From the NCBI GenBank assembly GCA_963422685.1, contig OY730442.1, forward strand, positions 1,327,085 through 1,391,084: a stretch of DNA of 64,000 nt, in the 5' to 3' direction. This DNA comes from Arenicellales bacterium. GTDB taxonomy: Bacteria; Pseudomonadota; Gammaproteobacteria; Arenicellales; Poriferihabitantaceae. The position numbers and the translations under genes are program-made. Shown here one piece after another: positions 1 through 64,000 of the stretch; the first letter of the stretch is position 1; each line of letters begins with the position of its first letter. The notes beneath the pieces were generated by a model. That model did not search any database and was not told the origin of the DNA. It was given only the letters and a program-made list of their open reading frames with translations.

Positions 1-383
1 AGAAATGTTATTGGCACCGACGAGAATTTACGTTAAATCCATTCTTACGTTACTGGAATCGGCACGAGTGACCGCCATATCTCATACTTACCGGCGGCGG
101 CCTGACGGAGAATTTGCCCCGGGTTTTGCCCGCCGGAACCAGTGCCCGGATATGGAAATCCCGCTGGGATTTACCGCCGCTGTTTGATTGGTTGCAACGA
201 CATGGAAATATTGAAGAAACAGAAATGCTCCGAACATTCAATTGCGGCATTGGCATGGCGGTTTGCGTAGATTCTGCCGATACAGACGCCGCGACAGCCT
301 GCTTGAATGAATCGGGTGAGCAGGTTTTCAGGCTGGGGGAAATTGTTGAATCCGAACACAGCGAAGTGATATTTCAGGATTAA
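1..383 (+). pseudogene. purM: purM (AIR synthetase) C-terminal part, interrupted by a +1 frameshift near nt 86
   Basis: Frame 2 (nt 5-85) reads LLAPTRIYVKSILTLLESARVTAISH. Frame 3 from nt 90 reads TGGGLTENLPRVLPAGTSARI...RTFNCGIGMAVCV...VIFQD*. Together these match the PurM C-terminal half (E. coli ...AHLTGGGFWENIPRVLP...RTFNCGVGM). Between CAT (83-85) and ACC (90-92) there are 4 nt (ACTT) where one codon is expected. The 5' part lies outside the window. Confidence 0.8.
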
Positions 384-829
384 ATGTCGAATTCTACAAT
401 CAATCTGGTAATACTCATTTCCGGCGGCGGCAGCAACCTTCAATCCATTATTGACAGCATCCGGGCCGGCTTTATGCGCATCCTGAGCAGGAATTTTATT
501 CAACGTTTCAAGGACATATTGTCAATATTCACCCCTCCTTGCTGCCCAGACACCGGGGCCTGGACACGCACAGGCGGGTTATGGATTCGGGGGATAAAAT
601 TCACGGCGCCACAGTACACTTCGTCACCGAGGAGCTCGATAACGGCCCGATAATCATACAGGCACAAATTGACGTAACCGACCAGGACAATGCCGCCAGC
701 CTGCAAAAAAAAGTATTGCAGCAGGAACATCGGATCTATCCCCGAGCCATCCAGTGGATTACCCGGGGTAAGGTGAGCTTCGATAATCCGGCGCCGGAGC
801 ACCCATGCGCCAACGCATCGGCCAGCTAA
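384..829 (+). pseudogene. purN: purN (GAR transformylase) with a roughly 65-codon internal in-frame deletion plus a frameshift
   Basis: MSNSTINLVILISGGGSNLQSIIDSIRAG joins directly to FMRILSRNFIQRFKD, whereas E. coli PurN has about 65 residues between IIDA and LAGFMRILS. After FKD (nt ~515-530) the reading frame changes to IVNIHPSLLPRHRGLDTHRRVMDSGDKIHGATVHFVTEELDNGPIIIQ...EHRIYP. Confidence 0.8.
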
Positions 830-831
830 AA

Positions 832-1542
832 ATGCCCGGAACAGGATTGATTTATACGAACAAAGCTGCGGTAATTTACCTGTTGCTTTTGCTGGGCTGG
901 CTGCCCGCCCAGGCGGCCAACCTGGAAAACCAGACGCTGCGCTATTCGGTTCAATACCGCACTCAAAATGCCGGAGAACTGGAAATAATTATCAGTGGCG
1001 AGGGTGACCGCATCAAAACCACAGTGACCAGTCATTTGAGCGCCATCGCAAAGATATTTATAGACGATTTAACCGAGGAAACCTGGTTCAGCATCCATGG
1101 AGACGGGGTGCGCGTTGAGCGAGGGCATACCCTTTCCCACGACATGCAGACTGTGAAGCGAGGTTATTTCATCGACAGACAAAATAACCGGATCCAGTAT
1201 GACGACGGTGAATCTGTGGCCGTGGAATCCATCGCTATTTTTGAGTCCGCTGCCTTTCCGCTGGTATTGATCAACAGCGACATCGGCGCTATCGAAGGGC
1301 AGATAATCCGGGAAATCAGCCCGAAACGGGTTCAGCGGTATATTTATCTGGCGCCGGAACAACAGACCCTGCCACTGCATGGTAAAAACCACCACACCTG
1401 GAAGGTCACCAGACACAAATCGGGCGACCCTTCCCGCACCGTAACGGTGTGGCTGGATCGAAAAAACCGCAACACGCCGTTGCAAATCATCTCCACGCGC
1501 AAAGGCAAAGATACCGTGATGCGGTTGATCGATAATCCCTGA
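832..1542 (+). CDS. DUF3108-like secreted protein
   Basis: Signal-peptide-like N-terminus (KAAVIYLLLLLGWLPAQAAN). It sits right after purMN, as in Pseudomonas-type genomes. The family name is from memory. Start set at the second ATG (MPGTG...) of ORF 805-1542. Confidence 0.55.
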   Translation: MPGTGLIYTNKAAVIYLLLLLGWLPAQAANLENQTLRYSVQYRTQNAGELEIIISGEGDRIKTTVTSHLSAIAKIFIDDLTEETWFSIHGDGVRVERGHTLSHDMQTVKRGYFIDRQNNRIQYDDGESVAVESIAIFESAAFPLVLINSDIGAIEGQIIREISPKRVQRYIYLAPEQQTLPLHGKNHHTWKVTRHKSGDPSRTVTVWLDRKNRNTPLQIISTRKGKDTVMRLIDNP

Positions 1543-1592
1543 GCGGCTATCGATTATCAGGACGTCAGGACCCGCCGACCCTGGCCAGACCC

Positions 1593-2354
1593 TTATTCAT
1601 TAATCAACAAAGACAACTCATGCGCGGCCTGTTGTAATCTGGGAATGTATGCACGCGCCGATTCAAGCGCCATCCGTACTACCGGCGCATGAAAAGCCGC
1701 AGCAGAATAAAAACGCCCCTGTGAATCTTTGATCGGCACAGCCAGGGCAATCATGCCATCGACGAATTCTTCGTTATCCACACCGACTTCAGTCTCTCGC
1801 ACCATTTCAAGTTCCTGTAAAAGCCGCTCGGGCTGGCTGATGGTATTTATAGTCTCGGCGGATAAATCAAGATTTGCGGTAATACCCGTTCGCATTTGCC
1901 TGGACAAACTGCTGAGATAAAGTTTGCCGCTGGCGGTGCAGTGCAGCGGTACCCGGGTGCCCACCGGAAATTGCAGACGCAGCGGCCACTGGGTTTCTAC
2001 CCGGTCCGAATAAACCATTTGCGAACCGTCGGGATAAGCAATGTTGCAGGTCTCACCAATATCCCTGGACAGCGACATCAAAATAGCATGGCGCTGCGCC
2101 CGGTGCCGGGAGTGCGACAACACTCCCACCGCAAGCGTCTGCAATCGCGGGCCAGGCATGTAGCGTTTCCCATCCAGTCGCTTTTGCAGATAGCCCTGCT
2201 GTTCCAGCTGATTGCAAATACGGTGGGCGGTGGCCTTGGGCAGATTCAACCCGTCATTCAGTTCAGTGGCGGTGACCGGTCGGTCGGCGCTGGCGATTTG
2301 ATCAAGTATGTCCAGCACCCGCATGATGGTTGATCCGCGCTCGCGCTTATTCAT
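1593..2354 (-). CDS. IclR-family transcriptional regulator
   Basis: 253 aa with an N-terminal wHTH (VTATELNDGLNLPKATAHRICNQLEQQGYL) and a C-terminal IclR-type effector domain pattern. Divergent from the GMC oxidoreductase gene. Confidence 0.8.
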   Translation of the reverse strand: MNKRERGSTIMRVLDILDQIASADRPVTATELNDGLNLPKATAHRICNQLEQQGYLQKRLDGKRYMPGPRLQTLAVGVLSHSRHRAQRHAILMSLSRDIGETCNIAYPDGSQMVYSDRVETQWPLRLQFPVGTRVPLHCTASGKLYLSSLSRQMRTGITANLDLSAETINTISQPERLLQELEMVRETEVGVDNEEFVDGMIALAVPIKDSQGRFYSAAAFHAPVVRMALESARAYIPRLQQAAHELSLLINE

Positions 2355-2441
2355 TGGTAATTTGATTTTGGCACTATGATTTTTTCAGGCAAACGATTAA
2401 CCCTACTGCAAGCCTGTGGCATAACAAACCCGATTAATCAG

Positions 2442-2468
2442 TATAATGAGACCAGTTGTATCATTATA
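2442..2468. promoter_or_regulatory. inverted repeat TATAATGA-N11-TCATTATA in the divergent IclR/GMC promoter region (candidate operator)
   Basis: Read directly from the sequence. Lies between divergently transcribed genes, one of which is a regulator. No experimental or family-specific motif knowledge was used. Confidence 0.3.
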
Positions 2469-2533
2469 AGACAATCTCAAGACCAGCTTTGACTGATAAT
2501 CCGCAATCCCCACAGGCCTGATCCGAACAGTAT

Positions 2534-4144
2534 ATGAAAACAGCCGATCAAAATTATGATTTTATCGTCATCGGCGCCGGTTCCGCTGGCTGCGTCATTG
2601 CAAACCGGTTAAGCGCAAACCCGGCGCATCGTGTGCTGCTGCTGGAAGCAGGGGGAAAGGATGCTTATCCGTGGATACACATTCCGGTTGGATATTTCAA
2701 AACCATGCACAACCCCAGGGTAGACTGGTGTTATCAAACCGACCCCGACCCGGGAATAAACGGACGGCAACTGAAATGGCCAAGAGGCAAGATACTGGGC
2801 GGGTCAAGCTCGCTCAATGGCTTGCTTTATGTGCGCGGTCAATCCCGGGACTACGACGACTGGGCAGCGGCGGGAAACCCGGGCTGGTCATTCAAAGAGG
2901 TATTGCCGCATTTCATAAAATCCGAAGATCAGGCGCGGGGCGCCATTCCATTGCATGGCGTGGGCGGGCCCCAGAAAGTTTCGGATATTCGTCTGCGCAG
3001 CGGGGTCACTGACGCATTTATTGAGGCCGCCCGGCAGGCCGGGATACCGGCCAATGACGACTTCAACGGCGCCACCCAGGAGGGCGTTGGCTACTTCCAG
3101 CTAACCACCCACAACGGACGACGCTGGAGTACCGCCCGGGGTTATCTGAAACCGGTTCGCAATCGTACCAATCTGGATATTATTACCAAAGCACACGTTA
3201 CCAGGTTGATCGCCCGGGGTAACCGAATCTGTGGCGCGGTATTCATCGCTGGAAACCGAAACCACAATATACATTGCAGCAAAGAGATCATATTAAGCGC
3301 AGGCGCAATCGGATCACCCCACATTCTGCAGCTTTCGGGTATCGGGTCGGGCCAGCACAGCCAAAGCCTGGATATTCCTGTGATTCACGATTTGGCCGGA
3401 GTGGGTCAGAATCTCCAGGATCACCTGCAAATTCGTGCGGTTTATAAAACCACCCGGCCCACACTCAACGATGAAATCAGCAGCCCCTGGCGCAAGCTCT
3501 TGATTGGATTAGAGTATATCGCCCGCCGCAGCGGCCCGATGACCATGGCGGCGAGCCAGGTGGCCATCTTTACCCGCTCGCACCACGCCGCAAAACGACC
3601 GGATATTCAGTTCCACTTCCAGCCGTTAAGCTCCGACAACCCGGGCGAGGGCACGCATAAATTTTCGGCGTTTACGTCATCGGTTTGCCAGCTAAGGCCT
3701 GGCAGCCGTGGATACCTGAGAATTCGCTCACCCGATCCGATGGTTCATCCCGCGCTTCAACCCAATTATTTATCCACCGAAGAAGACTGTCGGATTGCCG
3801 TTGCGGCGATGAAAATTTCCCGGCAGATCGCCTCTATGCCAGCGCTGAAAGATTTTATCCTGAGCGAATACGACCCTGGAGATCATGTGGTGAGTGATGA
3901 ACAATTGCTGCAGCACGCCCGCAACACTGGGACGACTATTTACCATCCAAGCTGTACCTGCAAAATGGGGCCGGCATCAGACCCGATGGCGGTTGTTGAT
4001 CACCAGCTTCGTGTGCACGGTCTGGTCGGGCTGCGCGTTGCCGATGCTTCCATCATGCCGAATATCATTTCCGGGAATACCAACGCGCCGAGTATCATGA
4101 TTGGAGAAAAATGCGCCGACATGGTGCGGCAGGCGTGGCAGTAA
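2534..4144 (+). CDS. GMC-family FAD oxidoreductase (choline dehydrogenase-like)
   Basis: 536 aa. N-terminal FAD motif [33 protein letters not shown], and C-terminal [11 protein letters not shown]...ADASIMP. Confidence 0.85.
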
Positions 4145-4220
4145 ACGACTCATTTATGTCGATATTCGCCGCCCATGTTTAGCGCCGATATGCCGGGTTT
4201 TTTACGTGGTTGAAAGGCTC

Positions 4221-5363
4221 ATGCTCCGAGCGGCCAGCATCCGCCAGTTGCGCCGGCTCGCATGTCGCCGTATACCCGGATACGCCTTCGACTACCTGGC
4301 TGGCGGTTGCATGGCCGACTGTGCGCTAACCCGTAACCGCGCAGACCTCGACCGGGTCCAGCTTCATCCGCATTATCTTAAACCTGGAACCGCTGTTGAG
4401 CCCGACTGCACCTTGTTTGGGCAATCGTTTGGCTTCCCCTGCGGCGTTTCTCCCATCGGGCTGAGCGGTCTGATCTGGCCGCGGTCGACCGAGTTTCTGG
4501 CCGCAGCAGCGAAACAGGCCAACATCCCGTTCATTCTCAGCACCGTGGCATCCACTGCCATTGAAACTGCGGCACGTTATGCCGAAGATCGATTCTGGTT
4601 CCAGCTTTACCCGCCGCCAGACCGGGCAGTCAGCCTGGACCTGATGCGGCGAGCCAAAGACACCGGATGCAAACATTTGGTGGTCACCATTGATGTCCCC
4701 GCGCTGGGGCGGCGCCCCAGAGACATCCATAACGGACTCGGTATGCCGCCGGCGATCACGGTCAAAAACATCTGGCAGTCCATGCTTCGACCAGCCTGGA
4801 GCATGGCCACGCTGCGCACCGGCGTCCCCCGATTCGAAACGCTGGAACCGTATATGGGAGAGAAGATCAAACTGAAAGGCGCAACAAATTACGTCCGCAA
4901 TGCCTTTAAGGAACCGGTTGACGAAAATGTACTGAAAATAATTCGTGACCAGTGGCCGCATCACCTCATCGTCAAAGGCATTCTGACTGTGGATGATGCG
5001 CACAGAGCCATAACCGCAGGCGCCGACGGATTGATCATTTCCAACCATGGCGGGCGCCAGTTGGATGCTGCACCCTCGACAATTTCGGTCACCCGCGAGA
5101 TTGCCGATGCGGTGCGCGGCAAAGCGGTGGTGATGGCTGACAGCGGCGTGGAATCCGGGGTTGATATCGCACGATTTCTGGCAAACGGCGCACAAATGGT
5201 ATTTGCCGGACGCGCTTTCATGTACGGGGTCGGGGCACTGGGAAAGCGCGGCGCAATCCATGCCATCCATATTCTCGAAGCGGAGTTTGGTCAAACCCTG
5301 GGCCAACTCGGATGCCGGCGCCCTGTGGATCTGCCTGAACATTCAGGCAGCTTTGCCGGTTGA
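4221..5363 (+). CDS. FMN-dependent alpha-hydroxy acid dehydrogenase (L-lactate / mandelate dehydrogenase family)
   Basis: YAFDYLAGG..., FWFQLY, ISNHGGRQLD, and MADSGVESGVDIARFLANGA motifs. Start moved to ATG 4221 (MLRAASIRQL...) because the upstream 40 codons overlap the end of the GMC gene. Confidence 0.8.
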   Translation: MLRAASIRQLRRLACRRIPGYAFDYLAGGCMADCALTRNRADLDRVQLHPHYLKPGTAVEPDCTLFGQSFGFPCGVSPIGLSGLIWPRSTEFLAAAAKQANIPFILSTVASTAIETAARYAEDRFWFQLYPPPDRAVSLDLMRRAKDTGCKHLVVTIDVPALGRRPRDIHNGLGMPPAITVKNIWQSMLRPAWSMATLRTGVPRFETLEPYMGEKIKLKGATNYVRNAFKEPVDENVLKIIRDQWPHHLIVKGILTVDDAHRAITAGADGLIISNHGGRQLDAAPSTISVTREIADAVRGKAVVMADSGVESGVDIARFLANGAQMVFAGRAFMYGVGALGKRGAIHAIHILEAEFGQTLGQLGCRRPVDLPEHSGSFAG

Positions 5364-5509
5364 TTTCCGTTGTTTCCGAAAGGCCCGGGCTCAGATGGAT
5401 ATGGCCTGTCGCCGACGCCCATGCGATCAGGGCGATTGCAGGTTTGTACAAACTCGAATTACCGGTAAACCTGTTACTGTGCATCAAGGCAAATCGAACC
5501 CGTGAATTT

Positions 5510-6166
5510 ATGCAAACACGTTTGGACCATATCGTAATTGCGGCCAGAACATTGGATGAGGGAGCCAACTATGTAAGGCGGCTGTTGGGCGTTGAAATCC
5601 CTGACGGGGGCCGGCATGAAATCATGGGAACGCATAACCGGGTCATGTCACTGGGCGCGGGAGTTTATCTGGAGGTGATTGCGGTAAATCCTGAAATGCG
5701 GCCGCCGGCATACCCGCGCTGGTTCGGGCTGGACGACCCGCATATTCAGCAGACACTCCACCGTGGCCCCGCATTGCTGACATGGGCGGTGAACACCGAT
5801 GACCTGGATTCACTGGTCAGGAACAGCGCCGTCAGTCTGGGCGAAGTGAAACCGGCACAACGGGATAACCTGAGATGGAAGGCGGCGCTCACCGAGGACG
5901 GGCGTATGCCGGGCGCCGGATTTGTGCCGCTGTGTATCCAGTGGCAGGTGGATTTTCATCCATCGCAATTCATGCACAACCCCGGTTGCAGTATTAACTC
6001 GCTAACGCTTTATCATGCCAAATACCATTGGCTGGCAAATGCACTTGAATCTATTGGTGCGAATAATCTGGTAACCATCAAGCCATTAGCAGAAAACAAA
6101 CCGGCGTACATGGAGCTTGACCTGACTTGTCCGCGTGGTAACGTACTCATATCCAGCAAGCATTAG
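5510..6166 (+). CDS. glyoxalase-like (VOC superfamily) domain protein
   Basis: MQTRLDHIVIAARTLDEGANYVRRLLGVEIPDGGRHEIMGTHNRVMSLGAGVYLEVIAVNP resembles the glyoxalase-like domain family. Start chosen at ATG 5510 within ORF 5360-6166. Confidence 0.55.
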   Translation: MQTRLDHIVIAARTLDEGANYVRRLLGVEIPDGGRHEIMGTHNRVMSLGAGVYLEVIAVNPEMRPPAYPRWFGLDDPHIQQTLHRGPALLTWAVNTDDLDSLVRNSAVSLGEVKPAQRDNLRWKAALTEDGRMPGAGFVPLCIQWQVDFHPSQFMHNPGCSINSLTLYHAKYHWLANALESIGANNLVTIKPLAENKPAYMELDLTCPRGNVLISSKH

Positions 6167-6174
6167 GCGCTAAA

Positions 6175-6837
6175 ATGTCAAAGAATCCATTTGATCATAA
6201 AGATGAGCTTTACCAATATATCAAGTCGGTTTCTGTGCGGGAAACCAGGGAGCAGGTGTTGCTCAGGCAGATGACTCAGGAGCTCAGCAACGCCGGTATG
6301 CAGATTTCGCCGGATCAGGGTCAGTTTATGGCCATGCTGGTAAAGTTGACCGGGGCCAGGGAGATTATTGAAATTGGCACATTCACTGGCTACAGTGCGT
6401 TGTCCATGGCGCTGGCCCTGCCTGCAGACGGGCGGCTGACAGCGTGTGATGTTAAACGTGAATGGATCAACATGGGTAGACCGTTCTGGCAGCAAGCAGG
6501 GGTGGATAATAAAATTGATGTTCGAATCGGACCCGCCGCCGCGACCCTTGACGCGCTCATCGCCCGGGGTAATCAGAACCGCTTTGATATGGCGTTTATC
6601 GATGCTGATAAAACCAGCTATGCTATTTACTACGAAAAAACCTTGCAGCTTGTCCGCCCGGATGGGCTGATTCTGGTGGACAATGTTTTTTGGAGCGGCG
6701 CAGTCATTGATGACCATGACCACAGCGATGATGCGGTCAGCATCAGGAATTTCAACCAACTGGTCAGCAAAGACCAGCGAGTGGATATTTCGATGCTCTG
6801 TATCGGCGACGGATTGTTTTTGATTAGAAAGAAATAG
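6175..6837 (+). CDS. class I SAM-dependent O-methyltransferase (caffeoyl-CoA OMT-like)
   Basis: 220 aa with EIGTFTGYSALSMALAL and DMAFIDADKTSY motifs typical of cation-dependent O-methyltransferases. Confidence 0.75.
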   Translation: MSKNPFDHKDELYQYIKSVSVRETREQVLLRQMTQELSNAGMQISPDQGQFMAMLVKLTGAREIIEIGTFTGYSALSMALALPADGRLTACDVKREWINMGRPFWQQAGVDNKIDVRIGPAAATLDALIARGNQNRFDMAFIDADKTSYAIYYEKTLQLVRPDGLILVDNVFWSGAVIDDHDHSDDAVSIRNFNQLVSKDQRVDISMLCIGDGLFLIRKK

Positions 6838-6934
6838 ACTGGATTCGGGTTTGTCGGGGGCAGATCAAACCCCTAACTTTGTTGTCGATGACAGCATGAC
6901 AATAACCGCAATAATAAGAGCACATAAAGATGGC

Positions 6935-7702
6935 CTAGGCCAGTGGCCGGTTAAATAACGAACCAAACTGCGGAAGTTTGTCGTCAATCCCGGCCAGGCG
7001 CAGGCTGTGCCAGGCCATGGCGTGATTGGAAGAGGTTAATGGAATGCCGATACTGGTTTCCAGTTGTTTACATGCTTCGACCAAGCGTACTGATGTGCAG
7101 GAAACGAAAACCGCATCTACCTCGGCATGTTTGATAATTGTGCGAATCCCTTTCTCTACGGATTCCGGAGTTATGCGGGAAACGCTGGTATCCCGGTTCT
7201 CATTAAACGAACCGAATACCGGCACCTTGACCCCTCGCTCGTCCATGTATTTTGCGACGATTTTATTTACATCGGCGGAGTAAGGGGTCAAAACCGCTAT
7301 GCGTTTCGCATTGAAGGCTTTAAACGCGGCAAATGCGCCGGTAATCGGCGTGGTGCACCTGGCATCAGGCTGCGCCGCCCGAATATGCGCAAATACCTTT
7401 TCTTCGCCGATGGCCATTGTGGCAGAGGTGCAGCCATAGGCTACCACATCCAGCGATGTGTCCGGGGTGATCAGGTTTGCACTGGCGGTTATGCGCGGCG
7501 CCATTGCTGTGAGTGATTCAGGGGTAACGACATCGTCGTTGAGGATTCGGCTGTGGTACAGCGCCACACCATGGAGATGATAAAAAATCTGCTGCCACTC
7601 GTGCTCGATGGTGTAGTCCGTAGCCAGCACGATCAGGCCGATTTTTGCCCGGGCCGCGATACCGGCATCCAGTTCACGGGGCAGGTGTTCAATCAGGGTC
7701 AT
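6935..7702 (-). CDS. Asp/Glu/hydantoin racemase superfamily protein (maleate isomerase / arylmalonate decarboxylase-like)
   Basis: IGLIVLATDYTIEHEW, YGCTSATM and FVSCTSVRL (two Cys motifs). Start set at ATG 7702 (MTLIEHLPRELD). The ORF-track version (to 7882) runs into the upstream module. Confidence 0.7.
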   Translation of the reverse strand: MTLIEHLPRELDAGIAARAKIGLIVLATDYTIEHEWQQIFYHLHGVALYHSRILNDDVVTPESLTAMAPRITASANLITPDTSLDVVAYGCTSATMAIGEEKVFAHIRAAQPDARCTTPITGAFAAFKAFNAKRIAVLTPYSADVNKIVAKYMDERGVKVPVFGSFNENRDTSVSRITPESVEKGIRTIIKHAEVDAVFVSCTSVRLVEACKQLETSIGIPLTSSNHAMAWHSLRLAGIDDKLPQFGSLFNRPLA

Positions 7703-8027
7703 TGCCGGGGGTTTTTGTTTTAATGCGATAGTCTTCTTTATTGGATATATCACATAGCCTGCGTCCATACCAGATTTTACGTTGATCGCTGGCGTCCCAC
7801 TCAAGGTCGTTTGAGGCAAGTGTTGACCACTTGATGCTGCCGATAACCCAGTTAGGGTCACCTTTTCGGGCATTCTGTTCACAGATACGCATGTATTCCC
7901 TGATGGTTATGGCCTTACGATACTTTTCGTACCGGGCACGAACCTTTGAACCAAACCTCTTGGGGTTGTCAATGTACTTTATTCGCACCTCATAAGGAAA
8001 GTTGTATTGTTTACCGTCTATAGTCAC
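7689..8027 (-). other. small ORF module, copy A (NPKR..RYEKY..YMRIC..DLEWD), whose 3' end changes frame into the downstream racemase-family gene
   Basis: 112-codon ORF with a GTG start. KYIDNPKRFGSKVRARYEKYRKAITIREYMRICEQN...DLEWD aligns with the N-terminal extension of hemB at 47391-47705. Details are in the findings. Confidence 0.5.
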
Positions 8028-8287
8028 TGAAAGTATTTTCGGGTTTGTTTTGGTTTTTCGTAGTCTGGTTAGAGAAAAGTATTGAAGACATTATTGATGG
8101 TCTGCCGGATTGCGATCATTGCGCTCTCGCAGACGTTCAACCGCAACATTCTGAATGGAACGCCCGGTATCGTAAACCAGAATTGATGGATAAATCGGCG
8201 CATGACCTGCGCTGGTCGGCCCGGATGCTTGCAGAGGGTTTGTGAGGGCATACTAAAATTGTATTTGTCGCTTCCTTGTCTGTCGAA

Positions 8288-9058
8288 ATGAAAAACCAGT
8301 ACGACCCTAAAAATATCGCATCCATGGAAATGATCTATGGCGAGGGGTATCTCTCCGCCGGCGGGGACGCCGGGGTAGCCGCGATTGTCGGCGGTCTGGA
8401 ACTGGCCGGAAAGCGGGTTCTGGCGGTCGGCTGCGGTCTGGGCGGCGAGTTAATCACGCTCGCAAGGGATCATAAAGCCGGGCACGTGCACGGCATTGAT
8501 ATTGATGCCAGGGTGCTGGGAAGAGCCAGGGAACTGGTTAGCAGGGAAAATTTAACCGACAGGATTTCTCTGACTAAAACCGGGCCTGGCCCCATGCCTT
8601 TTGACAACAACCAGTTTGATATTGTCTATGCGACCGCGGTGACCTGCCATTTTCAAACGCTGGAACCCTTCTTTAAAGAGGCGTTGCGGGTCTTGCAGAC
8701 TGGCGGGAAAATAGTGGGACGGGAATGGTTCAGGATTGCAGACAACCCAGCCTATCATGCGTGGGATGACTGGTTGCGCAACCAGGGATTAAACTTTTAT
8801 TTCGTCGGGACTGAAGCATTCTCTGCGTCGATGACAGATTGCGGTTTTACAGACGTCTCTATTATTGACCGCACTGCGATGATTGCAGATCTGGCGGTCA
8901 ATGCAATGACCAGGGTGGACAATGCGCTTAAAGCCGATCTGATCAGAGTGCTGGGTAATGCCGGATATCAGTCCTGCAAAAACTGGACGGCTATACGCGC
9001 CAGGGCGTTGACCAGCGGCGGTATTGGCCAGGGTCAGTTCTGTGCAACCAGGCCGTAA
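8288..9058 (+). CDS. class I SAM-dependent methyltransferase
   Basis: VLAVGCGLGGELITLA (motif I), DIVYATAVTCHF, LQTGGKIVGREW. The N-terminus MEMIYGEGYLSAGG is reminiscent of phosphoethanolamine N-methyltransferase-like enzymes. ATG 8288 is preferred over TTG 8276. Confidence 0.7.
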   Translation: MKNQYDPKNIASMEMIYGEGYLSAGGDAGVAAIVGGLELAGKRVLAVGCGLGGELITLARDHKAGHVHGIDIDARVLGRARELVSRENLTDRISLTKTGPGPMPFDNNQFDIVYATAVTCHFQTLEPFFKEALRVLQTGGKIVGREWFRIADNPAYHAWDDWLRNQGLNFYFVGTEAFSASMTDCGFTDVSIIDRTAMIADLAVNAMTRVDNALKADLIRVLGNAGYQSCKNWTAIRARALTSGGIGQGQFCATRP

Positions 9059-9225
9059 CCGGATTACTGTCGCCGAATAACCCGTCCTGGTCTGGTCGAA
9101 ACCTTTGAGGCAGACTCTGGTTTCATAATAAAATGCGGCGCGGGAATCCCCTGCCACTGTTATCGTGCGGCTGCAGATCTATATGCGGGTCGGTGAAAGC
9201 ATAAAAGAACATCTGGAATACCGGA

Positions 9226-9241
9226 TGTTTCACGTGAAACA
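9226..9241. promoter_or_regulatory. parS: parS site (TGTTTCACGTGAAACA)
   Basis: Perfect 16-bp palindrome matching the ParB-binding consensus TGTTNCACGTGAAACA. Lies in a convergent intergenic region. Confidence 0.8.
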
Positions 9242-9300
9242 AATTGCAAGATCCGGGCTTAATTATCCAATCCAACAATGGGCAGGCGTCACTTTTATTA

Positions 9301-9316
9301 TGTTTCACGTGAAACA
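9301..9316. promoter_or_regulatory. parS: parS site (TGTTTCACGTGAAACA), second copy 75 bp from the first
   Basis: Identical 16-mer. The flanking A/T extends it to an 18-bp palindrome (9300-9317). Confidence 0.8.
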
Positions 9317-9411
9317 TAATCCCCCAAGGATTCCCGCCAGATGGTTTTGTCCCGGGGGATTATGATGTCCCGTCACAGGAAAGCGAAACAGAATCACCTG
9401 ACACCCGGCAA

Positions 9412-10401
9412 TTACTCGGACAGGGTTTTTACGGCACCACCCCGATCGCTGCCGAAATACACACCAAATCGCTGGCGCGCTGATTCGGATATGTACCTTT
9501 TTATCATTGTTCTGATCGCGCTGGAATCAAGGCGCTCAAATGGAATATGATCGAAAGCCCAGAACCCGTTTTCTACTTTGTCCGAGTCTGCTTTTGCCCG
9601 GTAGTAAATGGATTGCTGACCCGTTTCCTCATGCTCAAATACGGCGAACAAGGAACTGATTGTTATGCCAATGCCCAGTTCATTCAGGTAGATTTGCAGT
9701 TTATTCAGCGAACCTGCAGAACCATCCAATCCACTTGCCGGCACAACCAACTGATCGCCCTTGGCGTGGTCCATCAGTAATAATTTACCGTCATGTTCAA
9801 CGATTGCACCGACGATAACATCCGCATCACTCTCAACCGCCGCAACTGCGGATTTTTCCAGTTCCAGATCCAGATAGCCGCCTCGCACGTATCCCAATCC
9901 GTTGCGCTGGTTATAATCATAGGACTGAATTCGCCCCAGTATCACCGCATGATCTCCAGCATCAATTACCTGCTCCCGTCGGCAGTCAAACCAGGCGCAT
10001 ACGCCATTTAGGATCGGATATCCGGACTCGCTTTCCGTCCAGTCAGCGATGTTAAATTTATCGGGGCTCTTTGATGCAAACAGCCCTGAAATACCAACCT
10101 GGCTTTGCGCCAGAATATTCACTGCAAATCCTTCTGAGCGGGTAAAAACATCAATGCTTTCGGCCGCTTTGTCCACACAAATCAACAACATTGGCGGGCT
10201 CAGAGAAACCGATGTGAAGGAATTTACTGTGAATCCCCGCGGAATGCCATTCTTTTCCCGCGAGGTAACTACCGTAACGCCTGTCAGAAACGTGCCAAAC
10301 GCATTGCGTAATTGTCTAAGGTCAGAATTGCTCAATTCACAAATTATATTAAAGAAGAATGCACTTCGGGCATCTGCCAAAACACCATGTCCTGGCGCCA
10401 T
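9412..10401 (-). CDS. flavin reductase-like domain fused to a C-terminal Nudix-like domain with a degenerate Nudix box
   Basis: N-terminal half: FGTFLTGVTVVTS...GFTVNSFTSVSLSPPMLLICV...FAVNIL (flavin reductase/FMN-binding split barrel). C-terminal half: VIVGAIVEHDGKLLLM...ASGLDGSAGSLNKLQIYLNELGIGI, Nudix-like but lacking the RE..EE residues. ATG 10401 is preferred over TTG 10449. Confidence 0.6.
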   Translation of the reverse strand: MAPGHGVLADARSAFFFNIICELSNSDLRQLRNAFGTFLTGVTVVTSREKNGIPRGFTVNSFTSVSLSPPMLLICVDKAAESIDVFTRSEGFAVNILAQSQVGISGLFASKSPDKFNIADWTESESGYPILNGVCAWFDCRREQVIDAGDHAVILGRIQSYDYNQRNGLGYVRGGYLDLELEKSAVAAVESDADVIVGAIVEHDGKLLLMDHAKGDQLVVPASGLDGSAGSLNKLQIYLNELGIGITISSLFAVFEHEETGQQSIYYRAKADSDKVENGFWAFDHIPFERLDSSAIRTMIKRYISESARQRFGVYFGSDRGGAVKTLSE

Positions 10402-10510
10402 CCCTGAAGCAAAATAAAACCCGGCTGGAAACAGCGGATAATTCCGCAAATAGTATCGGTTAAATTCATTTTCCCGTCAAAAATCTGCATTCCAATCAGA
10501 TTTACAACGT

Positions 10511-10533
10511 GAAACGGGCAGCAAAGCTACCCG
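10511..10533 (-). terminator. stem-loop downstream of rpsI (CGGGUAGC-UUU-GCUGCCCG followed by UUUCAC)
   Basis: 8-bp stem (one G-U pair) on the minus-strand transcript, 45 nt after the rpsI stop. The U-tract is short. Confidence 0.45.
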
Positions 10534-10577
10534 TTCCAAAATTTCCGGTTTTATTCGATTGGTTTTATTCGATATAA

Positions 10578-10976
10578 CTAGCGTTTTGAGTATTGAGGGC
10601 GTTTCCGGGCTTTGTGCAAACCCACTTTTTTACGCTCCACTTCTCTGGCGTCCCGGGTCACAAACCCGGCTTTTCGCAGGGAACCACGCAGCTCTTCATC
10701 ATAATTCAGCAATGCGCGGGTGATACCATGCCTGATCGCCCCGGCCTGTCCGCTGTTGCCGCCGCCTCCGACATTTACTTTCACATCTACCTTGTCCAGC
10801 ATCTCCACAAGCTCCAGCGGCTGACGCACGATCATACGGGCAGTTTCGCGGCCGAAATATTGTTCGATGGGCTTTTTGTTGATAACGATGTTTCCTGTTC
10901 CGCGCTGCATGTAGACCCGCGCCACAGAAGATTTGCGGCGTCCTGTTCCCTGGTATGTTTGCTGAGCTTGTGCCAT
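10578..10976 (-). CDS. rpsI: 30S ribosomal protein S9
   Basis: [12 protein letters not shown]...[19 protein letters not shown]...[11 protein letters not shown], full length. Confidence 0.97.
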
Positions 10977-11007
10977 GACCGATAATTTGTATCAGGATGA
11001 ATTTTAA

Positions 11008-11436
11008 CTAGATCTCCAGAACCCTGGGCTGCTGGGCCTGGTGACCATGCTGTTCACCCGTATAGACTTTCAGCTTGGCAAACATCGCCCTGCCCAGATT
11101 GTTTCGCGGCAGCATCCCTTTAACCGCAGTCTCGATGACTCTGGCCGGATGTTTCTGGATCATCTCTTTAAAAGAGGTTTGTTTGATGCCGCCGGGATAG
11201 CCGGTGTGGCGATAATACTTTTTGTCGTCAGCTTTGTTGCCGGTCAACACCACTTTCTCGGCATTAACCACCACAATGTAATCACCCGTATCTACATGCG
11301 GCGTAAATTCCGGTTTGTGTTTACCCCGCAGGCGATGCGCAATTTCAGCCGCTAACCGGCCAAGAACCTTATTATCCGCATCAACCAGGAACCAATCGCG
11401 CTTCACTTTATCAGGATTGGCAGAAAACGTTTTCAT
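11008..11436 (-). CDS. rplM: 50S ribosomal protein L13
   Basis: [61 protein letters not shown]..., full length and upstream of rpsI. Confidence 0.97.
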
Positions 11437-11523
11437 TTATAAGAAATACAGGTCAAGAATCCCAGGGAGCGCGGATGATACTGGAGAGAACCGCTTGATA
11501 CAAGTATTTACACAGATTCAGCG

Positions 11524-11554
11524 CCTGTGAGACAAATCAGGCGGCCTACGTGAA
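11524..11554. repeat. 31-nt hairpin-containing motif, copy 1 (CCTGTGAGACAAATCAGGCGGCCTACGTGAA)
   Basis: 26/31 identical to 40901-40931. Contains the stem CGCCTG...CAGGCG around a 10-nt loop. Confidence 0.5.
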
Positions 11555-11559
11555 AATTA

Positions 11560-11605
11560 TGGTGGCCCGGTAGGACCTGAACCTGCGTCCATGACTAATG
11601 CACCA
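11560..11605 (-). other. tRNA 3'-half-like fragment (degenerate copy of the 3' part of the tRNA at 36398-36474)
   Basis: TGGTGG-CCCGGTAGGACCTGAACCTGCG aligns with TGGTGGGCCCGGTAGGACTTGAACCTACG (CCA end, acceptor 3' strand, T-arm). Weaker similarity continues for about 15 more nt. No 5' acceptor strand or D-arm is present. Confidence 0.55.
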
Positions 11606-11794
11606 GAGTTATATGCTGGTTGAGCGGTGTACTTTTTTGTACTCAATTTACTGTTTTTGAGGCTGGCCCTGCTTACAAAACCTGGTTGGCTAAATGCACC
11701 TTGATGCTGCTGTTAAAAATTTAACCGTTTTTGGAAGATAAACACAAGCAACTTTTATCCTGTGTGATAACTCAAACTCCCATGGCGGGTGATT

Positions 11795-12950
11795 TTAAAT
11801 CTGTATTCGGGTCCGTAACAGTTTCTGAATTCGGATGAACCCTTCTCTAACATGTCGCCCGAGAGCATGGAACCTCGTATCGTTCACAGCATCAATGGCA
11901 ATCAATTCGTCATCCGCGCAATACCAAATCGACTGACTCCCTTCTTTGTTTCCTGGGCGCACCACAAAGTGATCCCTGACTCAAACCTGCAATTTGCGTC
12001 ATGCAATCGTACTGCTCGGACCAAAATCATGGTACGGCATCGTCAAAGTGATCACCCAATATAAGTCTGGCAGCCAAGCGACTCTGGTCTGAAGCATTTT
12101 GGAGTGATTCCAGCCGGATTCGGACTCCATTGCGAAGAAAACCGGTACAGTTTCCTGCAGCATAAATTCGGACGCTGATGTCAGACATGCGTGATCAATA
12201 CAAGTTCCGTTATCACAAATTATAGATGACGCCTCGGCAATTTCGATATTTGGTTGGCTGCCATTGCCAGCCAAAACAAGGTCTGCATCAATCATTTCGC
12301 CAGAATCAAGCTCGGCACTATACCCGACCACTGGATTCATTCAATTGCACCACTGCGCCGGACTCGCGAATATCTACATTGTGACGACAATGCAGTGCCT
12401 TAAAGTAACCCGATGTTATGTTACCGGCGACTCTCTTTAAGATTCGCCTTTCCATTTCGAGCAGAATAACTCCCAGTACTGTATAGCCACCACCTATTAT
12501 CAGAAGTTTAGCCTCCTTCTTAAACGCGGGTTTAATGTATTGAATGTCGACGATATTCCTTATACCGAAGACGCCTTTTAAATCCCCTCCAATGCTTCGT
12601 GGCAGTTTTTTCGCTCTGGCGCCTGTGCGCAACACTAATTTTTCATATTCAATAACATCCTTATGTATTGGTAACAATCTGATGTTCCGAAGTCCGTATG
12701 TCACTAGCACAAGTGCCAAGTCGAGTTTCAATGCTGTTTACCCCAAACCATTCAGGTTATTGGATAGATAGTCGAGCTGTTTCTATGTCCCCTGTCAGAT
12801 AGCCTTTTGACAGAGGAGAACGTTGATAGGGAATGTATGCTCCTCCCCGATTAGCAACAGTGGGTGTCGATTTCCTGATCAACATATTGCGACACAAAAG
12901 ATGCAGCCGCTTGAGCACCAACAATAACAATGGGCAAATTTACGCGGTTA
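11795..12950 (-). pseudogene. ferredoxin-NAD(P)+ reductase (putidaredoxin-reductase type), multiple frameshifts and stops
   Basis: Pieces lie in different frames: PIVIVGAQAAASF...; YIPYQRSPLSKGYLTG; YEKLVLRTGARAKKLP...LLIIGGGYTVLG; DADLVLAGNGSQPNIEIAEAS; LIAIDAVNDTRFHALGRHV. They are collinear with the family but interrupted at least 4 times. Confidence 0.75.
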
Positions 12951-12954
12951 ACTA

Positions 12955-13275
12955 CTAATCTGGAAAGGGTATGTGAAGTACCAATCCGTCCAATTCTGGT
13001 TTAACTTTGATTTGACAGCTCAATCTACTGTTTCCGCTACGTTCCACGTCGGTCATATCCAGCATGGCATCCTCCACTTCATCTGCCTCCCCTGTTTTCG
13101 ACATTCATTCGGCGTCAACAAAAACATGGCATGTCGCACAAAACAGGCAACCCCTGCACTCCCCAATAACACTGGGAACGTTGTTTGCAATAGCTGCCTC
13201 CATCAGGTTTCGCCCATCGTTCACATCAACGGTTATATCTGCTGAGCCTTTGACTTTCCAGGTAATAATGGTCAT
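12955..13275 (-). pseudogene. [2Fe-2S] ferredoxin (putidaredoxin/adrenodoxin type) with an in-frame TGA at the conserved aromatic/Trp position
   Basis: MTIITWKVKGSADITVDVNDGRNLMEAAIANNVPSVIGECRGCLFCATCHVFVDAE*MSKTGEADEVEDAMLDMTDVERSGNSRLSCQIKVKPELDGLVLHIPFQI*. The stop codon (TGA) sits where family members have W/F, consistent with TGG to TGA. Confidence 0.75.
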
Positions 13276-13281
13276 TGTGTT

Positions 13282-14568
13282 TTAGATATAGTGCATATAA
13301 AAATTCCGGAGTTTCTCGGAATCAAATTCTGCCGTCTTTTGAATTTCATCTTGTTTAATTACAACCAGGTTACCCGCCAAATCCTCTCCCACCGCAGTGA
13401 CTAACTCGATGTCATGTTGCAGTGCTTCAAGTGCCGCACCTAAATCGTCTGGAACCCCGTCGCCCGCATCGTGACTTTCCAGGCAATCTGCCGTTTCGGC
13501 GGGTGCCAGATCATAGTTATTAGAATAACCCAAGAGTGCTGCCTGAAGTACGCTGGACACCATGGTGTAAGGATTGCAGGCCCCGTCTGCCATACGATGC
13601 TCAATACGTGCGTGTGAACCGGTTTCACTCGTTATTCGTGTCGTAACACCCCGATGGTCCAGACCCCAGTTTCGCCAGTATCCGGAAAGACTTGCTGGTT
13701 GCAAACGTGCATAGGAATTCACGGTCGGTGCCAATAAACCTGCCAAACCTCTATGATGATACATAAGCCCAGCCACACATCTTCGACCAACATCTGACAG
13801 CCCGTATTCAGAACCCTCATCGCCTATACCATTTTGATTCTTCTCATCCCATAAACTAAAATTGACATGCACACCAGACCCACTTAACTCTTGAATTGGC
13901 TTCGGCATAAATGTAAGTAATACACCGTGCTCCATGGCCACTTCGCGTGCCATCAGTCGAAACAAAAATATGTCGTCCGTTGCTTTTACCGCCTCATCGA
14001 AACGCAATGTAAATTCAAACTGAGGGGAATCAAACTCCGAAGTTACCATTTCCAATGCGAAGCCAGTTTGTTCTGCTCGTTCCCATATTGCGTCGACAAA
14101 ACCAACGGGGTCAGTGAGCGGTCCCGTGCTATAAACAAATGCGCCCGGGGTATCGTATGGTCGCCATACCCCATCTTTGTCTTGTATGTAGGCGTAAGCT
14201 TCGAGTTCTATCCCTACTTTAGGTGTGAAGCCAATCTTTTCCCACTTTAATACCGTTCTTTTAAGCAGGCTCCGACCACAAACTGGGAGTGAAGCACCGG
14301 CACTATCAAATAAATCTGCCACTACAACCTGATCGTTCTGGTGCCACCCCTTTTTAACATCTGCTCCGTTAAATCGTGCGATCATGTCCGGCAAACCCTC
14401 CAACAATGATGAGCAGGGTGCTGGAAGTAAATCCTTGTCGTAGGTCAGGGCAAATACTCCCTGGCAAAAACGAGTCTCACCACCGCCTTCGTGCAAATCA
14501 GGGAGATACTTCCCCCTGGCGAGGTTAAGGTGGTCACAAAACAGAACTCTTAATCTTTGTTTGGTCAT
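13282..14568 (-). CDS. glutamine synthetase-like gamma-glutamyl ligase (GS catalytic domain family)
   Basis: 428 aa with FMPKPIQELSGSGVHVNFSLWD, VNSYARLQP, and ARIEHRMADGACNPY. Confidence 0.8.
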   Translation of the reverse strand: MTKQRLRVLFCDHLNLARGKYLPDLHEGGGETRFCQGVFALTYDKDLLPAPCSSLLEGLPDMIARFNGADVKKGWHQNDQVVVADLFDSAGASLPVCGRSLLKRTVLKWEKIGFTPKVGIELEAYAYIQDKDGVWRPYDTPGAFVYSTGPLTDPVGFVDAIWERAEQTGFALEMVTSEFDSPQFEFTLRFDEAVKATDDIFLFRLMAREVAMEHGVLLTFMPKPIQELSGSGVHVNFSLWDEKNQNGIGDEGSEYGLSDVGRRCVAGLMYHHRGLAGLLAPTVNSYARLQPASLSGYWRNWGLDHRGVTTRITSETGSHARIEHRMADGACNPYTMVSSVLQAALLGYSNNYDLAPAETADCLESHDAGDGVPDDLGAALEALQHDIELVTAVGEDLAGNLVVIKQDEIQKTAEFDSEKLRNFYMHYI

Positions 14569-14612
14569 GGCTTTCTCGATGTAGTGGCGGTATCCACAGT
14601 AATATTATCGGA

Positions 14613-15875
14613 TTATTTTAGCTTTACGCTCACGGGTAGTTTTTTGATTCCACCGACAAAATTTGATCGCAAATATTGATGATCGCCTGTTTGCTTTATG
14701 GTATCTATACGGCTAACAAGTTCTTGTAGAAGGACTCTAATTTCCAGTCGCGCTAACCACATGCCGAGACATACATGTGGGCCACCCTGGCCAAATGCCA
14801 GATGTCGGTTAGGAGAACGAAGCAGGTTTAGCTCGAAAGGCTGATCAAACTGTGTGCTGTCACGATTACCTGATACAAACCAAAAAACCACCTTATCGCC
14901 TTCACGAACTTTTTTTCCGTGCAATTCGAAATCTCTTGTCGCAGTTCGGCGGAAATACATTGTTGGTGAGGCCCAGCGAATAAACTCCTCGGTTGCGATT
15001 TTCCACACTTCACCATCGTCCGATTGCAGTTGGCGCAACAAGTCTGACTTATTGGCAAGAGCATGTATTGAAGCAGACAGTGTATAGCGGGTGGTGTCAT
15101 TTCCAGCCGCCACTAACAGACAAAAGAAGTTCCGAAAATCAGAATCGCTTATTACCTTTCCCTCTGAATTGGGCTGGAGAATCAAGTGCAACACCCCATC
15201 TCTCTCTCCCTTCGCGGACTTTTCTTCCATCAATTTCTTCGCATACGTGTAGAGGTCCGCACCGGCTGGTGAGCGAAACGGCATCAATCGAAAATCATCC
15301 GTATCGCCTTTGTCCAGCAGAAATTCAGTGTATTGCGGATCAGTATTTGCGATTAGCTCGTCCCCTTTCGAGACCAGCCACTCAAGGTCGCTATCTGGAA
15401 CGCCGAGAATCTGACCCAACATTCGCATCGGTAATTGACGACTGATCATCCTGGAGGCATCGAATTCTTCCGCACTTAACGCCTGGTCGAGGATTTCATC
15501 GCACAAGCATCGTATAGTGTCCGCGAATTTAGCTATGACTGGCCTGGAGAATGCTTTCGCAACCCGCATACGTGTTTGAGTATGCTCGGGGGGATCCGTC
15601 TCCTGAAAAGTTCGCCGTGCCAGATATTCCTCATGGCTCTGGTCTTCAATGCGAATACCTCGCGCAGAGCTCAAAAGTTCCGTATTTCGATTAAATTCGA
15701 TAATGTCGTCGTAACGTGTCATGGACCAGAAGTTTTCGTATTGACCACCATCACACCAAGCCAATGGATCCTCTCTGCGCATTCTGGAAAAAGTATTATG
15801 AGGAACTCCATTTACGAACGAATCATGATCCGCCAAATCAGAAAATCCATCATCAGTAGGATTCCAAATAGTCAT
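14613..15875 (-). CDS. cytochrome P450
   Basis: 420 aa. I-helix LLVAAGNDTT, EEFIRW, and heme loop FGQGGPHVCLGMWLA. Confidence 0.9.
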   Translation of the reverse strand: MTIWNPTDDGFSDLADHDSFVNGVPHNTFSRMRREDPLAWCDGGQYENFWSMTRYDDIIEFNRNTELLSSARGIRIEDQSHEEYLARRTFQETDPPEHTQTRMRVAKAFSRPVIAKFADTIRCLCDEILDQALSAEEFDASRMISRQLPMRMLGQILGVPDSDLEWLVSKGDELIANTDPQYTEFLLDKGDTDDFRLMPFRSPAGADLYTYAKKLMEEKSAKGERDGVLHLILQPNSEGKVISDSDFRNFFCLLVAAGNDTTRYTLSASIHALANKSDLLRQLQSDDGEVWKIATEEFIRWASPTMYFRRTATRDFELHGKKVREGDKVVFWFVSGNRDSTQFDQPFELNLLRSPNRHLAFGQGGPHVCLGMWLARLEIRVLLQELVSRIDTIKQTGDHQYLRSNFVGGIKKLPVSVKLK

Positions 15876-16069
15876 ACGCCTTCATGGCTCAGTTGCTGAG
15901 TCGATTGCAATAGATGTTTATTAATATCCGGGGCAAACAAACAGGCATTAATCGGATGTTGCGCCATCATCCGGCATTTGAGACGCACAAAGGCTGGTTC
16001 AGCGAGACAGGCCCAATCATCCGGCTTTTTTATCTGCCCTTAGGGCCTTTTGCCCAGACTCCCTTGATA

Positions 16070-16597
16070 TCACGACAGATTGTCCTGGGAGTGCAGGATT
16101 ATGCGTAGCATACGGCCAAGCTCTGCCAATTCATTTTTATTAAGCCCGCGAACAAAGCCCCGCTCTAAACTATTGATCAAAGGAAACAATTTGCTCATCA
16201 AGTCGGTCCCTTTTCGGCTCAAAATTACAATTTTGCGCCGACCATCGGTGGCATGAGATTTTCGCATAGCAAACTGATGTTTTTCCAGGGTATTCACAAT
16301 TCCTGTTAGCGTACCTTTGGCAATCCCACATTCCTTTGCTAATTGATACGATTCCATTCTGCCGAACACCCATAACACCCACAGTACAGTGAACCCGGAA
16401 AAAGTCAGATTATGTTTCTGAAGAAAACGTTTCTCAGCCAGGTTGTGAAAGAGCACTGCGACCCTAAAGATATTAGATATCGCTGCCATTGCATCTACAT
16501 CCAGGTCAAAATCCTTTACATGGGTTGTGGCAATTCGTTCCTGGATGGTTTTCGAGTCATCCCGGTCTTTACTCGACACGCACCTAACCCACTTCAA
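16070..16597 (-). CDS. MarR-family transcriptional regulator
   Basis: 175 aa. wHTH region SYQLAKECGIAKGTLTGIVNTLEKHQFAMRKSHATDGRRKIVILSRKG. Confidence 0.8.
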   Translation of the reverse strand: MKWVRCVSSKDRDDSKTIQERIATTHVKDFDLDVDAMAAISNIFRVAVLFHNLAEKRFLQKHNLTFSGFTVLWVLWVFGRMESYQLAKECGIAKGTLTGIVNTLEKHQFAMRKSHATDGRRKIVILSRKGTDLMSKLFPLINSLERGFVRGLNKNELAELGRMLRIILHSQDNLS

Positions 16598-17393
16598 CCA
16601 AATTACGGCGTCTCAGCGTAGTACCGCTGCGCCAGGAAAACCCTACTTCTTGCCAATACCCCGCTATGTTTTCAATCGGCTCAAGCTCGGCAAGTTCTTC
16701 AACCGGGGAGTCAAATAGCTGTAGTTCAAAATCACCCCTAAAGCAACGTCCCACCTCTCCCTGGTAGGCACTCATCGTCACTAATTCGTCAAGGCTATCG
16801 CTCCCCTCGCCTTCAATAGCGGGCATCCATCGATTGTGGATCATAGGGTGGCTATTTACGAAACCAGCGTGATCACTGTCGCCCAAGATCTCAAATGTAC
16901 CGTGAATCAACTTGTGATCATAGGCCGCCACACTGGCTCCAAATCGTCCCCCTGCTGCAAGCCGGGGACCGGCCTGACCAACTGTGATTGGGCGACTGAC
17001 AAATATAGATGCTAATTTCTTTGGATAACCCTGATAGTGCCCCCGAACCATGGCATAGTCGGAATCCACCCAGATGTAAACACAGCGAGAATAGGTTTGG
17101 CCCCGATACTTGCACCGAACTACTACGAATACTTCCTTGTATTGACTTCGTGCCGGATCGAGAATTTCGCTATAGTCGTCCCGGCAGTTTTGCCAATCTG
17201 CCCATATTATGGCCACTGCACCAGGGTCATCATCTGCCGGCTCGAAGTAATCGGGCAGTAAATCTACAACCCGATCTACATGGGTTCGATATTCCATGGT
17301 CAGCATTGTGCCTGAGTAATGCCATGGGGTATCCGGTACCAGCGATGATTTACCTGTCGCTGAACGTGGAAACATGAAGCCTCTAAGTGACAT
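16584..17393 (-). CDS. acetoacetate decarboxylase (ADC)-family protein
   Basis: 269 aa. N-terminus FPRSATGKSSLVPDTPWHYSGTMLTMEYRT and overall length are typical of the ADC-like family. Overlaps the MarR start by 14 nt. Confidence 0.6.
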   Translation of the reverse strand: MSLRGFMFPRSATGKSSLVPDTPWHYSGTMLTMEYRTHVDRVVDLLPDYFEPADDDPGAVAIIWADWQNCRDDYSEILDPARSQYKEVFVVVRCKYRGQTYSRCVYIWVDSDYAMVRGHYQGYPKKLASIFVSRPITVGQAGPRLAAGGRFGASVAAYDHKLIHGTFEILGDSDHAGFVNSHPMIHNRWMPAIEGEGSDSLDELVTMSAYQGEVGRCFRGDFELQLFDSPVEELAELEPIENIAGYWQEVGFSWRSGTTLRRRNLVEVG

Positions 17394-17550
17394 TAATGAT
17401 TTCTCCTGAATAAAACTAACGGTCTGCTGAGTTGGTTATCACTATCAATTCCCAGTTTTCAGCGGATTGAAAGTAAGGTAGTATAATATTGTTAGCTCCC
17501 TAACGAAATCAAGTGCCAATATAATTGCTTTATAACTCCCAGAATAATTT

Positions 17551-18432
17551 ATGAGTGAATATCGACGAATACTACTGGACGGCTACCCTACAGTGGTTCA
17601 GCGTGACGAAAACGAGCTGGTAGCAAATGACGGTCGGCGTATCTCTATGCAAAAAGCAATTCATCTTGCACCCGTAGAGCCACGAAAAATTATCTGTGTT
17701 CATCTTAACTACAAAAGTCGTGTGGATGAATACATGACCAAACTGCCGGCACATCCCACCTATTTTCATAAACCAGTAACGGCGCTAAGTGGTCATGGTG
17801 GGAATGTAGTGCGACCCAAACGATGCGAATGGCTCAACTACGAGGGAGAAATCGCCATTGTTATGGGGCGTTATTGTCGAAATATCAGTCCAGATGAAGC
17901 CAGTGGGTATATTGCTGGTTACACTGTAGCCAATGATTATGGACTACACGATTTTCGGGATACCGATGCCGGGTCGATGCTTAGGGTGAAAGGATCTGAT
18001 ACCTTGTGTCCTGTTGGTCCCGCATTGGTTACTGACTGGGATTTTCGAAACAAATGGATCCGAACATCGGTCAATGGCCAGATCAAGCAAGATGGAAATA
18101 CCAATGAGATGGAATGGGACATGCACTACCTTGTTGCCGATATTGCAAGAAATATTACCTTGGAGCCTGGAGATATTCTGTTATCAGGCACTCCCGCCAA
18201 CAGCCGCCCTGTTCAGCCCGGAGATATAGTAACGGTCGAGGTGGAAGGCCTGGGAGCTCTGACCAATACAATTGTTGAAGGACCCACCCCTATTCGTGCA
18301 GATGTCGGCCATCAACCCATGACGACAGAAGAAGTAATATCAACAGCCATGGGGGGTGAATGGGAATTTCGCGGTATTCGCGCCCCACAAGGACCAGGTT
18401 CGGCTCATTACAAAAGCAGGTTGGATGATTAA
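17551..18432 (+). CDS. fumarylacetoacetate hydrolase (FAH)-family hydratase/decarboxylase/isomerase
   Basis: KIICVHLNYKS, LNYEGEIAIVMGR, GDILLSGTPAN. Has a C-terminal extension of about 50 aa. Confidence 0.8.
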   Translation: MSEYRRILLDGYPTVVQRDENELVANDGRRISMQKAIHLAPVEPRKIICVHLNYKSRVDEYMTKLPAHPTYFHKPVTALSGHGGNVVRPKRCEWLNYEGEIAIVMGRYCRNISPDEASGYIAGYTVANDYGLHDFRDTDAGSMLRVKGSDTLCPVGPALVTDWDFRNKWIRTSVNGQIKQDGNTNEMEWDMHYLVADIARNITLEPGDILLSGTPANSRPVQPGDIVTVEVEGLGALTNTIVEGPTPIRADVGHQPMTTEEVISTAMGGEWEFRGIRAPQGPGSAHYKSRLDD

Positions 18433-18486
18433 TGAATAAGACCGGCCATTAAACCCGGAGTGTATAATTAACCGCTTTCCTTTATG

Positions 18487-19956
18487 TCAGTTAACAGAAC
18501 CTTCGAGAATTTGGAGTGTTTTGAGGTCACTGTGAAAATCCAGAGCGTAGTGGCCTCCTTCTCTGCCAATCCCGCTAATTCCGTATCCACCAAATGGTGC
18601 AGAAAGATCACGAACCAGAAACGAGTTCACCCAGACTGTGCCAGCCCGCACCGCCCGTCCCACTCTTTCCGCTCGCTCGGCATTTGACGTATAAATAATC
18701 CCGGAAAGGCCATATTCGGTGCTGTTCGCCAAACTAACACCTTCGGACTCTTCATCAAATGTTTGTAAGGTCAGAACAGGTCCAAAAATTTCTCGTTGCA
18801 CCACTTCAGAATCGTTCGAAACTGACTCGATCAATGTAGGTTTGTACCATAGTTTTTCTGACCAAAATCGTTCTCCACCGAATACCAGGCGACCGCCATT
18901 TTGCTTCGCCCTCCCAACAAATCCTTCCACTCGCTCAAGATGCTGCGGATGGATGGCTGCGCACAGGGTAGTGTCTGCATTGCGACTATCTCCAGCGATA
19001 TGTTGATCAGTGTGATAAATAAGTCGATCCAGAAATTCTGCCCTGATTGAAGATTCCACGAGTAATCGTGTACCGGCAAGACACACTTGACCTGAATCCT
19101 CAAATTGCCCTGCCGCCCTTTTGGCTGCAGCATCGATATCGGCATCGGCAAACACGATGAGCGGGCCCTTACCACCAAGTTCTGCGGTAAATGGGACAAT
19201 ATTCTGTGCTGCAGACATCCCAATATGCCTCGCTGTCTGCGGCGAACCAGTAAAAGATATACGACGTATACGGGGATCTGATGCCAGTGCAGCGCCCACT
19301 TCAGCTCCATATCCCTGCACCACATTAAAAGCGCCTGGGGGAAATCCGGCTTCGTTAATCAGGTCTGCAAGTAAACTTGCGGAAAGTGGAGACCATTCAG
19401 CAGGTTTCAGGATTACCGAGTTTCCGGCCGCCAGTGCTGGAGCCAGCTTCCAGGTTGACAGCATAAATGGCGCATTCCAGGGAGTTATGATCACTGCGGG
19501 CCCGGCAGGGTCGCGGATTACCCGGTTGACCGTACCCTTTGAACTCCAGCAACGTTCTGAGTATTGCGCTACTAATTCAGCATAATTTCTGAAGTTGAGC
19601 GCACCTCGCGGTACCAGACGAAGTCGTAAACTTTCCAGCAACATTGCCATATCAAGGCATTCGACTAATGCAATATCTTCAGCATTGGCGTCAATCAGAT
19701 TGGCCAATTTAAATAGCGTATCAATTCGCTCTTGTTGGCTCACGCCAGACCAATCCTTAAATCCGCGAGTTGCGGCAGTGACAGCAAGATCGGCTGTTTC
19801 AGCATCGCCTCGAGATACATCTGCCAACTTCATATCCCAGTCCATAGGTGATCGCACCTCGAAACTTTCATCTGACAGAACCCGTTCACCACCTATAAAG
19901 TGCCCCGGGGATACCGACACGCCGTGAACGTCGATTCGGTCTGATTGAATTGTCAT
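18487..19956 (-). CDS. NAD(P)-dependent aldehyde dehydrogenase (hydroxymuconic-semialdehyde / CHMS dehydrogenase-like)
   Basis: 489 aa with FTAELGGKGP and catalytic Cys in DSGQVCLAGTRLLVE. Confidence 0.85.
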   Translation of the reverse strand: MTIQSDRIDVHGVSVSPGHFIGGERVLSDESFEVRSPMDWDMKLADVSRGDAETADLAVTAATRGFKDWSGVSQQERIDTLFKLANLIDANAEDIALVECLDMAMLLESLRLRLVPRGALNFRNYAELVAQYSERCWSSKGTVNRVIRDPAGPAVIITPWNAPFMLSTWKLAPALAAGNSVILKPAEWSPLSASLLADLINEAGFPPGAFNVVQGYGAEVGAALASDPRIRRISFTGSPQTARHIGMSAAQNIVPFTAELGGKGPLIVFADADIDAAAKRAAGQFEDSGQVCLAGTRLLVESSIRAEFLDRLIYHTDQHIAGDSRNADTTLCAAIHPQHLERVEGFVGRAKQNGGRLVFGGERFWSEKLWYKPTLIESVSNDSEVVQREIFGPVLTLQTFDEESEGVSLANSTEYGLSGIIYTSNAERAERVGRAVRAGTVWVNSFLVRDLSAPFGGYGISGIGREGGHYALDFHSDLKTLQILEGSVN

Positions 19957-20099
19957 AATAACAATTGAACTTTGAGTCTGATTTGGAGAATGCGATGAAT
20001 ATTGTTTGGTTGCAAACGATTTATTCCGATGATAAGCTTCTGTGATAAAAAGTCAATTGCAACAACTCAAATTCTAAACCATGGGAGATTCTTTGAAAC

Positions 20100-20972
20100 A
20101 TGGGTGATATCCTGGGCGCAGGTTTTCTGTCTCATGCACCAACTATCATGTTCCCGCAAGAACTTCGGTATGCAATTAATGCGGGCCGTGAAATCAGTTT
20201 AGTACCGGGGTTGAACAGGCTGCGCACCGAAGTTCTAAACGTCTTGAACCCTGATGTTGTGCTGTTGTTCGACACGCACTGGTTTACAACAGTCGAATTT
20301 GTCATAACCTCACATGCTCGCAGAAACGGAATCTACACTTCGGAAGAGCTTCCTCGAGGCATGGCACAGATTCCCTATGATATGAAAGGTGACCCCGCGT
20401 TTGCGAAATTGGTATGCGACCAGGTCAACACCAGCGGGGTTCGTTGTCATGCAAGCGAAGACCCGTGTCTGCCGATCCACTACCCGACTATCAACATTGC
20501 CCACTATATTAATGCTGGTGAATCCTGGGTTTCTATGGGGATTTGCCAAACGGCGCAAGACCACAATTTTCTCACTGTTGGTAAAAGCATAGCCGAGGCG
20601 ATAAAGCAATCAGACAAGCGTATCGTATTAGTCGCCAGCGGCGGAATGAGCCATCGATTCTGGCCGCTTGACCAGCTTGAACAACATGAAACCTCAGATC
20701 CAGAGCACATTTTTACCTTGGAGGCCCGCGCCGCTGACGAGCAGCGTCTGAAGTGGTGGCAAGCCGGCAAACACGCATCCGTTATAGATACTATGCACGA
20801 ATACCGCCAATACGGCCCTGAAGGCAAGTTCGGCCACTATCTAATGATGATCGGTGCACTGGGCGGCAGAGACTGCACAGCCAGGGGCAGGCTATTCAGT
20901 GAATATGAAAATGCTACGGGGACCGGGCAGGTTCATGTCTGGTTTGACCAGCCTGAAAATGGGTGGATATAG
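20100..20972 (+). CDS. LigB-type (class III) extradiol dioxygenase, homoprotocatechuate 2,3-dioxygenase (HpaD/HpcB)-like
   Basis: FDTHWF, IYTSEELP, LVASGGMSHRFWP, and ATGTGQVHVWF parallel E. coli HpcB (FDTHWL, VYTSNELP, LASGSLSHRF, SSGTGQVNAVF). Confidence 0.8.
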   Translation: MGDILGAGFLSHAPTIMFPQELRYAINAGREISLVPGLNRLRTEVLNVLNPDVVLLFDTHWFTTVEFVITSHARRNGIYTSEELPRGMAQIPYDMKGDPAFAKLVCDQVNTSGVRCHASEDPCLPIHYPTINIAHYINAGESWVSMGICQTAQDHNFLTVGKSIAEAIKQSDKRIVLVASGGMSHRFWPLDQLEQHETSDPEHIFTLEARAADEQRLKWWQAGKHASVIDTMHEYRQYGPEGKFGHYLMMIGALGGRDCTARGRLFSEYENATGTGQVHVWFDQPENGWI

Positions 20973-21042
20973 AATTGGAAACAAAATTATCAAGCTAATA
21001 TTTTTACTTCATCAACGTCGTATATAAACCATTGGAGATATC

Positions 21043-21975
21043 ATGAAAAAGCGACTACTAACTTTATTTGTCAGCCTTGTGATGCTCGTGCCGGCGGCAC
21101 AGGCACAATACCCTGAAAAACCGGTTTCCTTCGTGGTTCCCTGGCCGCCAGGAGATCTTGAAGATGTAATTACACGAATGATTGCAGAAGAGTTTCAGGA
21201 AACTTACGGTGTCGCAGCCGCGGTTGTTAATAAACCTGGCGGTGGCGGAGGCCCATTCCCGGGAGCTGTTGAGGTGGCCAATGCGCCAGCAGATGGCTAC
21301 ACCGTAGGATCTTTCATCATCGCAGTACCGACAATTGGACCAAATATCGGTATCCCGGAGTTAAACCCAAATCCGTTCGAGCCTCTCGGTAATTTCCTGA
21401 CCTATCCATTCGTTATTGCCGCTGGCGCAAATGCTCCTTACGAGGATATCCAAGGCCTGGCAAACCATGCCCAAAACAATGATGTAGCACTTGGACATTT
21501 TGGTGCACCTTTGATACCAACACGGGTGACAATGGCACTAGCCAAAAAAATGGGATTTAACTTCGACTCTGACGCGGCGTTTGATGTGCTGGATTGCAAT
21601 TCCCTGGCATCTGGCGATGTAGATGTCATAAACACTACGTTACAACTGATCCTGCCCTGCCTGGATAAGGTTAAAATTCTTGCCTCAGTCGGAGCTGAAC
21701 GTATTGGTTTGACACCAGACGTTCCAACAGTCACGGAAATTGTACCTGAGTTAAATATCGCTTTATGGAATGGATTATTTGTGCATAAAGACACCCCTTC
21801 TGACGCGCGAGAAAAAATCATTGCTATAGCCAAGAAAGTGGCTTTATCAGATGCGGCAAAAAAACTGGCCAGCGAAACTGGCGCACTGATCTATTGGCAG
21901 GATGTAGATGCCGCGAACGCGCAGATCAAAAGCGATATTGAGGCTTTGGGCCACCTCAACAAGATACTTGAATAA
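21043..21975 (+). CDS. tctC: tripartite tricarboxylate transporter substrate-binding protein (TctC/Bug family)
   Basis: Signal peptide followed by YPEKPVSFVVPWPPGDLEDV. 310 aa. Confidence 0.85.
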   Translation: MKKRLLTLFVSLVMLVPAAQAQYPEKPVSFVVPWPPGDLEDVITRMIAEEFQETYGVAAAVVNKPGGGGGPFPGAVEVANAPADGYTVGSFIIAVPTIGPNIGIPELNPNPFEPLGNFLTYPFVIAAGANAPYEDIQGLANHAQNNDVALGHFGAPLIPTRVTMALAKKMGFNFDSDAAFDVLDCNSLASGDVDVINTTLQLILPCLDKVKILASVGAERIGLTPDVPTVTEIVPELNIALWNGLFVHKDTPSDAREKIIAIAKKVALSDAAKKLASETGALIYWQDVDAANAQIKSDIEALGHLNKILE

Positions 21976-21991
21976 GCCTGGCTGCCCAAAC

Positions 21992-22017
21992 AAAGCGGGG
22001 CGATATCGCCCCGCTTT
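21992..22017 (+). terminator. perfect 12-bp-arm palindrome AAAGCGGGGCGA/TCGCCCCGCTTT after tctC
   Basis: GC-rich hairpin 17 nt after the tctC stop, between tctC and tctB. Likely an attenuator/terminator that raises the SBP:permease ratio. Confidence 0.55.
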
Positions 22018-22076
22018 AGTTATTGCTATCGGAAATATTTATTTGCGAATAGATTTTCCAGCAGAATTTAGATTCG

Positions 22077-22598
22077 ATGAAATCTTTTTTTGAACGCGAA
22101 CGGCGCCCAGGCGATTTTATTTTCGCTTTATTGTTTTTGGTTTTTTCAGCATTTCTACTTTCGCAGATTGGCAGCGAAACCAAATGGATAAAAGGGACGA
22201 AATTGTTCGCGCAACCCCCGTTCTGGCCCGCAGTTGGCCTGGCCGGTATGGTCTTATTTGCTACTGGACACTTTCTTGGGTCAATTTACTCTCGCAAATC
22301 CGATGGAAGGGGTTCCGAAATTCTGCTGTGGTGCAGATCACTTGAGTATGCAGCCTGGTTTATGGTTTATGTTTGGCTTGTACCCAAAGCAGGATACTTG
22401 CCAACAACAATTATATTTACACTTTTCCTGACATATCGTACAGGATACCGCAAAAGGCTAATGTTCTTTTCTGCATTGTTAGTGGCAATTGCGATTGTAG
22501 TCGTATTCAAAAGCCTGCTATCGGTCAAAATACCAGGCGCGCAGTTATATGAATACCTGCCTGACGGAATCCGAAATTTTATGCTGCTATATCTGTAG
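22077..22598 (+). CDS. tctB: tripartite tricarboxylate transporter small membrane subunit (TctB-like)
   Basis: 173 aa, four hydrophobic segments, located between tctC and tctA. Confidence 0.7.
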   Translation: MKSFFERERRPGDFIFALLFLVFSAFLLSQIGSETKWIKGTKLFAQPPFWPAVGLAGMVLFATGHFLGSIYSRKSDGRGSEILLWCRSLEYAAWFMVYVWLVPKAGYLPTTIIFTLFLTYRTGYRKRLMFFSALLVAIAIVVVFKSLLSVKIPGAQLYEYLPDGIRNFMLLYL

Positions 22599-22604
22599 AG
22601 CATC

Positions 22605-24098
22605 ATGCCGGAACTACTGCTTTCTTCAGTACAGTTATTAATGCGATGGGATGTCGTCGTTGCTCTCATAATCGGTTCCGTTGGTGGCGTCATCATCGGC
22701 GTGATACCAGGAGTTGGTGCGGCCGTGGCTATTGCCATCTTGTTACCGGCAACGTTTTCGCTTGATCCCATTGTCGGCCTTACCATATTACTCGGTATTT
22801 ATGGTTCGTCCATGTATAGCGGCGCAATTCCGGCAATCCTGATAAACACACCAGGGACTGCGGTTAATGCGCTAACGACCTACGACGGCTATCCGATGGC
22901 GCGTGATGGCAACCCTCGTCGCGCTCTTTCCTTAGCCTATTCTGCATCATTTTTTGGAGGCGTGTTTTCTGTCATTTGCCTAATACTTTTGTCACAAATA
23001 CTGGCAGTAATTGCCCCGCATTTTGGTAGCCGGGAAATATTTCTGGCGGCACTGTTGGGAATGATTTTGGTGGTTCTAGCTCACCGTGGCCAAGTTTTCG
23101 CCGCTGGAATGATGGCCTCCTTCGGAATTTTCCTGAACACTGTTGGATTAGAGCCAATCAAGTACACACGGCGATATACATTTGATCAAACCTGGCTCAC
23201 GTCAGGAGTTGATCTCATAGTAGTAGTACTTGGATTATTCGCTTTATCCCAGGCTTTCTTGCTTCTGGTGCAACAAGACGAAAGACCAAAGCCGGCCAAA
23301 GTTTCAGGCTCAATGCTTGAGGGATTGAAAGAACTGGCTTTATTTAAGCGAGTCGCAGCAGTCTCCTCATCTTTTGGCGTGATGATGGGAATGATACCGG
23401 GTGTTGGAGAATTTACCGCCCAATTTCTTTCTTACACCTATGCACAAAAGACATCCAGGAATCCGGAGAAGTTCGGCAAAGGCTCACCTGAAGGGCTGAT
23501 AGCATCAGAGGCAACCAACAACGCCGTACCAGGAGCAGCAATGATTCCATTGTTAGCCCTGGGTATTCCGGGTGAAGCACTGACCGCTATGATGCTATCC
23601 GTGTTTTATGTACATAACGTCATCCCCGGGCCCCAGCTTTTTGTCAATCAAATGGATTTCGTGATGGCACTATATATATCGCTGTTTTTGCTTAATATAA
23701 TCGTACTTATATTCTTATTGTTTGCGACCAATGGAATATTGAAGATCACTCGTATACCTACACGGTTTCTCGGGATGATGATCCTCGTGCTGGGATTTGT
23801 TGGCGTCTACTCCTTGCGCAATTCAATAACGGACTGCGCCATCGCGGCTGCTTTCGGCATCTTTGGCCTCATCGCAAAACGACTGCAACTACCCATAGTG
23901 CCCATAGTCCTGGGCATGGTTCTTGGAGGGATTATGGAAACAAAGCTTCGTTCATCCATGGCACGAGTTAAATCACCGTTAGATTTTGTCGATCGTCCTA
24001 TCTCAGCCATCATATTCTGTCTAATAATTCTAGTTATTGCTGTCCATGTATACACCTATACACGCACTTTAAACAAAAAAAGAGACTTATACGACTAA
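22605..24098 (+). CDS. tctA: tripartite tricarboxylate transporter large permease (TctA)
   Basis: 497 aa polytopic protein with GVIPGVGAAVAIAILLP and GMIPGVGEFTAQFLSY motifs. Confidence 0.85.
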   Translation: MPELLLSSVQLLMRWDVVVALIIGSVGGVIIGVIPGVGAAVAIAILLPATFSLDPIVGLTILLGIYGSSMYSGAIPAILINTPGTAVNALTTYDGYPMARDGNPRRALSLAYSASFFGGVFSVICLILLSQILAVIAPHFGSREIFLAALLGMILVVLAHRGQVFAAGMMASFGIFLNTVGLEPIKYTRRYTFDQTWLTSGVDLIVVVLGLFALSQAFLLLVQQDERPKPAKVSGSMLEGLKELALFKRVAAVSSSFGVMMGMIPGVGEFTAQFLSYTYAQKTSRNPEKFGKGSPEGLIASEATNNAVPGAAMIPLLALGIPGEALTAMMLSVFYVHNVIPGPQLFVNQMDFVMALYISLFLLNIIVLIFLLFATNGILKITRIPTRFLGMMILVLGFVGVYSLRNSITDCAIAAAFGIFGLIAKRLQLPIVPIVLGMVLGGIMETKLRSSMARVKSPLDFVDRPISAIIFCLIILVIAVHVYTYTRTLNKKRDLYD

Positions 24099-24461
24099 CT
24101 CCAGGATAGCTCATGCCAGGGCCGACTACAGACAGACAAATTCCGTACCTTCAAGAGATTAGGCGGGTGGCGGGGGACGACGATCCTATGAAGGCGCTGG
24201 AGATGTTCGTGGGAAGGATGGTTCAGACGGACCTAAGGAGAGAAGCGACAAGAACCGTCAGCAACCACGGGGCAAGATGGGGTTGGTTGAGAAGATGATT
24301 ACGACATCTGATTTCCGTCTTGCAACGGGGAACCACTGTGCCGGAGGATTGATTTTCCCCGATTCTCGTAGCAATTGCACAAATAACACTTCAACCTCTA
24401 CTTTTAGCTTTAGTTAAAAATAAGGAGATTACCGGAAGCTCGCCGCGTTTTCAGGATACAT

Positions 24462-25601
24462 TTAATAATATTCTCTGTTATAAAGTATTTCTATGATCGT
24501 ATTTTTATTCTCTGCCGGATCATAAACTGGGGTAGACACAGCCTTTGCCTTCCCGCCAAAGCCTCCTGCCAACTCCAGTTCATTGCCGGGCCTGGAGTGT
24601 TTCCGATTAATACGAGCCAAACCGAGAAATCTTCCTTCCAGATAAAGGGATAAAACTGCCATAGTCACATGTCCAATCTCTTTCCCGGAACTATATAATG
24701 GCAGCCCGTCAAACTCACTCTCACCCTCACTCGGCAGAATGATACTGATTAGGGTACGGGTGGCGTTATCCTTGGCGATTTCCAACGAAGATCTTCCCTG
24801 GAAATTAGTTTTGGAAAGATCAACGGCCCATCCCATCCTGCATTCATAAGAGGTCATGGTGTGATCGTATTCCAGTTCCGCCATAATCATTCCAGACTCT
24901 ATACGGCACATCATAACTGCTGCAGCCCCAAGCGGGAAGTAATCCATCGGGTGTGACCACCGCAAACAGCTCATCCCAAAAAAGCTTCGATTTACTTGCA
25001 GGCACTGGAATTTCGTATCCAAGCTCACCAGTAAATCCCAGACGACTTACTTGTACCGAAGTTCCAGCCATATATACATTTTCAATAAACCAATAGTATG
25101 GAAGAGAATCGTTTGATAAATCCTGTTTGGTTAGTTTTTGTAGAATTTCTCTACTTTTAGGTCCTTGTACTGATAGCTGAGCTAACTCTTCTCTCTTTTG
25201 AGCAACCGACACATTTTCTGGTCGGTGATTGTCAAGGTAATCACCTACTTGGGGATTACCCCCGAATATACGAACGTGTTCGGGGCCATGAAAAAAAACA
25301 GTGCAGTCATCAACCATCATCACTTCTTGATCGACCACAACGCCATAAACAATTTAACCTGGTTCAAGAAGGCTAATGTCTCTGAAAAAAATACTATTTA
25401 TGGTTTTCACTGCTTTGGCCTGCAATGTCCCGCTTCAACAACATCGAAAACTCCATCACTGCCACCGCACTACGAACAGCCGAGTATTCTTCCTCTGGAT
25501 CACCCCATGTCAGAAGGGGCGCATCCAGGCACGTCGATCCATTCCACCACCCCGTCGGGATATGCGGCTGCAAAAGGTGTCTGTTTAAGGTTTTGATCCA
25601 T
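24462..25601 (-). pseudogene. aminomethyltransferase (GcvT/DmdA-like, folate-binding) with several frameshifts
   Basis: N-terminus MDQNLKQTPFAAAYPDGVVEW... and EEEYSAVRSAVAVMEFS lie in different frames. Middle: LSVQGPKSREILQKL...RLGFTGELGYEI. C-terminal part: ...GHVTMAVLSLYLEGRFLGLARI... is in a third frame. Confidence 0.7.
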
Positions 25602-25631
25602 TACCGGGTCCTCACAATCTGTGTTCACAGG

Positions 25632-27805
<2,174 letters not shown>

Positions 27806-28264
27806 TTATCCGTCAAGTGACGGGGTTGTCAAAAGTATATCTAATGCCCGGATACCTATATTTGCTAACCCAGGACGACCTGCGAATGCCAGCCAAAACA
27901 CTGACTCTAAATAAACAACCAAAAACGACAAGGGAGCGCAAGGAATGATGCTTTTTATTGGATACGGAAAAAAGTACCCTGTAAACACACTGGGGGCCAG
28001 AAGATGAAGTTATTTCTTTTTGCAGTAAACTCGCAGTGCCCGGCGACCTGTTTTGAGGAACCTGTGTTATTGAAAAACAGCGCTTACATATTTGTCATGT
28101 TGCGTGTTTCAGTCTCACACGATCAATACTATGCGACCCATCGCGAAATTTGATTTTGTTGAAGCAGGTCTGCCAACAGACAGCCCACATAAAATACATA
28201 CTTTAAAAGACTCGGAATTCAACTTTAATTAACTACTATCACTTAAATATTTGATATATCAATA

Positions 28265-29851
28265 ATGCGTGAGACTCCCAATATTCTGTTTATCATGTGT
28301 GACCAGTTGAGGCAAGATTATCTATCCTGTTATGGTCACAAATCACTTGTAACGCCAAATATCGACAACTTGGCCAAGCGGGGGGTGCGGTTCGACAACG
28401 CATATTGTCAGGCTCCGTTATGCGCACCATCCCGCGCAAGTTTCTACACTGGCCGTTACCAGTCGAGCCATGGTGTAATGGGCAATGATGACGCTACCCA
28501 ACTTGGCGAGCAAATGCTTGCTGACTACCTAAAACCTCTTGGCTATCGAACTGCGGTGGTTGGGAAAACACATAACTACAAAAATGAAACACATATGGAG
28601 GCAACAGGAATCAACCCTGGTTCAACCTATGCAAAGGCGGCAGCGTGTGGTGGATTCGAACCCTTTGAAAAACATGAAGGGTTGTATCCCGACCAAATAC
28701 TGCCCGCAAACCAGGGTTATTCCGCTTATCTGCGGTCTGCAGGCTATGACGACGAGAATCCCTGGAACAGTCGCGCAAACAGCAGTATTGATAAAGATGG
28801 AAATCTACATTCGGGATGGTACCTTCGCAGCTCCGCTTTTCCAGCAGCGATTCCAGAAAAACATTCAGAAACCGCATTCAGTACACGACGCGCCATGGAG
28901 TTTATCGAGTCCACGGGTGACCAGCCATGGTGTCTGCATTTGAGTTACATCAAACCCCATTGGCCAATAATCACGCCAGAGCCGTATCACAGCATGTATG
29001 GAATCGCCGATATTCAACCTGTTATTCAGGCTGGAATTGAACGCCAGAATACGCACCCTGTTGTAGACGCGTTTATGCAACAAGAGTACAGCGCATCATA
29101 TTCCAGAGCTGAAGTGCGTGACGTGGTTATCCCTGCCTATATGGGATTGGTAAAACAGCTTGACGATCATATTGGACAATTGATTGCCTTCCTGGTGTCT
29201 CGAGGTATTTTACAAAACACGATGATTGTATTTACCTCAGACCACGGGGACTATCTAGGTGATCATTGGCTTGGCGAAAAAGATTTATTTCACAATCCAT
29301 CGGTAAAAATCCCTTTTATTGTCGTAGACCCAAGCGATGCAGCCGATTCATCCCGCAACACTTCGAGGGATGATTTAGTGGAAGCTGTGGACCTTGTTCC
29401 GACATTTGTTGAGTTTGCAGGTGGAACCATATCCAAAGAACGGCTGGAGGGGCGCTCGCTATTACCCTTGATAAGATCGTCTGATTCTTTGGAAAGCTGG
29501 CGCGAATACGCGATAAGCGAAATTGATTACTCTGATCGTGGAGCAAGGGCAATTCTTGGTATTGAACCCCTTCAATGCAGGGCCATTATGATTGCAAGCA
29601 AAAACTGGAAATTCATTTACTACTACGGATATCGTCCGCAGCTATTTGATCTCAATAACGACCCAAACGAGATCAATGACCTCGGGGAAGCCCCGAGTCT
29701 TGAGTTGGTACGAAACCAAATGATGGATGCAATATATCATTGGCAATTCAATCTGAAACGTCGGCTTGGTCTTGAATACACCTATCTCGAAGGACAGGGT
29801 CCGCAACGAGATGAAGAATATGGAATCATAATTGGACGCTGGCAGCCCTGA
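28265..29851 (+). CDS. sulfatase (formylglycine-dependent, choline-sulfatase/arylsulfatase family)
   Basis: 528 aa with NILFIMCDQLR, PLCAPSRASFYTGRY (C-x-P-x-R), and FTSDHGDYLGDH. Confidence 0.85.
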   Translation: MRETPNILFIMCDQLRQDYLSCYGHKSLVTPNIDNLAKRGVRFDNAYCQAPLCAPSRASFYTGRYQSSHGVMGNDDATQLGEQMLADYLKPLGYRTAVVGKTHNYKNETHMEATGINPGSTYAKAAACGGFEPFEKHEGLYPDQILPANQGYSAYLRSAGYDDENPWNSRANSSIDKDGNLHSGWYLRSSAFPAAIPEKHSETAFSTRRAMEFIESTGDQPWCLHLSYIKPHWPIITPEPYHSMYGIADIQPVIQAGIERQNTHPVVDAFMQQEYSASYSRAEVRDVVIPAYMGLVKQLDDHIGQLIAFLVSRGILQNTMIVFTSDHGDYLGDHWLGEKDLFHNPSVKIPFIVVDPSDAADSSRNTSRDDLVEAVDLVPTFVEFAGGTISKERLEGRSLLPLIRSSDSLESWREYAISEIDYSDRGARAILGIEPLQCRAIMIASKNWKFIYYYGYRPQLFDLNNDPNEINDLGEAPSLELVRNQMMDAIYHWQFNLKRRLGLEYTYLEGQGPQRDEEYGIIIGRWQP

Positions 29852-30088
29852 AACTTAAACCGTCAATGAGAAATAAAAAATACCTGGTAATGATCCAAAA
29901 TGTTATCAAACATTGTTCTGATTGGTTATCTTATGCACCAACATCCGCATTTGTACGTTATAGCCAACCATTCCCGTTCCTCATTGATCGCATAGAATAA
30001 AAATCCCATCTAAACTGTGGTACTAATTTGGAGGAAAGATGAAAACCTGGGCGTTAACCACCAGCAGTCACTCCATATTCAAGATCGG

Positions 30089-31417
30089 TTATTCCTTTTG
30101 AGAGCAGGGGCCTGGTGTCGGTTCGTCTTCTTTACCACTTTGCAAACGCCTTTGCGTACCCTCCATCTGAGCAGTATTGACCTCGACTGTATTCCTTTTG
30201 AAAAACTCTTCCAGTCTCAATCCACGTGATCGTGGGACTATTCGGCCCAGCGCCGACATCCCGTCCCATCGAGCTTTGGCATACATCTTCTTTTGTATTA
30301 AGTGCGGTTGCATTACATCAAACCAGCGCGCTTCTCTTTTGTGCTCTATCGTCACATAACCCGCTTTGACGGCGGCCGAGACCAAATCCTTGCCGGCAGA
30401 AGTACGAACAATCACTGCGTTTGTACCCTTGTCGATTTTCGAAAACTCAGGGTCCGGAGCACAATCGACCCATTGGTCGCCCGCCATAATATCAGCCCCT
30501 TCGCCAGCTCCGTCCGGGCATATCTTGCACCGGAATGGTATTTTCCAGGACTCTTCCGCGGTAGCATCAGGGTCATATCCATAGGGTTCCCAGGATGAAG
30601 ACCTATAGTATTTTCCGTCCCTGGTTTTAAATTCTGTGTCACCGGGACAACCATCCCCACGGTATTTAAACCACGAAATTTCCTGTCTACAGGTGTCTTT
30701 TGAATTCAGATAAACATCCATTTGCGGGGGCGGTATGCTCCCTCCACATGTTGGTGCGAGCCAATATTTGATCAACTCGTTTACACGCGGATCATAATCC
30801 GCCAGGTTTCGCAGCGCCGAAATATCGCAAGGCTTGCCAACCAAGGCAAAATGCTGCCCTTGATCCAGGATTGCGTGAATGTTGCGCAAAGAAGCAGTTG
30901 GCCCATAGATTGATCCGGTGCCTGCCAATACATCATCTGATGTGAAGCTGACCTGGGCCTCACCGAATGTCGCGTCCTTGCTGGAGGGTTTGGCATGAAG
31001 AATAAAGGATACTCGTTGAGTGTCAACGAGAAACCGGGACAAAGCGGTTAGTACACCGCCTGTGGCCGCAGACACTCTCATGTTTTGATCGCTCGCATGA
31101 GCGCTGGCCAAAAACCTGTACGGGCCCCAGATCGGATCCACGATTGTCTCTTCATCCAACCACTCTTGCGGCATAGTGTCCTGGCGCAGGCCCGGACACA
31201 CAGCATAGATATGATCCACCGTTTCCTGCGTCAGGGCACCCACAACATGGGGACGTTGATAGTTCAACTGCGATGTTTTCATCTCAATCACATCTTTGCC
31301 CGCAATGCTTTCACATAGGCCACAACCGACACACATACCTTCCTCAACTATGCGATACAGCCGCTCCAGTGGCACAGCAACAGATTTTCGACTCGCAGTG
31401 GAGGCAGTTGTAGTCAT
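30089..31417 (-). CDS. FrhB/FdhB-like (coenzyme F420 hydrogenase/dehydrogenase beta subunit family) Fe-S flavoprotein
   Basis: 442 aa. N-terminal ferredoxin-like CVGCGLCESIAG. Overall pattern (GKPCDISALRN, CKICPDGAGEGADI) recalls the family. Confidence 0.6.
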   Translation of the reverse strand: MTTTASTASRKSVAVPLERLYRIVEEGMCVGCGLCESIAGKDVIEMKTSQLNYQRPHVVGALTQETVDHIYAVCPGLRQDTMPQEWLDEETIVDPIWGPYRFLASAHASDQNMRVSAATGGVLTALSRFLVDTQRVSFILHAKPSSKDATFGEAQVSFTSDDVLAGTGSIYGPTASLRNIHAILDQGQHFALVGKPCDISALRNLADYDPRVNELIKYWLAPTCGGSIPPPQMDVYLNSKDTCRQEISWFKYRGDGCPGDTEFKTRDGKYYRSSSWEPYGYDPDATAEESWKIPFRCKICPDGAGEGADIMAGDQWVDCAPDPEFSKIDKGTNAVIVRTSAGKDLVSAAVKAGYVTIEHKREARWFDVMQPHLIQKKMYAKARWDGMSALGRIVPRSRGLRLEEFFKRNTVEVNTAQMEGTQRRLQSGKEDEPTPGPCSQKE

Positions 31418-31438
31418 TCCAGGTGATAGAGAACTTCT

Positions 31439-31663
31439 CTATAAATTCAAACCTGCCGGTGGTGGGTTATTTGCAAAAACATCGAATACAGCAGCATGGT
31501 CGGGCGCGAGTTTGCGATAGCCAGATTGATTCCGGGATAACGTTATTGTTGCGAGCTGTTTCTGCGAGCCCGGGTCTGCCCGGTACACAATATCAGTGAT
31601 TTGCGCATTTGCCAGGAAGGCCGGAAACAACGCAATCATCCATACGGAAACTTCCCGAAGCAA
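31439..31663 (-). CDS. small hypothetical secreted protein
   Basis: 74-codon ORF with a signal-like MIALFPAFLANAQ, lying between the sulfotransferase and FrhB-like genes on the same strand. No similarity recognised. Confidence 0.3.
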   Translation of the reverse strand: MLREVSVWMIALFPAFLANAQITDIVYRADPGSQKQLATITLSRNQSGYRKLAPDHAAVFDVFANNPPPAGLNL

Positions 31664-31790
31664 CGAAACCGCTCAAGTTACACTGATCTGTATTCAGGTC
31701 TGATGCGGTCTTTCGGATCACAAACCTGGATGACGCAGAGAGCTTCTCTTGCATTGTATTTACTTGATGGAGAATACCAGACTGCATTTT

Positions 31791-32546
31791 TCAGGATTGA
31801 CTAATGATGCGCTTACCCAGACGATAGGCGTACATATGTTCGTAATGGGGAAGCACCATGTCATAAATTCTCTTCACTCGGTGCGGGGCATTGGATATAT
31901 CTATATATTTTCTTTGTTGTGGTTTTAATCCGTCTGAGTCGCGCAGATTGGCATGAAACGATCCGCCGTCCCACCAGCTTACTTCGTCCCGGGCACCAGG
32001 GCTCCAACTCAATGCGTCGGGTTTAAAAGGTATCCCAACCGCTTCACACCAAACCTGAACCATAGCCCGGGGATTCTCCAGCAGGTCGTCGCTGTCCAGA
32101 ACGGGTGGCGCCATACCATCACGATCACAGATCAGATCAAAAAGCGCGCGCTGTTCCCGAAATCCAACCTCGTCTGCATGAAAGTCGGGCCACTTACTGA
32201 ACATGGAAGTGATCGTTTTTGCCGGGTGCCGAATCAAAAATGAATGATTGAACAGGTCAAGGAATTCGTCATCCAGCATATGCGTAATGTAATGTGGAAA
32301 GTCCTTTGAAAAGACCAGTCCAGCCCTGGCTTCAGCTTGCAAAGTTTCCAGAACGCGCTCCAAAGTTAATCCGGGGGTGCGTGGACTATCTGGCGAAACC
32401 CTTGGCCATAATGGGTTTTCTCCCTGATACCACGCCTCTCCAAACGGTTCATGGAAACATTTCATATCACCACGCTGACGCATCATCCACTCAAACGCAG
32501 TAGAGGTTGATCTTGGAACTGCCCACAAGACCAGTGCCTTGTTCAT
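31791..32546 (-). CDS. sulfotransferase-fold protein
   Basis: 251 aa. N-terminal 5'-PSB-like loop LWAVPRSTSTAFEWMM. Confidence 0.6.
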   Translation of the reverse strand: MNKALVLWAVPRSTSTAFEWMMRQRGDMKCFHEPFGEAWYQGENPLWPRVSPDSPRTPGLTLERVLETLQAEARAGLVFSKDFPHYITHMLDDEFLDLFNHSFLIRHPAKTITSMFSKWPDFHADEVGFREQRALFDLICDRDGMAPPVLDSDDLLENPRAMVQVWCEAVGIPFKPDALSWSPGARDEVSWWDGGSFHANLRDSDGLKPQQRKYIDISNAPHRVKRIYDMVLPHYEHMYAYRLGKRIISQS

Positions 32547-32549
32547 TCT

Positions 32550-33389
32550 CTAATCTCCTTTAAGTGAAGATAACAATACACCTTGTTTTGTTGTGGGAGC
32601 CAGCCCCAGAGTCTTGAAAACCCGCCAATAGAGCGCGTTGTCGTGCGTCACCACAGGTTTTTCAAGCATTGATTCCAGACCGGTTTCCAATGAAACGAAG
32701 CGTTCTGCCAATCCATCTTCCGCGCGGCGAAAATTGCACATGCCGCAGGCCAGATACGCATCAACATTGGGAGCTTTGTCGGCGACGTATCGCATGGATT
32801 TCTCTGCAAGACCACCATCAAAACACCAAATTTGGGCATTACAAACTTCCTGGCTCTCAATCAAACCCTGATCGACAAAATTTCCGGCCCACACTACGTC
32901 GAAACCCGCTTCTTTTAGAAAGGCAACGGTACCCTGCCACCAGCCTGGCCAATGATAAACACCATTCAGGGCAACTTTTTCTACGTTTAATTCGCGCAAT
33001 GCCTCGACCATGGCGTACCCGGCCATGTGAAATGGTGTCTCATAGGTTTCACTTAATTGTTCACAGTGTTTTCTAATCCCTTCAACTCCCAGTCCGCACG
33101 CATGAACCCAGTTTGAACCTACTTGAGCGCATACGTCTGCGCCGTTGTTTGCCATGCACTCGACAAATTCCTCAAGCAGGTGAAAGTTTTGTTTGCGCTG
33201 GTCTAACTCATGTCGATAACCCGGAACATGCAGCATCCGCCCGTGCACACCCACAGTATTTGGTGCAATGCGCAGGAAATCCGACGGCGCCGCATCGAAA
33301 TCCTGAGGTGGACAAGTAAATCCAACCTGACAGGGGAAAAGTTTATTCCTCGAATCAGCCCAGTGAGCGGGCTTCCGGTAATTTGACAT
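32550..33389 (-). CDS. Asp/Glu racemase superfamily protein (arylmalonate decarboxylase / maleate isomerase-like), second paralogue in the window
   Basis: FHMAGYAMVEALRELNVEKVALNGVYHWP...AGFDVV...YLACGMCNF. Start set at ATG 33389 (MSNYRKPAHW). Confidence 0.55.
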   Translation of the reverse strand: MSNYRKPAHWADSRNKLFPCQVGFTCPPQDFDAAPSDFLRIAPNTVGVHGRMLHVPGYRHELDQRKQNFHLLEEFVECMANNGADVCAQVGSNWVHACGLGVEGIRKHCEQLSETYETPFHMAGYAMVEALRELNVEKVALNGVYHWPGWWQGTVAFLKEAGFDVVWAGNFVDQGLIESQEVCNAQIWCFDGGLAEKSMRYVADKAPNVDAYLACGMCNFRRAEDGLAERFVSLETGLESMLEKPVVTHDNALYWRVFKTLGLAPTTKQGVLLSSLKGD

Positions 33390-33804
33390 AAGAGATATAT
33401 ATTCCGAAAAATAGCAATATATAAACAAATAACCGCTATGTACACTGACGAATAGTCATGTATTGAATTAATTATGGATATGATAACCAGAATGAAGTTC
33501 CGGCTCTCGTCAATGACCCACCAGCCACCGGGACCGCCCCGGGCTGTTTGGAACGGGTCGACAATCTCATCTCCCAATGATGAACTTGCCAGCCCATGTG
33601 GCATAGCTGGTCTCGGCTGGATATGATCAGTATAGAAAAATGCGAAAGATGGGTGCGCATTTATTGGAGTGATGAAAAAAAATCAAATGCGGGACTACAC
33701 GGAATTGGGTGGGATCTATTGCGGATTATCAGACAAAAGGTTCACCATGGCAGGTGTGTTCAATTGCATCAATACGCACGCTGCTGCGTTTGGCCAGACA
33801 CGGC

Positions 33805-33998
33805 TTGCCGCCGAACCGTCATGACGTGATTCCCCTTGAGACCTTAGCCTGTCAGGCCGCGCCACGGAGCGCAAATTCATGTCCGCATTCCCGTCACATG
33901 CCTTGCGCGATGCTGTCGTCTTTGCGGCGGCCCTGGCCCTTAACCTTATGCCGGCATGCGGTTACAAGGACATTCCCGCAACCTCCCGGCCATTATCT
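33805..33998 (-). repeat. 194-bp direct repeat, copy 1: a solo 5'-terminal fragment of the IS remnant at 35040-36119
   Basis: 193/194 identical to 35926-36119. Identity starts at TTGCCGCCGAACCG and ends at CCATTATCT. Confidence 0.9.
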
Positions 33999-34086
33999 GG
34001 CCCACCTGTTTGCCGATGTCTATGGCCAAAAAGCCGCACAATTGGGGCGGGTATCGGTTTCGCCGTTGATCTAGGGAACACCCAGC

Positions 34087-35037
34087 ATGGACAAACTTCA
34101 CGTCGCGCTGCTGAGCGCCAATCGGCTCCCGGTGGAAAAATATGGCGGCACCCAGCGTCAACTGGTCGGGTTGGCGCGTGAATTGTTGCGGCTGGGACAT
34201 CGAGTGACGCTGGTTGCGCCTTCCGGTTCATTCATCCCCGGCGCGCGCATGATCTTCGCCGCAACCGCCCGGGAGGCATTTGCCCGCATCCCGCGCGATG
34301 TCGACATCGTCAACAGCCATTGCGGGGACCCGCCGGCCGGGTTTGACCGACCCTGCCTGATAACGCATCACGGCAATAGCGAAGCGCCGGTCGGCGGCAA
34401 CCGGAACTTCGTCAGCCGGGACCACGCCCGTCGCCACGGTCGGGAAACCTTTGTCCATAATGGCCTTGCGGTTGATGAAGCCCTGTTCGGCGAGCGCAAA
34501 TCGGAGCGCTATCTGTTTTTGTCGCGTATCAACCGGTCCGGGAAAAACGTCACCCGCGCACTGCGGCTGGCGATTGAACACGACCTGCAACTCGATCTCG
34601 CGGGCGGCGGAAGATGGGTATTGCTTACCCGCAGCGCGGTGCGCCGGGAGCGCGCCTTCCTTACAAGCCTCGACCGGCGCTTCGCCTTTCACGGCGAGGT
34701 CGGCGGCTGGACCAAGGCAAGACTCCTGGCCGAAGCGCGCGCACTACTGTTTCCCATCCGCTGGAACGAACCCTTCGGACTGGTTGTGATTGAGGCGCTG
34801 CTGGCGGGGACACCGGTGATCGCATCACCACGCGGACCGATGCCGGAACTGATCAACCCGGATATCGGCTTTCTGTGCGAAACGGATGCGGAATTCGCAG
34901 ATGCCTTCGCAACTGTCGGCGCCATCCCGGCACGGTACTGCCGCGACTACGCCGCCGAACATTTCTCCATTGAAAAGACCACCGCAAAATATCTCGGACT
35001 CTACCAGCGCATTCTCGAAGGCGAAGCCCTGCCCTAG
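34087..35037 (+). CDS. glycosyltransferase (GT-B fold, GT4-like)
   Basis: 316 aa with KYGGTQRQLVGLARELLRLGHRVTLVAP and EPFGLVVIEALLAGTPVIASPRG. Visibly more GC-rich than its neighbours. Confidence 0.8.
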   Translation: MDKLHVALLSANRLPVEKYGGTQRQLVGLARELLRLGHRVTLVAPSGSFIPGARMIFAATAREAFARIPRDVDIVNSHCGDPPAGFDRPCLITHHGNSEAPVGGNRNFVSRDHARRHGRETFVHNGLAVDEALFGERKSERYLFLSRINRSGKNVTRALRLAIEHDLQLDLAGGGRWVLLTRSAVRRERAFLTSLDRRFAFHGEVGGWTKARLLAEARALLFPIRWNEPFGLVVIEALLAGTPVIASPRGPMPELINPDIGFLCETDAEFADAFATVGAIPARYCRDYAAEHFSIEKTTAKYLGLYQRILEGEALP

Positions 35038-35039
35038 CA

Positions 35040-36119
35040 GGTTATTGAAAATCGCTTTGATTTTCGGGGCATTTGCCGATTTATCTTAAGAATCAGCGTG
35101 ATTTTCTTCAAACTTTCTTGTACAAACCGCTTCAGTACCCTTTTCATGGGATTTTCCGCCCGTCAGGCGGGCTGCTCCTGTCAATTCTTTATCCGTATCA
35201 AATTCCAACCCATCATCGTCATCCTATACAGTACATTGACCTTGCCGATTCCCCGAACTTTTACCTGCCGTATCAGTCCTGTCGTCTTTCCACAACCTAA
35301 AGGTTCTTCCACTCAATATGCGACTGATCTGACTCGCCTGGTTCTTGGGTCAATTGCGAAACCTCCGGATTGATTATCGTTGCGGACAACATGCCGGAGC
35401 ATCTTCAGCGCTCAACACGCAGCAACAAAATCGTGGGTGTCGTAATTCTTGTCGACGCCTGGTTCGCGTTTCTTGTTACCCGGCAACCTCCCGTTCTGCC
35501 CGACCAGTCCACTATCTACGCCATTCCTGTTTTCCAGGACGGTATGACCCATGTTTTTACCCTTGGGGGCCAGGAGTGCGCCTCCATCCGTTTCCGATTC
35601 ATGGGTCTGGTGACTGCGCTTTTCACGGATAAGTTCCTTTCAGCGTTGCGTCCCAAGACACCAACTGGCTTCAGCCTTTGGGCGATCACTTTTTTGGAAT
35701 GCTCTGCGCTGGTATCAAGCTACCATCAACACTGCAATGCGCGTCAGATAACCAGTCTCTCCTGGGAGCAAGCTCCACTACTTCTTCAAACAATTCCGGG
35801 TTAATGTCATGATCCAATAGCCGATCACGATTGCGACTGAAGGTCAAATGGCTCTAAGCCTCCGCATCCATCCCAAGCCCAACCAACCAGCGATAAAGCA
35901 GGTTGTATTGAATTTGTTCAACCAATTGCCGCCGAACCGTCATGACGTGATTCCCCTTGAGACCTTAGCCTGTCAGGCCGCGCCACGGAGCGCAAATTCA
36001 TGTCCGCATTCCCGTCACATGCCTTGCGCGATGCTGTCGTCTTTGCGGCGGCCCCGGCCCTTAACCTTATGCCGGCATGCGGTTACAAGGACATTCCCGC
36101 AACCTCCCGGCCATTATCT
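35040..36119 (-). mobile_element. decayed IS5/IS1182-superfamily element (DDE transposase remnant)
   Basis: Minus-strand pieces: MTVRRQLVEQIQYNLLYRWLVGLGMDAEA*SHLTFSRNRDRLLDHDI...SDAHCSVDGSLIPAQS... and, near the other end, VEEPLGCGKTTGLIRQVKVRGIGKVNVLYRMTMMGWNLIRIKNL. There are many stops and frame changes. The outer terminus is defined by the end of the repeat at 36119. Confidence 0.7.
35926..36119 (-). repeat. 194-bp direct repeat, copy 2 (5' end of the IS remnant)
   Basis: See copy 1. Confidence 0.9.
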
Positions 36120-36397
36120 TGTTTTCACAGGTTTGTGTTTCTGATTTAAGCGGTTAGCGCGGAATGCGCAAACTCGGGAAGATTTGGGGTTTCTGTGGTC
36201 TTGTTTTGACGTGCATTGCGATACGCTTTTGGATTATGGCGTTCCAGTTCCCGGAATTTGTCTGTGTAATTGTGGCAATTTTTACTGTTCCCGCAATCTG
36301 GCAGTGCCCATAAATTTTATTTAACCGCGATTTTGCAGCAAATTTAAATTTGTGAAAGAGAATATATCTCTTAACGCATTGTTTTTACATCATAAAA

Positions 36398-36474
36398 TGG
36401 TGGGCCCGGTAGGACTTGAACCTACGACCAATGGATTATGAGTCCACTGCTCTAACCAACTGAGCTACAGGCCC
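36398..36474 (-). tRNA. tRNA with CAU anticodon, probably tRNA-Ile2 (lysidine type); elongator Met not excluded
   Basis: GGGCCTG-TA-GCTC-AGTTGGTTA-GAGC-A-GTGGA-CTCATAA-TCCAT-TGGTC-GTAGG-TTCAAGT-CCTAC-CGGGCCC-A-CCA folds as a 77-nt cloverleaf. The variable and T regions resemble E. coli ileX, and it lies directly downstream of an rpoD 3' end as ileX-type genes do in E. coli and Pseudomonas. Confidence 0.9.
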
Positions 36475-36556
36475 GGTGAGGTTTTGGTGCTGTGTTTGCC
36501 GGTCGGCTTGAGTCGCGGCGATTTTATACTGGAATGTTCGAGATGACAGCTTTAAC

Positions 36557-36783
36557 TCAATTCCCGTCAAGGAAGCTCCGCAAATGATCCGACCTGCTTG
36601 GATGTCGCAATTTTCTCAATGCTTTCGCCTCTATTTGTCGAATACGTTCCCGGGTTACATCAAACTGTTTGCCAACTTCCTCCAGGGTGTGATCGGTATT
36701 CATGCCGATGCCAAACCGCATTTGCAATACTTTCGCTTCGCGTTCGGTAAGTGATTCGAGAATTTCATTCTCCGCAATCTGTC
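36557..36783 (-). pseudogene. rpoD: orphan 3' fragment of rpoD (sigma-70 region 4, last ~75 codons only)
   Basis: [71 protein letters not shown]. The frame is closed by a stop 3 codons upstream of the homology, and no rpoD 5' part follows. Confidence 0.85.
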
Positions 36784-36832
36784 GGCATCATTGCGGTGAT
36801 TTTTCCTTAAACCCGTTTTGAAACAGGAGTTG

Positions 36833-37726
36833 TCATTCACACACCCCCCACTCATGGCAAGCCGTGCCGAATTCGGCTTCTGATTCATCCTGTGGCGTAA
36901 GAGTGTACTGCCGTCCGCCGCGGCTGGTTTTCGCCCACTTCACCACTTCATGGATGCCGTGAGTGGTGTGGTGGATGCCTCCTACTAGACTACTGGCGGT
37001 ATCGGCCCATCCAGCCACTGGGAAGAACGTACTGGTGTTGTACTTGCTGGCTTCGGTTACTTTCTCTTCCCATGCGGCTATCCGTTCAATCTGTTCCGGG
37101 TATTTTTCGGCGATTCTGCGCACTTCGGCCTTTCTGGACATGATGCAGGGGAAGCACCCGACTCGCTTGAATCCCTGGGCATACAGCGGGTTAGGTTTGA
37201 TGTTGTGGCGCTTGTGCATGGCCCAGACATCAGAAAGCGACCAGTCAATCAGCGGGCGGTAGACCACCAGCTTGCCGCCCGGATCCTGCATTCGCTGAAA
37301 CATCGGTAGGAGTGAGCGGGCGCGGGACTCTTCGCGGCGTACACCCTGCCATGATATTACACCCCGCCCGGTGTCCCAGACCGGCTTGAACATATTCTTG
37401 CGGATAGGCTTAATCTTCAATTCTTCTGTACAGAAGCGCACCTTGGTAGACGGGAAGCGACTTTTAAGCAGGGTCAGGTCTTGAAACGGATTGCCGGTGG
37501 GTTGTTTGGCCGCGAGGGCTTGTTTGATTTTACCGCTCCAAATGCCTTCGGCGGCCCAGCGTTCGTTCAGTTTTATCCGGTGTTTCCTGAACTTATGCGA
37601 GAAATCCGCCCGCACCCAGACAATGGGTGGGCCACCGGCGACTTTGGGCAGGTTCTTTATATAGTCGTAGGTGGCAGTGGTTCGGGTGTTTAGTACGATG
37701 GACATCGCATTTCGGGAAGGTGGCAA
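36833..37726 (-). pseudogene. phage-type PAPS reductase / adenine nucleotide alpha-hydrolase family gene with a degenerate, out-of-frame N-terminus
   Basis: WQGVRREESRARS, VGCFPCIM, and C-terminal CHEWGVCE. The expected PP-loop (SGGKDS) appears only as VAPAGKDAS in another frame at about 37780-37810. Confidence 0.55.
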
Positions 37727-37956
37727 GGATGCGCGGGTTTTGGCACAGGTGACTGGTCGATCAGTGAAGTATTCCGCTGGCTCGCGTCCTTGCCAGCCGG
37801 GGCCACGGCCGCCCCGGGCAAATCGCCCACCGCTTCACCTGGCGGCAAATTGAGCGGCTGTTCCACTGCGCCCGGGAAGAGTGTGCCGAAGCCAGTCGGC
37901 GGTTAGCGGCTGCGGCCGTCGGGTTGGTTGTCGGTGAGCAGTGAATCCAGAAGCTG

Positions 37957-38412
37957 GTGAATCTCTCTGGGAACGAGAAAGACGATCAGATCCACTACCG
38001 CCCTGTATATCAGATACAGAACAAAGAGCGTTCCCCAAGGCTGAATAAATTCCCACATTCCTCAAGTATAGCATGGCTCGTAACCTTGGAACTGAAGCTG
38101 ATACTCGAAGCCGATCAAAGGGGTTTTACCGGCGCGGTACGGGTGGCTACTGTCGGGTTCGGCATCAAACTGGGTCTGTCGGAGGATGAGGATGTGATCT
38201 GGGTATTGCCGCAGAATATGCCTGTAATCAACGCCTTTATCGCCGTCTCCACCCAGTGGCGCCACGGCCCTTCCGGTCAGGTCACCGGCCTGGACTATGC
38301 CGGGGTGCGGGCGGCGCTCAAGGCGCTGCGGATTAAAACCGGGAAGGTGTTCCGGGGCTTGCAGGTGACGGAGGCGGAAGAGCTGGAAGGATTAGCGGTC
38401 AATAAGCAGTGA
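37957..38412 (+). CDS. ORF containing a phage tail assembly chaperone-like (DUF1799-like) C-terminal region
   Basis: EDEDVIWVLPQNMPVINAFIAVSTQWRHGPSGQVTGLDYAGVRAALKALRI...LQVTEAEEL resembles the family pattern (F.VWPEN...F....TQWR....G...GLDY..V). The true start is uncertain. Confidence 0.45.
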   Translation: MNLSGNEKDDQIHYRPVYQIQNKERSPRLNKFPHSSSIAWLVTLELKLILEADQRGFTGAVRVATVGFGIKLGLSEDEDVIWVLPQNMPVINAFIAVSTQWRHGPSGQVTGLDYAGVRAALKALRIKTGKVFRGLQVTEAEELEGLAVNKQ

Positions 38413-38544
38413 GAACAGACCAATAACCGCAATGCCTATTCCAACCCAGCTAAAAATATAGATAGCCACGAATGTCTCTGTGTATTTACCAGTAAACATG
38501 CCATAGGCAATGACGACCAGCAAAATTTTCAGGAAATAATTCAT
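38392..38544 (-). CDS. 50-aa AT-rich hydrophobic peptide (two predicted TM segments)
   Basis: MNYFLKILLVVIAYGMFTGKYTETFVAIYIFSWVGIGIAVIGLFSLLIDR. Local AT-rich patch. The 3' end overlaps the convergent ORF by 21 nt. Confidence 0.35.
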   Translation of the reverse strand: MNYFLKILLVVIAYGMFTGKYTETFVAIYIFSWVGIGIAVIGLFSLLIDR

Positions 38545-39312
38545 AACCCCTAATATAGCATGGCCAAAAACATACGGTTCGGTATACGGCTCACCGCCGA
38601 TGGCAAGGGGTTTGTGGGTGAGGTGCGCCTGGCGAAGCAAGGGCTGGATAAACTCACTGGCAGCACCCGCAAGGGTTGCCTCTGCTACCTTCCCCCTGAG
38701 TCAAATGCAGATGTCTGATAACCAGCGCCGCCGATAGCTCATCGAACAATACGGCAAACTCGCCGCTGTCACCCTGGTGGCCCTGTACGCTTGCATGTCA
38801 CCCAGTCGCGCCGCAACACGGGCAAGTGGTCGGCGCTAGGGGTGCGATTGATGAGGACCCACACTGGAGGGTACGAAATTGCTACAGATGAATTAGTAGT
38901 ACTGCGCTTCACGGTGAATCAGCCTGCCAATGCGCTCCTGCCGCCAGCGGCTGGCGGCACTCCTCATCAGTCACCCCGCAGGGTCGTGCCTTTGATGAAG
39001 ACACCCGCCGGACGGACCACAGCACACCGACCAGTTTGTCGTTGTGGGGGATATTTCATGCACCGGGTCGGCGGAGTAGATTATCCTGTTGCGTTTGGAC
39101 CGCTGCGGCTGGCGAAAATTCGGGATCCGAATGAATGCCTGATCCAGCGTCCCCGGAAACAGTTTTGTCGCGGCCCCCGATAGGTTTCATGCGCCAGAGA
39201 CGGGCTGGAGTCAATGGAGAGAATTTCATCGCGCACTTCAACGGTATTGGCGCGATGCCCGAACACCTTGCGGTTTCCCTGGTCGCCGTTTGATCAAGGG
39301 GGAGCGCCAGGG

Positions 39313-39846
39313 CTACTCCTGGAAGAATGCTGTGCGGTTAATCCGCAGGTCGGCGGAAAATCCGGGAAAGGGTTCATCACTCAGGACGTATTGATTTGTA
39401 GCCATGGCTACGGTATTGCCCTCGTCTACGATGTAATTGCAAAGAGAGCTGAAATCCACCACATCTCCCAGGTCTGGCTGTACTTTCGGGCCATTATAAA
39501 TATCCGAATTATCCTGTTCATTGGCCTCAATGATTGCAACCTGGCTTCCAACCGCCAGATCCTGGTATTTTTCCCGAGCATTTCCGTTGCAAATCTCTGC
39601 ATTCACCTTGTTTATTTCATATGCGTAAAGCGGCCATTCGCGCTTGACCACCACAGGTGCGACCAGCAATCTGACCGAGCTCCACAACTTCCGCTTGAAT
39701 CCGACCGTTACTTTTTTACCAGAGACATGCTCAACGTCCTGCGCTGATTCGGAGCCGTCTGTCTCATCATGTCCTCCAGCCGAAACAGATTCGGTCGCAC
39801 TGGTCAGTGCGAATAAAATCGCAACGAAAACAGACAGAAATTTCAT
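39313..39846 (-). CDS. hypothetical secreted protein
   Basis: MKFLSVFVAILFALTSATESVSA signal peptide. No family recognised. Confidence 0.5.
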   Translation of the reverse strand: MKFLSVFVAILFALTSATESVSAGGHDETDGSESAQDVEHVSGKKVTVGFKRKLWSSVRLLVAPVVVKREWPLYAYEINKVNAEICNGNAREKYQDLAVGSQVAIIEANEQDNSDIYNGPKVQPDLGDVVDFSSLCNYIVDEGNTVAMATNQYVLSDEPFPGFSADLRINRTAFFQE

Positions 39847-39866
39847 GCCGTGATCACTGGCCATGT

Positions 39867-40106
39867 TTACTTTTTCTGGGAATCTCCAAGATTTTTATCT
39901 GAGGAAAGCTCAACGGAAAGCTCAACTTTTCCAGCCTCGTTCTGTTGACTTCTGGGAGACTCCGCCGGCCACTGGCTGATGGGCGTCCACACCAGATAAG
40001 GCAACAGGAAACCGGCAAGGTACAGCCGGATCAGCCCAAAGCGCATGTTTTCCCGGCTGTTCAGAAAGGCGAACCAGGCTGCGATACCAAGAACGATTAG
40101 AGGCAT
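39867..40106 (-). CDS. hypothetical small membrane protein
   Basis: 79 aa with two hydrophobic segments (PLIVLGIAAWFAFL, LYLAGFLLPYLVW). Tightly packed between its neighbours. Confidence 0.45.
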   Translation of the reverse strand: MPLIVLGIAAWFAFLNSRENMRFGLIRLYLAGFLLPYLVWTPISQWPAESPRSQQNEAGKVELSVELSSDKNLGDSQKK

Positions 40107-40109
40107 GCC

Positions 40110-40724
40110 TCACGGGAGAGTGTCCTCACCGGAACATGTCTTTCTCAGCGTGTCACTCACGGCGTAAAACCACCACGCCAAAGCAAAAGCAGCACTTCCC
40201 ATCAAAGCCGTGAAAAATCTCGCCCACCCTCTCCAGTTGCGCCTGGAGCGGCCAAACCACTGTTCCATCACTTTTTCAGCGATGCTGGCCACGGTACGCG
40301 AAAACAGCCTGCGATCGATGGAATTGGCGACCGGGGTTTGAGAGAAGATATCCGGCGCACGCCCATCTGGACTGGCGTGGACCAATGCGGCGACCATCAG
40401 CGCGAATTGTTCGGGATTATTCGGCAGCTTGTGGCCGGAAGGGATTTCGCCGTGGGTAACAACGGCGTCAATCCGATGGGTGCGCGTGTTGCGTTTGTGA
40501 TCGTATTCGTGCCGGTAGCGTTTTTTCGGGTTGCGGCTGCTGAAAATCCCGAAACAGGTCGCTCCGACGTTCGGTATTGCCCGCAGCCTGAGTTCGGAAT
40601 TCGGCAACTGATGCCAGTCGCCAGAGGTTGCCCATGCGTTTTCAAGAAAGGCAGTCAGAGCCGCGCTTTCAACCGCATCAAGGTCGCCGGAAGCCGGGTA
40701 AGGGTTTGATCTCGCTGGCGTCAA
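40110..40724 (-). CDS. hypothetical protein with a C-terminal TM anchor
   Basis: 204 codons from a TTG start, with C-terminal FFTALMGSAAFALAWWFYAV. A better ATG with a GAGAAA-like RBS lies at 40767 but in another frame (MNTNNQSDQPEVGFIDAS...). Either the gene is frameshifted or the start is unusual. Confidence 0.4.
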   Translation of the reverse strand: MTPARSNPYPASGDLDAVESAALTAFLENAWATSGDWHQLPNSELRLRAIPNVGATCFGIFSSRNPKKRYRHEYDHKRNTRTHRIDAVVTHGEIPSGHKLPNNPEQFALMVAALVHASPDGRAPDIFSQTPVANSIDRRLFSRTVASIAEKVMEQWFGRSRRNWRGWARFFTALMGSAAFALAWWFYAVSDTLRKTCSGEDTLP

Positions 40725-40900
40725 TAAACCCGACTTCAGGCTGGTCGGATTGGTTGTTAGTGTTCATGTTTTCTCGTGTCGTTGTTTGTGCAAAATCCTG
40801 AAAGTGTGCGGCGCGATTAACGCAAAAACCGGATCAATTTCCCGGTTCCGGTATAAAACGCAATCGGCGGCGAGCGCCAATCCCTTTTGCGGGTTCAGTA

Positions 40901-40931
40901 CCTGCGAGACAAATCAGGCTGTCTGCATGAA
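40901..40931. repeat. 31-nt motif, copy 2 (CCTGCGAGACAAATCAGGCTGTCTGCATGAA)
   Basis: 26/31 identical to 11524-11554. Confidence 0.5.
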
Positions 40932-41037
40932 TTGCTGATAATAACGCGTGGGCGTTTATTGCTGTATACAGCCGGTCTTTGCCATTCTGATATCCGCATT
41001 TCGCAACGGCAATTACCGGCCGATGAACACCATATCA

Positions 41038-41463
41038 TTACACAATGGCATTGCGTTTTTGTTCAATTGCGGAGGCAAATTTTTGCCTGTCGATCACAAA
41101 TCGGTCGTGGCTTCCGGTAGATATGACATCAACGCCGTCGTGTCCCTGCACATTGAATCGCAAGCGGCGACCCGCAACTTCGACTAATTCCACCTGTGCC
41201 GTTACCGTAAACCCGCATGGCGTGGCCGCGGCATGGCTGACATTAATATGGGTGCCGACGGTTTGTTCCCCGGGCCAGTGCAGGTGAGGAATAACCGCTT
41301 TTAAACACGCCCACTCTAAAAACCCGACCATAAACCCGGTAGCGAATACTGCGGGCATCAGCAAAAATTCTGGCGCCTCGGGGTATAACGCCGGAACCAT
41401 CTTGGCTTCGGTCAGAGCAAACGAGTGCTCAAATTTGATCCCGGGCCGCAATGTGTCTTTCAT
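41038..41463 (-). CDS. hotdog-fold thioesterase
   Basis: 141 aa. FATGFMVGFLEWACLKAV...VGTHINVSHAAATPCG pattern of the small thioesterase family. Confidence 0.65.
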   Translation of the reverse strand: MKDTLRPGIKFEHSFALTEAKMVPALYPEAPEFLLMPAVFATGFMVGFLEWACLKAVIPHLHWPGEQTVGTHINVSHAAATPCGFTVTAQVELVEVAGRRLRFNVQGHDGVDVISTGSHDRFVIDRQKFASAIEQKRNAIV

Positions 41464-41561
41464 ATCTTCACCTCAAACAAGAATCAATTTTTAACGCCGC
41501 TACGCCACAGCGGTATGCGATTTGCATATTGCACTCAATGGAACATTCGGGAGCCGCTGCC

Positions 41562-42737
41562 TCACGAAAAGGCCGGTAATCCGGTCTGGGCACGCCCTAG
41601 AATTAATGTGTGCATGTCGTAGGTGCCTTCATAGGTGTTTACCGATTCGAGATTACACATATGCCGGATAACATGGAATTCGTCCGACACCCCGTTAGCG
41701 CCGTGCATATCCCGGGCCTGCCTGGCAATATCCAGGGCTTTTCCGCAATTATTACGCTTGATCAGCGAGATATTTTCCACCGCACAAACATCATTATCCA
41801 GCAAGCGCCCGACGCGCAGACAGGCCTGTAAGCCCAGCGTGATTTCCGTTTGCATATCCACCAGTTTTTTCTGAATCAACTGGGTATGCGCCAGCGGGCG
41901 ACCAAATTGCACCCGCTCCAGCGCATAATTCCGGGCCGCGTGCCAGCAAAACTCTGCCGACCCCATCACCCCCCAGGCGATGCCGTATCTGGCTTTATTC
42001 AAACAACCGAAAGGGCCGTTCAATCCGGCCGCGCCGGGCAAAATATGGTCTTCCGGCACAAATACATCCTGCATTATTATTTCACCGGTACGCGATGCGC
42101 GCAGACTCATCTTGCCCTGAATTTCCGGCGTACTCAGGCCGCACATACCGCGCTCAAGAATGAAACCGCGGATGATGCCGTCGAGTTTTCCCCAGACTAT
42201 GGCCATATCCGCAATCGGCGAATTGCTGATCCATGTCTTGCTGCCGTTTAATCGATATCCACCATCGACTTTATGCGCACGGGTTTTCATGCGGCCGGGG
42301 TCGGAACCATGGTCGGGTTCGGTCAGGCCGAAGCAGCCAATCAGCTTGCCTGCGGCCAATCCGGGGAGGTATTTGCGTTTCTGTGATTCGCTGCCATAAG
42401 CATATATGGGATGCATGACCAGGGACGATTGCACGCTCATTGCGGAGCGATAACCGCTGTCCACGCGCTCAACTTCTCTGGCAATCAACCCATAGCAGAC
42501 ATGATTGAGACCCGCGCAGCCGTATTGCGCCGGGATTGTGCTGCCCAGCATGCCGAGTTCACCAAACTGTTGCATGATGTCGGGAGCAAAATGTTCATTC
42601 CGGTTCGCCTGGACAATTCCCGGCATTAATTCGCTGCTGCAGAATTCCCGCACGCTGTCCCGCACCATGCGTTCTTCTTCGCCCAGTTGGGATTCCAGAT
42701 CAAACGGGTCCTGCCATTGAAACGGATGTGTTGCCAT
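41562..42737 (-). CDS. gcdH: glutaryl-CoA dehydrogenase
   Basis: [73 protein letters not shown]. Start set at ATG 42737. Confidence 0.85.
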
Positions 42738-42759
42738 TATTGTTTCTCTGTTTAAAAAA

Positions 42760-44406
42760 TTAATTGTGTCGGGTTGTGCGCATATACCCAATCAGCAGCA
42801 TTGCAATACCGCCGAAAAACAGCGCCCAGCCAAGTGGCGGCATAGACCATAACTGCCGGGGGTCGGGCAGCATAATGAGCGAGGCCAGTATCAACCCCGC
42901 ACCGAATATTACTCTCAACGTTTTTTTATGCTGGCCGGCGAGCTGGTTTTTCAACGCCGCCACTTCGTTATCCCGGGTGCGCACTGTCAGTTCATCATTT
43001 TTCAATCGATACATAAGCTGATGCGCCAGCCCCGGCAATTCAGGTGCCAGTGTGAATAAATTCGGCAGTTCCTGTTTAATGGTTTTTAGCGCGGCGCGCG
43101 GGCCGATTTGCTGGTTCATCCATTTTTCCAGAAATGGCTTGGCGGTCTGCCACAAATCGAGCTGCGGGTATAGTTGTCGGCCCAGTCCTTCTATATTTAA
43201 CAGGGTTTTTTGCAGCAATACCAATTGGGGTTGAACCGGCATGTTAAATCGCCGCGCCACGCGAAACAAATCGATCAAAAACCCGCCGAAGGAAATCTCG
43301 CCGATGGGTCTGGAAAATATCGGTTCGCATACGGTTCGTATGGCGCCTTCAAAATCTTCTGCACTGGTTCCCGGCGGCACCCAGCCGGCCCGAAGATGCG
43401 CATCGGCCACACGCCGATAATCTCTGTTGAAAAACGCCAGCAGGTTTTCGGCCAGATAGCGTTTATCCGCCGTACTCAGAGTGCCCATGATGCCAAAGTC
43501 CACCGCGCGATACTGGCCCTGTTCGGAAACGAAGATATTCCCCGGGTGCATATCTGCATGAAAGAACCCGTCCCGAAAGGCCTGGGTAAAGAAAATTTCC
43601 ACTCCGGCGTGGGCGAGTTTCTGCATGTCCAGTCCGGTGGCCTTGAGTCGATCTATGTCACGAACAGGAATGCCGTAAACCCGTTCCATAACCAGCACTT
43701 TATGACAGGTATGCTGCCAATAGACCCTGGGCACATAAATCAGCGCCGAGTGCTGAAAATTGACTTTAAGCTGGCTGGCGCTGGCCGCTTCACGCATCAT
43801 GTCCAATTCGTCATGAATGGTTTTGTCGTAGTCAGCAACTATTTCCCGGGGCTTGCATCGTTTCCCCTGGGACCAGTACCGGTCCGTCAAATCGGCAAGG
43901 CCATGCAGTAATTCAAGATCCCGCTGGATAATTAATTCAATTCCGGGCCGCACAACTTTTACCACAACGTCGGTGCCGTCCAGCAACTGGGCATAGTGAA
44001 CCTGGGCCACGGAAGCCGAGGCGGTGGATTCTTTTTCAAACGTCTTGAAATGATCCTGTAATTTATTGCCATAAGCCTTTTCGATTACCCTGACCGCCTC
44101 ATCTCCTGAAAATGGCGGCACCTGGTCCTGGAGCTTGGCGAGGGATTCAGCGATGTCTGCCGGCAGCAGGTCCGGGCGGGTAGAAAGAACCTGTCCAAAC
44201 TTTACAAACACCGGGCCCAGTTCTTCCAATGCGGTGCGCAGCCGATCTCCCCTTGGCATACCCCGCTGCCTGCGCACCGGCATTAATTTGAACAGGAAGG
44301 CGTAAGGTCGAAACAAATGCAGCCCGGACACCATTTCATCCAGGCCGTGTCGGGTGAGAACCCAGGCAATTCTCAGAAAATGGAAAAAGTTTCTGGCCAT
44401 CTTCAA
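42760..44406 (-). CDS. ubiB: ubiquinone biosynthesis protein kinase-like UbiB
   Basis: 548 aa with [40 protein letters not shown], and C-terminal TM segments. Follows ubiE-ubiJ. Confidence 0.9.
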
Positions 44407-45011
44407 GCCGGAGTCAGCCGTTGTTTCAGTCTGACTATCCGCTGCGCCAGTCGGTCCACATCCGCACGAATTTCATCAACCGACTGTTCGAATCGTTCCA
44501 TCGCCAGGCCGGTCACCAATACCTGTTTTTCTTCCTGAAAATATTCAGCCGTGTTCTGCCTGGACAAATCCAGCGACTCAATCGCCCAGCGACTCAAACC
44601 CCGCGCAGCATTCCCCGCTTTCCGGGCGGGTGTATCGCCGATGTATCGGGACAATAACTCCTCCCAGTCAATATCCAACTGCGACAATCGTTGCTGAAAA
44701 GCCTGCCCGGTTTCGGTATCACCCCGCATATTTACCTGGCCGTCCGACACTACGCCGCTGCCCGACCCCACCATCCCGAGTTTCGCAAAAGCCATCGCTG
44801 ACCCGGTTAAGGTAACGTCTGCTTCGGCTGCATAGTTCTGCAAAATCTCCAGTTCGCCATTGGCCGGAACCAGAAACAGCGTGATGGGCGGCAGGGTAAT
44901 TTCCAGGCGCAGCACCTTGCCTTCGAGTTCCAGCAGTTTTTCTTTGCCGTCCGGGTCAAGCTCCAGCAAAACCCGGGAAGTGCGATTTAAAAATTTGAAT
45001 AGTATGTTCAT
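44403..45011 (-). CDS. ubiJ: SCP2-domain ubiquinone biosynthesis accessory factor UbiJ
   Basis: 202 aa. Located between ubiE and ubiB, overlapping ubiB by 4 nt. Confidence 0.7.
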   Translation of the reverse strand: MNILFKFLNRTSRVLLELDPDGKEKLLELEGKVLRLEITLPPITLFLVPANGELEILQNYAAEADVTLTGSAMAFAKLGMVGSGSGVVSDGQVNMRGDTETGQAFQQRLSQLDIDWEELLSRYIGDTPARKAGNAARGLSRWAIESLDLSRQNTAEYFQEEKQVLVTGLAMERFEQSVDEIRADVDRLAQRIVRLKQRLTPA

Positions 45012-45045
45012 GCCCGCAATGCAAAATCAGCCGGAATCGGATGGT

Positions 45046-45831
45046 CTAGTATTTGAAGCCCAGGTGCAGCGCCACAATTCCGGCGCTCAGGTTGTGATAT
45101 TTAACATCCTCGCAGCCTGCATCGCGCATCATCTGCCGCAATGTTTCCTGGTCCGGGTGCTTGTGTATGGATTCAACCAGATACCGGTAGCTTTGCTCAT
45201 CATGCGCCACCCGCCTGCCTATTTCCGGGATAACATGAAACGAATAATAGTCATAAATTTTATCGAGCATGGGAATCACCGGTTTTGAGAATTCCAGCAC
45301 CATCATCCGCCCGCCCGGCTTCAGCACCCGATACATCGACTCCAATGCGTTCTCCTTGCGGGTCACGTTGCGCAAACCAAAAGCGATGGCAACGCAATCG
45401 AACTGGTCATCCGCAAACCCGAGGTTTTCGGCATCGGCCAGTACATACTCCACATTGCCGACCAGACCCGAATTGATCATTTTTGTCTTGCCCAGCGCCA
45501 GCATATCCGCATTAACATCGGTGAGCACGCTTCTCCCGCCTGCTCCCACCTGCCGGGCAAACTGACGCGCCAGGTCGCCGCTGCCGCTGGCGACATCCAA
45601 TACCTGCCCGCCTGGCCTCAAACCGCTTTGGGAAACCACAAATCTCTTCCATAACCGATGTACGCCGAAGGACATGAAATCGTTCATGCGGTCATATTTC
45701 GATGCCACCGAGCTGAATACCTGCCCGACCAGTTTTTCCTTTTCGGATGCATTCACCAGACGAAAACCAAAATGTGTCTGCGGCTCAGTATCGGCCGGCC
45801 CTGATGCCCGGCCTTGCGGATTTTTATTCAT
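45046..45831 (-). CDS. ubiE: demethylmenaquinone/ubiquinone C-methyltransferase UbiE
   Basis: THFGFRLV...[48 protein letters not shown]. Confidence 0.92.
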
Positions 45832-45864
45832 TCAACCCAAACCAGGCGATTCAAATGCAGCAAA

Positions 45865-46227
45865 TCAGGCATCCAGTTTTCTGGAATGGCCCGCTTCATC
45901 CAGTCTTTGCGTATACCTGGCCCAGTTTTCCTGCTGGTGCCGACCCAGTTGATACAGGGTTTCCCAGGAAAAAATGCCGGTGTCGTGGCCGTCGTCGAAT
46001 ACCGGTTTGATGGCGTAATTCCCAACCGGCTCAATCGCATTGATGTTGACGTTTTCCTTGCCAATTTGCAGCACTTCCTGCCCGGGTCCATGACCCTTTA
46101 CTTCGGCAGACGGTGAATGCACTCGCAGGTATTCGCAGCTTAAATCGAATGATTCATGGTCAAATGTCACGGTCAAAATCCGCGTTCGACGATTCAGATT
46201 GATTTCGGTAGGAACGTGTTTACTCAT
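45865..46227 (-). CDS. DUF971 (gamma-butyrobetaine hydroxylase-like N-terminal domain) protein
   Basis: 120 aa with EYLRVHSPSAEV...NYAIKPVFDDGHDTGIFSWETLYQLG. Confidence 0.65.
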   Translation of the reverse strand: MSKHVPTEINLNRRTRILTVTFDHESFDLSCEYLRVHSPSAEVKGHGPGQEVLQIGKENVNINAIEPVGNYAIKPVFDDGHDTGIFSWETLYQLGRHQQENWARYTQRLDEAGHSRKLDA

Positions 46228-46367
46228 GATGGACGTGGATATATGGGCAGGGGAATGTAATGAATTCAGGGATTGGAAACAGAATTGTGCGCGGGTATTT
46301 TACGCCAATTCAGCACAGAGAATGTGCGCGGCGGCAAAACCCCGGCCGGTATTGCCGGTCGTGGTGT

Positions 46368-47705
<1,338 letters not shown>

Positions 47706-47736
47706 TTAATTAATTTGCTTCATTAGTTAAGTAAGT

Positions 47737-48804
47737 TAAGGAGCCTCTGAAAAGCGTCAAAAACAATTGATATTGATAATTGTTGATTGATATTCGAGAT
47801 TATCCTGTCTGCATTCAAGTTGGTTTACGTTTCCAGTGCCCATTTCCATCCGTATTTCCCTATTACAGGCGCACGCATTGTAGCGCCTGCAACTCTCTCC
47901 GGCACCAATACAGATTCGCCAGCGCAAATAGTGTAAAGAGCTGTGACGCATTTTTCTCGATTCCCCGGTAACGGGCTTTGGTATATCCCGAAAGGCAGGC
48001 TCCCCCTTCGCCCAGGTGCGATTGCTTTTACCGTTGAATAAGTGAGCCGCTGGGCTGAGCTGCCTGACCCGCCAGTCAATCCCTGATGCTTCCGCTTCAG
48101 CCCGCTTCTTATCATTCGCGCAGGCCTTGTCTCCATAAATCAACCACTCTCATCACTTGTGAGTCGTGTACCGACGCATCGGTCGCTACGATACGATGCA
48201 CGCAACCCTGGGTATCCGTCCAAAGTACCACTGATTCCCTTGCTTCGTCTGTTTCATTTCAGGGACTCGCTTCTTTTCCCGATGCTTCGTCGAACTCGCG
48301 GCGTTGATCATCGTGGCATCGACAATCGTCCCTGCGCTCACGATTAACTCATGCCGGCTGAGGTCACTTTCCACGACCTGAAAGCGTTTCGCACTCAACC
48401 CGTTTTGTTCCAGCCGATGTCGAAATCGGCAAATCGTGCTTTCATCGGGAACTGACGACAAGTCCATTCCGACCAACCAACGCATGGATTCGGTATCAGA
48501 CAGGCTGTCCTTTGCTGCACGGCGCTCAGACTATATCACTGCTGGAGAAAGTAAATACGCAGCATCAATTCAAGGGCAAACGCTGGCCTGCCGGTACAAC
48601 GCTTCGGATAGGCGCGTGACAGGTTTTATCAATAGCGTCCAGGGAATCATTCAATCCATTTCCTGAAGAAACCTTGCCCGACGGGTCACTTTCTTCTTAT
48701 GGGCATACTCAAAGTCTGCATAGCGCGATGGTTTCATGCCATTATCCGGCAAATTCAGCCCAACTATTTTAACTCTTTGATAGACCTTTTGCTGAAGCTC
48801 CTTA
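47737..48804 (-). mobile_element. IS5-family element, copy A (1068 bp, 22-bp imperfect IRs TAAGGAGCCTCTGAAAAGCGTC / TAAGGAGCTTCAGCAAAAGGTC), transposase disrupted
   Basis: Transposase pieces: FLQEMD*MIPW...; LELMLRIYFL; MRWLVGMDLSSVPDESTICRFRHRLEQNGL...GTIVDATMINAASSTKH...PEMKQTKQGNQWYFG; YGDKAC...; LFTLFALANLYW. At least 4 frame changes plus stops. Confidence 0.85.
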
Positions 48805-49375
48805 GTTAAACTCGAAATCAACATTTCGCCGAAAGCCGATGTAGCCAACGCCGCCTTGACGGATGCTCGCTTGATCGAATACGCCGATGTCGTGTTCAGA
48901 CTGAAGAGTGGAAAGGTGAATTGCGTCACAACCATGTCCTGCAACGAAGCCAATGCGGTGCCAGCGGCCGGTTTTCGCGCCAATGAATTGATCGTGTTCG
49001 CATTTGACAATCTCGGCGGGAGATCGCTGGAGGACGGTTTGTATGTGCTGGAGGCACGGTTGCAGGACGCCGAGTGCGCCGATGCCATGGTGCGCTTTGT
49101 GCGCGCCTCCATGCAAGGTTGGCGGTGGACGGAGGAGAATCAAGCCGAAACCGTTTCCATTGTCTTGTAAAACATGGGCGATCAGAGTCCACAGGTGCGC
49201 ATTCATCAAACCTGCATGATGGGCGAAATCGCCAAACTGAACGCCGGCTCCAACGGCGTGCTGGAAGCGCAGGATTACCAACGCGCCGTGGACATCTTGT
49301 TGGACGGGCGTGTTGAGTGAGACGCCGCAAAACGCTTGGACTTCCGACATCACCGACCACGCACATGTTTATGTG
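48805..49375 (+). pseudogene. C-terminal half of an NMT1/THI5-like (NitT/TauT-family) ABC substrate-binding protein, frameshifted
   Basis: TMSCNEANAVPAAGFRANELIVFAFDNLGGRSLEDGLYVLEARL...MVRFVRASMQGWRWTEENQAETVSIVL, then in other frames HQTCMMGEIAKLNAGSNGVLEAQDYQRAVDILLDGRV and PQNAWTSDITDHA. Starts directly at the inner end of IS copy A. Confidence 0.7.
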
Positions 49376-49554
49376 GACGACCGCTTCGGCCGCTTGCTCA
49401 CGGACATTGATGAGTGGGGCAAAACTTTCATGCTTACCCTGATTGATCCGCGTAGCGCCCTCGCGCATATCTGCTGGTGTTGTCGATGTTCATGCGCGAA
49501 TTCACCCGGTTGCATATCCTGGTGGTCGCCTCTTCGTTCGTCGCTATCGCCAAC

Positions 49555-50399
49555 GATTTATTCCTGCGGTTTGATTACGCGACTATATTCTGGACGATTT
49601 TTCTGATCATCCCAAATTTGTGGTATTTGACCTTTGCGAAAGTTCCCGATGGCATGGTAAAACTCACGCTGGAAAATGGATGGGCGATTTTGTGTGCAGG
49701 TGTATCCCAATTCGGTGCTGTATAACGACACTCAGGCGTTGCAAGCGGTAATTGCCAACGAAGTGCAAATGGCGGCGCCTTCCATGGGCAAACTGAAGCC
49801 GTATACGCAGGCGTTTCGTTTGTTCAATTTGTCGTTTTTATTTTCTGACACCGATGCCGCGTTCCGCTTCCAAAACACCCCCGATGGTCACAATCTGTTG
49901 CCTTCGGTTGAAGGTATAAGGGCTGATAGGGATGGGTGGGTTACTGGCTGAACGGCATGATGCAGATGAGCGCCGACAAACCGGTTTTGTTACCCGGTGA
50001 TGTCAAAGGACAGATCTTTCGTGTACGAAAAATCCGAAGTGCTGGCGGCGCAACCACAAAACAAAAAGCATTCAAGGATGTGTATAGGGCGCTGATAACC
50101 GGGGAAGTCAATGGACAGGAAAACACCTGGTCATACATTATATACCAAGCGGTTTTTTTGAGGCGCAAGACAGCATTATCGAAACCGATCATAGTTACCT
50201 CGGTTATGTGGTTCTATTCAGCGCAAAATTTTGGAATGCGCTGACCGACAAGGACCGTGCCGAATTACAGCAGATTTTTGACGAGGTAACCGCCGCACGC
50301 AATCATCTGGTGGAAAAAATCAATAATGGTTCCCGCCAAAAAGTCATTGATGCCGGCGGGATTGTGCACGCTTTGTCGAAGATGCAGCGTGCCGCCTAG
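49555..50399 (+). pseudogene. TRAP transporter DctP-type substrate-binding protein, at least 3 frameshifts
   Basis: VQVYPNSVLYNDTQALQAVIANEVQMAAPSMGKLKPYTQAFRLFNLSFLFSD; GYWLNGMMQMSADKPVLLPGDVKGQIFRV; VNGQENTWSYI; FSAKFWNALTDKDRAELQQIFDEV. The pieces are collinear but in different frames. Confidence 0.75.
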
Positions 50400-50493
50400 G
50401 TGCGAGCGGTACAGCCGGTTTGGGATCAGTATGGAGACCAAATCGACGCGGCTTTGAGCAAATCCGCGCAGTCAGCAAACCGGGAATAAGCGT

Positions 50494-50827
50494 ATGAGGA
50501 AAGGCATATTGCTACTGTGCGCGGCGGCTTGCATTGTCGCATTTGCGCAAACCGGCTCGCGCCGATGATAAAATCGTGCTGCAATTGAAATGGCCGCATC
50601 AAGCGCAGTTTGCCGGCTACTATGTCGCGCAGGAAAAAGGTTATTACGCCGACGAAGATTTGGAAGTAGAAATTCGCTCCGCCGGTCCAACCACCGACCC
50701 AACCATGATTGCCGCCGCTGGGGTGGCCGATGTCATCGTCGAGTGGATGCCGGCGGCTTTACGCGCGCGTATAAGGACGTCCCACTGATCAACATTGCGC
50801 AGCCGTTCAAGTATTTAGGGTTTGGGT
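50494..50827 (+). pseudogene. N-terminal part of an NMT1/THI5-like ABC substrate-binding protein, frameshifted and truncated by IS copy B
   Basis: MRKGILLLCAAACIVAFAQ (signal), DDKIVLQLKWPHQAQFAGYYVAQEKGYYADEDLEVEIRSAGP...VIVEWMPAAL, DVPLINIAQPFKYLG. Ends at the IS inner end. Confidence 0.75.
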
Positions 50828-51789
50828 TAAGGAGCTTCAGCAAAAGGTCTATCAAAGAGTTAAAATAGTTGGGCTGAATTTGCCGGATAATGGCATGAAA
50901 CCATCGCGCTATGCAGACTTTGAGTATGCCCATAAGAAGAAAGTGACCCGTCGGGCAAGGTTTCTTCAGGAAATGGATTGAATGATTCCCTGGACGCTAT
51001 TGATAAAACCTGTCACGCGCCTATCCGAAGCGTTGTACCGGCAGGCCAGCGTTTGCCCTTGAATTGATGCTGCGTATTTACTTTCTCCGGCAGTGGTATG
51101 GTCTGAGCGCCGTGCAGCAAAGGACAGCCTGTCTGATACCGAATCCATGCGTTGGTTGGTCGGAATGGACTTGTCGTCAGTTCCCGATGAAAGCACGATT
51201 TGCCGATTTCGACATCGGCTGGAACAAAACGGGTTGAGTGCGAAACGCTTTCAGGTCGTGGAAAGTGACCTCAGCCGGCATGAGTTAATCGTGAGCGCAG
51301 GGACGATTGTCGATGCCACGATGATCAACGCCGCGAGTTCGACGAAGCATCGGGAAAAGAAGCGAGTCCCTGAAATGAAACAGACGAAGCAAGGGAATCA
51401 GTGGTACTTTGGACGGATACCCAGGGTTGCGTGCATCGTATCGTAGCGACCGATGCGTCGGTACACGACTCACAAGTGATGAGAGTGGTTGATTTATGGA
51501 GACAAGGCCTGCGCGAATGATAAGAAGCGGGCTGAAGCGGAAGCATCAGGGATTGACTGGCGGGTCAGGCAGCTCAGCCCAGCGGCTCACTTATTCAACG
51601 GTAAAAGCAATCGCACCTGGGCGAAGGGGGAGCCTGCCTTTCGGGATATACCAAAGCCCGTTACCGGGGAATCGAGAAAAATGCGTCACAGCTCTTTACA
51701 CTATTTGCGCTGGCGAATCTGTATTGGTGCCGGAGAGAGTTACAGGCGCTACAATGCGTGCGTCTGGAAGAAGGAAATACGGATGGAAA
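50828..51789 (+). mobile_element. IS5-family element, copy B (inverted relative to copy A), outer ~105 bp replaced by the IS256-like element
   Basis: Near-identical to copy A with the same frame disruptions. Identity ends at GGAAATACGGATGGAAA, where the IS256-like IR begins. Confidence 0.85.
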
Positions 51790-52982
51790 GAGACTGTAAA
51801 TTTTACTGTGTAACTGTCCAGGTTAAATGTAGTCCGTCAAGCGGTCTTCAAACCCGATCATAAATCTATTCAGCGCCAGTTTCCAATTCCGGGTCGCCGC
51901 CTGGATCGCCAGATAGAGCACTTTCTTCGCCGAGTCGTCGGTCGGAAACAGCTTGCGTTTCCTGATCGCCTTTCGAATCACGCTGTTGAGCGACTCAATC
52001 GCATTGGTGGTATAGATCGCTTTGCGGATTTCTTCGGGGTAGTTGCTCCCGGTGGGTGCGCCAGCAGCGCTTCTTCCTCGGTGGCAGACTGGTAAATCTG
52101 TTTCAAATCAGCGCTGACTGCCTTGTAGTCTTTCCAGAATACCTACTGCAACGAATGGCGTACCCTGGGCACAATACAGCGCTGAACCCGAGTCTTCGGG
52201 AAAACGGTATGGATTGCATCAGGAAAGCCCTGGAGGCCATCAACACAGGCAATCAGAATGTCCCTGACGCCACGATTGTGGAGCTCTGTCAGCACAGTAA
52301 GCCAGAACCTGGCGCCCTCAATTTCCGCCAGCACAGCCACAGCAATTCCTTATGTCCTTCCAGATTGACGCCCAGGGACAAATAAACGGCTTTGTTGATG
52401 ACTCTCTTGTCCTGCCGGATTTTAACCACAATGCAGTCCAGGCAAACGATGGGATAGGGATTGCCATTCGACCACTTCGTTGATAACGGCATCGCTGATT
52501 CTGGAGATCAGGGTCGCGGAAACATCTGCATCGTACATTTCCTTGAATGTTGAGACCATTTCCCGGGTCGTCATGCCTTGGGCATACAGGAACAGAATTT
52601 TGTCATCCATCGACGTAAATCGCCGCTGATGCTTTTTAACCAACTGGGGCTGAAAACTACCAGCCCAGGCGCGCGGGGGGTTCAACTCGAACTGACCATC
52701 CTCGGTTTGCAGCAGCTTGCTGGTATAACCGTTGCGGCTATTTCCAGCATCAAATGACTCCTGCCTGGAGTATCCCAGGTGGTCGTCCAGTTCGGCATTC
52801 AGTGCCGTTTCGACCGTAATCCTGGTCAGTATCTGCCTGAACTCATTGAGATCATCCTCTGTTTTGATGTTTTCCGCGGCTGCCCTGGCAATCGCCTGTA
52901 GTTCTGTCTTCTTCCATAGTGCCTATCCTCTCCCATAGCCAAGGTTATAATAAACTGTTACACAGATTTTGTTACTCTCTCC
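51790..52982 (-). mobile_element. IS256-family element with a frameshifted, internally deleted transposase
   Basis: Imperfect IRs GAGACTGTAAATTTTACTGTGTAACTGT / GAGAGAGTAACAAAATCTGTGTAACAGT. Transposase pieces: ELQAIARAAAENIKTEDDLNEF...ALNAELDDHLGY; FQPQLVKKHQRRFTSMDDKILFLYAQGMTTREM; [25 protein letters not shown]; [32 protein letters not shown]; IRKAIYTTNAIESLNSVIRKAI. About 60 codons are missing after TEEEALLA. Confidence 0.85.
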
Positions 52983-53186
52983 AAAAATCAATCAGCAATT
53001 CGTGATAAGACCGGCAATGGATCGCCCAGGTGTTCAAGTGGATCCAATCGGCTTTGGTGGTCAAAAAACCCCGGTTGCTTTGCGTTACCTATTCATCTTT
53101 AGAGTGTATGGACTATTATCGCAGGATTGAGGGGGTTTAGAGATACCCTTGAGCTAATACATAACTCATGATTGTTATCAGATTGA

Positions 53187-54575
53187 TTACTCCATGGTTT
53201 CATTCCAATCACCGCCGAGTGCGAGAAAGAGGTTTACGCGGGCTTCCAATTGCTGTCGCAGGATCAGTACCCATTGCGATCGGCGGCTAAACATACGTTG
53301 TTGTATTTGGCTTAACTCCAGCAGGGTTATCTCCCCGGCTTCATGTCGTAAATGCGCTATTTCGTAGGCTTTCTTCGCGCTGATATAGGCGGCTTTAAGA
53401 TTGACCTGACGTTCTGACAGGCTGTGGTTTTCGTCGAGCTGCGTTTCAACTTCATTGAGCACTTCTAACGCTTTTTGTCCATAGGCGGCAATGGCAGCCT
53501 TCTGACTGGCGTTTGCTGCTGCTACCTCGGCTTTCAATCGACCACCATCAAAAACCGACGTCAGTAGTGATGTTCCCAGGCGCCAGGCCAGATTAACGGG
53601 GTCTAAAAGGTCGCTTAAAGACGTCGATGCACCGTCAACATTACCTGTCAGATTAACGCGAGGCAGTCGTGCCGCCTTTGCTTCATTCACGCGATTAAAT
53701 GCAGTTGCAATTCCGCGCTCTGCAGCGATAAGATCCGGCCGCCGTTCAAGTATTTCAGCGGGCAACCCGACCGGTGGCTCAGGGGGTAGTTTTGGCAAGC
53801 TGGAATCAACCGACAGGTCTGCCCCTGGGTAACGCCCTAACAACAACTCCAGTGATCTTTCTGCATCGCGCTCAGATTTTTCAATGGCCGCCAGTTGCTC
53901 TTTGCTGTCAGCAAGGTCGGATTCTGCAACGCCTAAGTCCTGATGCGATACCATCCCTTCCTGAAACTGGAGCTCCACAACACGTTGAATATTTTGGAGT
54001 GTGTCGACAATATCTTTATTGATTTTCACTTGCTGCTGAGCTTCTTTGACGAGAAAGTAGCTGCGCGCGACCGAGGCTGCGAGTGAGGATTGTGCAAATT
54101 GGTGTTGGAGTTGTTGTGCCTCCAGGTCTGCGGCAGTTGCTGCTGTGCCTGAGGCCAATTTCCCCCACACATCGGCTTCCCAACTGACTTGCAGCCCGGC
54201 GGACACTCTACCCGGATTGCTGCTGCCTTCAACTTGTCCGCTTTTCTCTGCGCCCAGATTAAGGTTTGCCTGTGGCTTTAAAGCGGAGGCAGCCTGGCGG
54301 TTAAGAGCTTGTGCTCTTTCAACCTTAGCTGCAGTGACTTTAAGATTACGGTTATTTTTATTGGCCTCTTTAACAAGACGGGTTAGAACGGGATCATTGA
54401 AATGAACGATCCAGTTGTCACCAACTTCTCCCGCATTAACACCTTCATTCCATTTTTCAGGGATGGCTGGCGCTTCACTTCTCGATATATTTTCTGTCAG
54501 GGGCGTAGTCGTGGTGCTACAGGCGCTTAAGACACCTACGCACAAGATCATGACACTCTGTTTTAAATACTTCAC
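53187..54575 (-). CDS. RND efflux outer-membrane factor lipoprotein (NodT family)
   Basis: 462 aa. Lipobox LCVGVLSAC|S and two TolC-like repeats. Confidence 0.85.
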   Translation of the reverse strand: MKYLKQSVMILCVGVLSACSTTTTPLTENISRSEAPAIPEKWNEGVNAGEVGDNWIVHFNDPVLTRLVKEANKNNRNLKVTAAKVERAQALNRQAASALKPQANLNLGAEKSGQVEGSSNPGRVSAGLQVSWEADVWGKLASGTAATAADLEAQQLQHQFAQSSLAASVARSYFLVKEAQQQVKINKDIVDTLQNIQRVVELQFQEGMVSHQDLGVAESDLADSKEQLAAIEKSERDAERSLELLLGRYPGADLSVDSSLPKLPPEPPVGLPAEILERRPDLIAAERGIATAFNRVNEAKAARLPRVNLTGNVDGASTSLSDLLDPVNLAWRLGTSLLTSVFDGGRLKAEVAAANASQKAAIAAYGQKALEVLNEVETQLDENHSLSERQVNLKAAYISAKKAYEIAHLRHEAGEITLLELSQIQQRMFSRRSQWVLILRQQLEARVNLFLALGGDWNETME

Positions 54576-57500
54576 AGCAAAACCTCCGGTTCTTTCTTAT
54601 TTCTGGTAACCAATATGTACAGACAGGGCACGACGAGTAACGCCAGAACAGTTGCGGCGGTGAGGCCACCAATAATCGTTAGTCCCAATGACAGCCATAC
54701 CTTTTGGCTCAATGCCAGGGGCAACATGCCGACGATGGTTGTTACAGTGGTCGTAATGATGGGTCTTAAGCGATCGGCAGCGCCTCTTGCGGCGGCTTCT
54801 GGTATGGTCATGCCTTTTTCACGGTAATTGTTCATGGTATCAATCATCACAATAGTGTCATTGACGACGATACCAATAAGGGCAATAACGCCGATCATCG
54901 CCATGAATGAAAACGGCACGTTGAACAGTACGAGAACGAAGAATGAACCAGTCAGAGCTAGTGGAATTGCCGACATGATAATAAGTGGCTGACTAAAACT
55001 ATCAAACTGTAAGACCAGTAATGCAAAGACCAGGAACAGGGCAATGTACAACATGGTGCCCGCTGAACCGAAGGTCTCTGCGCTGTCTTCTGCTTCACCG
55101 CCGAAATTATAGTGATAGTTCGATGGCCAATTCTTTTGAGCCTCATCGAGGAAGGGTTGGATATCTGCAATAATTTCCCCTGCGGTACGCCCTGCTGTAT
55201 CCGACATGACGGTAATTGAACGTTTGCCATCTTTATGAAGGACAGCGATTGGCGACTCGGCAAACTCAAGATCAACGAGGGACGTTAGAGGAACCGTTTT
55301 GCCGTTTTGAGTGGTGATATTGAGGAAGTTTGTCTCGTACATTTGGCTTGGCCCACCAATTTCGCCCGCTCGGCTCGGCCAGGCGTACCCCATTCGGATT
55401 TTAATGTCTTCTTCAATCCCGCCAACCACATACTTACCGATCTCGTCACTGGTGAGGAGCATGCGCGTTTGCTCGGCGAGTTCCGAGTTGCTCAGACCGT
55501 AGAACGTCAGGTTGTCCTGCCGTGGTGTAGCTTTTAGATCCAGAGCCGGAAGGCCAAGGTTATGGCGGACGTTATCCGCCCCATCGATAGATTTCAGTTG
55601 ATAGGTGACGCGTTGGGCGAGGTCACGCAACACTTGCATATCATTGCCGGTAATTTCAATCTGGACGGGTGCCCCTGAGGATGCACCGCCAATAGATGGC
55701 GTGAGCAATAATTCCCCCCCGGGGCAGGCGCTCATGGCTTGGTGTATTTTCTCGGTTATATCCGGCATATATTCATAGCCGAGTTTTGAGCGCGCATTCT
55801 TTGGCGTTAAGATCGCCGTAAACCCTACAAAATTCAGGCTTCTCGTCGGCAGTAATTGATCCGCTGGTGCTGGCGTGGAGAAAGGGCTTTTTTCTCCAAC
55901 ATATTTTGTCACGCTTTCCAGATAGTTCAGCTCGCGTAGTTTCTCGCCGACCGCGTCCGCGCATTGTTGTGCAGAGACCATGGAGGTATCTGGCTCTAGC
56001 TCGATTAATATCCCTGTGTTGCGGCCATCGCCTTTGGTCATAAGTTCAGAAGGCAGGGTTGAGAATGCCAGAATGCTGACAACAAATGCCGCAAACGCCA
56101 CACCTACCCATGTTGCCGCTGCTCGTTTCTTGTGGATAAATTTCCGCAGCAACAATGTAGCAAGGAGCTCACTGGCACGTTCACTGGCGACATCAACTTT
56201 CGTCTTTTTCAATTTTGTCCCGGCTTTGGGGAGAACAAAGCGGGACAGCGGGATACACAGCAAAAGCGCAACAAAATAGGCAGCGATGAGACACGCTATA
56301 GCGGTCATTGGCATTGGTCTAATGTATTTCCCGGTTAAACCGGCGATACCGAGCAGTGGAGCCATAGCCAAAATAGTTGTCAACTGGCCTGTCAGGGCGG
56401 GCACGGCATAAGTTTTTACGGTGGCTAAAGCAGACTGTCCAAAATTTTTGCCCCGTACAAACATATTGTCGTGCATGCCTTCCATCATCAGAATGAAAAC
56501 ATCGACCAGCAGTCCCAGAGCGATCACCATACCAACGATGACGATTTGATTGAGGGAGTAACCCAGTGCCGCAATCATAATCAGGCCGCCTGCAAATGCG
56601 ACGGGAATGGCTAACCCGGCGACCAATGCCTCACGCCATGTCAGGCTTATAACAAGAACCATAAAAACAACCAGCATGGACTGCCAGCCGCTGTTGAATA
56701 TATTCTTGAGATCTCCCAGAATGTTTTCGGATTCATCAACCACCACGGCGTATTCGATACCGTCAAGCCAGTTCGTGCTTTCTCTGGCATCTGCAAGTGT
56801 TTGTTTCGCGCTCTCAATAATATCAATGGCATCTTCGCCTGCGCTTTTTGTAATGGACAGTTCGACGGCACGCTCGAAGGGTTTGCCACTGCCACTAAAA
56901 AATGTGCGTGAACGTTCTTCAGCCTGGGTAATACGAATCTCGGCAATGTCGCCCAGTCGGATAAGCTGTCCGCTCTGCGTTTGTTTGAGGGGGAGATCTT
57001 TGAGCTGGCCAAGATTGCGGTACCGTCCTGTCATGCGGAAGGTCGCGCCTCCCATCTCTTCACCATCAAAGGCTCCCCAGGGGAGGTCAATATTCGCCTG
57101 CTGAACCGCATCCCTTACTTGCAGTGGCGATAAGCCCAAAGCGGTTATCCGGGAGCCAATAAGGCGTACCATAACAATTTTTTCACGGTCGCCGGAGATT
57201 GTCGCTTTGTTTACCCCTGGTATGCGCTCCAGATCGTGCTTGATTTTTTTGGCGAGGGCCGTGATTTCAGGCAGGTCTCGATTCCCGAATATACGGAAAC
57301 TGAAAATGGGGGTGTCATTATTACTGACTTGGGTAACGGTCGGCTTCTTGGCTGCTTTTGGCAGCTTTCCTTCGGCTTCGCTTACCTTGGTGCGAACACG
57401 TGAGATCGCATCCCCTGCTTCAATATCACTGCGGAATTCCACAGAGATTACAGAGTATCCGGCAAAAGAGCCGCTTCTAAGCCGTTTGAGCCCTTTCAAA

Positions 57501-57751
57501 CTTTTCAGCTCTTTCTCTAAACGATTGGTGATTTCCTGTTCAATGGTTTGAGCATCACCGCCGTCCCAAGTGGTTGTAATGGTTGCATTGGCAATGGCAA
57601 GATCAGGTTGTGACTCTTTGACCATGTTGTTGACAGACAACCAGCCGCCAATGAGCAGAATACTGAGAAGAAGTTTGGCAAAGGTTGTCTTTAGGAAAAA
57701 TGTTCGGCTGATAAACGAAGGCTGTTCAGCACCAGGCGCATTACTCATCAA
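54572..57751 (-). CDS. RND efflux permease (AcrB/HAE family)
   Basis: 1059 aa, 12-TM architecture with two large periplasmic loops. Overlaps both neighbours by 4 nt. Confidence 0.9.
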   Translation of the reverse strand: MMSNAPGAEQPSFISRTFFLKTTFAKLLLSILLIGGWLSVNNMVKESQPDLAIANATITTTWDGGDAQTIEQEITNRLEKELKSLKGLKRLRSGSFAGYSVISVEFRSDIEAGDAISRVRTKVSEAEGKLPKAAKKPTVTQVSNNDTPIFSFRIFGNRDLPEITALAKKIKHDLERIPGVNKATISGDREKIVMVRLIGSRITALGLSPLQVRDAVQQANIDLPWGAFDGEEMGGATFRMTGRYRNLGQLKDLPLKQTQSGQLIRLGDIAEIRITQAEERSRTFFSGSGKPFERAVELSITKSAGEDAIDIIESAKQTLADARESTNWLDGIEYAVVVDESENILGDLKNIFNSGWQSMLVVFMVLVISLTWREALVAGLAIPVAFAGGLIMIAALGYSLNQIVIVGMVIALGLLVDVFILMMEGMHDNMFVRGKNFGQSALATVKTYAVPALTGQLTTILAMAPLLGIAGLTGKYIRPMPMTAIACLIAAYFVALLLCIPLSRFVLPKAGTKLKKTKVDVASERASELLATLLLRKFIHKKRAAATWVGVAFAAFVVSILAFSTLPSELMTKGDGRNTGILIELEPDTSMVSAQQCADAVGEKLRELNYLESVTKYVGEKSPFSTPAPADQLLPTRSLNFVGFTAILTPKNARSKLGYEYMPDITEKIHQAMSACPGGELLLTPSIGGASSGAPVQIEITGNDMQVLRDLAQRVTYQLKSIDGADNVRHNLGLPALDLKATPRQDNLTFYGLSNSELAEQTRMLLTSDEIGKYVVGGIEEDIKIRMGYAWPSRAGEIGGPSQMYETNFLNITTQNGKTVPLTSLVDLEFAESPIAVLHKDGKRSITVMSDTAGRTAGEIIADIQPFLDEAQKNWPSNYHYNFGGEAEDSAETFGSAGTMLYIALFLVFALLVLQFDSFSQPLIIMSAIPLALTGSFFVLVLFNVPFSFMAMIGVIALIGIVVNDTIVMIDTMNNYREKGMTIPEAAARGAADRLRPIITTTVTTIVGMLPLALSQKVWLSLGLTIIGGLTAATVLALLVVPCLYILVTRNKKEPEVLL

Positions 57752-59022
57752 TATCCCCCTGATTGCGTGTTCTCAGGGGCTTCAATAACGCTAACAACGT
57801 CTACTTGCGAACCAGGCCTTAGGCGACTTTTCCCTTTTGTAATGACCTTGTCACCGGTATTCACACCTTCTATGATTTCCATGCCATCTATGCCAACCAG
57901 ACCCGTGGATAATTCCCGTTTCTCTACTCTATTATCGTCTTTCAGGATGTAGGCATAGTATTTATTATCTTTGGCAAGAAGCGCATTGAGAGGAATAATG
58001 ACCGCATCGTCTTTGCGCCCAATCTCGAACCAGACAGTGACAAAATCGCCATCAATCAGGTCAATCTCCTTATTTTCCGGTGTGGTGATTCTGACGCGCA
58101 TGGAGCGGTCTTCTATGCTGACTGCCGGGCTGACTGCGCCGACCCGCGCGGTCACGAAATAGTCATCCAGGGAGAGATTTAAAATCTCGCCAATGGTCTG
58201 AAGCTCCGCCAGAGCGTCTTGGGTCATAATGTAAACGACCTGTCCAACCTTGATACGTTTTCCGGTATTCAAGGGAACATTGACGATAATTTCAAATGAC
58301 GCAGGGTCAATCAGGACGATGGGTGCCGTTCTGGTTGCCAGCTGTTCGCTTGAGGCGTTGAACTGTTGTTGTGAGTAGTATTGCCCCTCTCGAATGTTGA
58401 TAAAGGCAATCTGACCATCAAATGGCGCACGTAGTTGGTTATCGTCAAAACCAGACTGCGCACGATCCAGGTCGGCTTCGGCTGATCTGACATTGGCCAG
58501 GGCTTGTTCATAAGCGGCTTTACGCTCTTCATATTGATTGGCGGCAATCGCATCGCCTGCGCGCAGTCGTTCGGCACGATCGTAGTCGCTCTTGGATTTT
58601 CTTAAACCGGAACGAGCCACGTCCAAACGCGCACGTGCAGATACGAGATCAGCATCCTCTTTGCGATGCTCAAGTTCAGCGAGCAACTCACCTTTCTTGT
58701 ATTGTTCGCCTGGCCCAATGACGGTATCTCCCTCATTGAGGTTTCCGCCTGCCGAGTTGCTTTTAACGTAAGAGATACGCCCTGAAGATTGGAAAACCAG
58801 GTATTCACGCCGAGCTGCTTTGGCGGTTCCCTGGCCATATTCAAATTCACTGATGCTGCCAGTGTAAGCTGTCGCTACCTCAACAGGGGTGTTGGTGTCT
58901 TCCTGAGCCTGGACTTGGGCGATGCCGATGACCAGGAAAATGCTGAAGCAGATAAGCCGGGTTAGGTGTCGTATCGGGCTTTTACGAGAAATGCGGCACG
59001 CTCTTCTTATTGGTGTTTTCAT
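57748..59022 (-). CDS. RND efflux periplasmic adaptor (MFP/HlyD-type)
   Basis: 424 aa. N-terminal anchor, coiled-coil hairpin (ARARLDVARSGL...ANVRSAEADLDRAQ), and beta-barrel C-terminal domains. Confidence 0.85.
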   Translation of the reverse strand: MKTPIRRACRISRKSPIRHLTRLICFSIFLVIGIAQVQAQEDTNTPVEVATAYTGSISEFEYGQGTAKAARREYLVFQSSGRISYVKSNSAGGNLNEGDTVIGPGEQYKKGELLAELEHRKEDADLVSARARLDVARSGLRKSKSDYDRAERLRAGDAIAANQYEERKAAYEQALANVRSAEADLDRAQSGFDDNQLRAPFDGQIAFINIREGQYYSQQQFNASSEQLATRTAPIVLIDPASFEIIVNVPLNTGKRIKVGQVVYIMTQDALAELQTIGEILNLSLDDYFVTARVGAVSPAVSIEDRSMRVRITTPENKEIDLIDGDFVTVWFEIGRKDDAVIIPLNALLAKDNKYYAYILKDDNRVEKRELSTGLVGIDGMEIIEGVNTGDKVITKGKSRLRPGSQVDVVSVIEAPENTQSGGY

Positions 59023-59543
59023 AATGCTCCTGCTATGCTGAATGACAGTAAAAAAATATTATATAACAATATTGCCTTATATATTTCAATCTAAATCACC
59101 CAAAATAGTATTAGAACGCACTAACAGAAAGGATTAGCTTTCCGTTCCTTCAAAGAAGATATGGAGATCTGTTCAGCGGCGTTTTTTGCACGCACTGACG
59201 GACTCTGGCAGGCCTCCCAACCTGCGCGTATAGAAGGCAGTATACTTGAAGGTGGTAAAGCTGCATTCAAGTTAAGAGAGAAAAAATACTCACTCGCTGC
59301 ATAAGCGAATGTTTGGTTAACGGCTGGTGATAGTTTAATGCAAAAGAATATAATGTTTATTTGTGATCAAAGCAAGTTAAGAAGTCCAACGGCGCTATTT
59401 CAGATTTGTTGTCGCAATAAAGTCACGCTTATGAGCTCCATCACTTCTTTATAAATAAAAAAGTAGGGTAAGGCTTTCCGGTCATACTGTCTTATCTTAC
59501 TTTCACATCCGAAAATAAGAAAAATGGTGTATAAGGATATGAT

Positions 59544-60008
59544 ATGCAAGCACCAGATACTAATGAGCTTCAAAATATTACAGAGTCAGAAGATGATTTT
59601 TCAAAAGCTGTTCGCTATAAGATTTCACGATCCAAAACTGTTGAGAAAAAAACCTACACAATAACGCTAGCAAATATCGACTATATAGAAAAAATTGCAA
59701 AGGAAATTGCTAAATCAAGAGATTCGTATAATTCATCAGCAAGCGAGGCATTACGAAAAATCATCAATGTAAATGCTAGGATTTATAACTACTACGATGC
59801 CAGACAGCCAGAAGAATTGTTTATTTTAGTTAGAAACATCATCAACAATGACGGAAATAGACCAGAATTTGATAAATGGATTTCCACCTATGTAGATTTA
59901 GTATTAATCCCTGTCATGCCGAATTCCGAAGCTGTAAATCTACCATTAGAAAAGATGGATATTTTAAAAGAAAAATGGGCAAAGAATATGAGTTACATTC
60001 TTAACTAA
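59544..60008 (+). CDS. hypothetical protein with a ribbon-helix-helix-like segment
   Basis: 154 aa, AT-rich. KKTYTITLANIDYIEKIAKEIAKSRDSYNSSASEALRKIIN fits a strand-helix-helix (CopG/Arc-like) pattern. The C-terminal ~80 aa are unassigned. Confidence 0.4.
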   Translation: MQAPDTNELQNITESEDDFSKAVRYKISRSKTVEKKTYTITLANIDYIEKIAKEIAKSRDSYNSSASEALRKIINVNARIYNYYDARQPEELFILVRNIINNDGNRPEFDKWISTYVDLVLIPVMPNSEAVNLPLEKMDILKEKWAKNMSYILN

Positions 60009-60245
60009 GTGTCGAGCTACAAAAATGAAATGGCAAGAGATCAAAGAGAATATTTTGACTATATCCCCTCAGATTTAATACTGGGGAAATTGGGCAAAGT
60101 ATCTACATCAAAAATACTTCAAGAGTCCGACAAGGATAAGTTCATTACACCGCCCACAAACGTAAATAATTTATCGAGAAAGATGTATAGGATAGTTCGA
60201 AGTGAACTGGATCGTATTAAGGCAGAAGTTAAACAGGCTGCATAA
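60009..60245 (+). CDS. hypothetical small protein, start overlapping or abutting the upstream stop (TAAGTG)
   Basis: 78 codons, GTG start immediately after the upstream TAA. No family recognised. Confidence 0.35.
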   Translation: MSSYKNEMARDQREYFDYIPSDLILGKLGKVSTSKILQESDKDKFITPPTNVNNLSRKMYRIVRSELDRIKAEVKQAA

Positions 60246-60421
60246 CAAAGATCAGATGGTGCGACAAGACGGTAAGAATCAATATATTTAAATAGAAACG
60301 GCTTTCAGGCCGATTTTCTTGTGAATACCAAACCTTGCGATTTTTGCACAAATACCTTTCAGATATGCCAGATTGAACACCTTCTTCAAGGTAGTCATAA
60401 AGGCCAGCGGCCCGGGCAGCC

Positions 60422-61442
60422 TCATATTCGCCGCTTCAAGGGCTTTGGCTTGTTAGCTGTTTTTATATCATGAGGGCCTAAGAAACGGTCGCCATTGAAG
60501 TGAATGATGTGATCTGGATTGTCAGCAATCCACACTTCTGTTTCCCATGCAATATCAGCAGCGTTCTTTCTGAATTCGGCGCGGTCTGGAAAGGCGGTCA
60601 CATAAACCAGGCCGACCTTGCAATCTTTGAACGCTTCTTCAAGTTCAACCCAACGCTTTGGTGAAACGGGACCATGACTTGTAACAGCTTCGATTAAGAA
60701 CAGCCATTCACGGTCTTCGTCATACACAATCACATCCGGTAACTTGTCGTGTGACATTGGTGGAACGCCTAACGATTCCAGATAGTCCGCTTCCAGGAAC
60801 ATCAGCTTTCCGCCTTCGTTGCGGCTGCTGGCAGCATCACCGATGTAAAGCAGTTTTCCACCTTTACCAACGAAGCGGGAACAGAATTCGTGAACAATAT
60901 CAGCATGAAGCTGATTGTGCTTTCCGGGTGATAGCTTGATGGTTTCACCGTTAGGAAAGGTGATGGGGATTTTTTGAAGTTCAATTTGGCGTTCATACTG
61001 TGCTGTCAATTCGGTCACAGCGTCTTTGTACTCCTGAACCTTATTCTTTCCAATTACCGTCAGGGTACACCGCCAAAATGTCAAGAATTGGTTGGTTCAG
61101 TTAATAATTATTGTTTTTGCTGTTAGTGGGTCTTGCAGGGTCGTCCCGGTTACGATCAACAACACGGGCTTGTTCAAACTGGTGAAGGGTCTGGCGTCTA
61201 ATCGTTTCACGGCTATTCGGCTTGTAATCCATGCCGTATTCACTACGGATGAATTCCATAATGTTCACAGTTGGTAAAAGGGGAGCGGTAGCGGAAGCCC
61301 AACTGTCTGAAGGCTTAATGTTAGCTAATGCCAGGAACACCCATCCTGAACGGTCGTTATATTGTGCTTTTGGCAGCCCCAGTGCTGTCAAAAGCGCTTT
61401 GGCTTGTTCAAGCTTTTCTTGTTGTTGTTCGGTAAATTCCAA
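60422..61442 (-). pseudogene. BsuBI/PstI-family type II restriction endonuclease with an in-frame TAA and a frameshift
   Basis: N-domain [24 protein letters not shown]...[18 protein letters not shown]...[28 protein letters not shown]. The frame then changes to [10 protein letters not shown]...[31 protein letters not shown] (catalytic domain pattern). Confidence 0.75.
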
Positions 61443-61453
61443 GTTTCACCCCT

Positions 61454-62715
61454 TTAAATAGTGTCCATTACCCCAAGAACAGGATTGACGATCAAATCAA
61501 CTTTGTTTGTTATAACCGTCTTCAACTTTTGCGCTTGCTTGCCAATTTCTTTCACTTGTTCGCGTAAAGGGAATTTCATAACCCTGATTTCAGTTGCGTT
61601 TACCTGGGTGTTTCCTGAAATACATCTGAAATACTTGTCCATGAACGATGAATTGAATATTGCAGCAAGCCCGTATTCTTCGGTGTTCGTTAGTTTGCTA
61701 GAAGATAAGCCAATGTAATTTGTTTTGTTTCCGAATCCGATCAGTTTACAGTTATGTGTGGTGGCAAGATGAACCCCCGCGACTAAACGCCGTTTTTCAT
61801 CTTTTGAAGAAAAGCGTTTCAACAGCACGAAGGTTCCATTTTCCATTGTATGCTTTTCATGACCTTCGTTTAGCATGAAGGACACTTCCTTTTTTAGGCC
61901 GCCGGTCCATGTTGTGGTCAATGGCGTAACATTGTGTGGGCGGTATAGGGGGATCGAATTAGGCGCATTTGTGTCTTCAGTGATGTACTTGCGCGTTCGA
62001 TGTTCGACAACACGACCGGTGGAAATGAAGTAGCCAGCACCTTCAAAAGTGGTTGGGAATGTTTCGGCTTGCCTTAAAATACTGGCTTCACAGGCTGATT
62101 CGGGAATGCGGATGATTCTCTGATCATTTGAAAGGTCAATGATCAGTTCAACTGGGTATTGTTCTTCGTTAGCGTTGTTTATGCTTGTGTCACAGTCGCT
62201 TGAACGAACGGTTACCGCTTTTCGGTCTTTTCCTTTAATGAACCGGCAAATGATATTTTCTTGAAGAACCGCCGAATCATCATCTTTGAACACTTTGTCC
62301 CGGTGCTTGAAGATATGTATCAAGTCCAATACTGATTCGGTTAATAGGTACGAACGGAATCCCTTGAAGTACAAACCACTGCTGAAGCTACGGGGCGTAA
62401 TCGTTACCATCTGCCCACCATCTTTCACACAAGCCATTACAACAGCCATGAAAGAAGCGTAAATGTTGGGGTCACCGTGGAATAGGTCAGCCGCCACTTT
62501 CGCATAGGGTGAATCTGCCACGCTGTATTTGAAGTACGGCGGGTTGATCACTGACACATCAAAAGATTGAATGCTTTCATCTTTGTCGGGTCTGGCAAGA
62601 ACAAAATCTTCACAACGGATTTCATACGTGAAGGTTCCGCGTTGCTGGATGAAAGTGTTCTGAACGATCTTCAGCGTTTGTTCAAGGTTGTTGAAGCCAA
62701 CTCAATGGAGTTCCG
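61454..62715 (-). pseudogene. N6-adenine DNA methyltransferase (gamma-class, NPPY), 5'-truncated: no AdoMet motif I remains
   Basis: ...EIRCEDFVLARPDKDESIQSFDVSVINPPYFKY...GGQMVTITPRSF.... Upstream homology (VGFNNLEQTLKIVQNTF) stops at a TGA at ~62700, and composition switches to AT-rich unrelated sequence at ~62715-62730. Confidence 0.7.
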
Positions 62716-62728
62716 AACCATCAATGTT

Positions 62729-63591
62729 TTACCCGGTTAATTTTCCTTTATCTGCTTTTTTGGGTTTTAAAGTATTGGTAACAGAATGAAACGGCGATAT
62801 ATCCTCATGTTTTCCCTGATAAATTCTTCCTGGATGTAAAGATAATGCTTCCAAAGTTTTATCTATCAAACTTAATGTTGACTTTTTATCTTCTGAATTA
62901 ACCTCTATTTCAATGAGTTGAGTCTTATACCTTTCAAATGATTTAGACAATGCTTCTTTATAGGCGTAGTCTTCTACTAGTATAAACTACTAACCATATT
63001 ATTGGCACAGTAAAAGGGAGTTTTAGAAATATGTATTGGAATAGTGTTCAAAATTTGATGCGGCTATTTCAAATGGATCAGGGGAGTAATTAACTACAAT
63101 AAATAAACTAACAATAGATATAATAAATGTAAATTCCCACATTCTTTTTGGAGCTTTGAAAGATTCTTTTCTTTACTTTAAATGCAGAAGCCAGGCCTGC
63201 ACTCGTTGCCCCTGGTAAAAGGCTTTCTACTTTTTGTGTTAATTTTTTTACTTTCTCTGATAGTTCATTCAGAGATGCTGTTTGTTCTGATAGGGTCTGC
63301 CATATTTTCGGTAATTTTTCGGATAATTTTAACACTTCTTGATAATCATCATTTGCTGAGTTTTTTGAATTATTTATTTCAGATGTGTTATCCATTGCTG
63401 CTTGTTTTAGCGATTGGATTTGATCAGTTTCTTCTTCGGCATCGGATAATCGCGTAGAAATCTAATTTGCAGAATTAGTAAAATTAGAATTATTTTCTTC
63501 CAGTTCTTCAAAAAGCGCCTTGCTTGAAATTATTAAGCTTTCTAATTGCTCTGTGAGTGAATTTAATTCTTCGTTATTTGGTCTTGCCATT
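62729..63591 (-). pseudogene. coiled-coil / transmembrane protein of unknown family, with an in-frame TAG and at least 2 frameshifts
   Basis: MARPNNEELNSLTEQLESL...NSAN*ISTRLSDAEEE...SLLPGATSAGLASAFKVKK, then after a shift in an A-run ESFKAPKRMWEFTFIISIVSLFIVV (TM), then in another frame EDYAYKEALSKSFERYKTQLIEIE...LSLHPGRIY. Confidence 0.5.
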
Positions 63592-63639
63592 TATATTATT
63601 CCGTCTTTATATCCGCGCTCTAGAAACCTTAACATCACC

Positions 63640-63685
63640 GGCAAAATAAAGCTATAGTGAGGAACGAATGTAGCTTTATTTTGCC
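63640..63685. repeat. perfect 15-bp inverted repeat (GGCAAAATAAAGCTA-N16-TAGCTTTATTTTGCC)
   Basis: Read directly from the sequence. Sits about 50 nt upstream (minus strand) of the coiled-coil pseudogene start, in decayed AT-rich DNA. Terminator-like but lacks a clean U-tract. Confidence 0.5.
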
Positions 63686-64000
63686 CGAGTACATGTTTTT
63701 GCTAGGTTGCTTTTTTACTGGCATCGGATTGTGCTTTTTCAAATGCCAAAATATCCTGTTCTTCTGCTTCAACATTAAACTCAACACAACTTTAAAAAAC
63801 AATTTCCTAAATTACACACGTACCTTTCCCAGCTTATAATGCTTTCTCGAATATACTAACAAACATTGGTATATTAATTACTTCTTGAACTAATTCGATA
63901 TATTTTTTTACGATAGCTTTAATTTGGTATTTCGCTTCAGCTTAATGTGCAATTTCATCAAGTAGTTCTTTACTTGATTCATTGGTTTTTACCACGAATG

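Follow-up and report, generated by a model that had tools for sequence, protein, structure and literature searches.

De novo purine synthesis is absent from Borrelia, Rickettsia, Chlamydia, Helicobacter pylori and many Mollicutes, which depend on salvage. In the pathway to IMP, PurN converts GAR to FGAR (step 3) and PurM converts FGAM to AIR (step 5). From classical genetics of E. coli and Salmonella, AIR (the substrate of ThiC) is also known to give rise to the pyrimidine moiety of thiamine. In these species purM (purI) mutants require purines and thiamine, and a purN single mutant is prototrophic when purT is present. As known from E. coli genetics, loss of purN is usually harmless where purT, encoding the formate-dependent GAR transformylase, exists; for the loss of purM we know of no bypass. 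The classical case of early genome erosion, as it occurs in recently host-restricted symbionts, is Sodalis glossinidius. For a sponge symbiont, 'Ca. Thermopylae lasonolidus', about 16% pseudogenes were reported and taken as early genome reduction (PMC9600693).

The window, that is the whole stretch of 64 kb that was analysed here, is part of the 2.9-Mb chromosome of an uncultured gammaproteobacterium. It starts within the purM gene of a purM-purN-DUF3108 cluster, in which the purN ATG at nt 384 directly abuts the purM stop codon. The two affected enzymes are the same as in the E. coli and Salmonella mutants, but those are laboratory mutants, whereas three lesions are fixed here in the assembled genome from a natural population. 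The predicted outcome, no AIR synthetase and a need for external purines, resembles the situation in Borrelia and the other salvage-dependent bacteria. In those bacteria, however, the genes are gone and salvage is documented, while the genes are freshly broken here. Taken as a whole, the data are very probably best explained by three spontaneous mutations in purM and purN that are real, recent and part of genome erosion, and from which a dependence on external purines and thiamine would follow.

Lesions in purM and purN

The PurM proteins nearest to that of the window are from Candidatus Spongiihabitans, sulfur oxidisers of sponges (68-72% identity), followed by those of Poriferihabitaceae, Sedimenticola and similar bacteria. 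The organism was detected in a single sample only. This occurrence and the origin of the nearest relatives from sponge metagenomes suggest that the organism is sponge-associated, perhaps obligately. GTDB representative genomes were scanned under protein guidance for orthologous loci; this yielded at least 80 loci with 71% identity for the best match among those listed. The order purM-purN-DUF3108 was common to L002, L003, L004, L006, L007, L008 and L014. An earlier sequence-only reading of this DNA had proposed such a comparison with the loci of relatives, and the cluster was intact in the nearest sponge-symbiont genomes. The loci of Candidatus Spongiihabitans and Poriferihabitaceae (L002, L003, L005 and L014), which also stem from sponge metagenomes, have the same gene order and orientation as the window, with 68-71% identity for PurM and 65-70% for the distal part of PurN. 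They differ in that they encode an uninterrupted PurM of 349 aa and a PurN of about 203 aa, and in their downstream neighbours, an ABC transporter instead of the IclR/GMC-oxidoreductase cluster found here. The third gene of the cluster is assigned by a weak DUF3108 match (7.4e-05) that lies under the Pfam cut-off.

Lesions were called by residue-by-residue comparison with 119 PurM and 47 PurN homologues and are not chance-level calls. As criteria for pseudogenes (Lerat & Ochman-type) we used a frameshift or a length of less than 80% of the homologues. The features of the locus and of the rest of the window are listed in the following table.

Features of the purM-purN locus and decayed genes in the 64-kb window (positions in nt of the window)
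Feature	Position	Strand	Remarks
purM codons 224-251 (..EMLLAPTRIYVKSILTLLESARVTAISH)	2-85	+	original frame, window frame 2; tblastn 100% over residues 224-251
Inserted C in purM	87	+	CAT-ATT-ACC to CAT-ACTT-ACC; +1 frameshift at PurM codon 252 of 349; from codon comparison
purM distal 97 codons (TGGGLTENLPRVLP...EVIFQD)	88-383	+	window frame 3, out of frame with the start; stop TAA at 381-383
First 29 codons of purN, from its start (MSNSTINLVILISGGGSNLQSIIDSIRAG)	384-470	+	from translation; alignment with E. coli GAR transformylase begins at residue 1
Deletion junction GCC-GGC/TTT-ATG	465-476	+	63 codons (189 nt) gone in frame at nt 470/471
purN codons FMRILSRNFIQRF	471-509	+	still in the frame of the start codon; reached directly from the first 29 codons
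Loss of one C from TTC-CAA (1-nt deletion)	509-510	+	-1 frameshift; precedes the catalytic Asn of NIHPSLLP by five codons
purN distal part (QGHIVNIHPSLLPRHRGLDTH...ANASAS)	509-829	+	window frame 2, out of the start frame; stop at 827-829
DUF3108-like gene, intact	805-1542	+	third gene of the conserved purM-purN-DUF3108 order; 25-nt overlap with the 3' end of purN
Pyridine-nucleotide-disulphide oxidoreductase pseudogene	11999-12731	-	two frames, N-terminal part gone; adjacent ORFs match Pyr_redox_2 profile 97-206 and 217-266
GcvT-like aminomethyltransferase pseudogene	24462-25338	-	frameshift; N-terminal 83 profile positions absent; two overlapping ORFs that differ in frame, one with GCV_T 84-219 and one with GCV_T 217-255 and GCV_T_C; identical in L084
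Old-Yellow-Enzyme / 2,4-dienoyl-CoA-reductase-like pseudogene	25632-27618	-	three frames, three ORFs; Oxidored_FMN 85-156 and 179-330, then OYE-like and Pyr_redox_2; identical in L084
IS5-like copy	47843-48804		962 nt; flanks the DctP pseudogene
TRAP-transporter DctP pseudogene	49676-50399	+	three frames; DctP profile 27-104, 112-193 and 208-270
IS5-like copy	50828-51789		962 nt; flanks the DctP pseudogene, inverted relative to the other copy
Decayed BsuBI/PstI-type restriction-modification system	60422-62557	-	endonuclease in two frames (BsuBI_PstI_RE_N on 61101-61442, BsuBI_PstI_RE on 60422-61084); adjoining methylase without N-terminal part (Eco57I profile 81-171 only, on 61454-62557)

The sequence-only reading had regarded both genes as inactivated and had noted four nucleotides in place of one codon (CAT-ACTT-ACC) in purM. 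Both statements were borne out when frames and codons were read against the relatives. Window frame 2 gave ...LLAPTRIYVKSILTLLESARVTAISH with CAT at nt 83-85 as the last codon, and the homology continued in frame 3 as (L)TGGGLTENLPRVLP..., where tblastn covered residues 252-349. All 12 relatives compared at this site were unshifted and read CAY-ATH/GTC-ACN (H-I/V-T-G-G-G), the closest one (L002) having CAT ATT ACC GGC GGC GG. The change is therefore assigned to a single inserted C at nt 87. It falls into the column of a near-invariant Ile in the alignment with the 119 homologues. The first 223 codons of purM, which precede the window, were read in contig L001 of the Logan assembly of run ERR11641160 and are intact there. 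An uninterrupted PurM frame of about 345-350 codons is not present, as the original frame stops at nt 187 and gives a product of 284 aa, compared to 339-417 aa for the homologues (the 119 best among the matches listed). Homology to both PurM domains is retained, since the 284-aa product contains AIRS (N-terminal) and AIRS_C, and the C-terminal part of the repaired protein matched AIRS_C with 3.4e-26. By the above criteria purM is a pseudogene, with homology that resumes in another frame past the lesion.

Two lesions were found in purN. About 65 codons had been proposed to be missing between IIDSIRAG and FMRILS; the loss at this place was confirmed, and the comparison set it at exactly 63 codons. 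The spacing from NLQ to FMRIL was 12 residues in the window. It was measured in seven relatives, of which five, among them the four closest sponge-symbiont genomes, had 75 residues and the remaining two had 73 and 74. For E. coli PurN we also counted 75. The lost block corresponds approximately to residues 25-87 of E. coli PurN. HMMER comparison to solved structures of the E. coli enzyme, GAR transformylase (among them 2gar and 1cde), aligned query residues 6-32 to chain residues 1-27 and query residues 26-133 to chain residues 84-191, although the last residues of the N-terminal stub, beyond the junction, align poorly.

The view that the deletion joins two positions with ..AG was also supported by the relatives. 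At the upstream edge the window has ..A-G (GCC GGC) and the relatives have ..xxG, while the downstream edge in the relatives reads ..L-A-G-F-M-R-I-L, with CTG GCC GGC TTT ATG in L004. Because the retained edge is GCC GGC and the lost block ended with Leu-Ala-Gly in every relative, the 189-nt deletion likely arose between two direct GCCGGC (Ala-Gly) repeats, probably by slippage or illegitimate recombination. The frame change that had been noticed before NIHPSLLP is present, but it does not result from this deletion, which is itself in frame. It is due to a separate loss of 1 nt about 39 nt further downstream, which changed TTC-CAA-GGA to TTCAAGGA. The relatives have TTC CAA GGN at this site (TTC CAA GGG in L002). 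The catalytic residues Asn106, His108 and Asp144 (E. coli numbering; motifs NIHPSLLP and D-x-GP) are thus still encoded, but out of the frame of the start codon.

After in silico repair, PurN matched Formyl_trans_N with 2.4e-39, though only over profile positions 85-181 of 181; the full domain, to which an N-terminal nucleotide-binding subdomain belongs, is not there, as the block between the N-terminal stub and the distal part is absent. Public gene callers give purN as fragments of 82 aa and 96 aa only, while full-length homologues have 194-228 aa (119 among the matches listed), so that purN also qualifies as a pseudogene by length. A natural short isoform of PurN was ruled out, because none of these 119 full-length homologues was shorter than 194 aa.

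Two antisense ORFs (171-503 and 500-802) had no Pfam match and were treated as shadow ORFs. A search of the locus against Rfam gave no family, for example no riboswitch.

Predicted consequences for purine and thiamine synthesis

Full-length PurM or PurN cannot be translated from this locus. The sequence-only reading had spoken of two consecutive de novo purine steps. In the textbook pathway PurN and PurM act in the third and fifth steps, and it is only the genes that are neighbours. Since purT usually covers the loss of purN, the argument for auxotrophy is carried by the purM lesion only. Without AIR synthetase, de novo synthesis of IMP would stop at step 5, and because AIR feeds ThiC, the branch to the thiamine pyrimidine (HMP) would be blocked as well. 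From this knowledge of the pathway a dependence on external purines, which the sequence-only reading had deduced with a second gene copy as the alternative, is plausible. Purines, and probably also thiamine or HMP, would be taken from the sponge or from neighbouring microbes, and the lesions may have become fixed through drift and because selection is relaxed where the host provides ample nutrients.

The lesions could be real and yet have no metabolic meaning, if purT replaced purN and a second purM or an intact allele were present on another replicon. The redundancy of purN and purT is well established in E. coli, and the analysis covered the 64 kb of the window and about 1.6 kb upstream of it, out of 2.9 Mb, in a genome that is not small and in which most of the window genes are intact. 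However, PurT would mend step 3 only, and duplicate purM genes are uncommon in bacteria. A homologue search of the tblastn type revealed no second purM, purN or purT elsewhere in the window. Among the 120 best PurM matches listed, the 284-aa protein (P0001) was the only one on the 2,900,423-bp contig, which thus showed no second copy with at least about 64% identity. We therefore consider it unlikely that purine synthesis is maintained in this way. No purT was found in the loci of 81 relatives, and no phosphoribosyltransferase was found among the window ORFs scanned.

If the purM lesion is uncompensated, as in the preferred reading of inactivating mutations with purine dependence, neither purines nor the thiamine pyrimidine would be made and both would have to be supplied inside the sponge. 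This would represent a concrete metabolic dependency in a clade of sponge symbionts whose relatives are prototrophic at this locus, and an unusually fresh case in which the origin of such a dependency can be followed. Pseudogenisation of biosynthetic genes is a familiar pattern in host-associated bacteria, and the finding flags this genome for pseudogene and auxotrophy analysis.

Authenticity of the lesions

An assembled haplotype may also stand for a defective lineage (a 'cheater') that lives beside an intact strain of the same species, in which case the species would not be auxotrophic. The very recent origin of the purM and purN lesions would agree with this, and minor alleles are hidden in a metagenome consensus and in bubble-popped k-mer contigs. 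No near-identical intact purM or purN allele was present in a public collection of about 15 billion proteins. The only 100% matches were the 284-aa PurM (P0001) and the PurN fragments of 82 aa and 96 aa, which were encoded on the Logan contig and the 2,900,423-bp contig. No intact allele exceeded 72% identity to PurM or 70% to PurN in this collection, which includes the Logan assembly of ERR11641160. The Logan contig is moreover unbroken through the locus, and the organism is known from one sample only. A mixture of intact and defective strains is thus quite improbable.

Sequencing or assembly errors would have to account for the lesions as long-read indels in a low-coverage metagenome bin, with the 189-nt gap as a collapsed or mis-joined region. 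Every gene split seen in the window is a frame change, which is typical for long-read errors and would also fit a systematic indel artefact. The related genomes derive from PacBio HiFi/metaMDBG sponge metagenomes, some with amplified ultra-low-input libraries. We compared the window to contigs of run ERR11641160 from Logan, which were built independently from k-mers. Contig L001 (12,793 nt) overlaps the window by 11,170 nt without any mismatch and contains all three lesions of purM and purN. Contig L084 (15,092 nt) is identical to nt 14,640-29,731 of the window, including the lesions of the GcvT-like and Old-Yellow-Enzyme-like genes. Together the two contigs agree with the window at each of 26,262 nt, with no mismatch. 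At the level of contigs, the lesions are therefore found in the DNA of the organism and not in one assembly only.

The weight of this agreement depends on the origin of the reads. The runs documented within ERR11641121-156 of the same Wellcome Sanger Tree-of-Life batch are all Illumina RNA-seq or Hi-C, and its PacBio runs carry the numbers ERR11641069-083, so that ERR11641160 probably represents a second sequencing platform, judged from the accession numbering. If it is the read set of the assembly itself, the identity to the Logan contigs rules out assembler error only. Other observations also argue against an artefact. None of the three purM and purN lesions lies at a homopolymer of at least 5 nt, and such runs are near only a few of the remaining frame changes in the window. 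L003 and L014, sister genomes produced with the same Sanger HiFi/metaMDBG pipeline, have an uninterrupted purM-purN-DUF3108 locus. About nine frameshifts were seen in 64 kb, and HiFi consensus error rates are far below this frequency. As the sequence-only reading had maintained, the deletion cannot be a base-calling artefact: base-calling does not produce an in-frame loss of 189 nt bounded by a 6-nt repeat, nor the N-terminal truncations elsewhere in the window, and every lesion of purM and purN was reproduced in the contigs of ERR11641160. We conclude that the lesions of purM and purN are real and not sequencing artefacts; the chance of an artefact is very small.

Programmed recoding that restores PurM, or active enzymes formed from the fragments, can be practically dismissed: apart from the open and conserved distal parts of both genes nothing direct speaks for it, a slippery run or homopolymer is absent at nt 83-92 and 505-512 (no run of at least 5 nt at either site, as tested for ribosomal frameshifting and transcriptional slippage), the shift occurs in none of the relatives and is thus not at a conserved recoding site, PurM is broken inside the AIRS_C domain, and PurN is missing 63 residues from the core of its N-terminal fold, with no full-length homologue below 194 aa among the matches listed.

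Gene decay across the window

The window contains at least seven further decayed genes and several IS copies, a general decay that the sequence-only reading had missed. Decayed loci amounted to about 9 of roughly 52 gene loci, and the mobile elements comprised two IS5-like copies and one remnant of an IS256 transposase. The IS5-like copies carry a DUF772 transposase domain and form an inverted repeat with 99% identity. All gene splits examined were frame changes, and no nonsense codons were seen. Simulation of the clustering of lesions in genes gave P of about 0.15 for at least two genes with at least two hits and 0.016 for at least three such genes, which weakly suggests that the concentration of multiple lesions within genes is non-random.

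The lesions of purM and purN are probably part of this wider, ongoing genome erosion and not a special event. The wider reading, that the genome of a sponge-associated bacterium is at an early stage of ordinary erosion, is the better-supported one. Like 'Ca. Thermopylae lasonolidus' (PMC9600693), the organism has frameshifted and truncated genes among intact neighbours. As in other symbionts in early erosion, the genome is still moderately large (2.9 Mb), IS copies are present, genes of mobile elements and of defence have decayed, and the inactivated genes still look recently functional. The proportion of about 9 in 52 loci is comparable to the 16% of pseudogenes in the symbiont of PMC9600693, being a figure for a window against a figure for a genome. 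The case differs from the known symbionts in that the load was taken from 64 kb and that the host restriction is deduced from the habitat of the relatives.

The surviving codons of purM and purN are still well conserved and look selected, which argues for a recent inactivation. At columns with at least 95% conservation in the 47 homologues, PurN repaired in silico showed no deviation. Repaired PurM had five deviations at conserved columns (G41E, T74S, V102A, Y199F and S200A). This count was the highest among 120 sequences but was shared, the next homologues having 5, 5, 5, 4 and 4 deviations. The five substitutions of PurM are not significantly above those of other lineages, and 'recent' is a relative term. 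Judged from the codons that remain, the inactivation of both genes appears recent relative to the divergence of about 30% from the nearest relatives.

Since about nine frame changes and no nonsense codon were seen in 64 kb, an indel-biased mutator state, for example through a repair defect, might have accelerated the erosion. Tentatively, the genome may show a lineage of sulfur-oxidising sponge symbionts very shortly after it began to rely on the host or community for purines and for the pyrimidine of thiamine, with purM and purN hit three times while their codons are still pristine; we regard this combination as possible but rather doubtful.

Most of the other genes in the window were intact, among them genes for a GMC oxidoreductase, a P450, a sulfatase, TctABC, UbiB/UbiE and HemB. 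An intact ORF of 1,059 aa was assigned to an RND efflux pump as judged by eye.

Metabolic pseudogenes and the spectrum of lesions

All gene splits examined across the whole window, about nine lesions including those of purM and purN, were changes of reading frame; none of them was observed to involve a nonsense codon within the frame. Such a spectrum, consisting of indels only, is unusual for bacterial pseudogenes. Three further metabolic genes were affected as listed in the table, and two of these pseudogenes were confirmed in L084, a Logan contig from run ERR11641160. The longest open reading frame of HemB carries an N-terminal extension of 117 aa without domain matches, which is probably merely due to a putative in-frame start further upstream.

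Features of the window (positions in nt)
Feature	Position	Strand	Remarks
Pyr_redox_2 oxidoreductase pseudogene	11999-12731		frame changes
GcvT-like aminomethyltransferase pseudogene	24462-25338		frame changes; confirmed in L084
Old-Yellow-Enzyme-type reductase pseudogene	25632-27618		frame changes; confirmed in L084
Direct repeat	33805-33998, 35926-36119		194 nt, 99% identical; copies offset by 2,121 nt
tRNA-Met (CAT)	36398-36474		adjoins phage-like genes
PAPS_reduct-domain protein gene	36833-37726		phage-like
DUF1799 gene	37957-38412		phage-like
HemB, longest ORF	46368-47705	(-)	ALAD domain starts at residue 118
IS5-like element, two copies	47843-48804, 50828-51789		inverted to each other; 962 nt each, 99% identical
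IS256/Mutator-family transposase remnant	52422-52685	(-)	profile positions 81-153 of 379 only
BsuBI/PstI-type restriction-modification system, decayed	60422-62557	(-)	endonuclease in two frames; Eco57I-type methylase without N-terminal part

Mobile elements and repeats

The two IS5-like copies enclose about 2 kb with a DctP pseudogene, a composite-transposon-like layout. Their transposase has a DUF772 domain, and its reading frame is in two pieces in both copies. The segment with the tRNA-Met gene and the adjoining phage-like genes (36398-38412) probably represents either what is left of a prophage or an island that inserted at this tRNA gene. A glycosyltransferase gene (34087-35037) is enclosed by the two copies of the direct repeat, which may be a MITE, an att-like repeat or a duplicated gene end.

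Both ends of the window

The GC content around the restriction-modification remains (58-64 kb) was 37-44%, compared to 46-58% elsewhere. This low GC content suggests that the region is a horizontally acquired island, which by now would be eroding.

Upstream of the window and of purM, L001 (a Logan contig from the same run) encodes the end of a large repeat protein at positions 1-770. The repeat unit comprises about 95 aa (..NVTITPRSDT.IA..KPTTLTFT..NW...Q.VTVTGV.D..A..), and by appearance of its sequence the protein looks like a Calx-beta/cadherin-like surface protein.

Follow-up and report, generated by a model that had tools for sequence, protein, structure and literature searches.

The 64-kb stretch of DNA analysed here (in the following referred to as the window) is, in our judgement, probably a faithful piece of a 2.9-Mb chromosome from a gammaproteobacterial lineage that is as yet unsampled and in which many genes are no longer under purifying selection. 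About one third of its genes are broken, with 20 disrupted loci standing against 43 apparently intact genes (a disrupted fraction of ~32%), and intact coding sequence accounts for 61.6% of the window, while a further 25.5% consists of recognisable gene debris. Such a pattern is well known from bacteria that have newly become host-dependent and is found here in a lineage without sequenced close relatives; the databases contain no close free-living relative, and among GTDB species representatives the best match of UbiB reaches 61%.

Results

In free-living bacteria, 1–5% of loci are usually disrupted. With the background set at 5%, the Poisson probability of 20 disrupted loci among 63 is 2e-10, and the observed proportion, which refers to 64 kb out of a 2.90-Mb contig, is far above that range. 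The original prediction had put the number of disrupted loci at 18 or more, and every class of lesion it had named is present in the sequence. The lesions are of mixed type (TGG to TGA, TAA and TAG nonsense codons, indels and deletions) and are spread over at least nine separate places along the window, non-mobile metabolic genes included. Eleven of the 20 concern IS, prophage or restriction-modification DNA, whose decay is seen in many genomes, also in those of free-living bacteria. Recoding of UGA as a source of the nonsense codons was rejected, since TGA works as a normal stop in the window and ends 12 of the 37 confident genes.

The genes of de novo purine synthesis, redox metabolism and methylated-amine or one-carbon catabolism that had been claimed to be broken each carry a lesion that could be located. 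The 3' part of purM (1..383, + strand) contains a 1-nt indel at ~nt 85–92, which in the three-frame translation leads from frame 2 to frame 3 at a junction without homopolymer (between '...AISH' and 'ITGGGL'), and on Logan contig L085, which is 100% identical to the window, the gene is called as two pieces of 284 and 52 aa. According to its translation and Pfam match, the purN pseudogene (395..829, + strand) has suffered an internal deletion of ~55 aa followed by a frameshift; its N-terminal 29 aa are fused straight to 'FMRILS', the Formyl_trans_N match is limited to positions 95–181 of 181, and the lesion is identical in L085. On the minus strand, a ferredoxin reductase pseudogene (11800..12940) has at least four frameshifts and a TGG to TGA change at 12027–12029, and a [2Fe-2S] ferredoxin (12955..13281) has lost a conserved Trp by the same type of change at 13105–13107, a stop over which the Fer2 domain runs contiguously and which is identical in Logan contig L086. 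Both are redox partners of a P450 that is still intact. Also on this strand, a GcvT/DmdA-like aminomethyltransferase pseudogene (24462..25630; Pfam GCV_T and GCV_T_C) with at least two frameshifts extends ~390 aa over at least three frames, GCV_T positions 30–219 of 255 being matched in two stretches, and a trimethylamine-dehydrogenase-like (TMADH-like) flavoprotein pseudogene (25632..27805) falls into four pieces through three frameshifts, one of which (junction b) lacks a homopolymer. The Oxidored_FMN and Pyr_redox_2 domains of the latter are split across several ORFs, and on Logan contig L003, where the GcvT-like lesions are identical, it appears as three separate ORFs with 100% identity.

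Several blocks are intact. The first of them (805..11436; Pfam and L085 gene calls) comprises DUF3108, IclR, a GMC oxidoreductase, an FMN dehydrogenase, a glyoxalase-like protein, two methyltransferases, an Amdase-like protein, a flavin reductase, rpsI and rplM, and is followed by a catabolic block of GlnA-like, P450, MarR, ADC, FAH, ALDH, LigB and TctCBA (13282..24098; Pfam, NCBIfam and L003 gene calls) and by one of a sulfatase, an FrhB-like protein, a sulfotransferase and an Amdase-like protein (28265..33428; Pfam). A core block on the minus strand (41038..47705; Pfam), which is 100% identical in Logan contig L001, contains FlK thioesterase, gcdH, ubiB, ubiJ, ubiE, DUF971 and hemB, the last with an in-frame N-terminal extension (NCBIfam for hemB). 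An RND efflux system consisting of outer-membrane factor, RND pump and membrane-fusion protein lies on the same strand (53187..59022; Pfam and L002 calls, 100% identical). The claim that core genes had been spared proved correct for rpsI, rplM, ubiE/J/B, gcdH and hemB.

Two dead IS5-like copies, a (47790..48804, − strand; DUF772 and DDE_Tnp_1 fragments) and b (50828..51789, + strand; Pfam fragments), form a 962-nt inverted repeat of 99% identity. An in-frame TGA (48651–48653 in copy a) and several frameshifts are common to both, and with the second strain described below included in the alignment, two 19-nt deletions and at least four frame changes can be recognised. The IS256-family transposase pseudogene (51823..52980, − strand) has no start codon, runs through several frames and matches Pfam in four stretches; compared by tblastn with intact 402-aa homologues of 73% identity, ~30 aa (residues 293–322) are gone, and the homologue search yielded no intact close copy and none from the source genome. 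An IS1182/IS5-type transposase remnant in several frames (35030..36119, − strand) was spotted by eye from the motifs 'NLLYRWLVGLGMD' and 'SHLTFSRNRDRLL...SVDGSLIPAQ' and gave no Pfam match at E <= 0.05. Its 5' end occurs a second time as a solo copy of 194 nt (33805..33998, − strand), a 99% direct repeat of 35926–36119 at which Logan contig L088 ends. Between the two IS fragments, a GC-rich segment (0.56) carries an intact GT4 glycosyltransferase (34087..35037, + strand). The disruption claimed for these transposases is thus confirmed. Since each of the five IS-derived loci of the window is dead, however, IS activity looks past and not ongoing, and from the suggested early to middle stage of genome erosion with IS expansion we retain the mixed lesions and the intact core and place the expansion in the past.

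Transport genes, here those of periplasmic binding proteins, have decayed as well. DctP, a TRAP transporter binding protein, is a pseudogene in three pieces (49456..50400, + strand; Pfam) and is also found in three ORFs in the second strain, and an N-terminal fragment of an NMT1-type binding protein (50498..50788, + strand; Pfam NMT1 2–56 of 216, E = 4.6e-15) corresponds to an 84-aa NMT1 ORF call in that strain. These two agree with what had been proposed; the second of the two proposed NMT1 fragments is a putative C-terminal part of an NMT1/ThiY-type protein (48796..49320, + strand), for which one weak PDB match (ThiY 3IX1, residues 189–245, E = 0.033) was obtained and no match in Pfam and NCBIfam searches.

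Of a prophage, three gene fragments are left. A phage-type PAPS reductase (36833..37902, − strand) is truncated or degraded at its 5' end (Pfam 83–173 of 175; phrog_424 positions 203–380 of 460) and has a 182-aa paralogue elsewhere on the source contig, and a tail remnant (37957..38718, + strand) combines an ORF with profile matches to DUF1799/phrog_680 with an N-terminal tape-measure fragment (38554–38718), which was identified by eye alone and is absent from the earlier list. The predicted orphan rpoD 3' end (36557..36787, − strand; region 4 and natural stop, Sigma70_r4, E = 1.1e-19) is likewise present. It lies 46 nt from the gene for the PAPS reductase, with an intact tRNA of CAT anticodon (36398..36474, − strand; ARAGORN, Rfam 76 bits) 83 nt away, and may be an integration footprint instead of a lost gene. 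One could imagine more generally that some of the "pseudogenes" are normal by-products of mobile elements, namely that the rpoD end was displaced by phage integration and that the IS splits are programmed frameshifts, which we consider very unlikely. A phage entering rpoD would, in an equally doubtful scenario, have brought its own replacement 3' end and left the original displaced, comparable to phage 21 and e14, which leave a duplicate at the icd 3' end in E. coli. As in that case, the fragment of rpoD, an essential gene, retains its natural C-terminus and stop and adjoins phage DNA and a tRNA, but here no att-like direct repeat, integrase or full-length rpoD was seen (for repeat and rpoD, over 27 kb of the far side). 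Moreover, the in-frame TGA, the 19-nt deletions and the frame changes of the IS5-like copies exceed a single programmed −1 shift, and mobile by-products would account for at best one to three of the 20 loci.

A BsuBI/PstI-type REase pseudogene (60422..61445, − strand) carries both Pfam domains (BsuBI_PstI_RE_N and BsuBI_PstI_RE) and, judged against the 91% identical intact homologues P0023 and P0024, a TAA at 61101–61103 as well as one additional T, inserted near 61040. Its cognate N6-adenine MTase (61454..62986, − strand) matches residues 99–507 of the intact 511-aa L087 MTase (tblastn, 84% identity), the ~98 N-terminal aa (residues 1–98) being lost together with AdoMet motif I; in-frame TAA and TGA codons are present, as are the NPPY motif and positions 69–171 of 171 of Eco57I. 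The pair resembles decayed type II systems of the BsuBI/PstI family. The order of MTase and then REase is that of the intact relative L087, in contrast to which both genes are inactivated here. A coiled-coil ORF (63108..63590, − strand), the pieces of which presumably belong to one gene, is interrupted by a TAG at 63462–63464 and probably by a frameshift near 63150 as a second lesion. The REase TAA, the large MTase deletion and the coiled-coil TAG had been anticipated and were all located.

That the lesions are artefacts of sequencing, consensus building or assembly, such as homopolymer errors or chimeric joins, appears most improbable to us. Many of them are indeed 1-nt frameshifts, and T5–T7 runs lie near a few junctions (TMADH a, TMADH c and the second GcvT-like one). 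However, nonsense substitutions and deletions of 80–300 nt are not error types, many frameshifts lie outside homopolymers and several junctions lack a homopolymer of at least 5 bases. Six Logan contigs (run ERR11641160) are furthermore 100% identical to the window, with 0 mismatches over ~47 kb: L085, L086 and L003 (1–11170, 12607–14669 and 14640–29731) and L088, L001 and L002 (33969–35064, 38610–47775 and 52952–60268). They come from a different assembler and possibly share the reads of the main assembly, as the artefact explanation would have it, and hence test the assembler, not the reads; the purM, purN, ferredoxin, GcvT-like and TMADH-like lesions lie inside the covered region, and positions 11171–12606, 29732–33968, 35065–38609 and 60269–64000 have no independent copy. 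Lesions are defined exactly by intact homologues, which share 91% identity with the REase, 84% with the MTase and 73% with the IS256 transposase.

A second strain (ENA assembly ERZ21742408, contig ctg3916l), separately assembled and 98.45% identical over window positions 43268–55151, has the same layout of IS5/NMT1/DctP/IS256 debris with the same genes broken at 1.5% divergence. Judging from this comparison, the debris at 47.8–53 kb must be older than the split of the two strains. With the IS5 copies left out, pseudogenes differ between the strains at 22 of 3170 sites (0.69%) and intact genes by 11 synonymous changes over ~1550 synonymous sites (0.71%), such that the pseudogenes diverge at the synonymous rate, an equality that fits the neutral expectation. 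Indels between the strains cluster in the debris, and the intact genes show a synonymous to nonsynonymous ratio of 11:12 (dN/dS ~0.36), based on 23 changes and inflated by the closeness of the strains. The poor assembly that had been raised as an alternative is therefore largely excluded at the checkable loci, and the lesions are, as had been stated, unlike typical homopolymer errors.

Discussion

The lesions go back to ordinary spontaneous mutations that were never purged, namely nonsense changes from G:C to A:T, indels of 1 nt and deletions that range from tens to hundreds of bases. The mobile DNA that once invaded is dead too, be it the IS elements (IS5-like, IS256-like and IS1182-like), the prophage or the restriction-modification system of PstI type. 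Deletion would have yet to clear the wreckage, and because of this lag intact coding sequence would make up only ~62% of the window. This would correspond to an intermediate stage of reductive evolution, as in bacteria that have not long been restricted to a host or a nutrient-providing community, with purines probably obtained from outside the cell, although the loss of purM and purN means auxotrophy only if the genome holds no other copies. Both host dependence and an erosion of the whole genome would be compatible with the 64-kb data.

It is also conceivable, albeit considerably less probable, that the window is a recombination-prone, island-rich stretch of an otherwise normal streamlined genome, and that its IS cluster, prophage remnant, restriction-modification island and acquired catabolic cluster, an assignment we hold to be similarly doubtful, have little meaning for lifestyle. 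The share of lesions in mobile, phage or restriction-modification DNA would agree with this, as would the GC content, which varies within the window between 0.37 and 0.58 (about 50% overall) and suggests acquired segments, the resemblance of the block with P450, Tct and the GcvT-like and TMADH-like genes to an accessory catabolic island, and an evidence base of 64 kb out of 2.9 Mb. Against it, the core genes purM and purN are both broken beside an intact, unremarkable block, and the lesions are interleaved with intact rpsI, rplM, ubiEJB and hemB and do not form one island. A second phage PAPS reductase fragment lies elsewhere on the contig, and the Logan contigs break at IS borders, which implies more IS copies elsewhere.

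Lapsed purifying selection, the reading we prefer, has well-known counterparts. Sodalis glossinidius, SOPE and Mycobacterium leprae are classic pseudogene-laden genomes of intermediate reduction, with ~50% coding density and hundreds to thousands of pseudogenes, deletion being slower than inactivation. SOPE contains large numbers of IS, many copies of which are intact and active, unlike those of the window. The recently evolved aphid symbiont Serratia symbiotica has a genome of 2.79 Mb with 52% GC and 60.9% coding sequence, in which 550 pseudogenes stand against 2,098 intact CDS (~21% disrupted), with deletions, frameshifts and nonsense codons in all functional categories and abundant, partly inactivated mobile DNA (Burke and Moran, 2011; PMC3056288). 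Its data are genome-wide, with a free-living congener and a known host, whereas 64 kb alone are seen here, and its genome average of disrupted loci is lower than the fraction in the window. In intact coding share, GC content and contig size, however, the match is close, the lesions are likewise mixed, and overall the window can be described, from this analysis, as resembling Serratia symbiotica or Sodalis.

Extent of gene disruption

The gene map rests on all stop-to-stop ORFs of at least 60 aa, which were translated and scanned against Pfam, and on a second pass in which shorter six-frame segments from the gaps between these ORFs were scanned. Within the window, 43 apparently intact genes stand against 20 disrupted loci (20/63), confirming the widespread disruption that the original prediction had described. 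Intact coding sequence makes up 61.6% of the window, recognisable remains of disrupted genes (debris) 25.5% and other sequence 13%. The stage of pseudogene accumulation can be recognised by pseudogenes well over 10% of loci and by a coding density far below the ~88% of free-living bacteria; the pseudogene share found here exceeds the former and the coding density lies well under the latter, both values referring to the 64-kb window only.

The intact genes include rpsI, rplM, ubiB, ubiJ, ubiE, gcdH, hemB, an RND efflux system, a catabolic block (GlnA-like, P450, MarR, ADC, FAH, ALDH, LigB and TctCBA), a sulfatase and a sulfotransferase. There is one tRNA, with a CAT anticodon, and a search of the window against Rfam revealed no further RNA. 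No match in PHROGs or NCBIfam was obtained for 39313-40724, 59544-60245 or the coiled-coil gene, in which the TAG codon reported by the original prediction is indeed present. The hemB gene (46368-47705, minus strand) carries an in-frame N-terminal extension of ~115 aa, which is also found in the second strain described below (hemB call of 415 aa). A small orphan ORF (7689-8027, minus strand) upstream of an Amdase-like gene is a paralogue of this extension; the two have the motif 'KYIxNPKRxxS....RYExYxK......YMxIC' in common, and for both sequences Pfam, PHROGs and a homologue search gave self matches only.

Lesions in metabolic genes

Core biosynthesis is affected, as purM and purN are both disrupted, and identically so in contig L085, one of several Logan contigs that were assembled independently from run ERR11641160. 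In purM, a 1-nt indel outside any homopolymer shifts the frame between '...AISH' and 'ITGGGL'. In purN, the first 29 aa are kept, ~55 aa are missing and a frameshift follows, so that the Pfam match covers only positions 95-181 of 181.

A putidaredoxin-type ferredoxin has a TGA codon (13105-13107) in place of a conserved Trp, with the Fer2 domain continuing across the stop, and the adjoining ferredoxin reductase has accumulated at least four frame changes as well as a second TGG to TGA change (12027-12029). Despite the inactivation of these two dedicated redox partners, the genes for the P450 and for the adjacent GlnA-like protein (13282-15875) have stayed intact; the P450 itself is either being lost or served by other partners. 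The remaining lesions of this kind are found in a GcvT/DmdA-like gene, which is of full length and spread over at least three frames, a TMADH-like gene split into four pieces and a dctP gene in three pieces.

The change of two Trp codons to TGA raised the question whether UGA is read as Trp in this organism. This can be dismissed, since TGA terminates 12 of the 37 confident genes and is hence an ordinary stop, so that recoding does not explain the nonsense codons. The TGA in the IS5-like copies, which sits at an Arg position, further speaks against recoding.

Insertion sequences, prophage and restriction-modification remnants

Five IS-derived loci lie within the 64 kb, and every one of them is dead. 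Two IS5-like copies (47790-48804 and 50828-51789) form a 962-nt inverted repeat of 99% identity and have an in-frame TGA and several frameshifts in common. Members of the IS5 family carry DUF772 and DDE_Tnp_1 in one ORF or with one programmed frameshift; here, both domains are still detectable, but they are interrupted by the in-frame TGA and at least four frame changes, and relative to the second strain two 19-nt deletions are present. A homologue search with the IS5 fragment returned only the fragment itself. The IS256-like element, with 73% identity to intact 402-aa transposases, is a pseudogene of the IS256 family: in place of the single ORF for a mutator-type transposase of ~400 aa, it has no start codon, runs through several frames with Transposase_mut in four stretches, and has lost residues 293-322.

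The IS1182/IS5-type remnant (35030-36119) is accompanied by a solo 194-nt copy of its 5' end 2.1 kb away. These 194-nt direct repeats flank an intact, GC-rich GT4 glycosyltransferase gene (GC 0.56), and the arrangement as a whole (33805-36119) looks like a decayed composite transposon. That the repeat represents a known RNA is excluded by Rfam, in which the tRNA was the sole match. The two NMT1/ThiY-type pieces, an N-terminal one at 50498-50788 and a putative C-terminal one at 48796-49320, would together make up about one whole gene. They are arranged in the order C-terminal fragment, dctP, N-terminal fragment, and each of the two pieces borders an inverted IS5 copy on the side of its transposase-5' end. 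A single insertion followed by one inversion was considered as the origin of this order, and no simple path of that kind works.

The prophage is reduced to three pieces, namely a truncated PAPS reductase that matches positions 203-380 of the 460 of phrog_424, a tail ORF (DUF1799/phrog_680) and a short putative start of a tape-measure gene. Elsewhere in the genome, a protein of 182 aa (P0026) that is at least 90% identical represents another fragment of this PAPS reductase, and the genome therefore holds more than one remnant of this phage type. An orphan rpoD region 4 adjoins the prophage remnant, has kept its natural stop and is followed by the tRNA. The fragment lies 83 nt from the intact tRNA(CAT), with which it spans 36398-36787, and 46 nt from the phage gene. 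It may represent the footprint of an integration site (cf. the rpoD-ileX synteny) instead of a gene loss; around the prophage remnant, a search for att-like direct repeats found none.

In the restriction-modification remnant, the domains of a BsuBI/PstI type II system are present. Such a system comprises an intact REase, made up of an N-terminal HTH and a catalytic domain, and an intact N6-adenine MTase with AdoMet motif I and NPPY, and compared with the intact relatives P0023 and L087 (a Logan contig from SRR22103805) both genes are disrupted. Relative to intact homologues of 91% identity, the REase shows a TCA to TAA change and one inserted T. Its cognate MTase, when compared with an intact relative of 511 aa, lacks residues 1-98 and with them AdoMet motif I, and contains two in-frame stops. 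In L087 (755-6324), which comes from an unrelated sample and has 82% DNA identity, the intact MTase-REase pair lies beside an Mrr_cat gene. After the pair comes another copy of the REase, with its N-domain and C-domain in two separate ORFs.

Independent assembly and a second strain

According to exact matches of its proteins, the window is part of a contig of 2,900,423 bp in NCBI and ENA. The lesions could in principle be artefacts of sequencing or assembly. Six of the Logan contigs match the window without a single mismatch or gap, namely L085 (window 1-11170), L086 (12607-14669), L003 (14640-29731), L088 (33969-35064), L001 (38610-47775) and L002 (52952-60268), and the lesions in purM, purN, the ferredoxin, the GcvT-like and the TMADH-like gene all recur in them, an agreement that tests the assembler and not the reads, as these contigs may have been built from the reads of the main assembly. 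Consensus errors do not, however, typically take the form of nonsense substitutions, 80-300-nt deletions or indels that lie outside homopolymers, and we regard an artefactual origin of the lesions as highly improbable.

The Logan contigs terminate at the IS5, IS256 and IS1182 borders, with L088 ending at both borders of the glycosyltransferase segment, which suggests that the IS sequences are multi-copy in the genome. Further breaks lie at 11170, 12607, 29731, 38610 and 60268, inside unique genes (rplM, the ferredoxin reductase remnant and the sulfatase) and where the restriction-modification island begins to differ from its surroundings. These breaks may be due to polymorphism between two co-occurring strains, or to the island, which is AT-rich (GC 0.37-0.44), being present or absent.

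A second strain, represented by contig ctg3916l (L084) of assembly ERZ21742408, is colinear with window 43268-55151 at 98.45% identity. It shows the same order of IS5, NMT1 fragment, dctP fragments, NMT1 fragment, IS5 and IS256, with dctP likewise split into three ORFs, and from this common layout we conclude that the debris is older than the strain split. Between the strains, 22 of 3170 sites (0.69%) differ in the pseudogenes outside the IS5 copies, while the intact genes show 11 synonymous substitutions over ~1550 synonymous sites (0.71%) and 12 nonsynonymous ones (45 substitutions overall); small indels cluster in the debris. This divergence agrees with neutrally evolving debris and is, given the small counts, supporting but not decisive. 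In strain 2, the RND pump gene further has a 1-nt deletion (window 54801), and the extended hemB ORF carries one inserted nucleotide right at its start (window 47691); these changes represent either new strain-specific lesions or errors of a low-coverage contig.

The IS5 copies, which in strain 2 lie at 3350-4363 and 6385-7388 of L084, are homogenised inside each strain. Both strain-2 copies keep the two 19-nt segments and differ by three small indels from both window copies, and the divergence between the strains amounts to ~3% in IS5 versus ~0.4% in the flanking sequence. Such a pattern is indicative of gene conversion, either between the inverted copies or from copies elsewhere in the genome.

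Interpretation and comparison with known transitional genomes

The best reading of these data is a genuine inactivation of genes by multiple mechanisms under relaxed selection, with deletion lagging behind. The original prediction of reductive evolution with IS expansion is thereby supported in part: the inactivation is real and multi-mechanistic and extends to purM and purN, whereas IS activity looks past and not ongoing, because every IS copy in the window is dead.

The main rival explanation is that the window is simply a local junkyard. About half of the lesions fall into DNA of IS, prophage or restriction-modification origin, a class of sequence that is subject to decay in many genomes, and the argument for erosion consequently rests mainly on the nine non-mobile loci (counting the rpoD fragment, possibly an integration footprint and not a lost gene), above all on purM and purN. 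With these two in mind, we consider a mere junkyard unlikely, though clearly less so than an artefact.

As for the lineage, the best UbiB match among GTDB species representatives reaches 61% identity (Sulfuricaulis, Acidiferrobacteraceae and many Burkholderiales, all at or below this value), and among 15 billion sequences no relatives of at least 90% identity besides strain 2 were found for most window proteins, which together indicate that the lineage is unsampled. Beyond gene inactivation under relaxed selection, one could tentatively propose a deep-branching, undescribed gammaproteobacterium in the middle of erosion as a symbiont or obligate partner, which would have lost de novo purine synthesis and whose wreckage would have been inherited by two co-occurring strains; we see this as a serious possibility and not yet as the expected outcome.

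If this is true, the transitional stage with its many pseudogenes could be studied in a new, independent model outside the insects. Which functions go first, and through which mutations, can be read directly only from half-reduced genomes, to which this otherwise unsampled lineage would contribute one more independent case: a chromosome of 2.9 Mb with datable debris in two strains and a loss of purine synthesis while respiratory and cofactor genes are kept. Clear predictions on what the partner must supply would follow. For annotation, the lesson of the window is that such ORF fragments should be treated as pseudogenes and not as sequencing errors to be 'corrected'.

Known transitional genomes, among them those of Sodalis and Mycobacterium leprae, mostly belong to insect symbionts or pathogens. 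The transitional stage that the window would represent has been described for Serratia symbiotica, with 2.79 Mb, 52% GC, a coding density of 60.9% and 550 pseudogenes (PMC3056288). The type of genome decay seen here is well known; it is the lineage itself that is unsampled.
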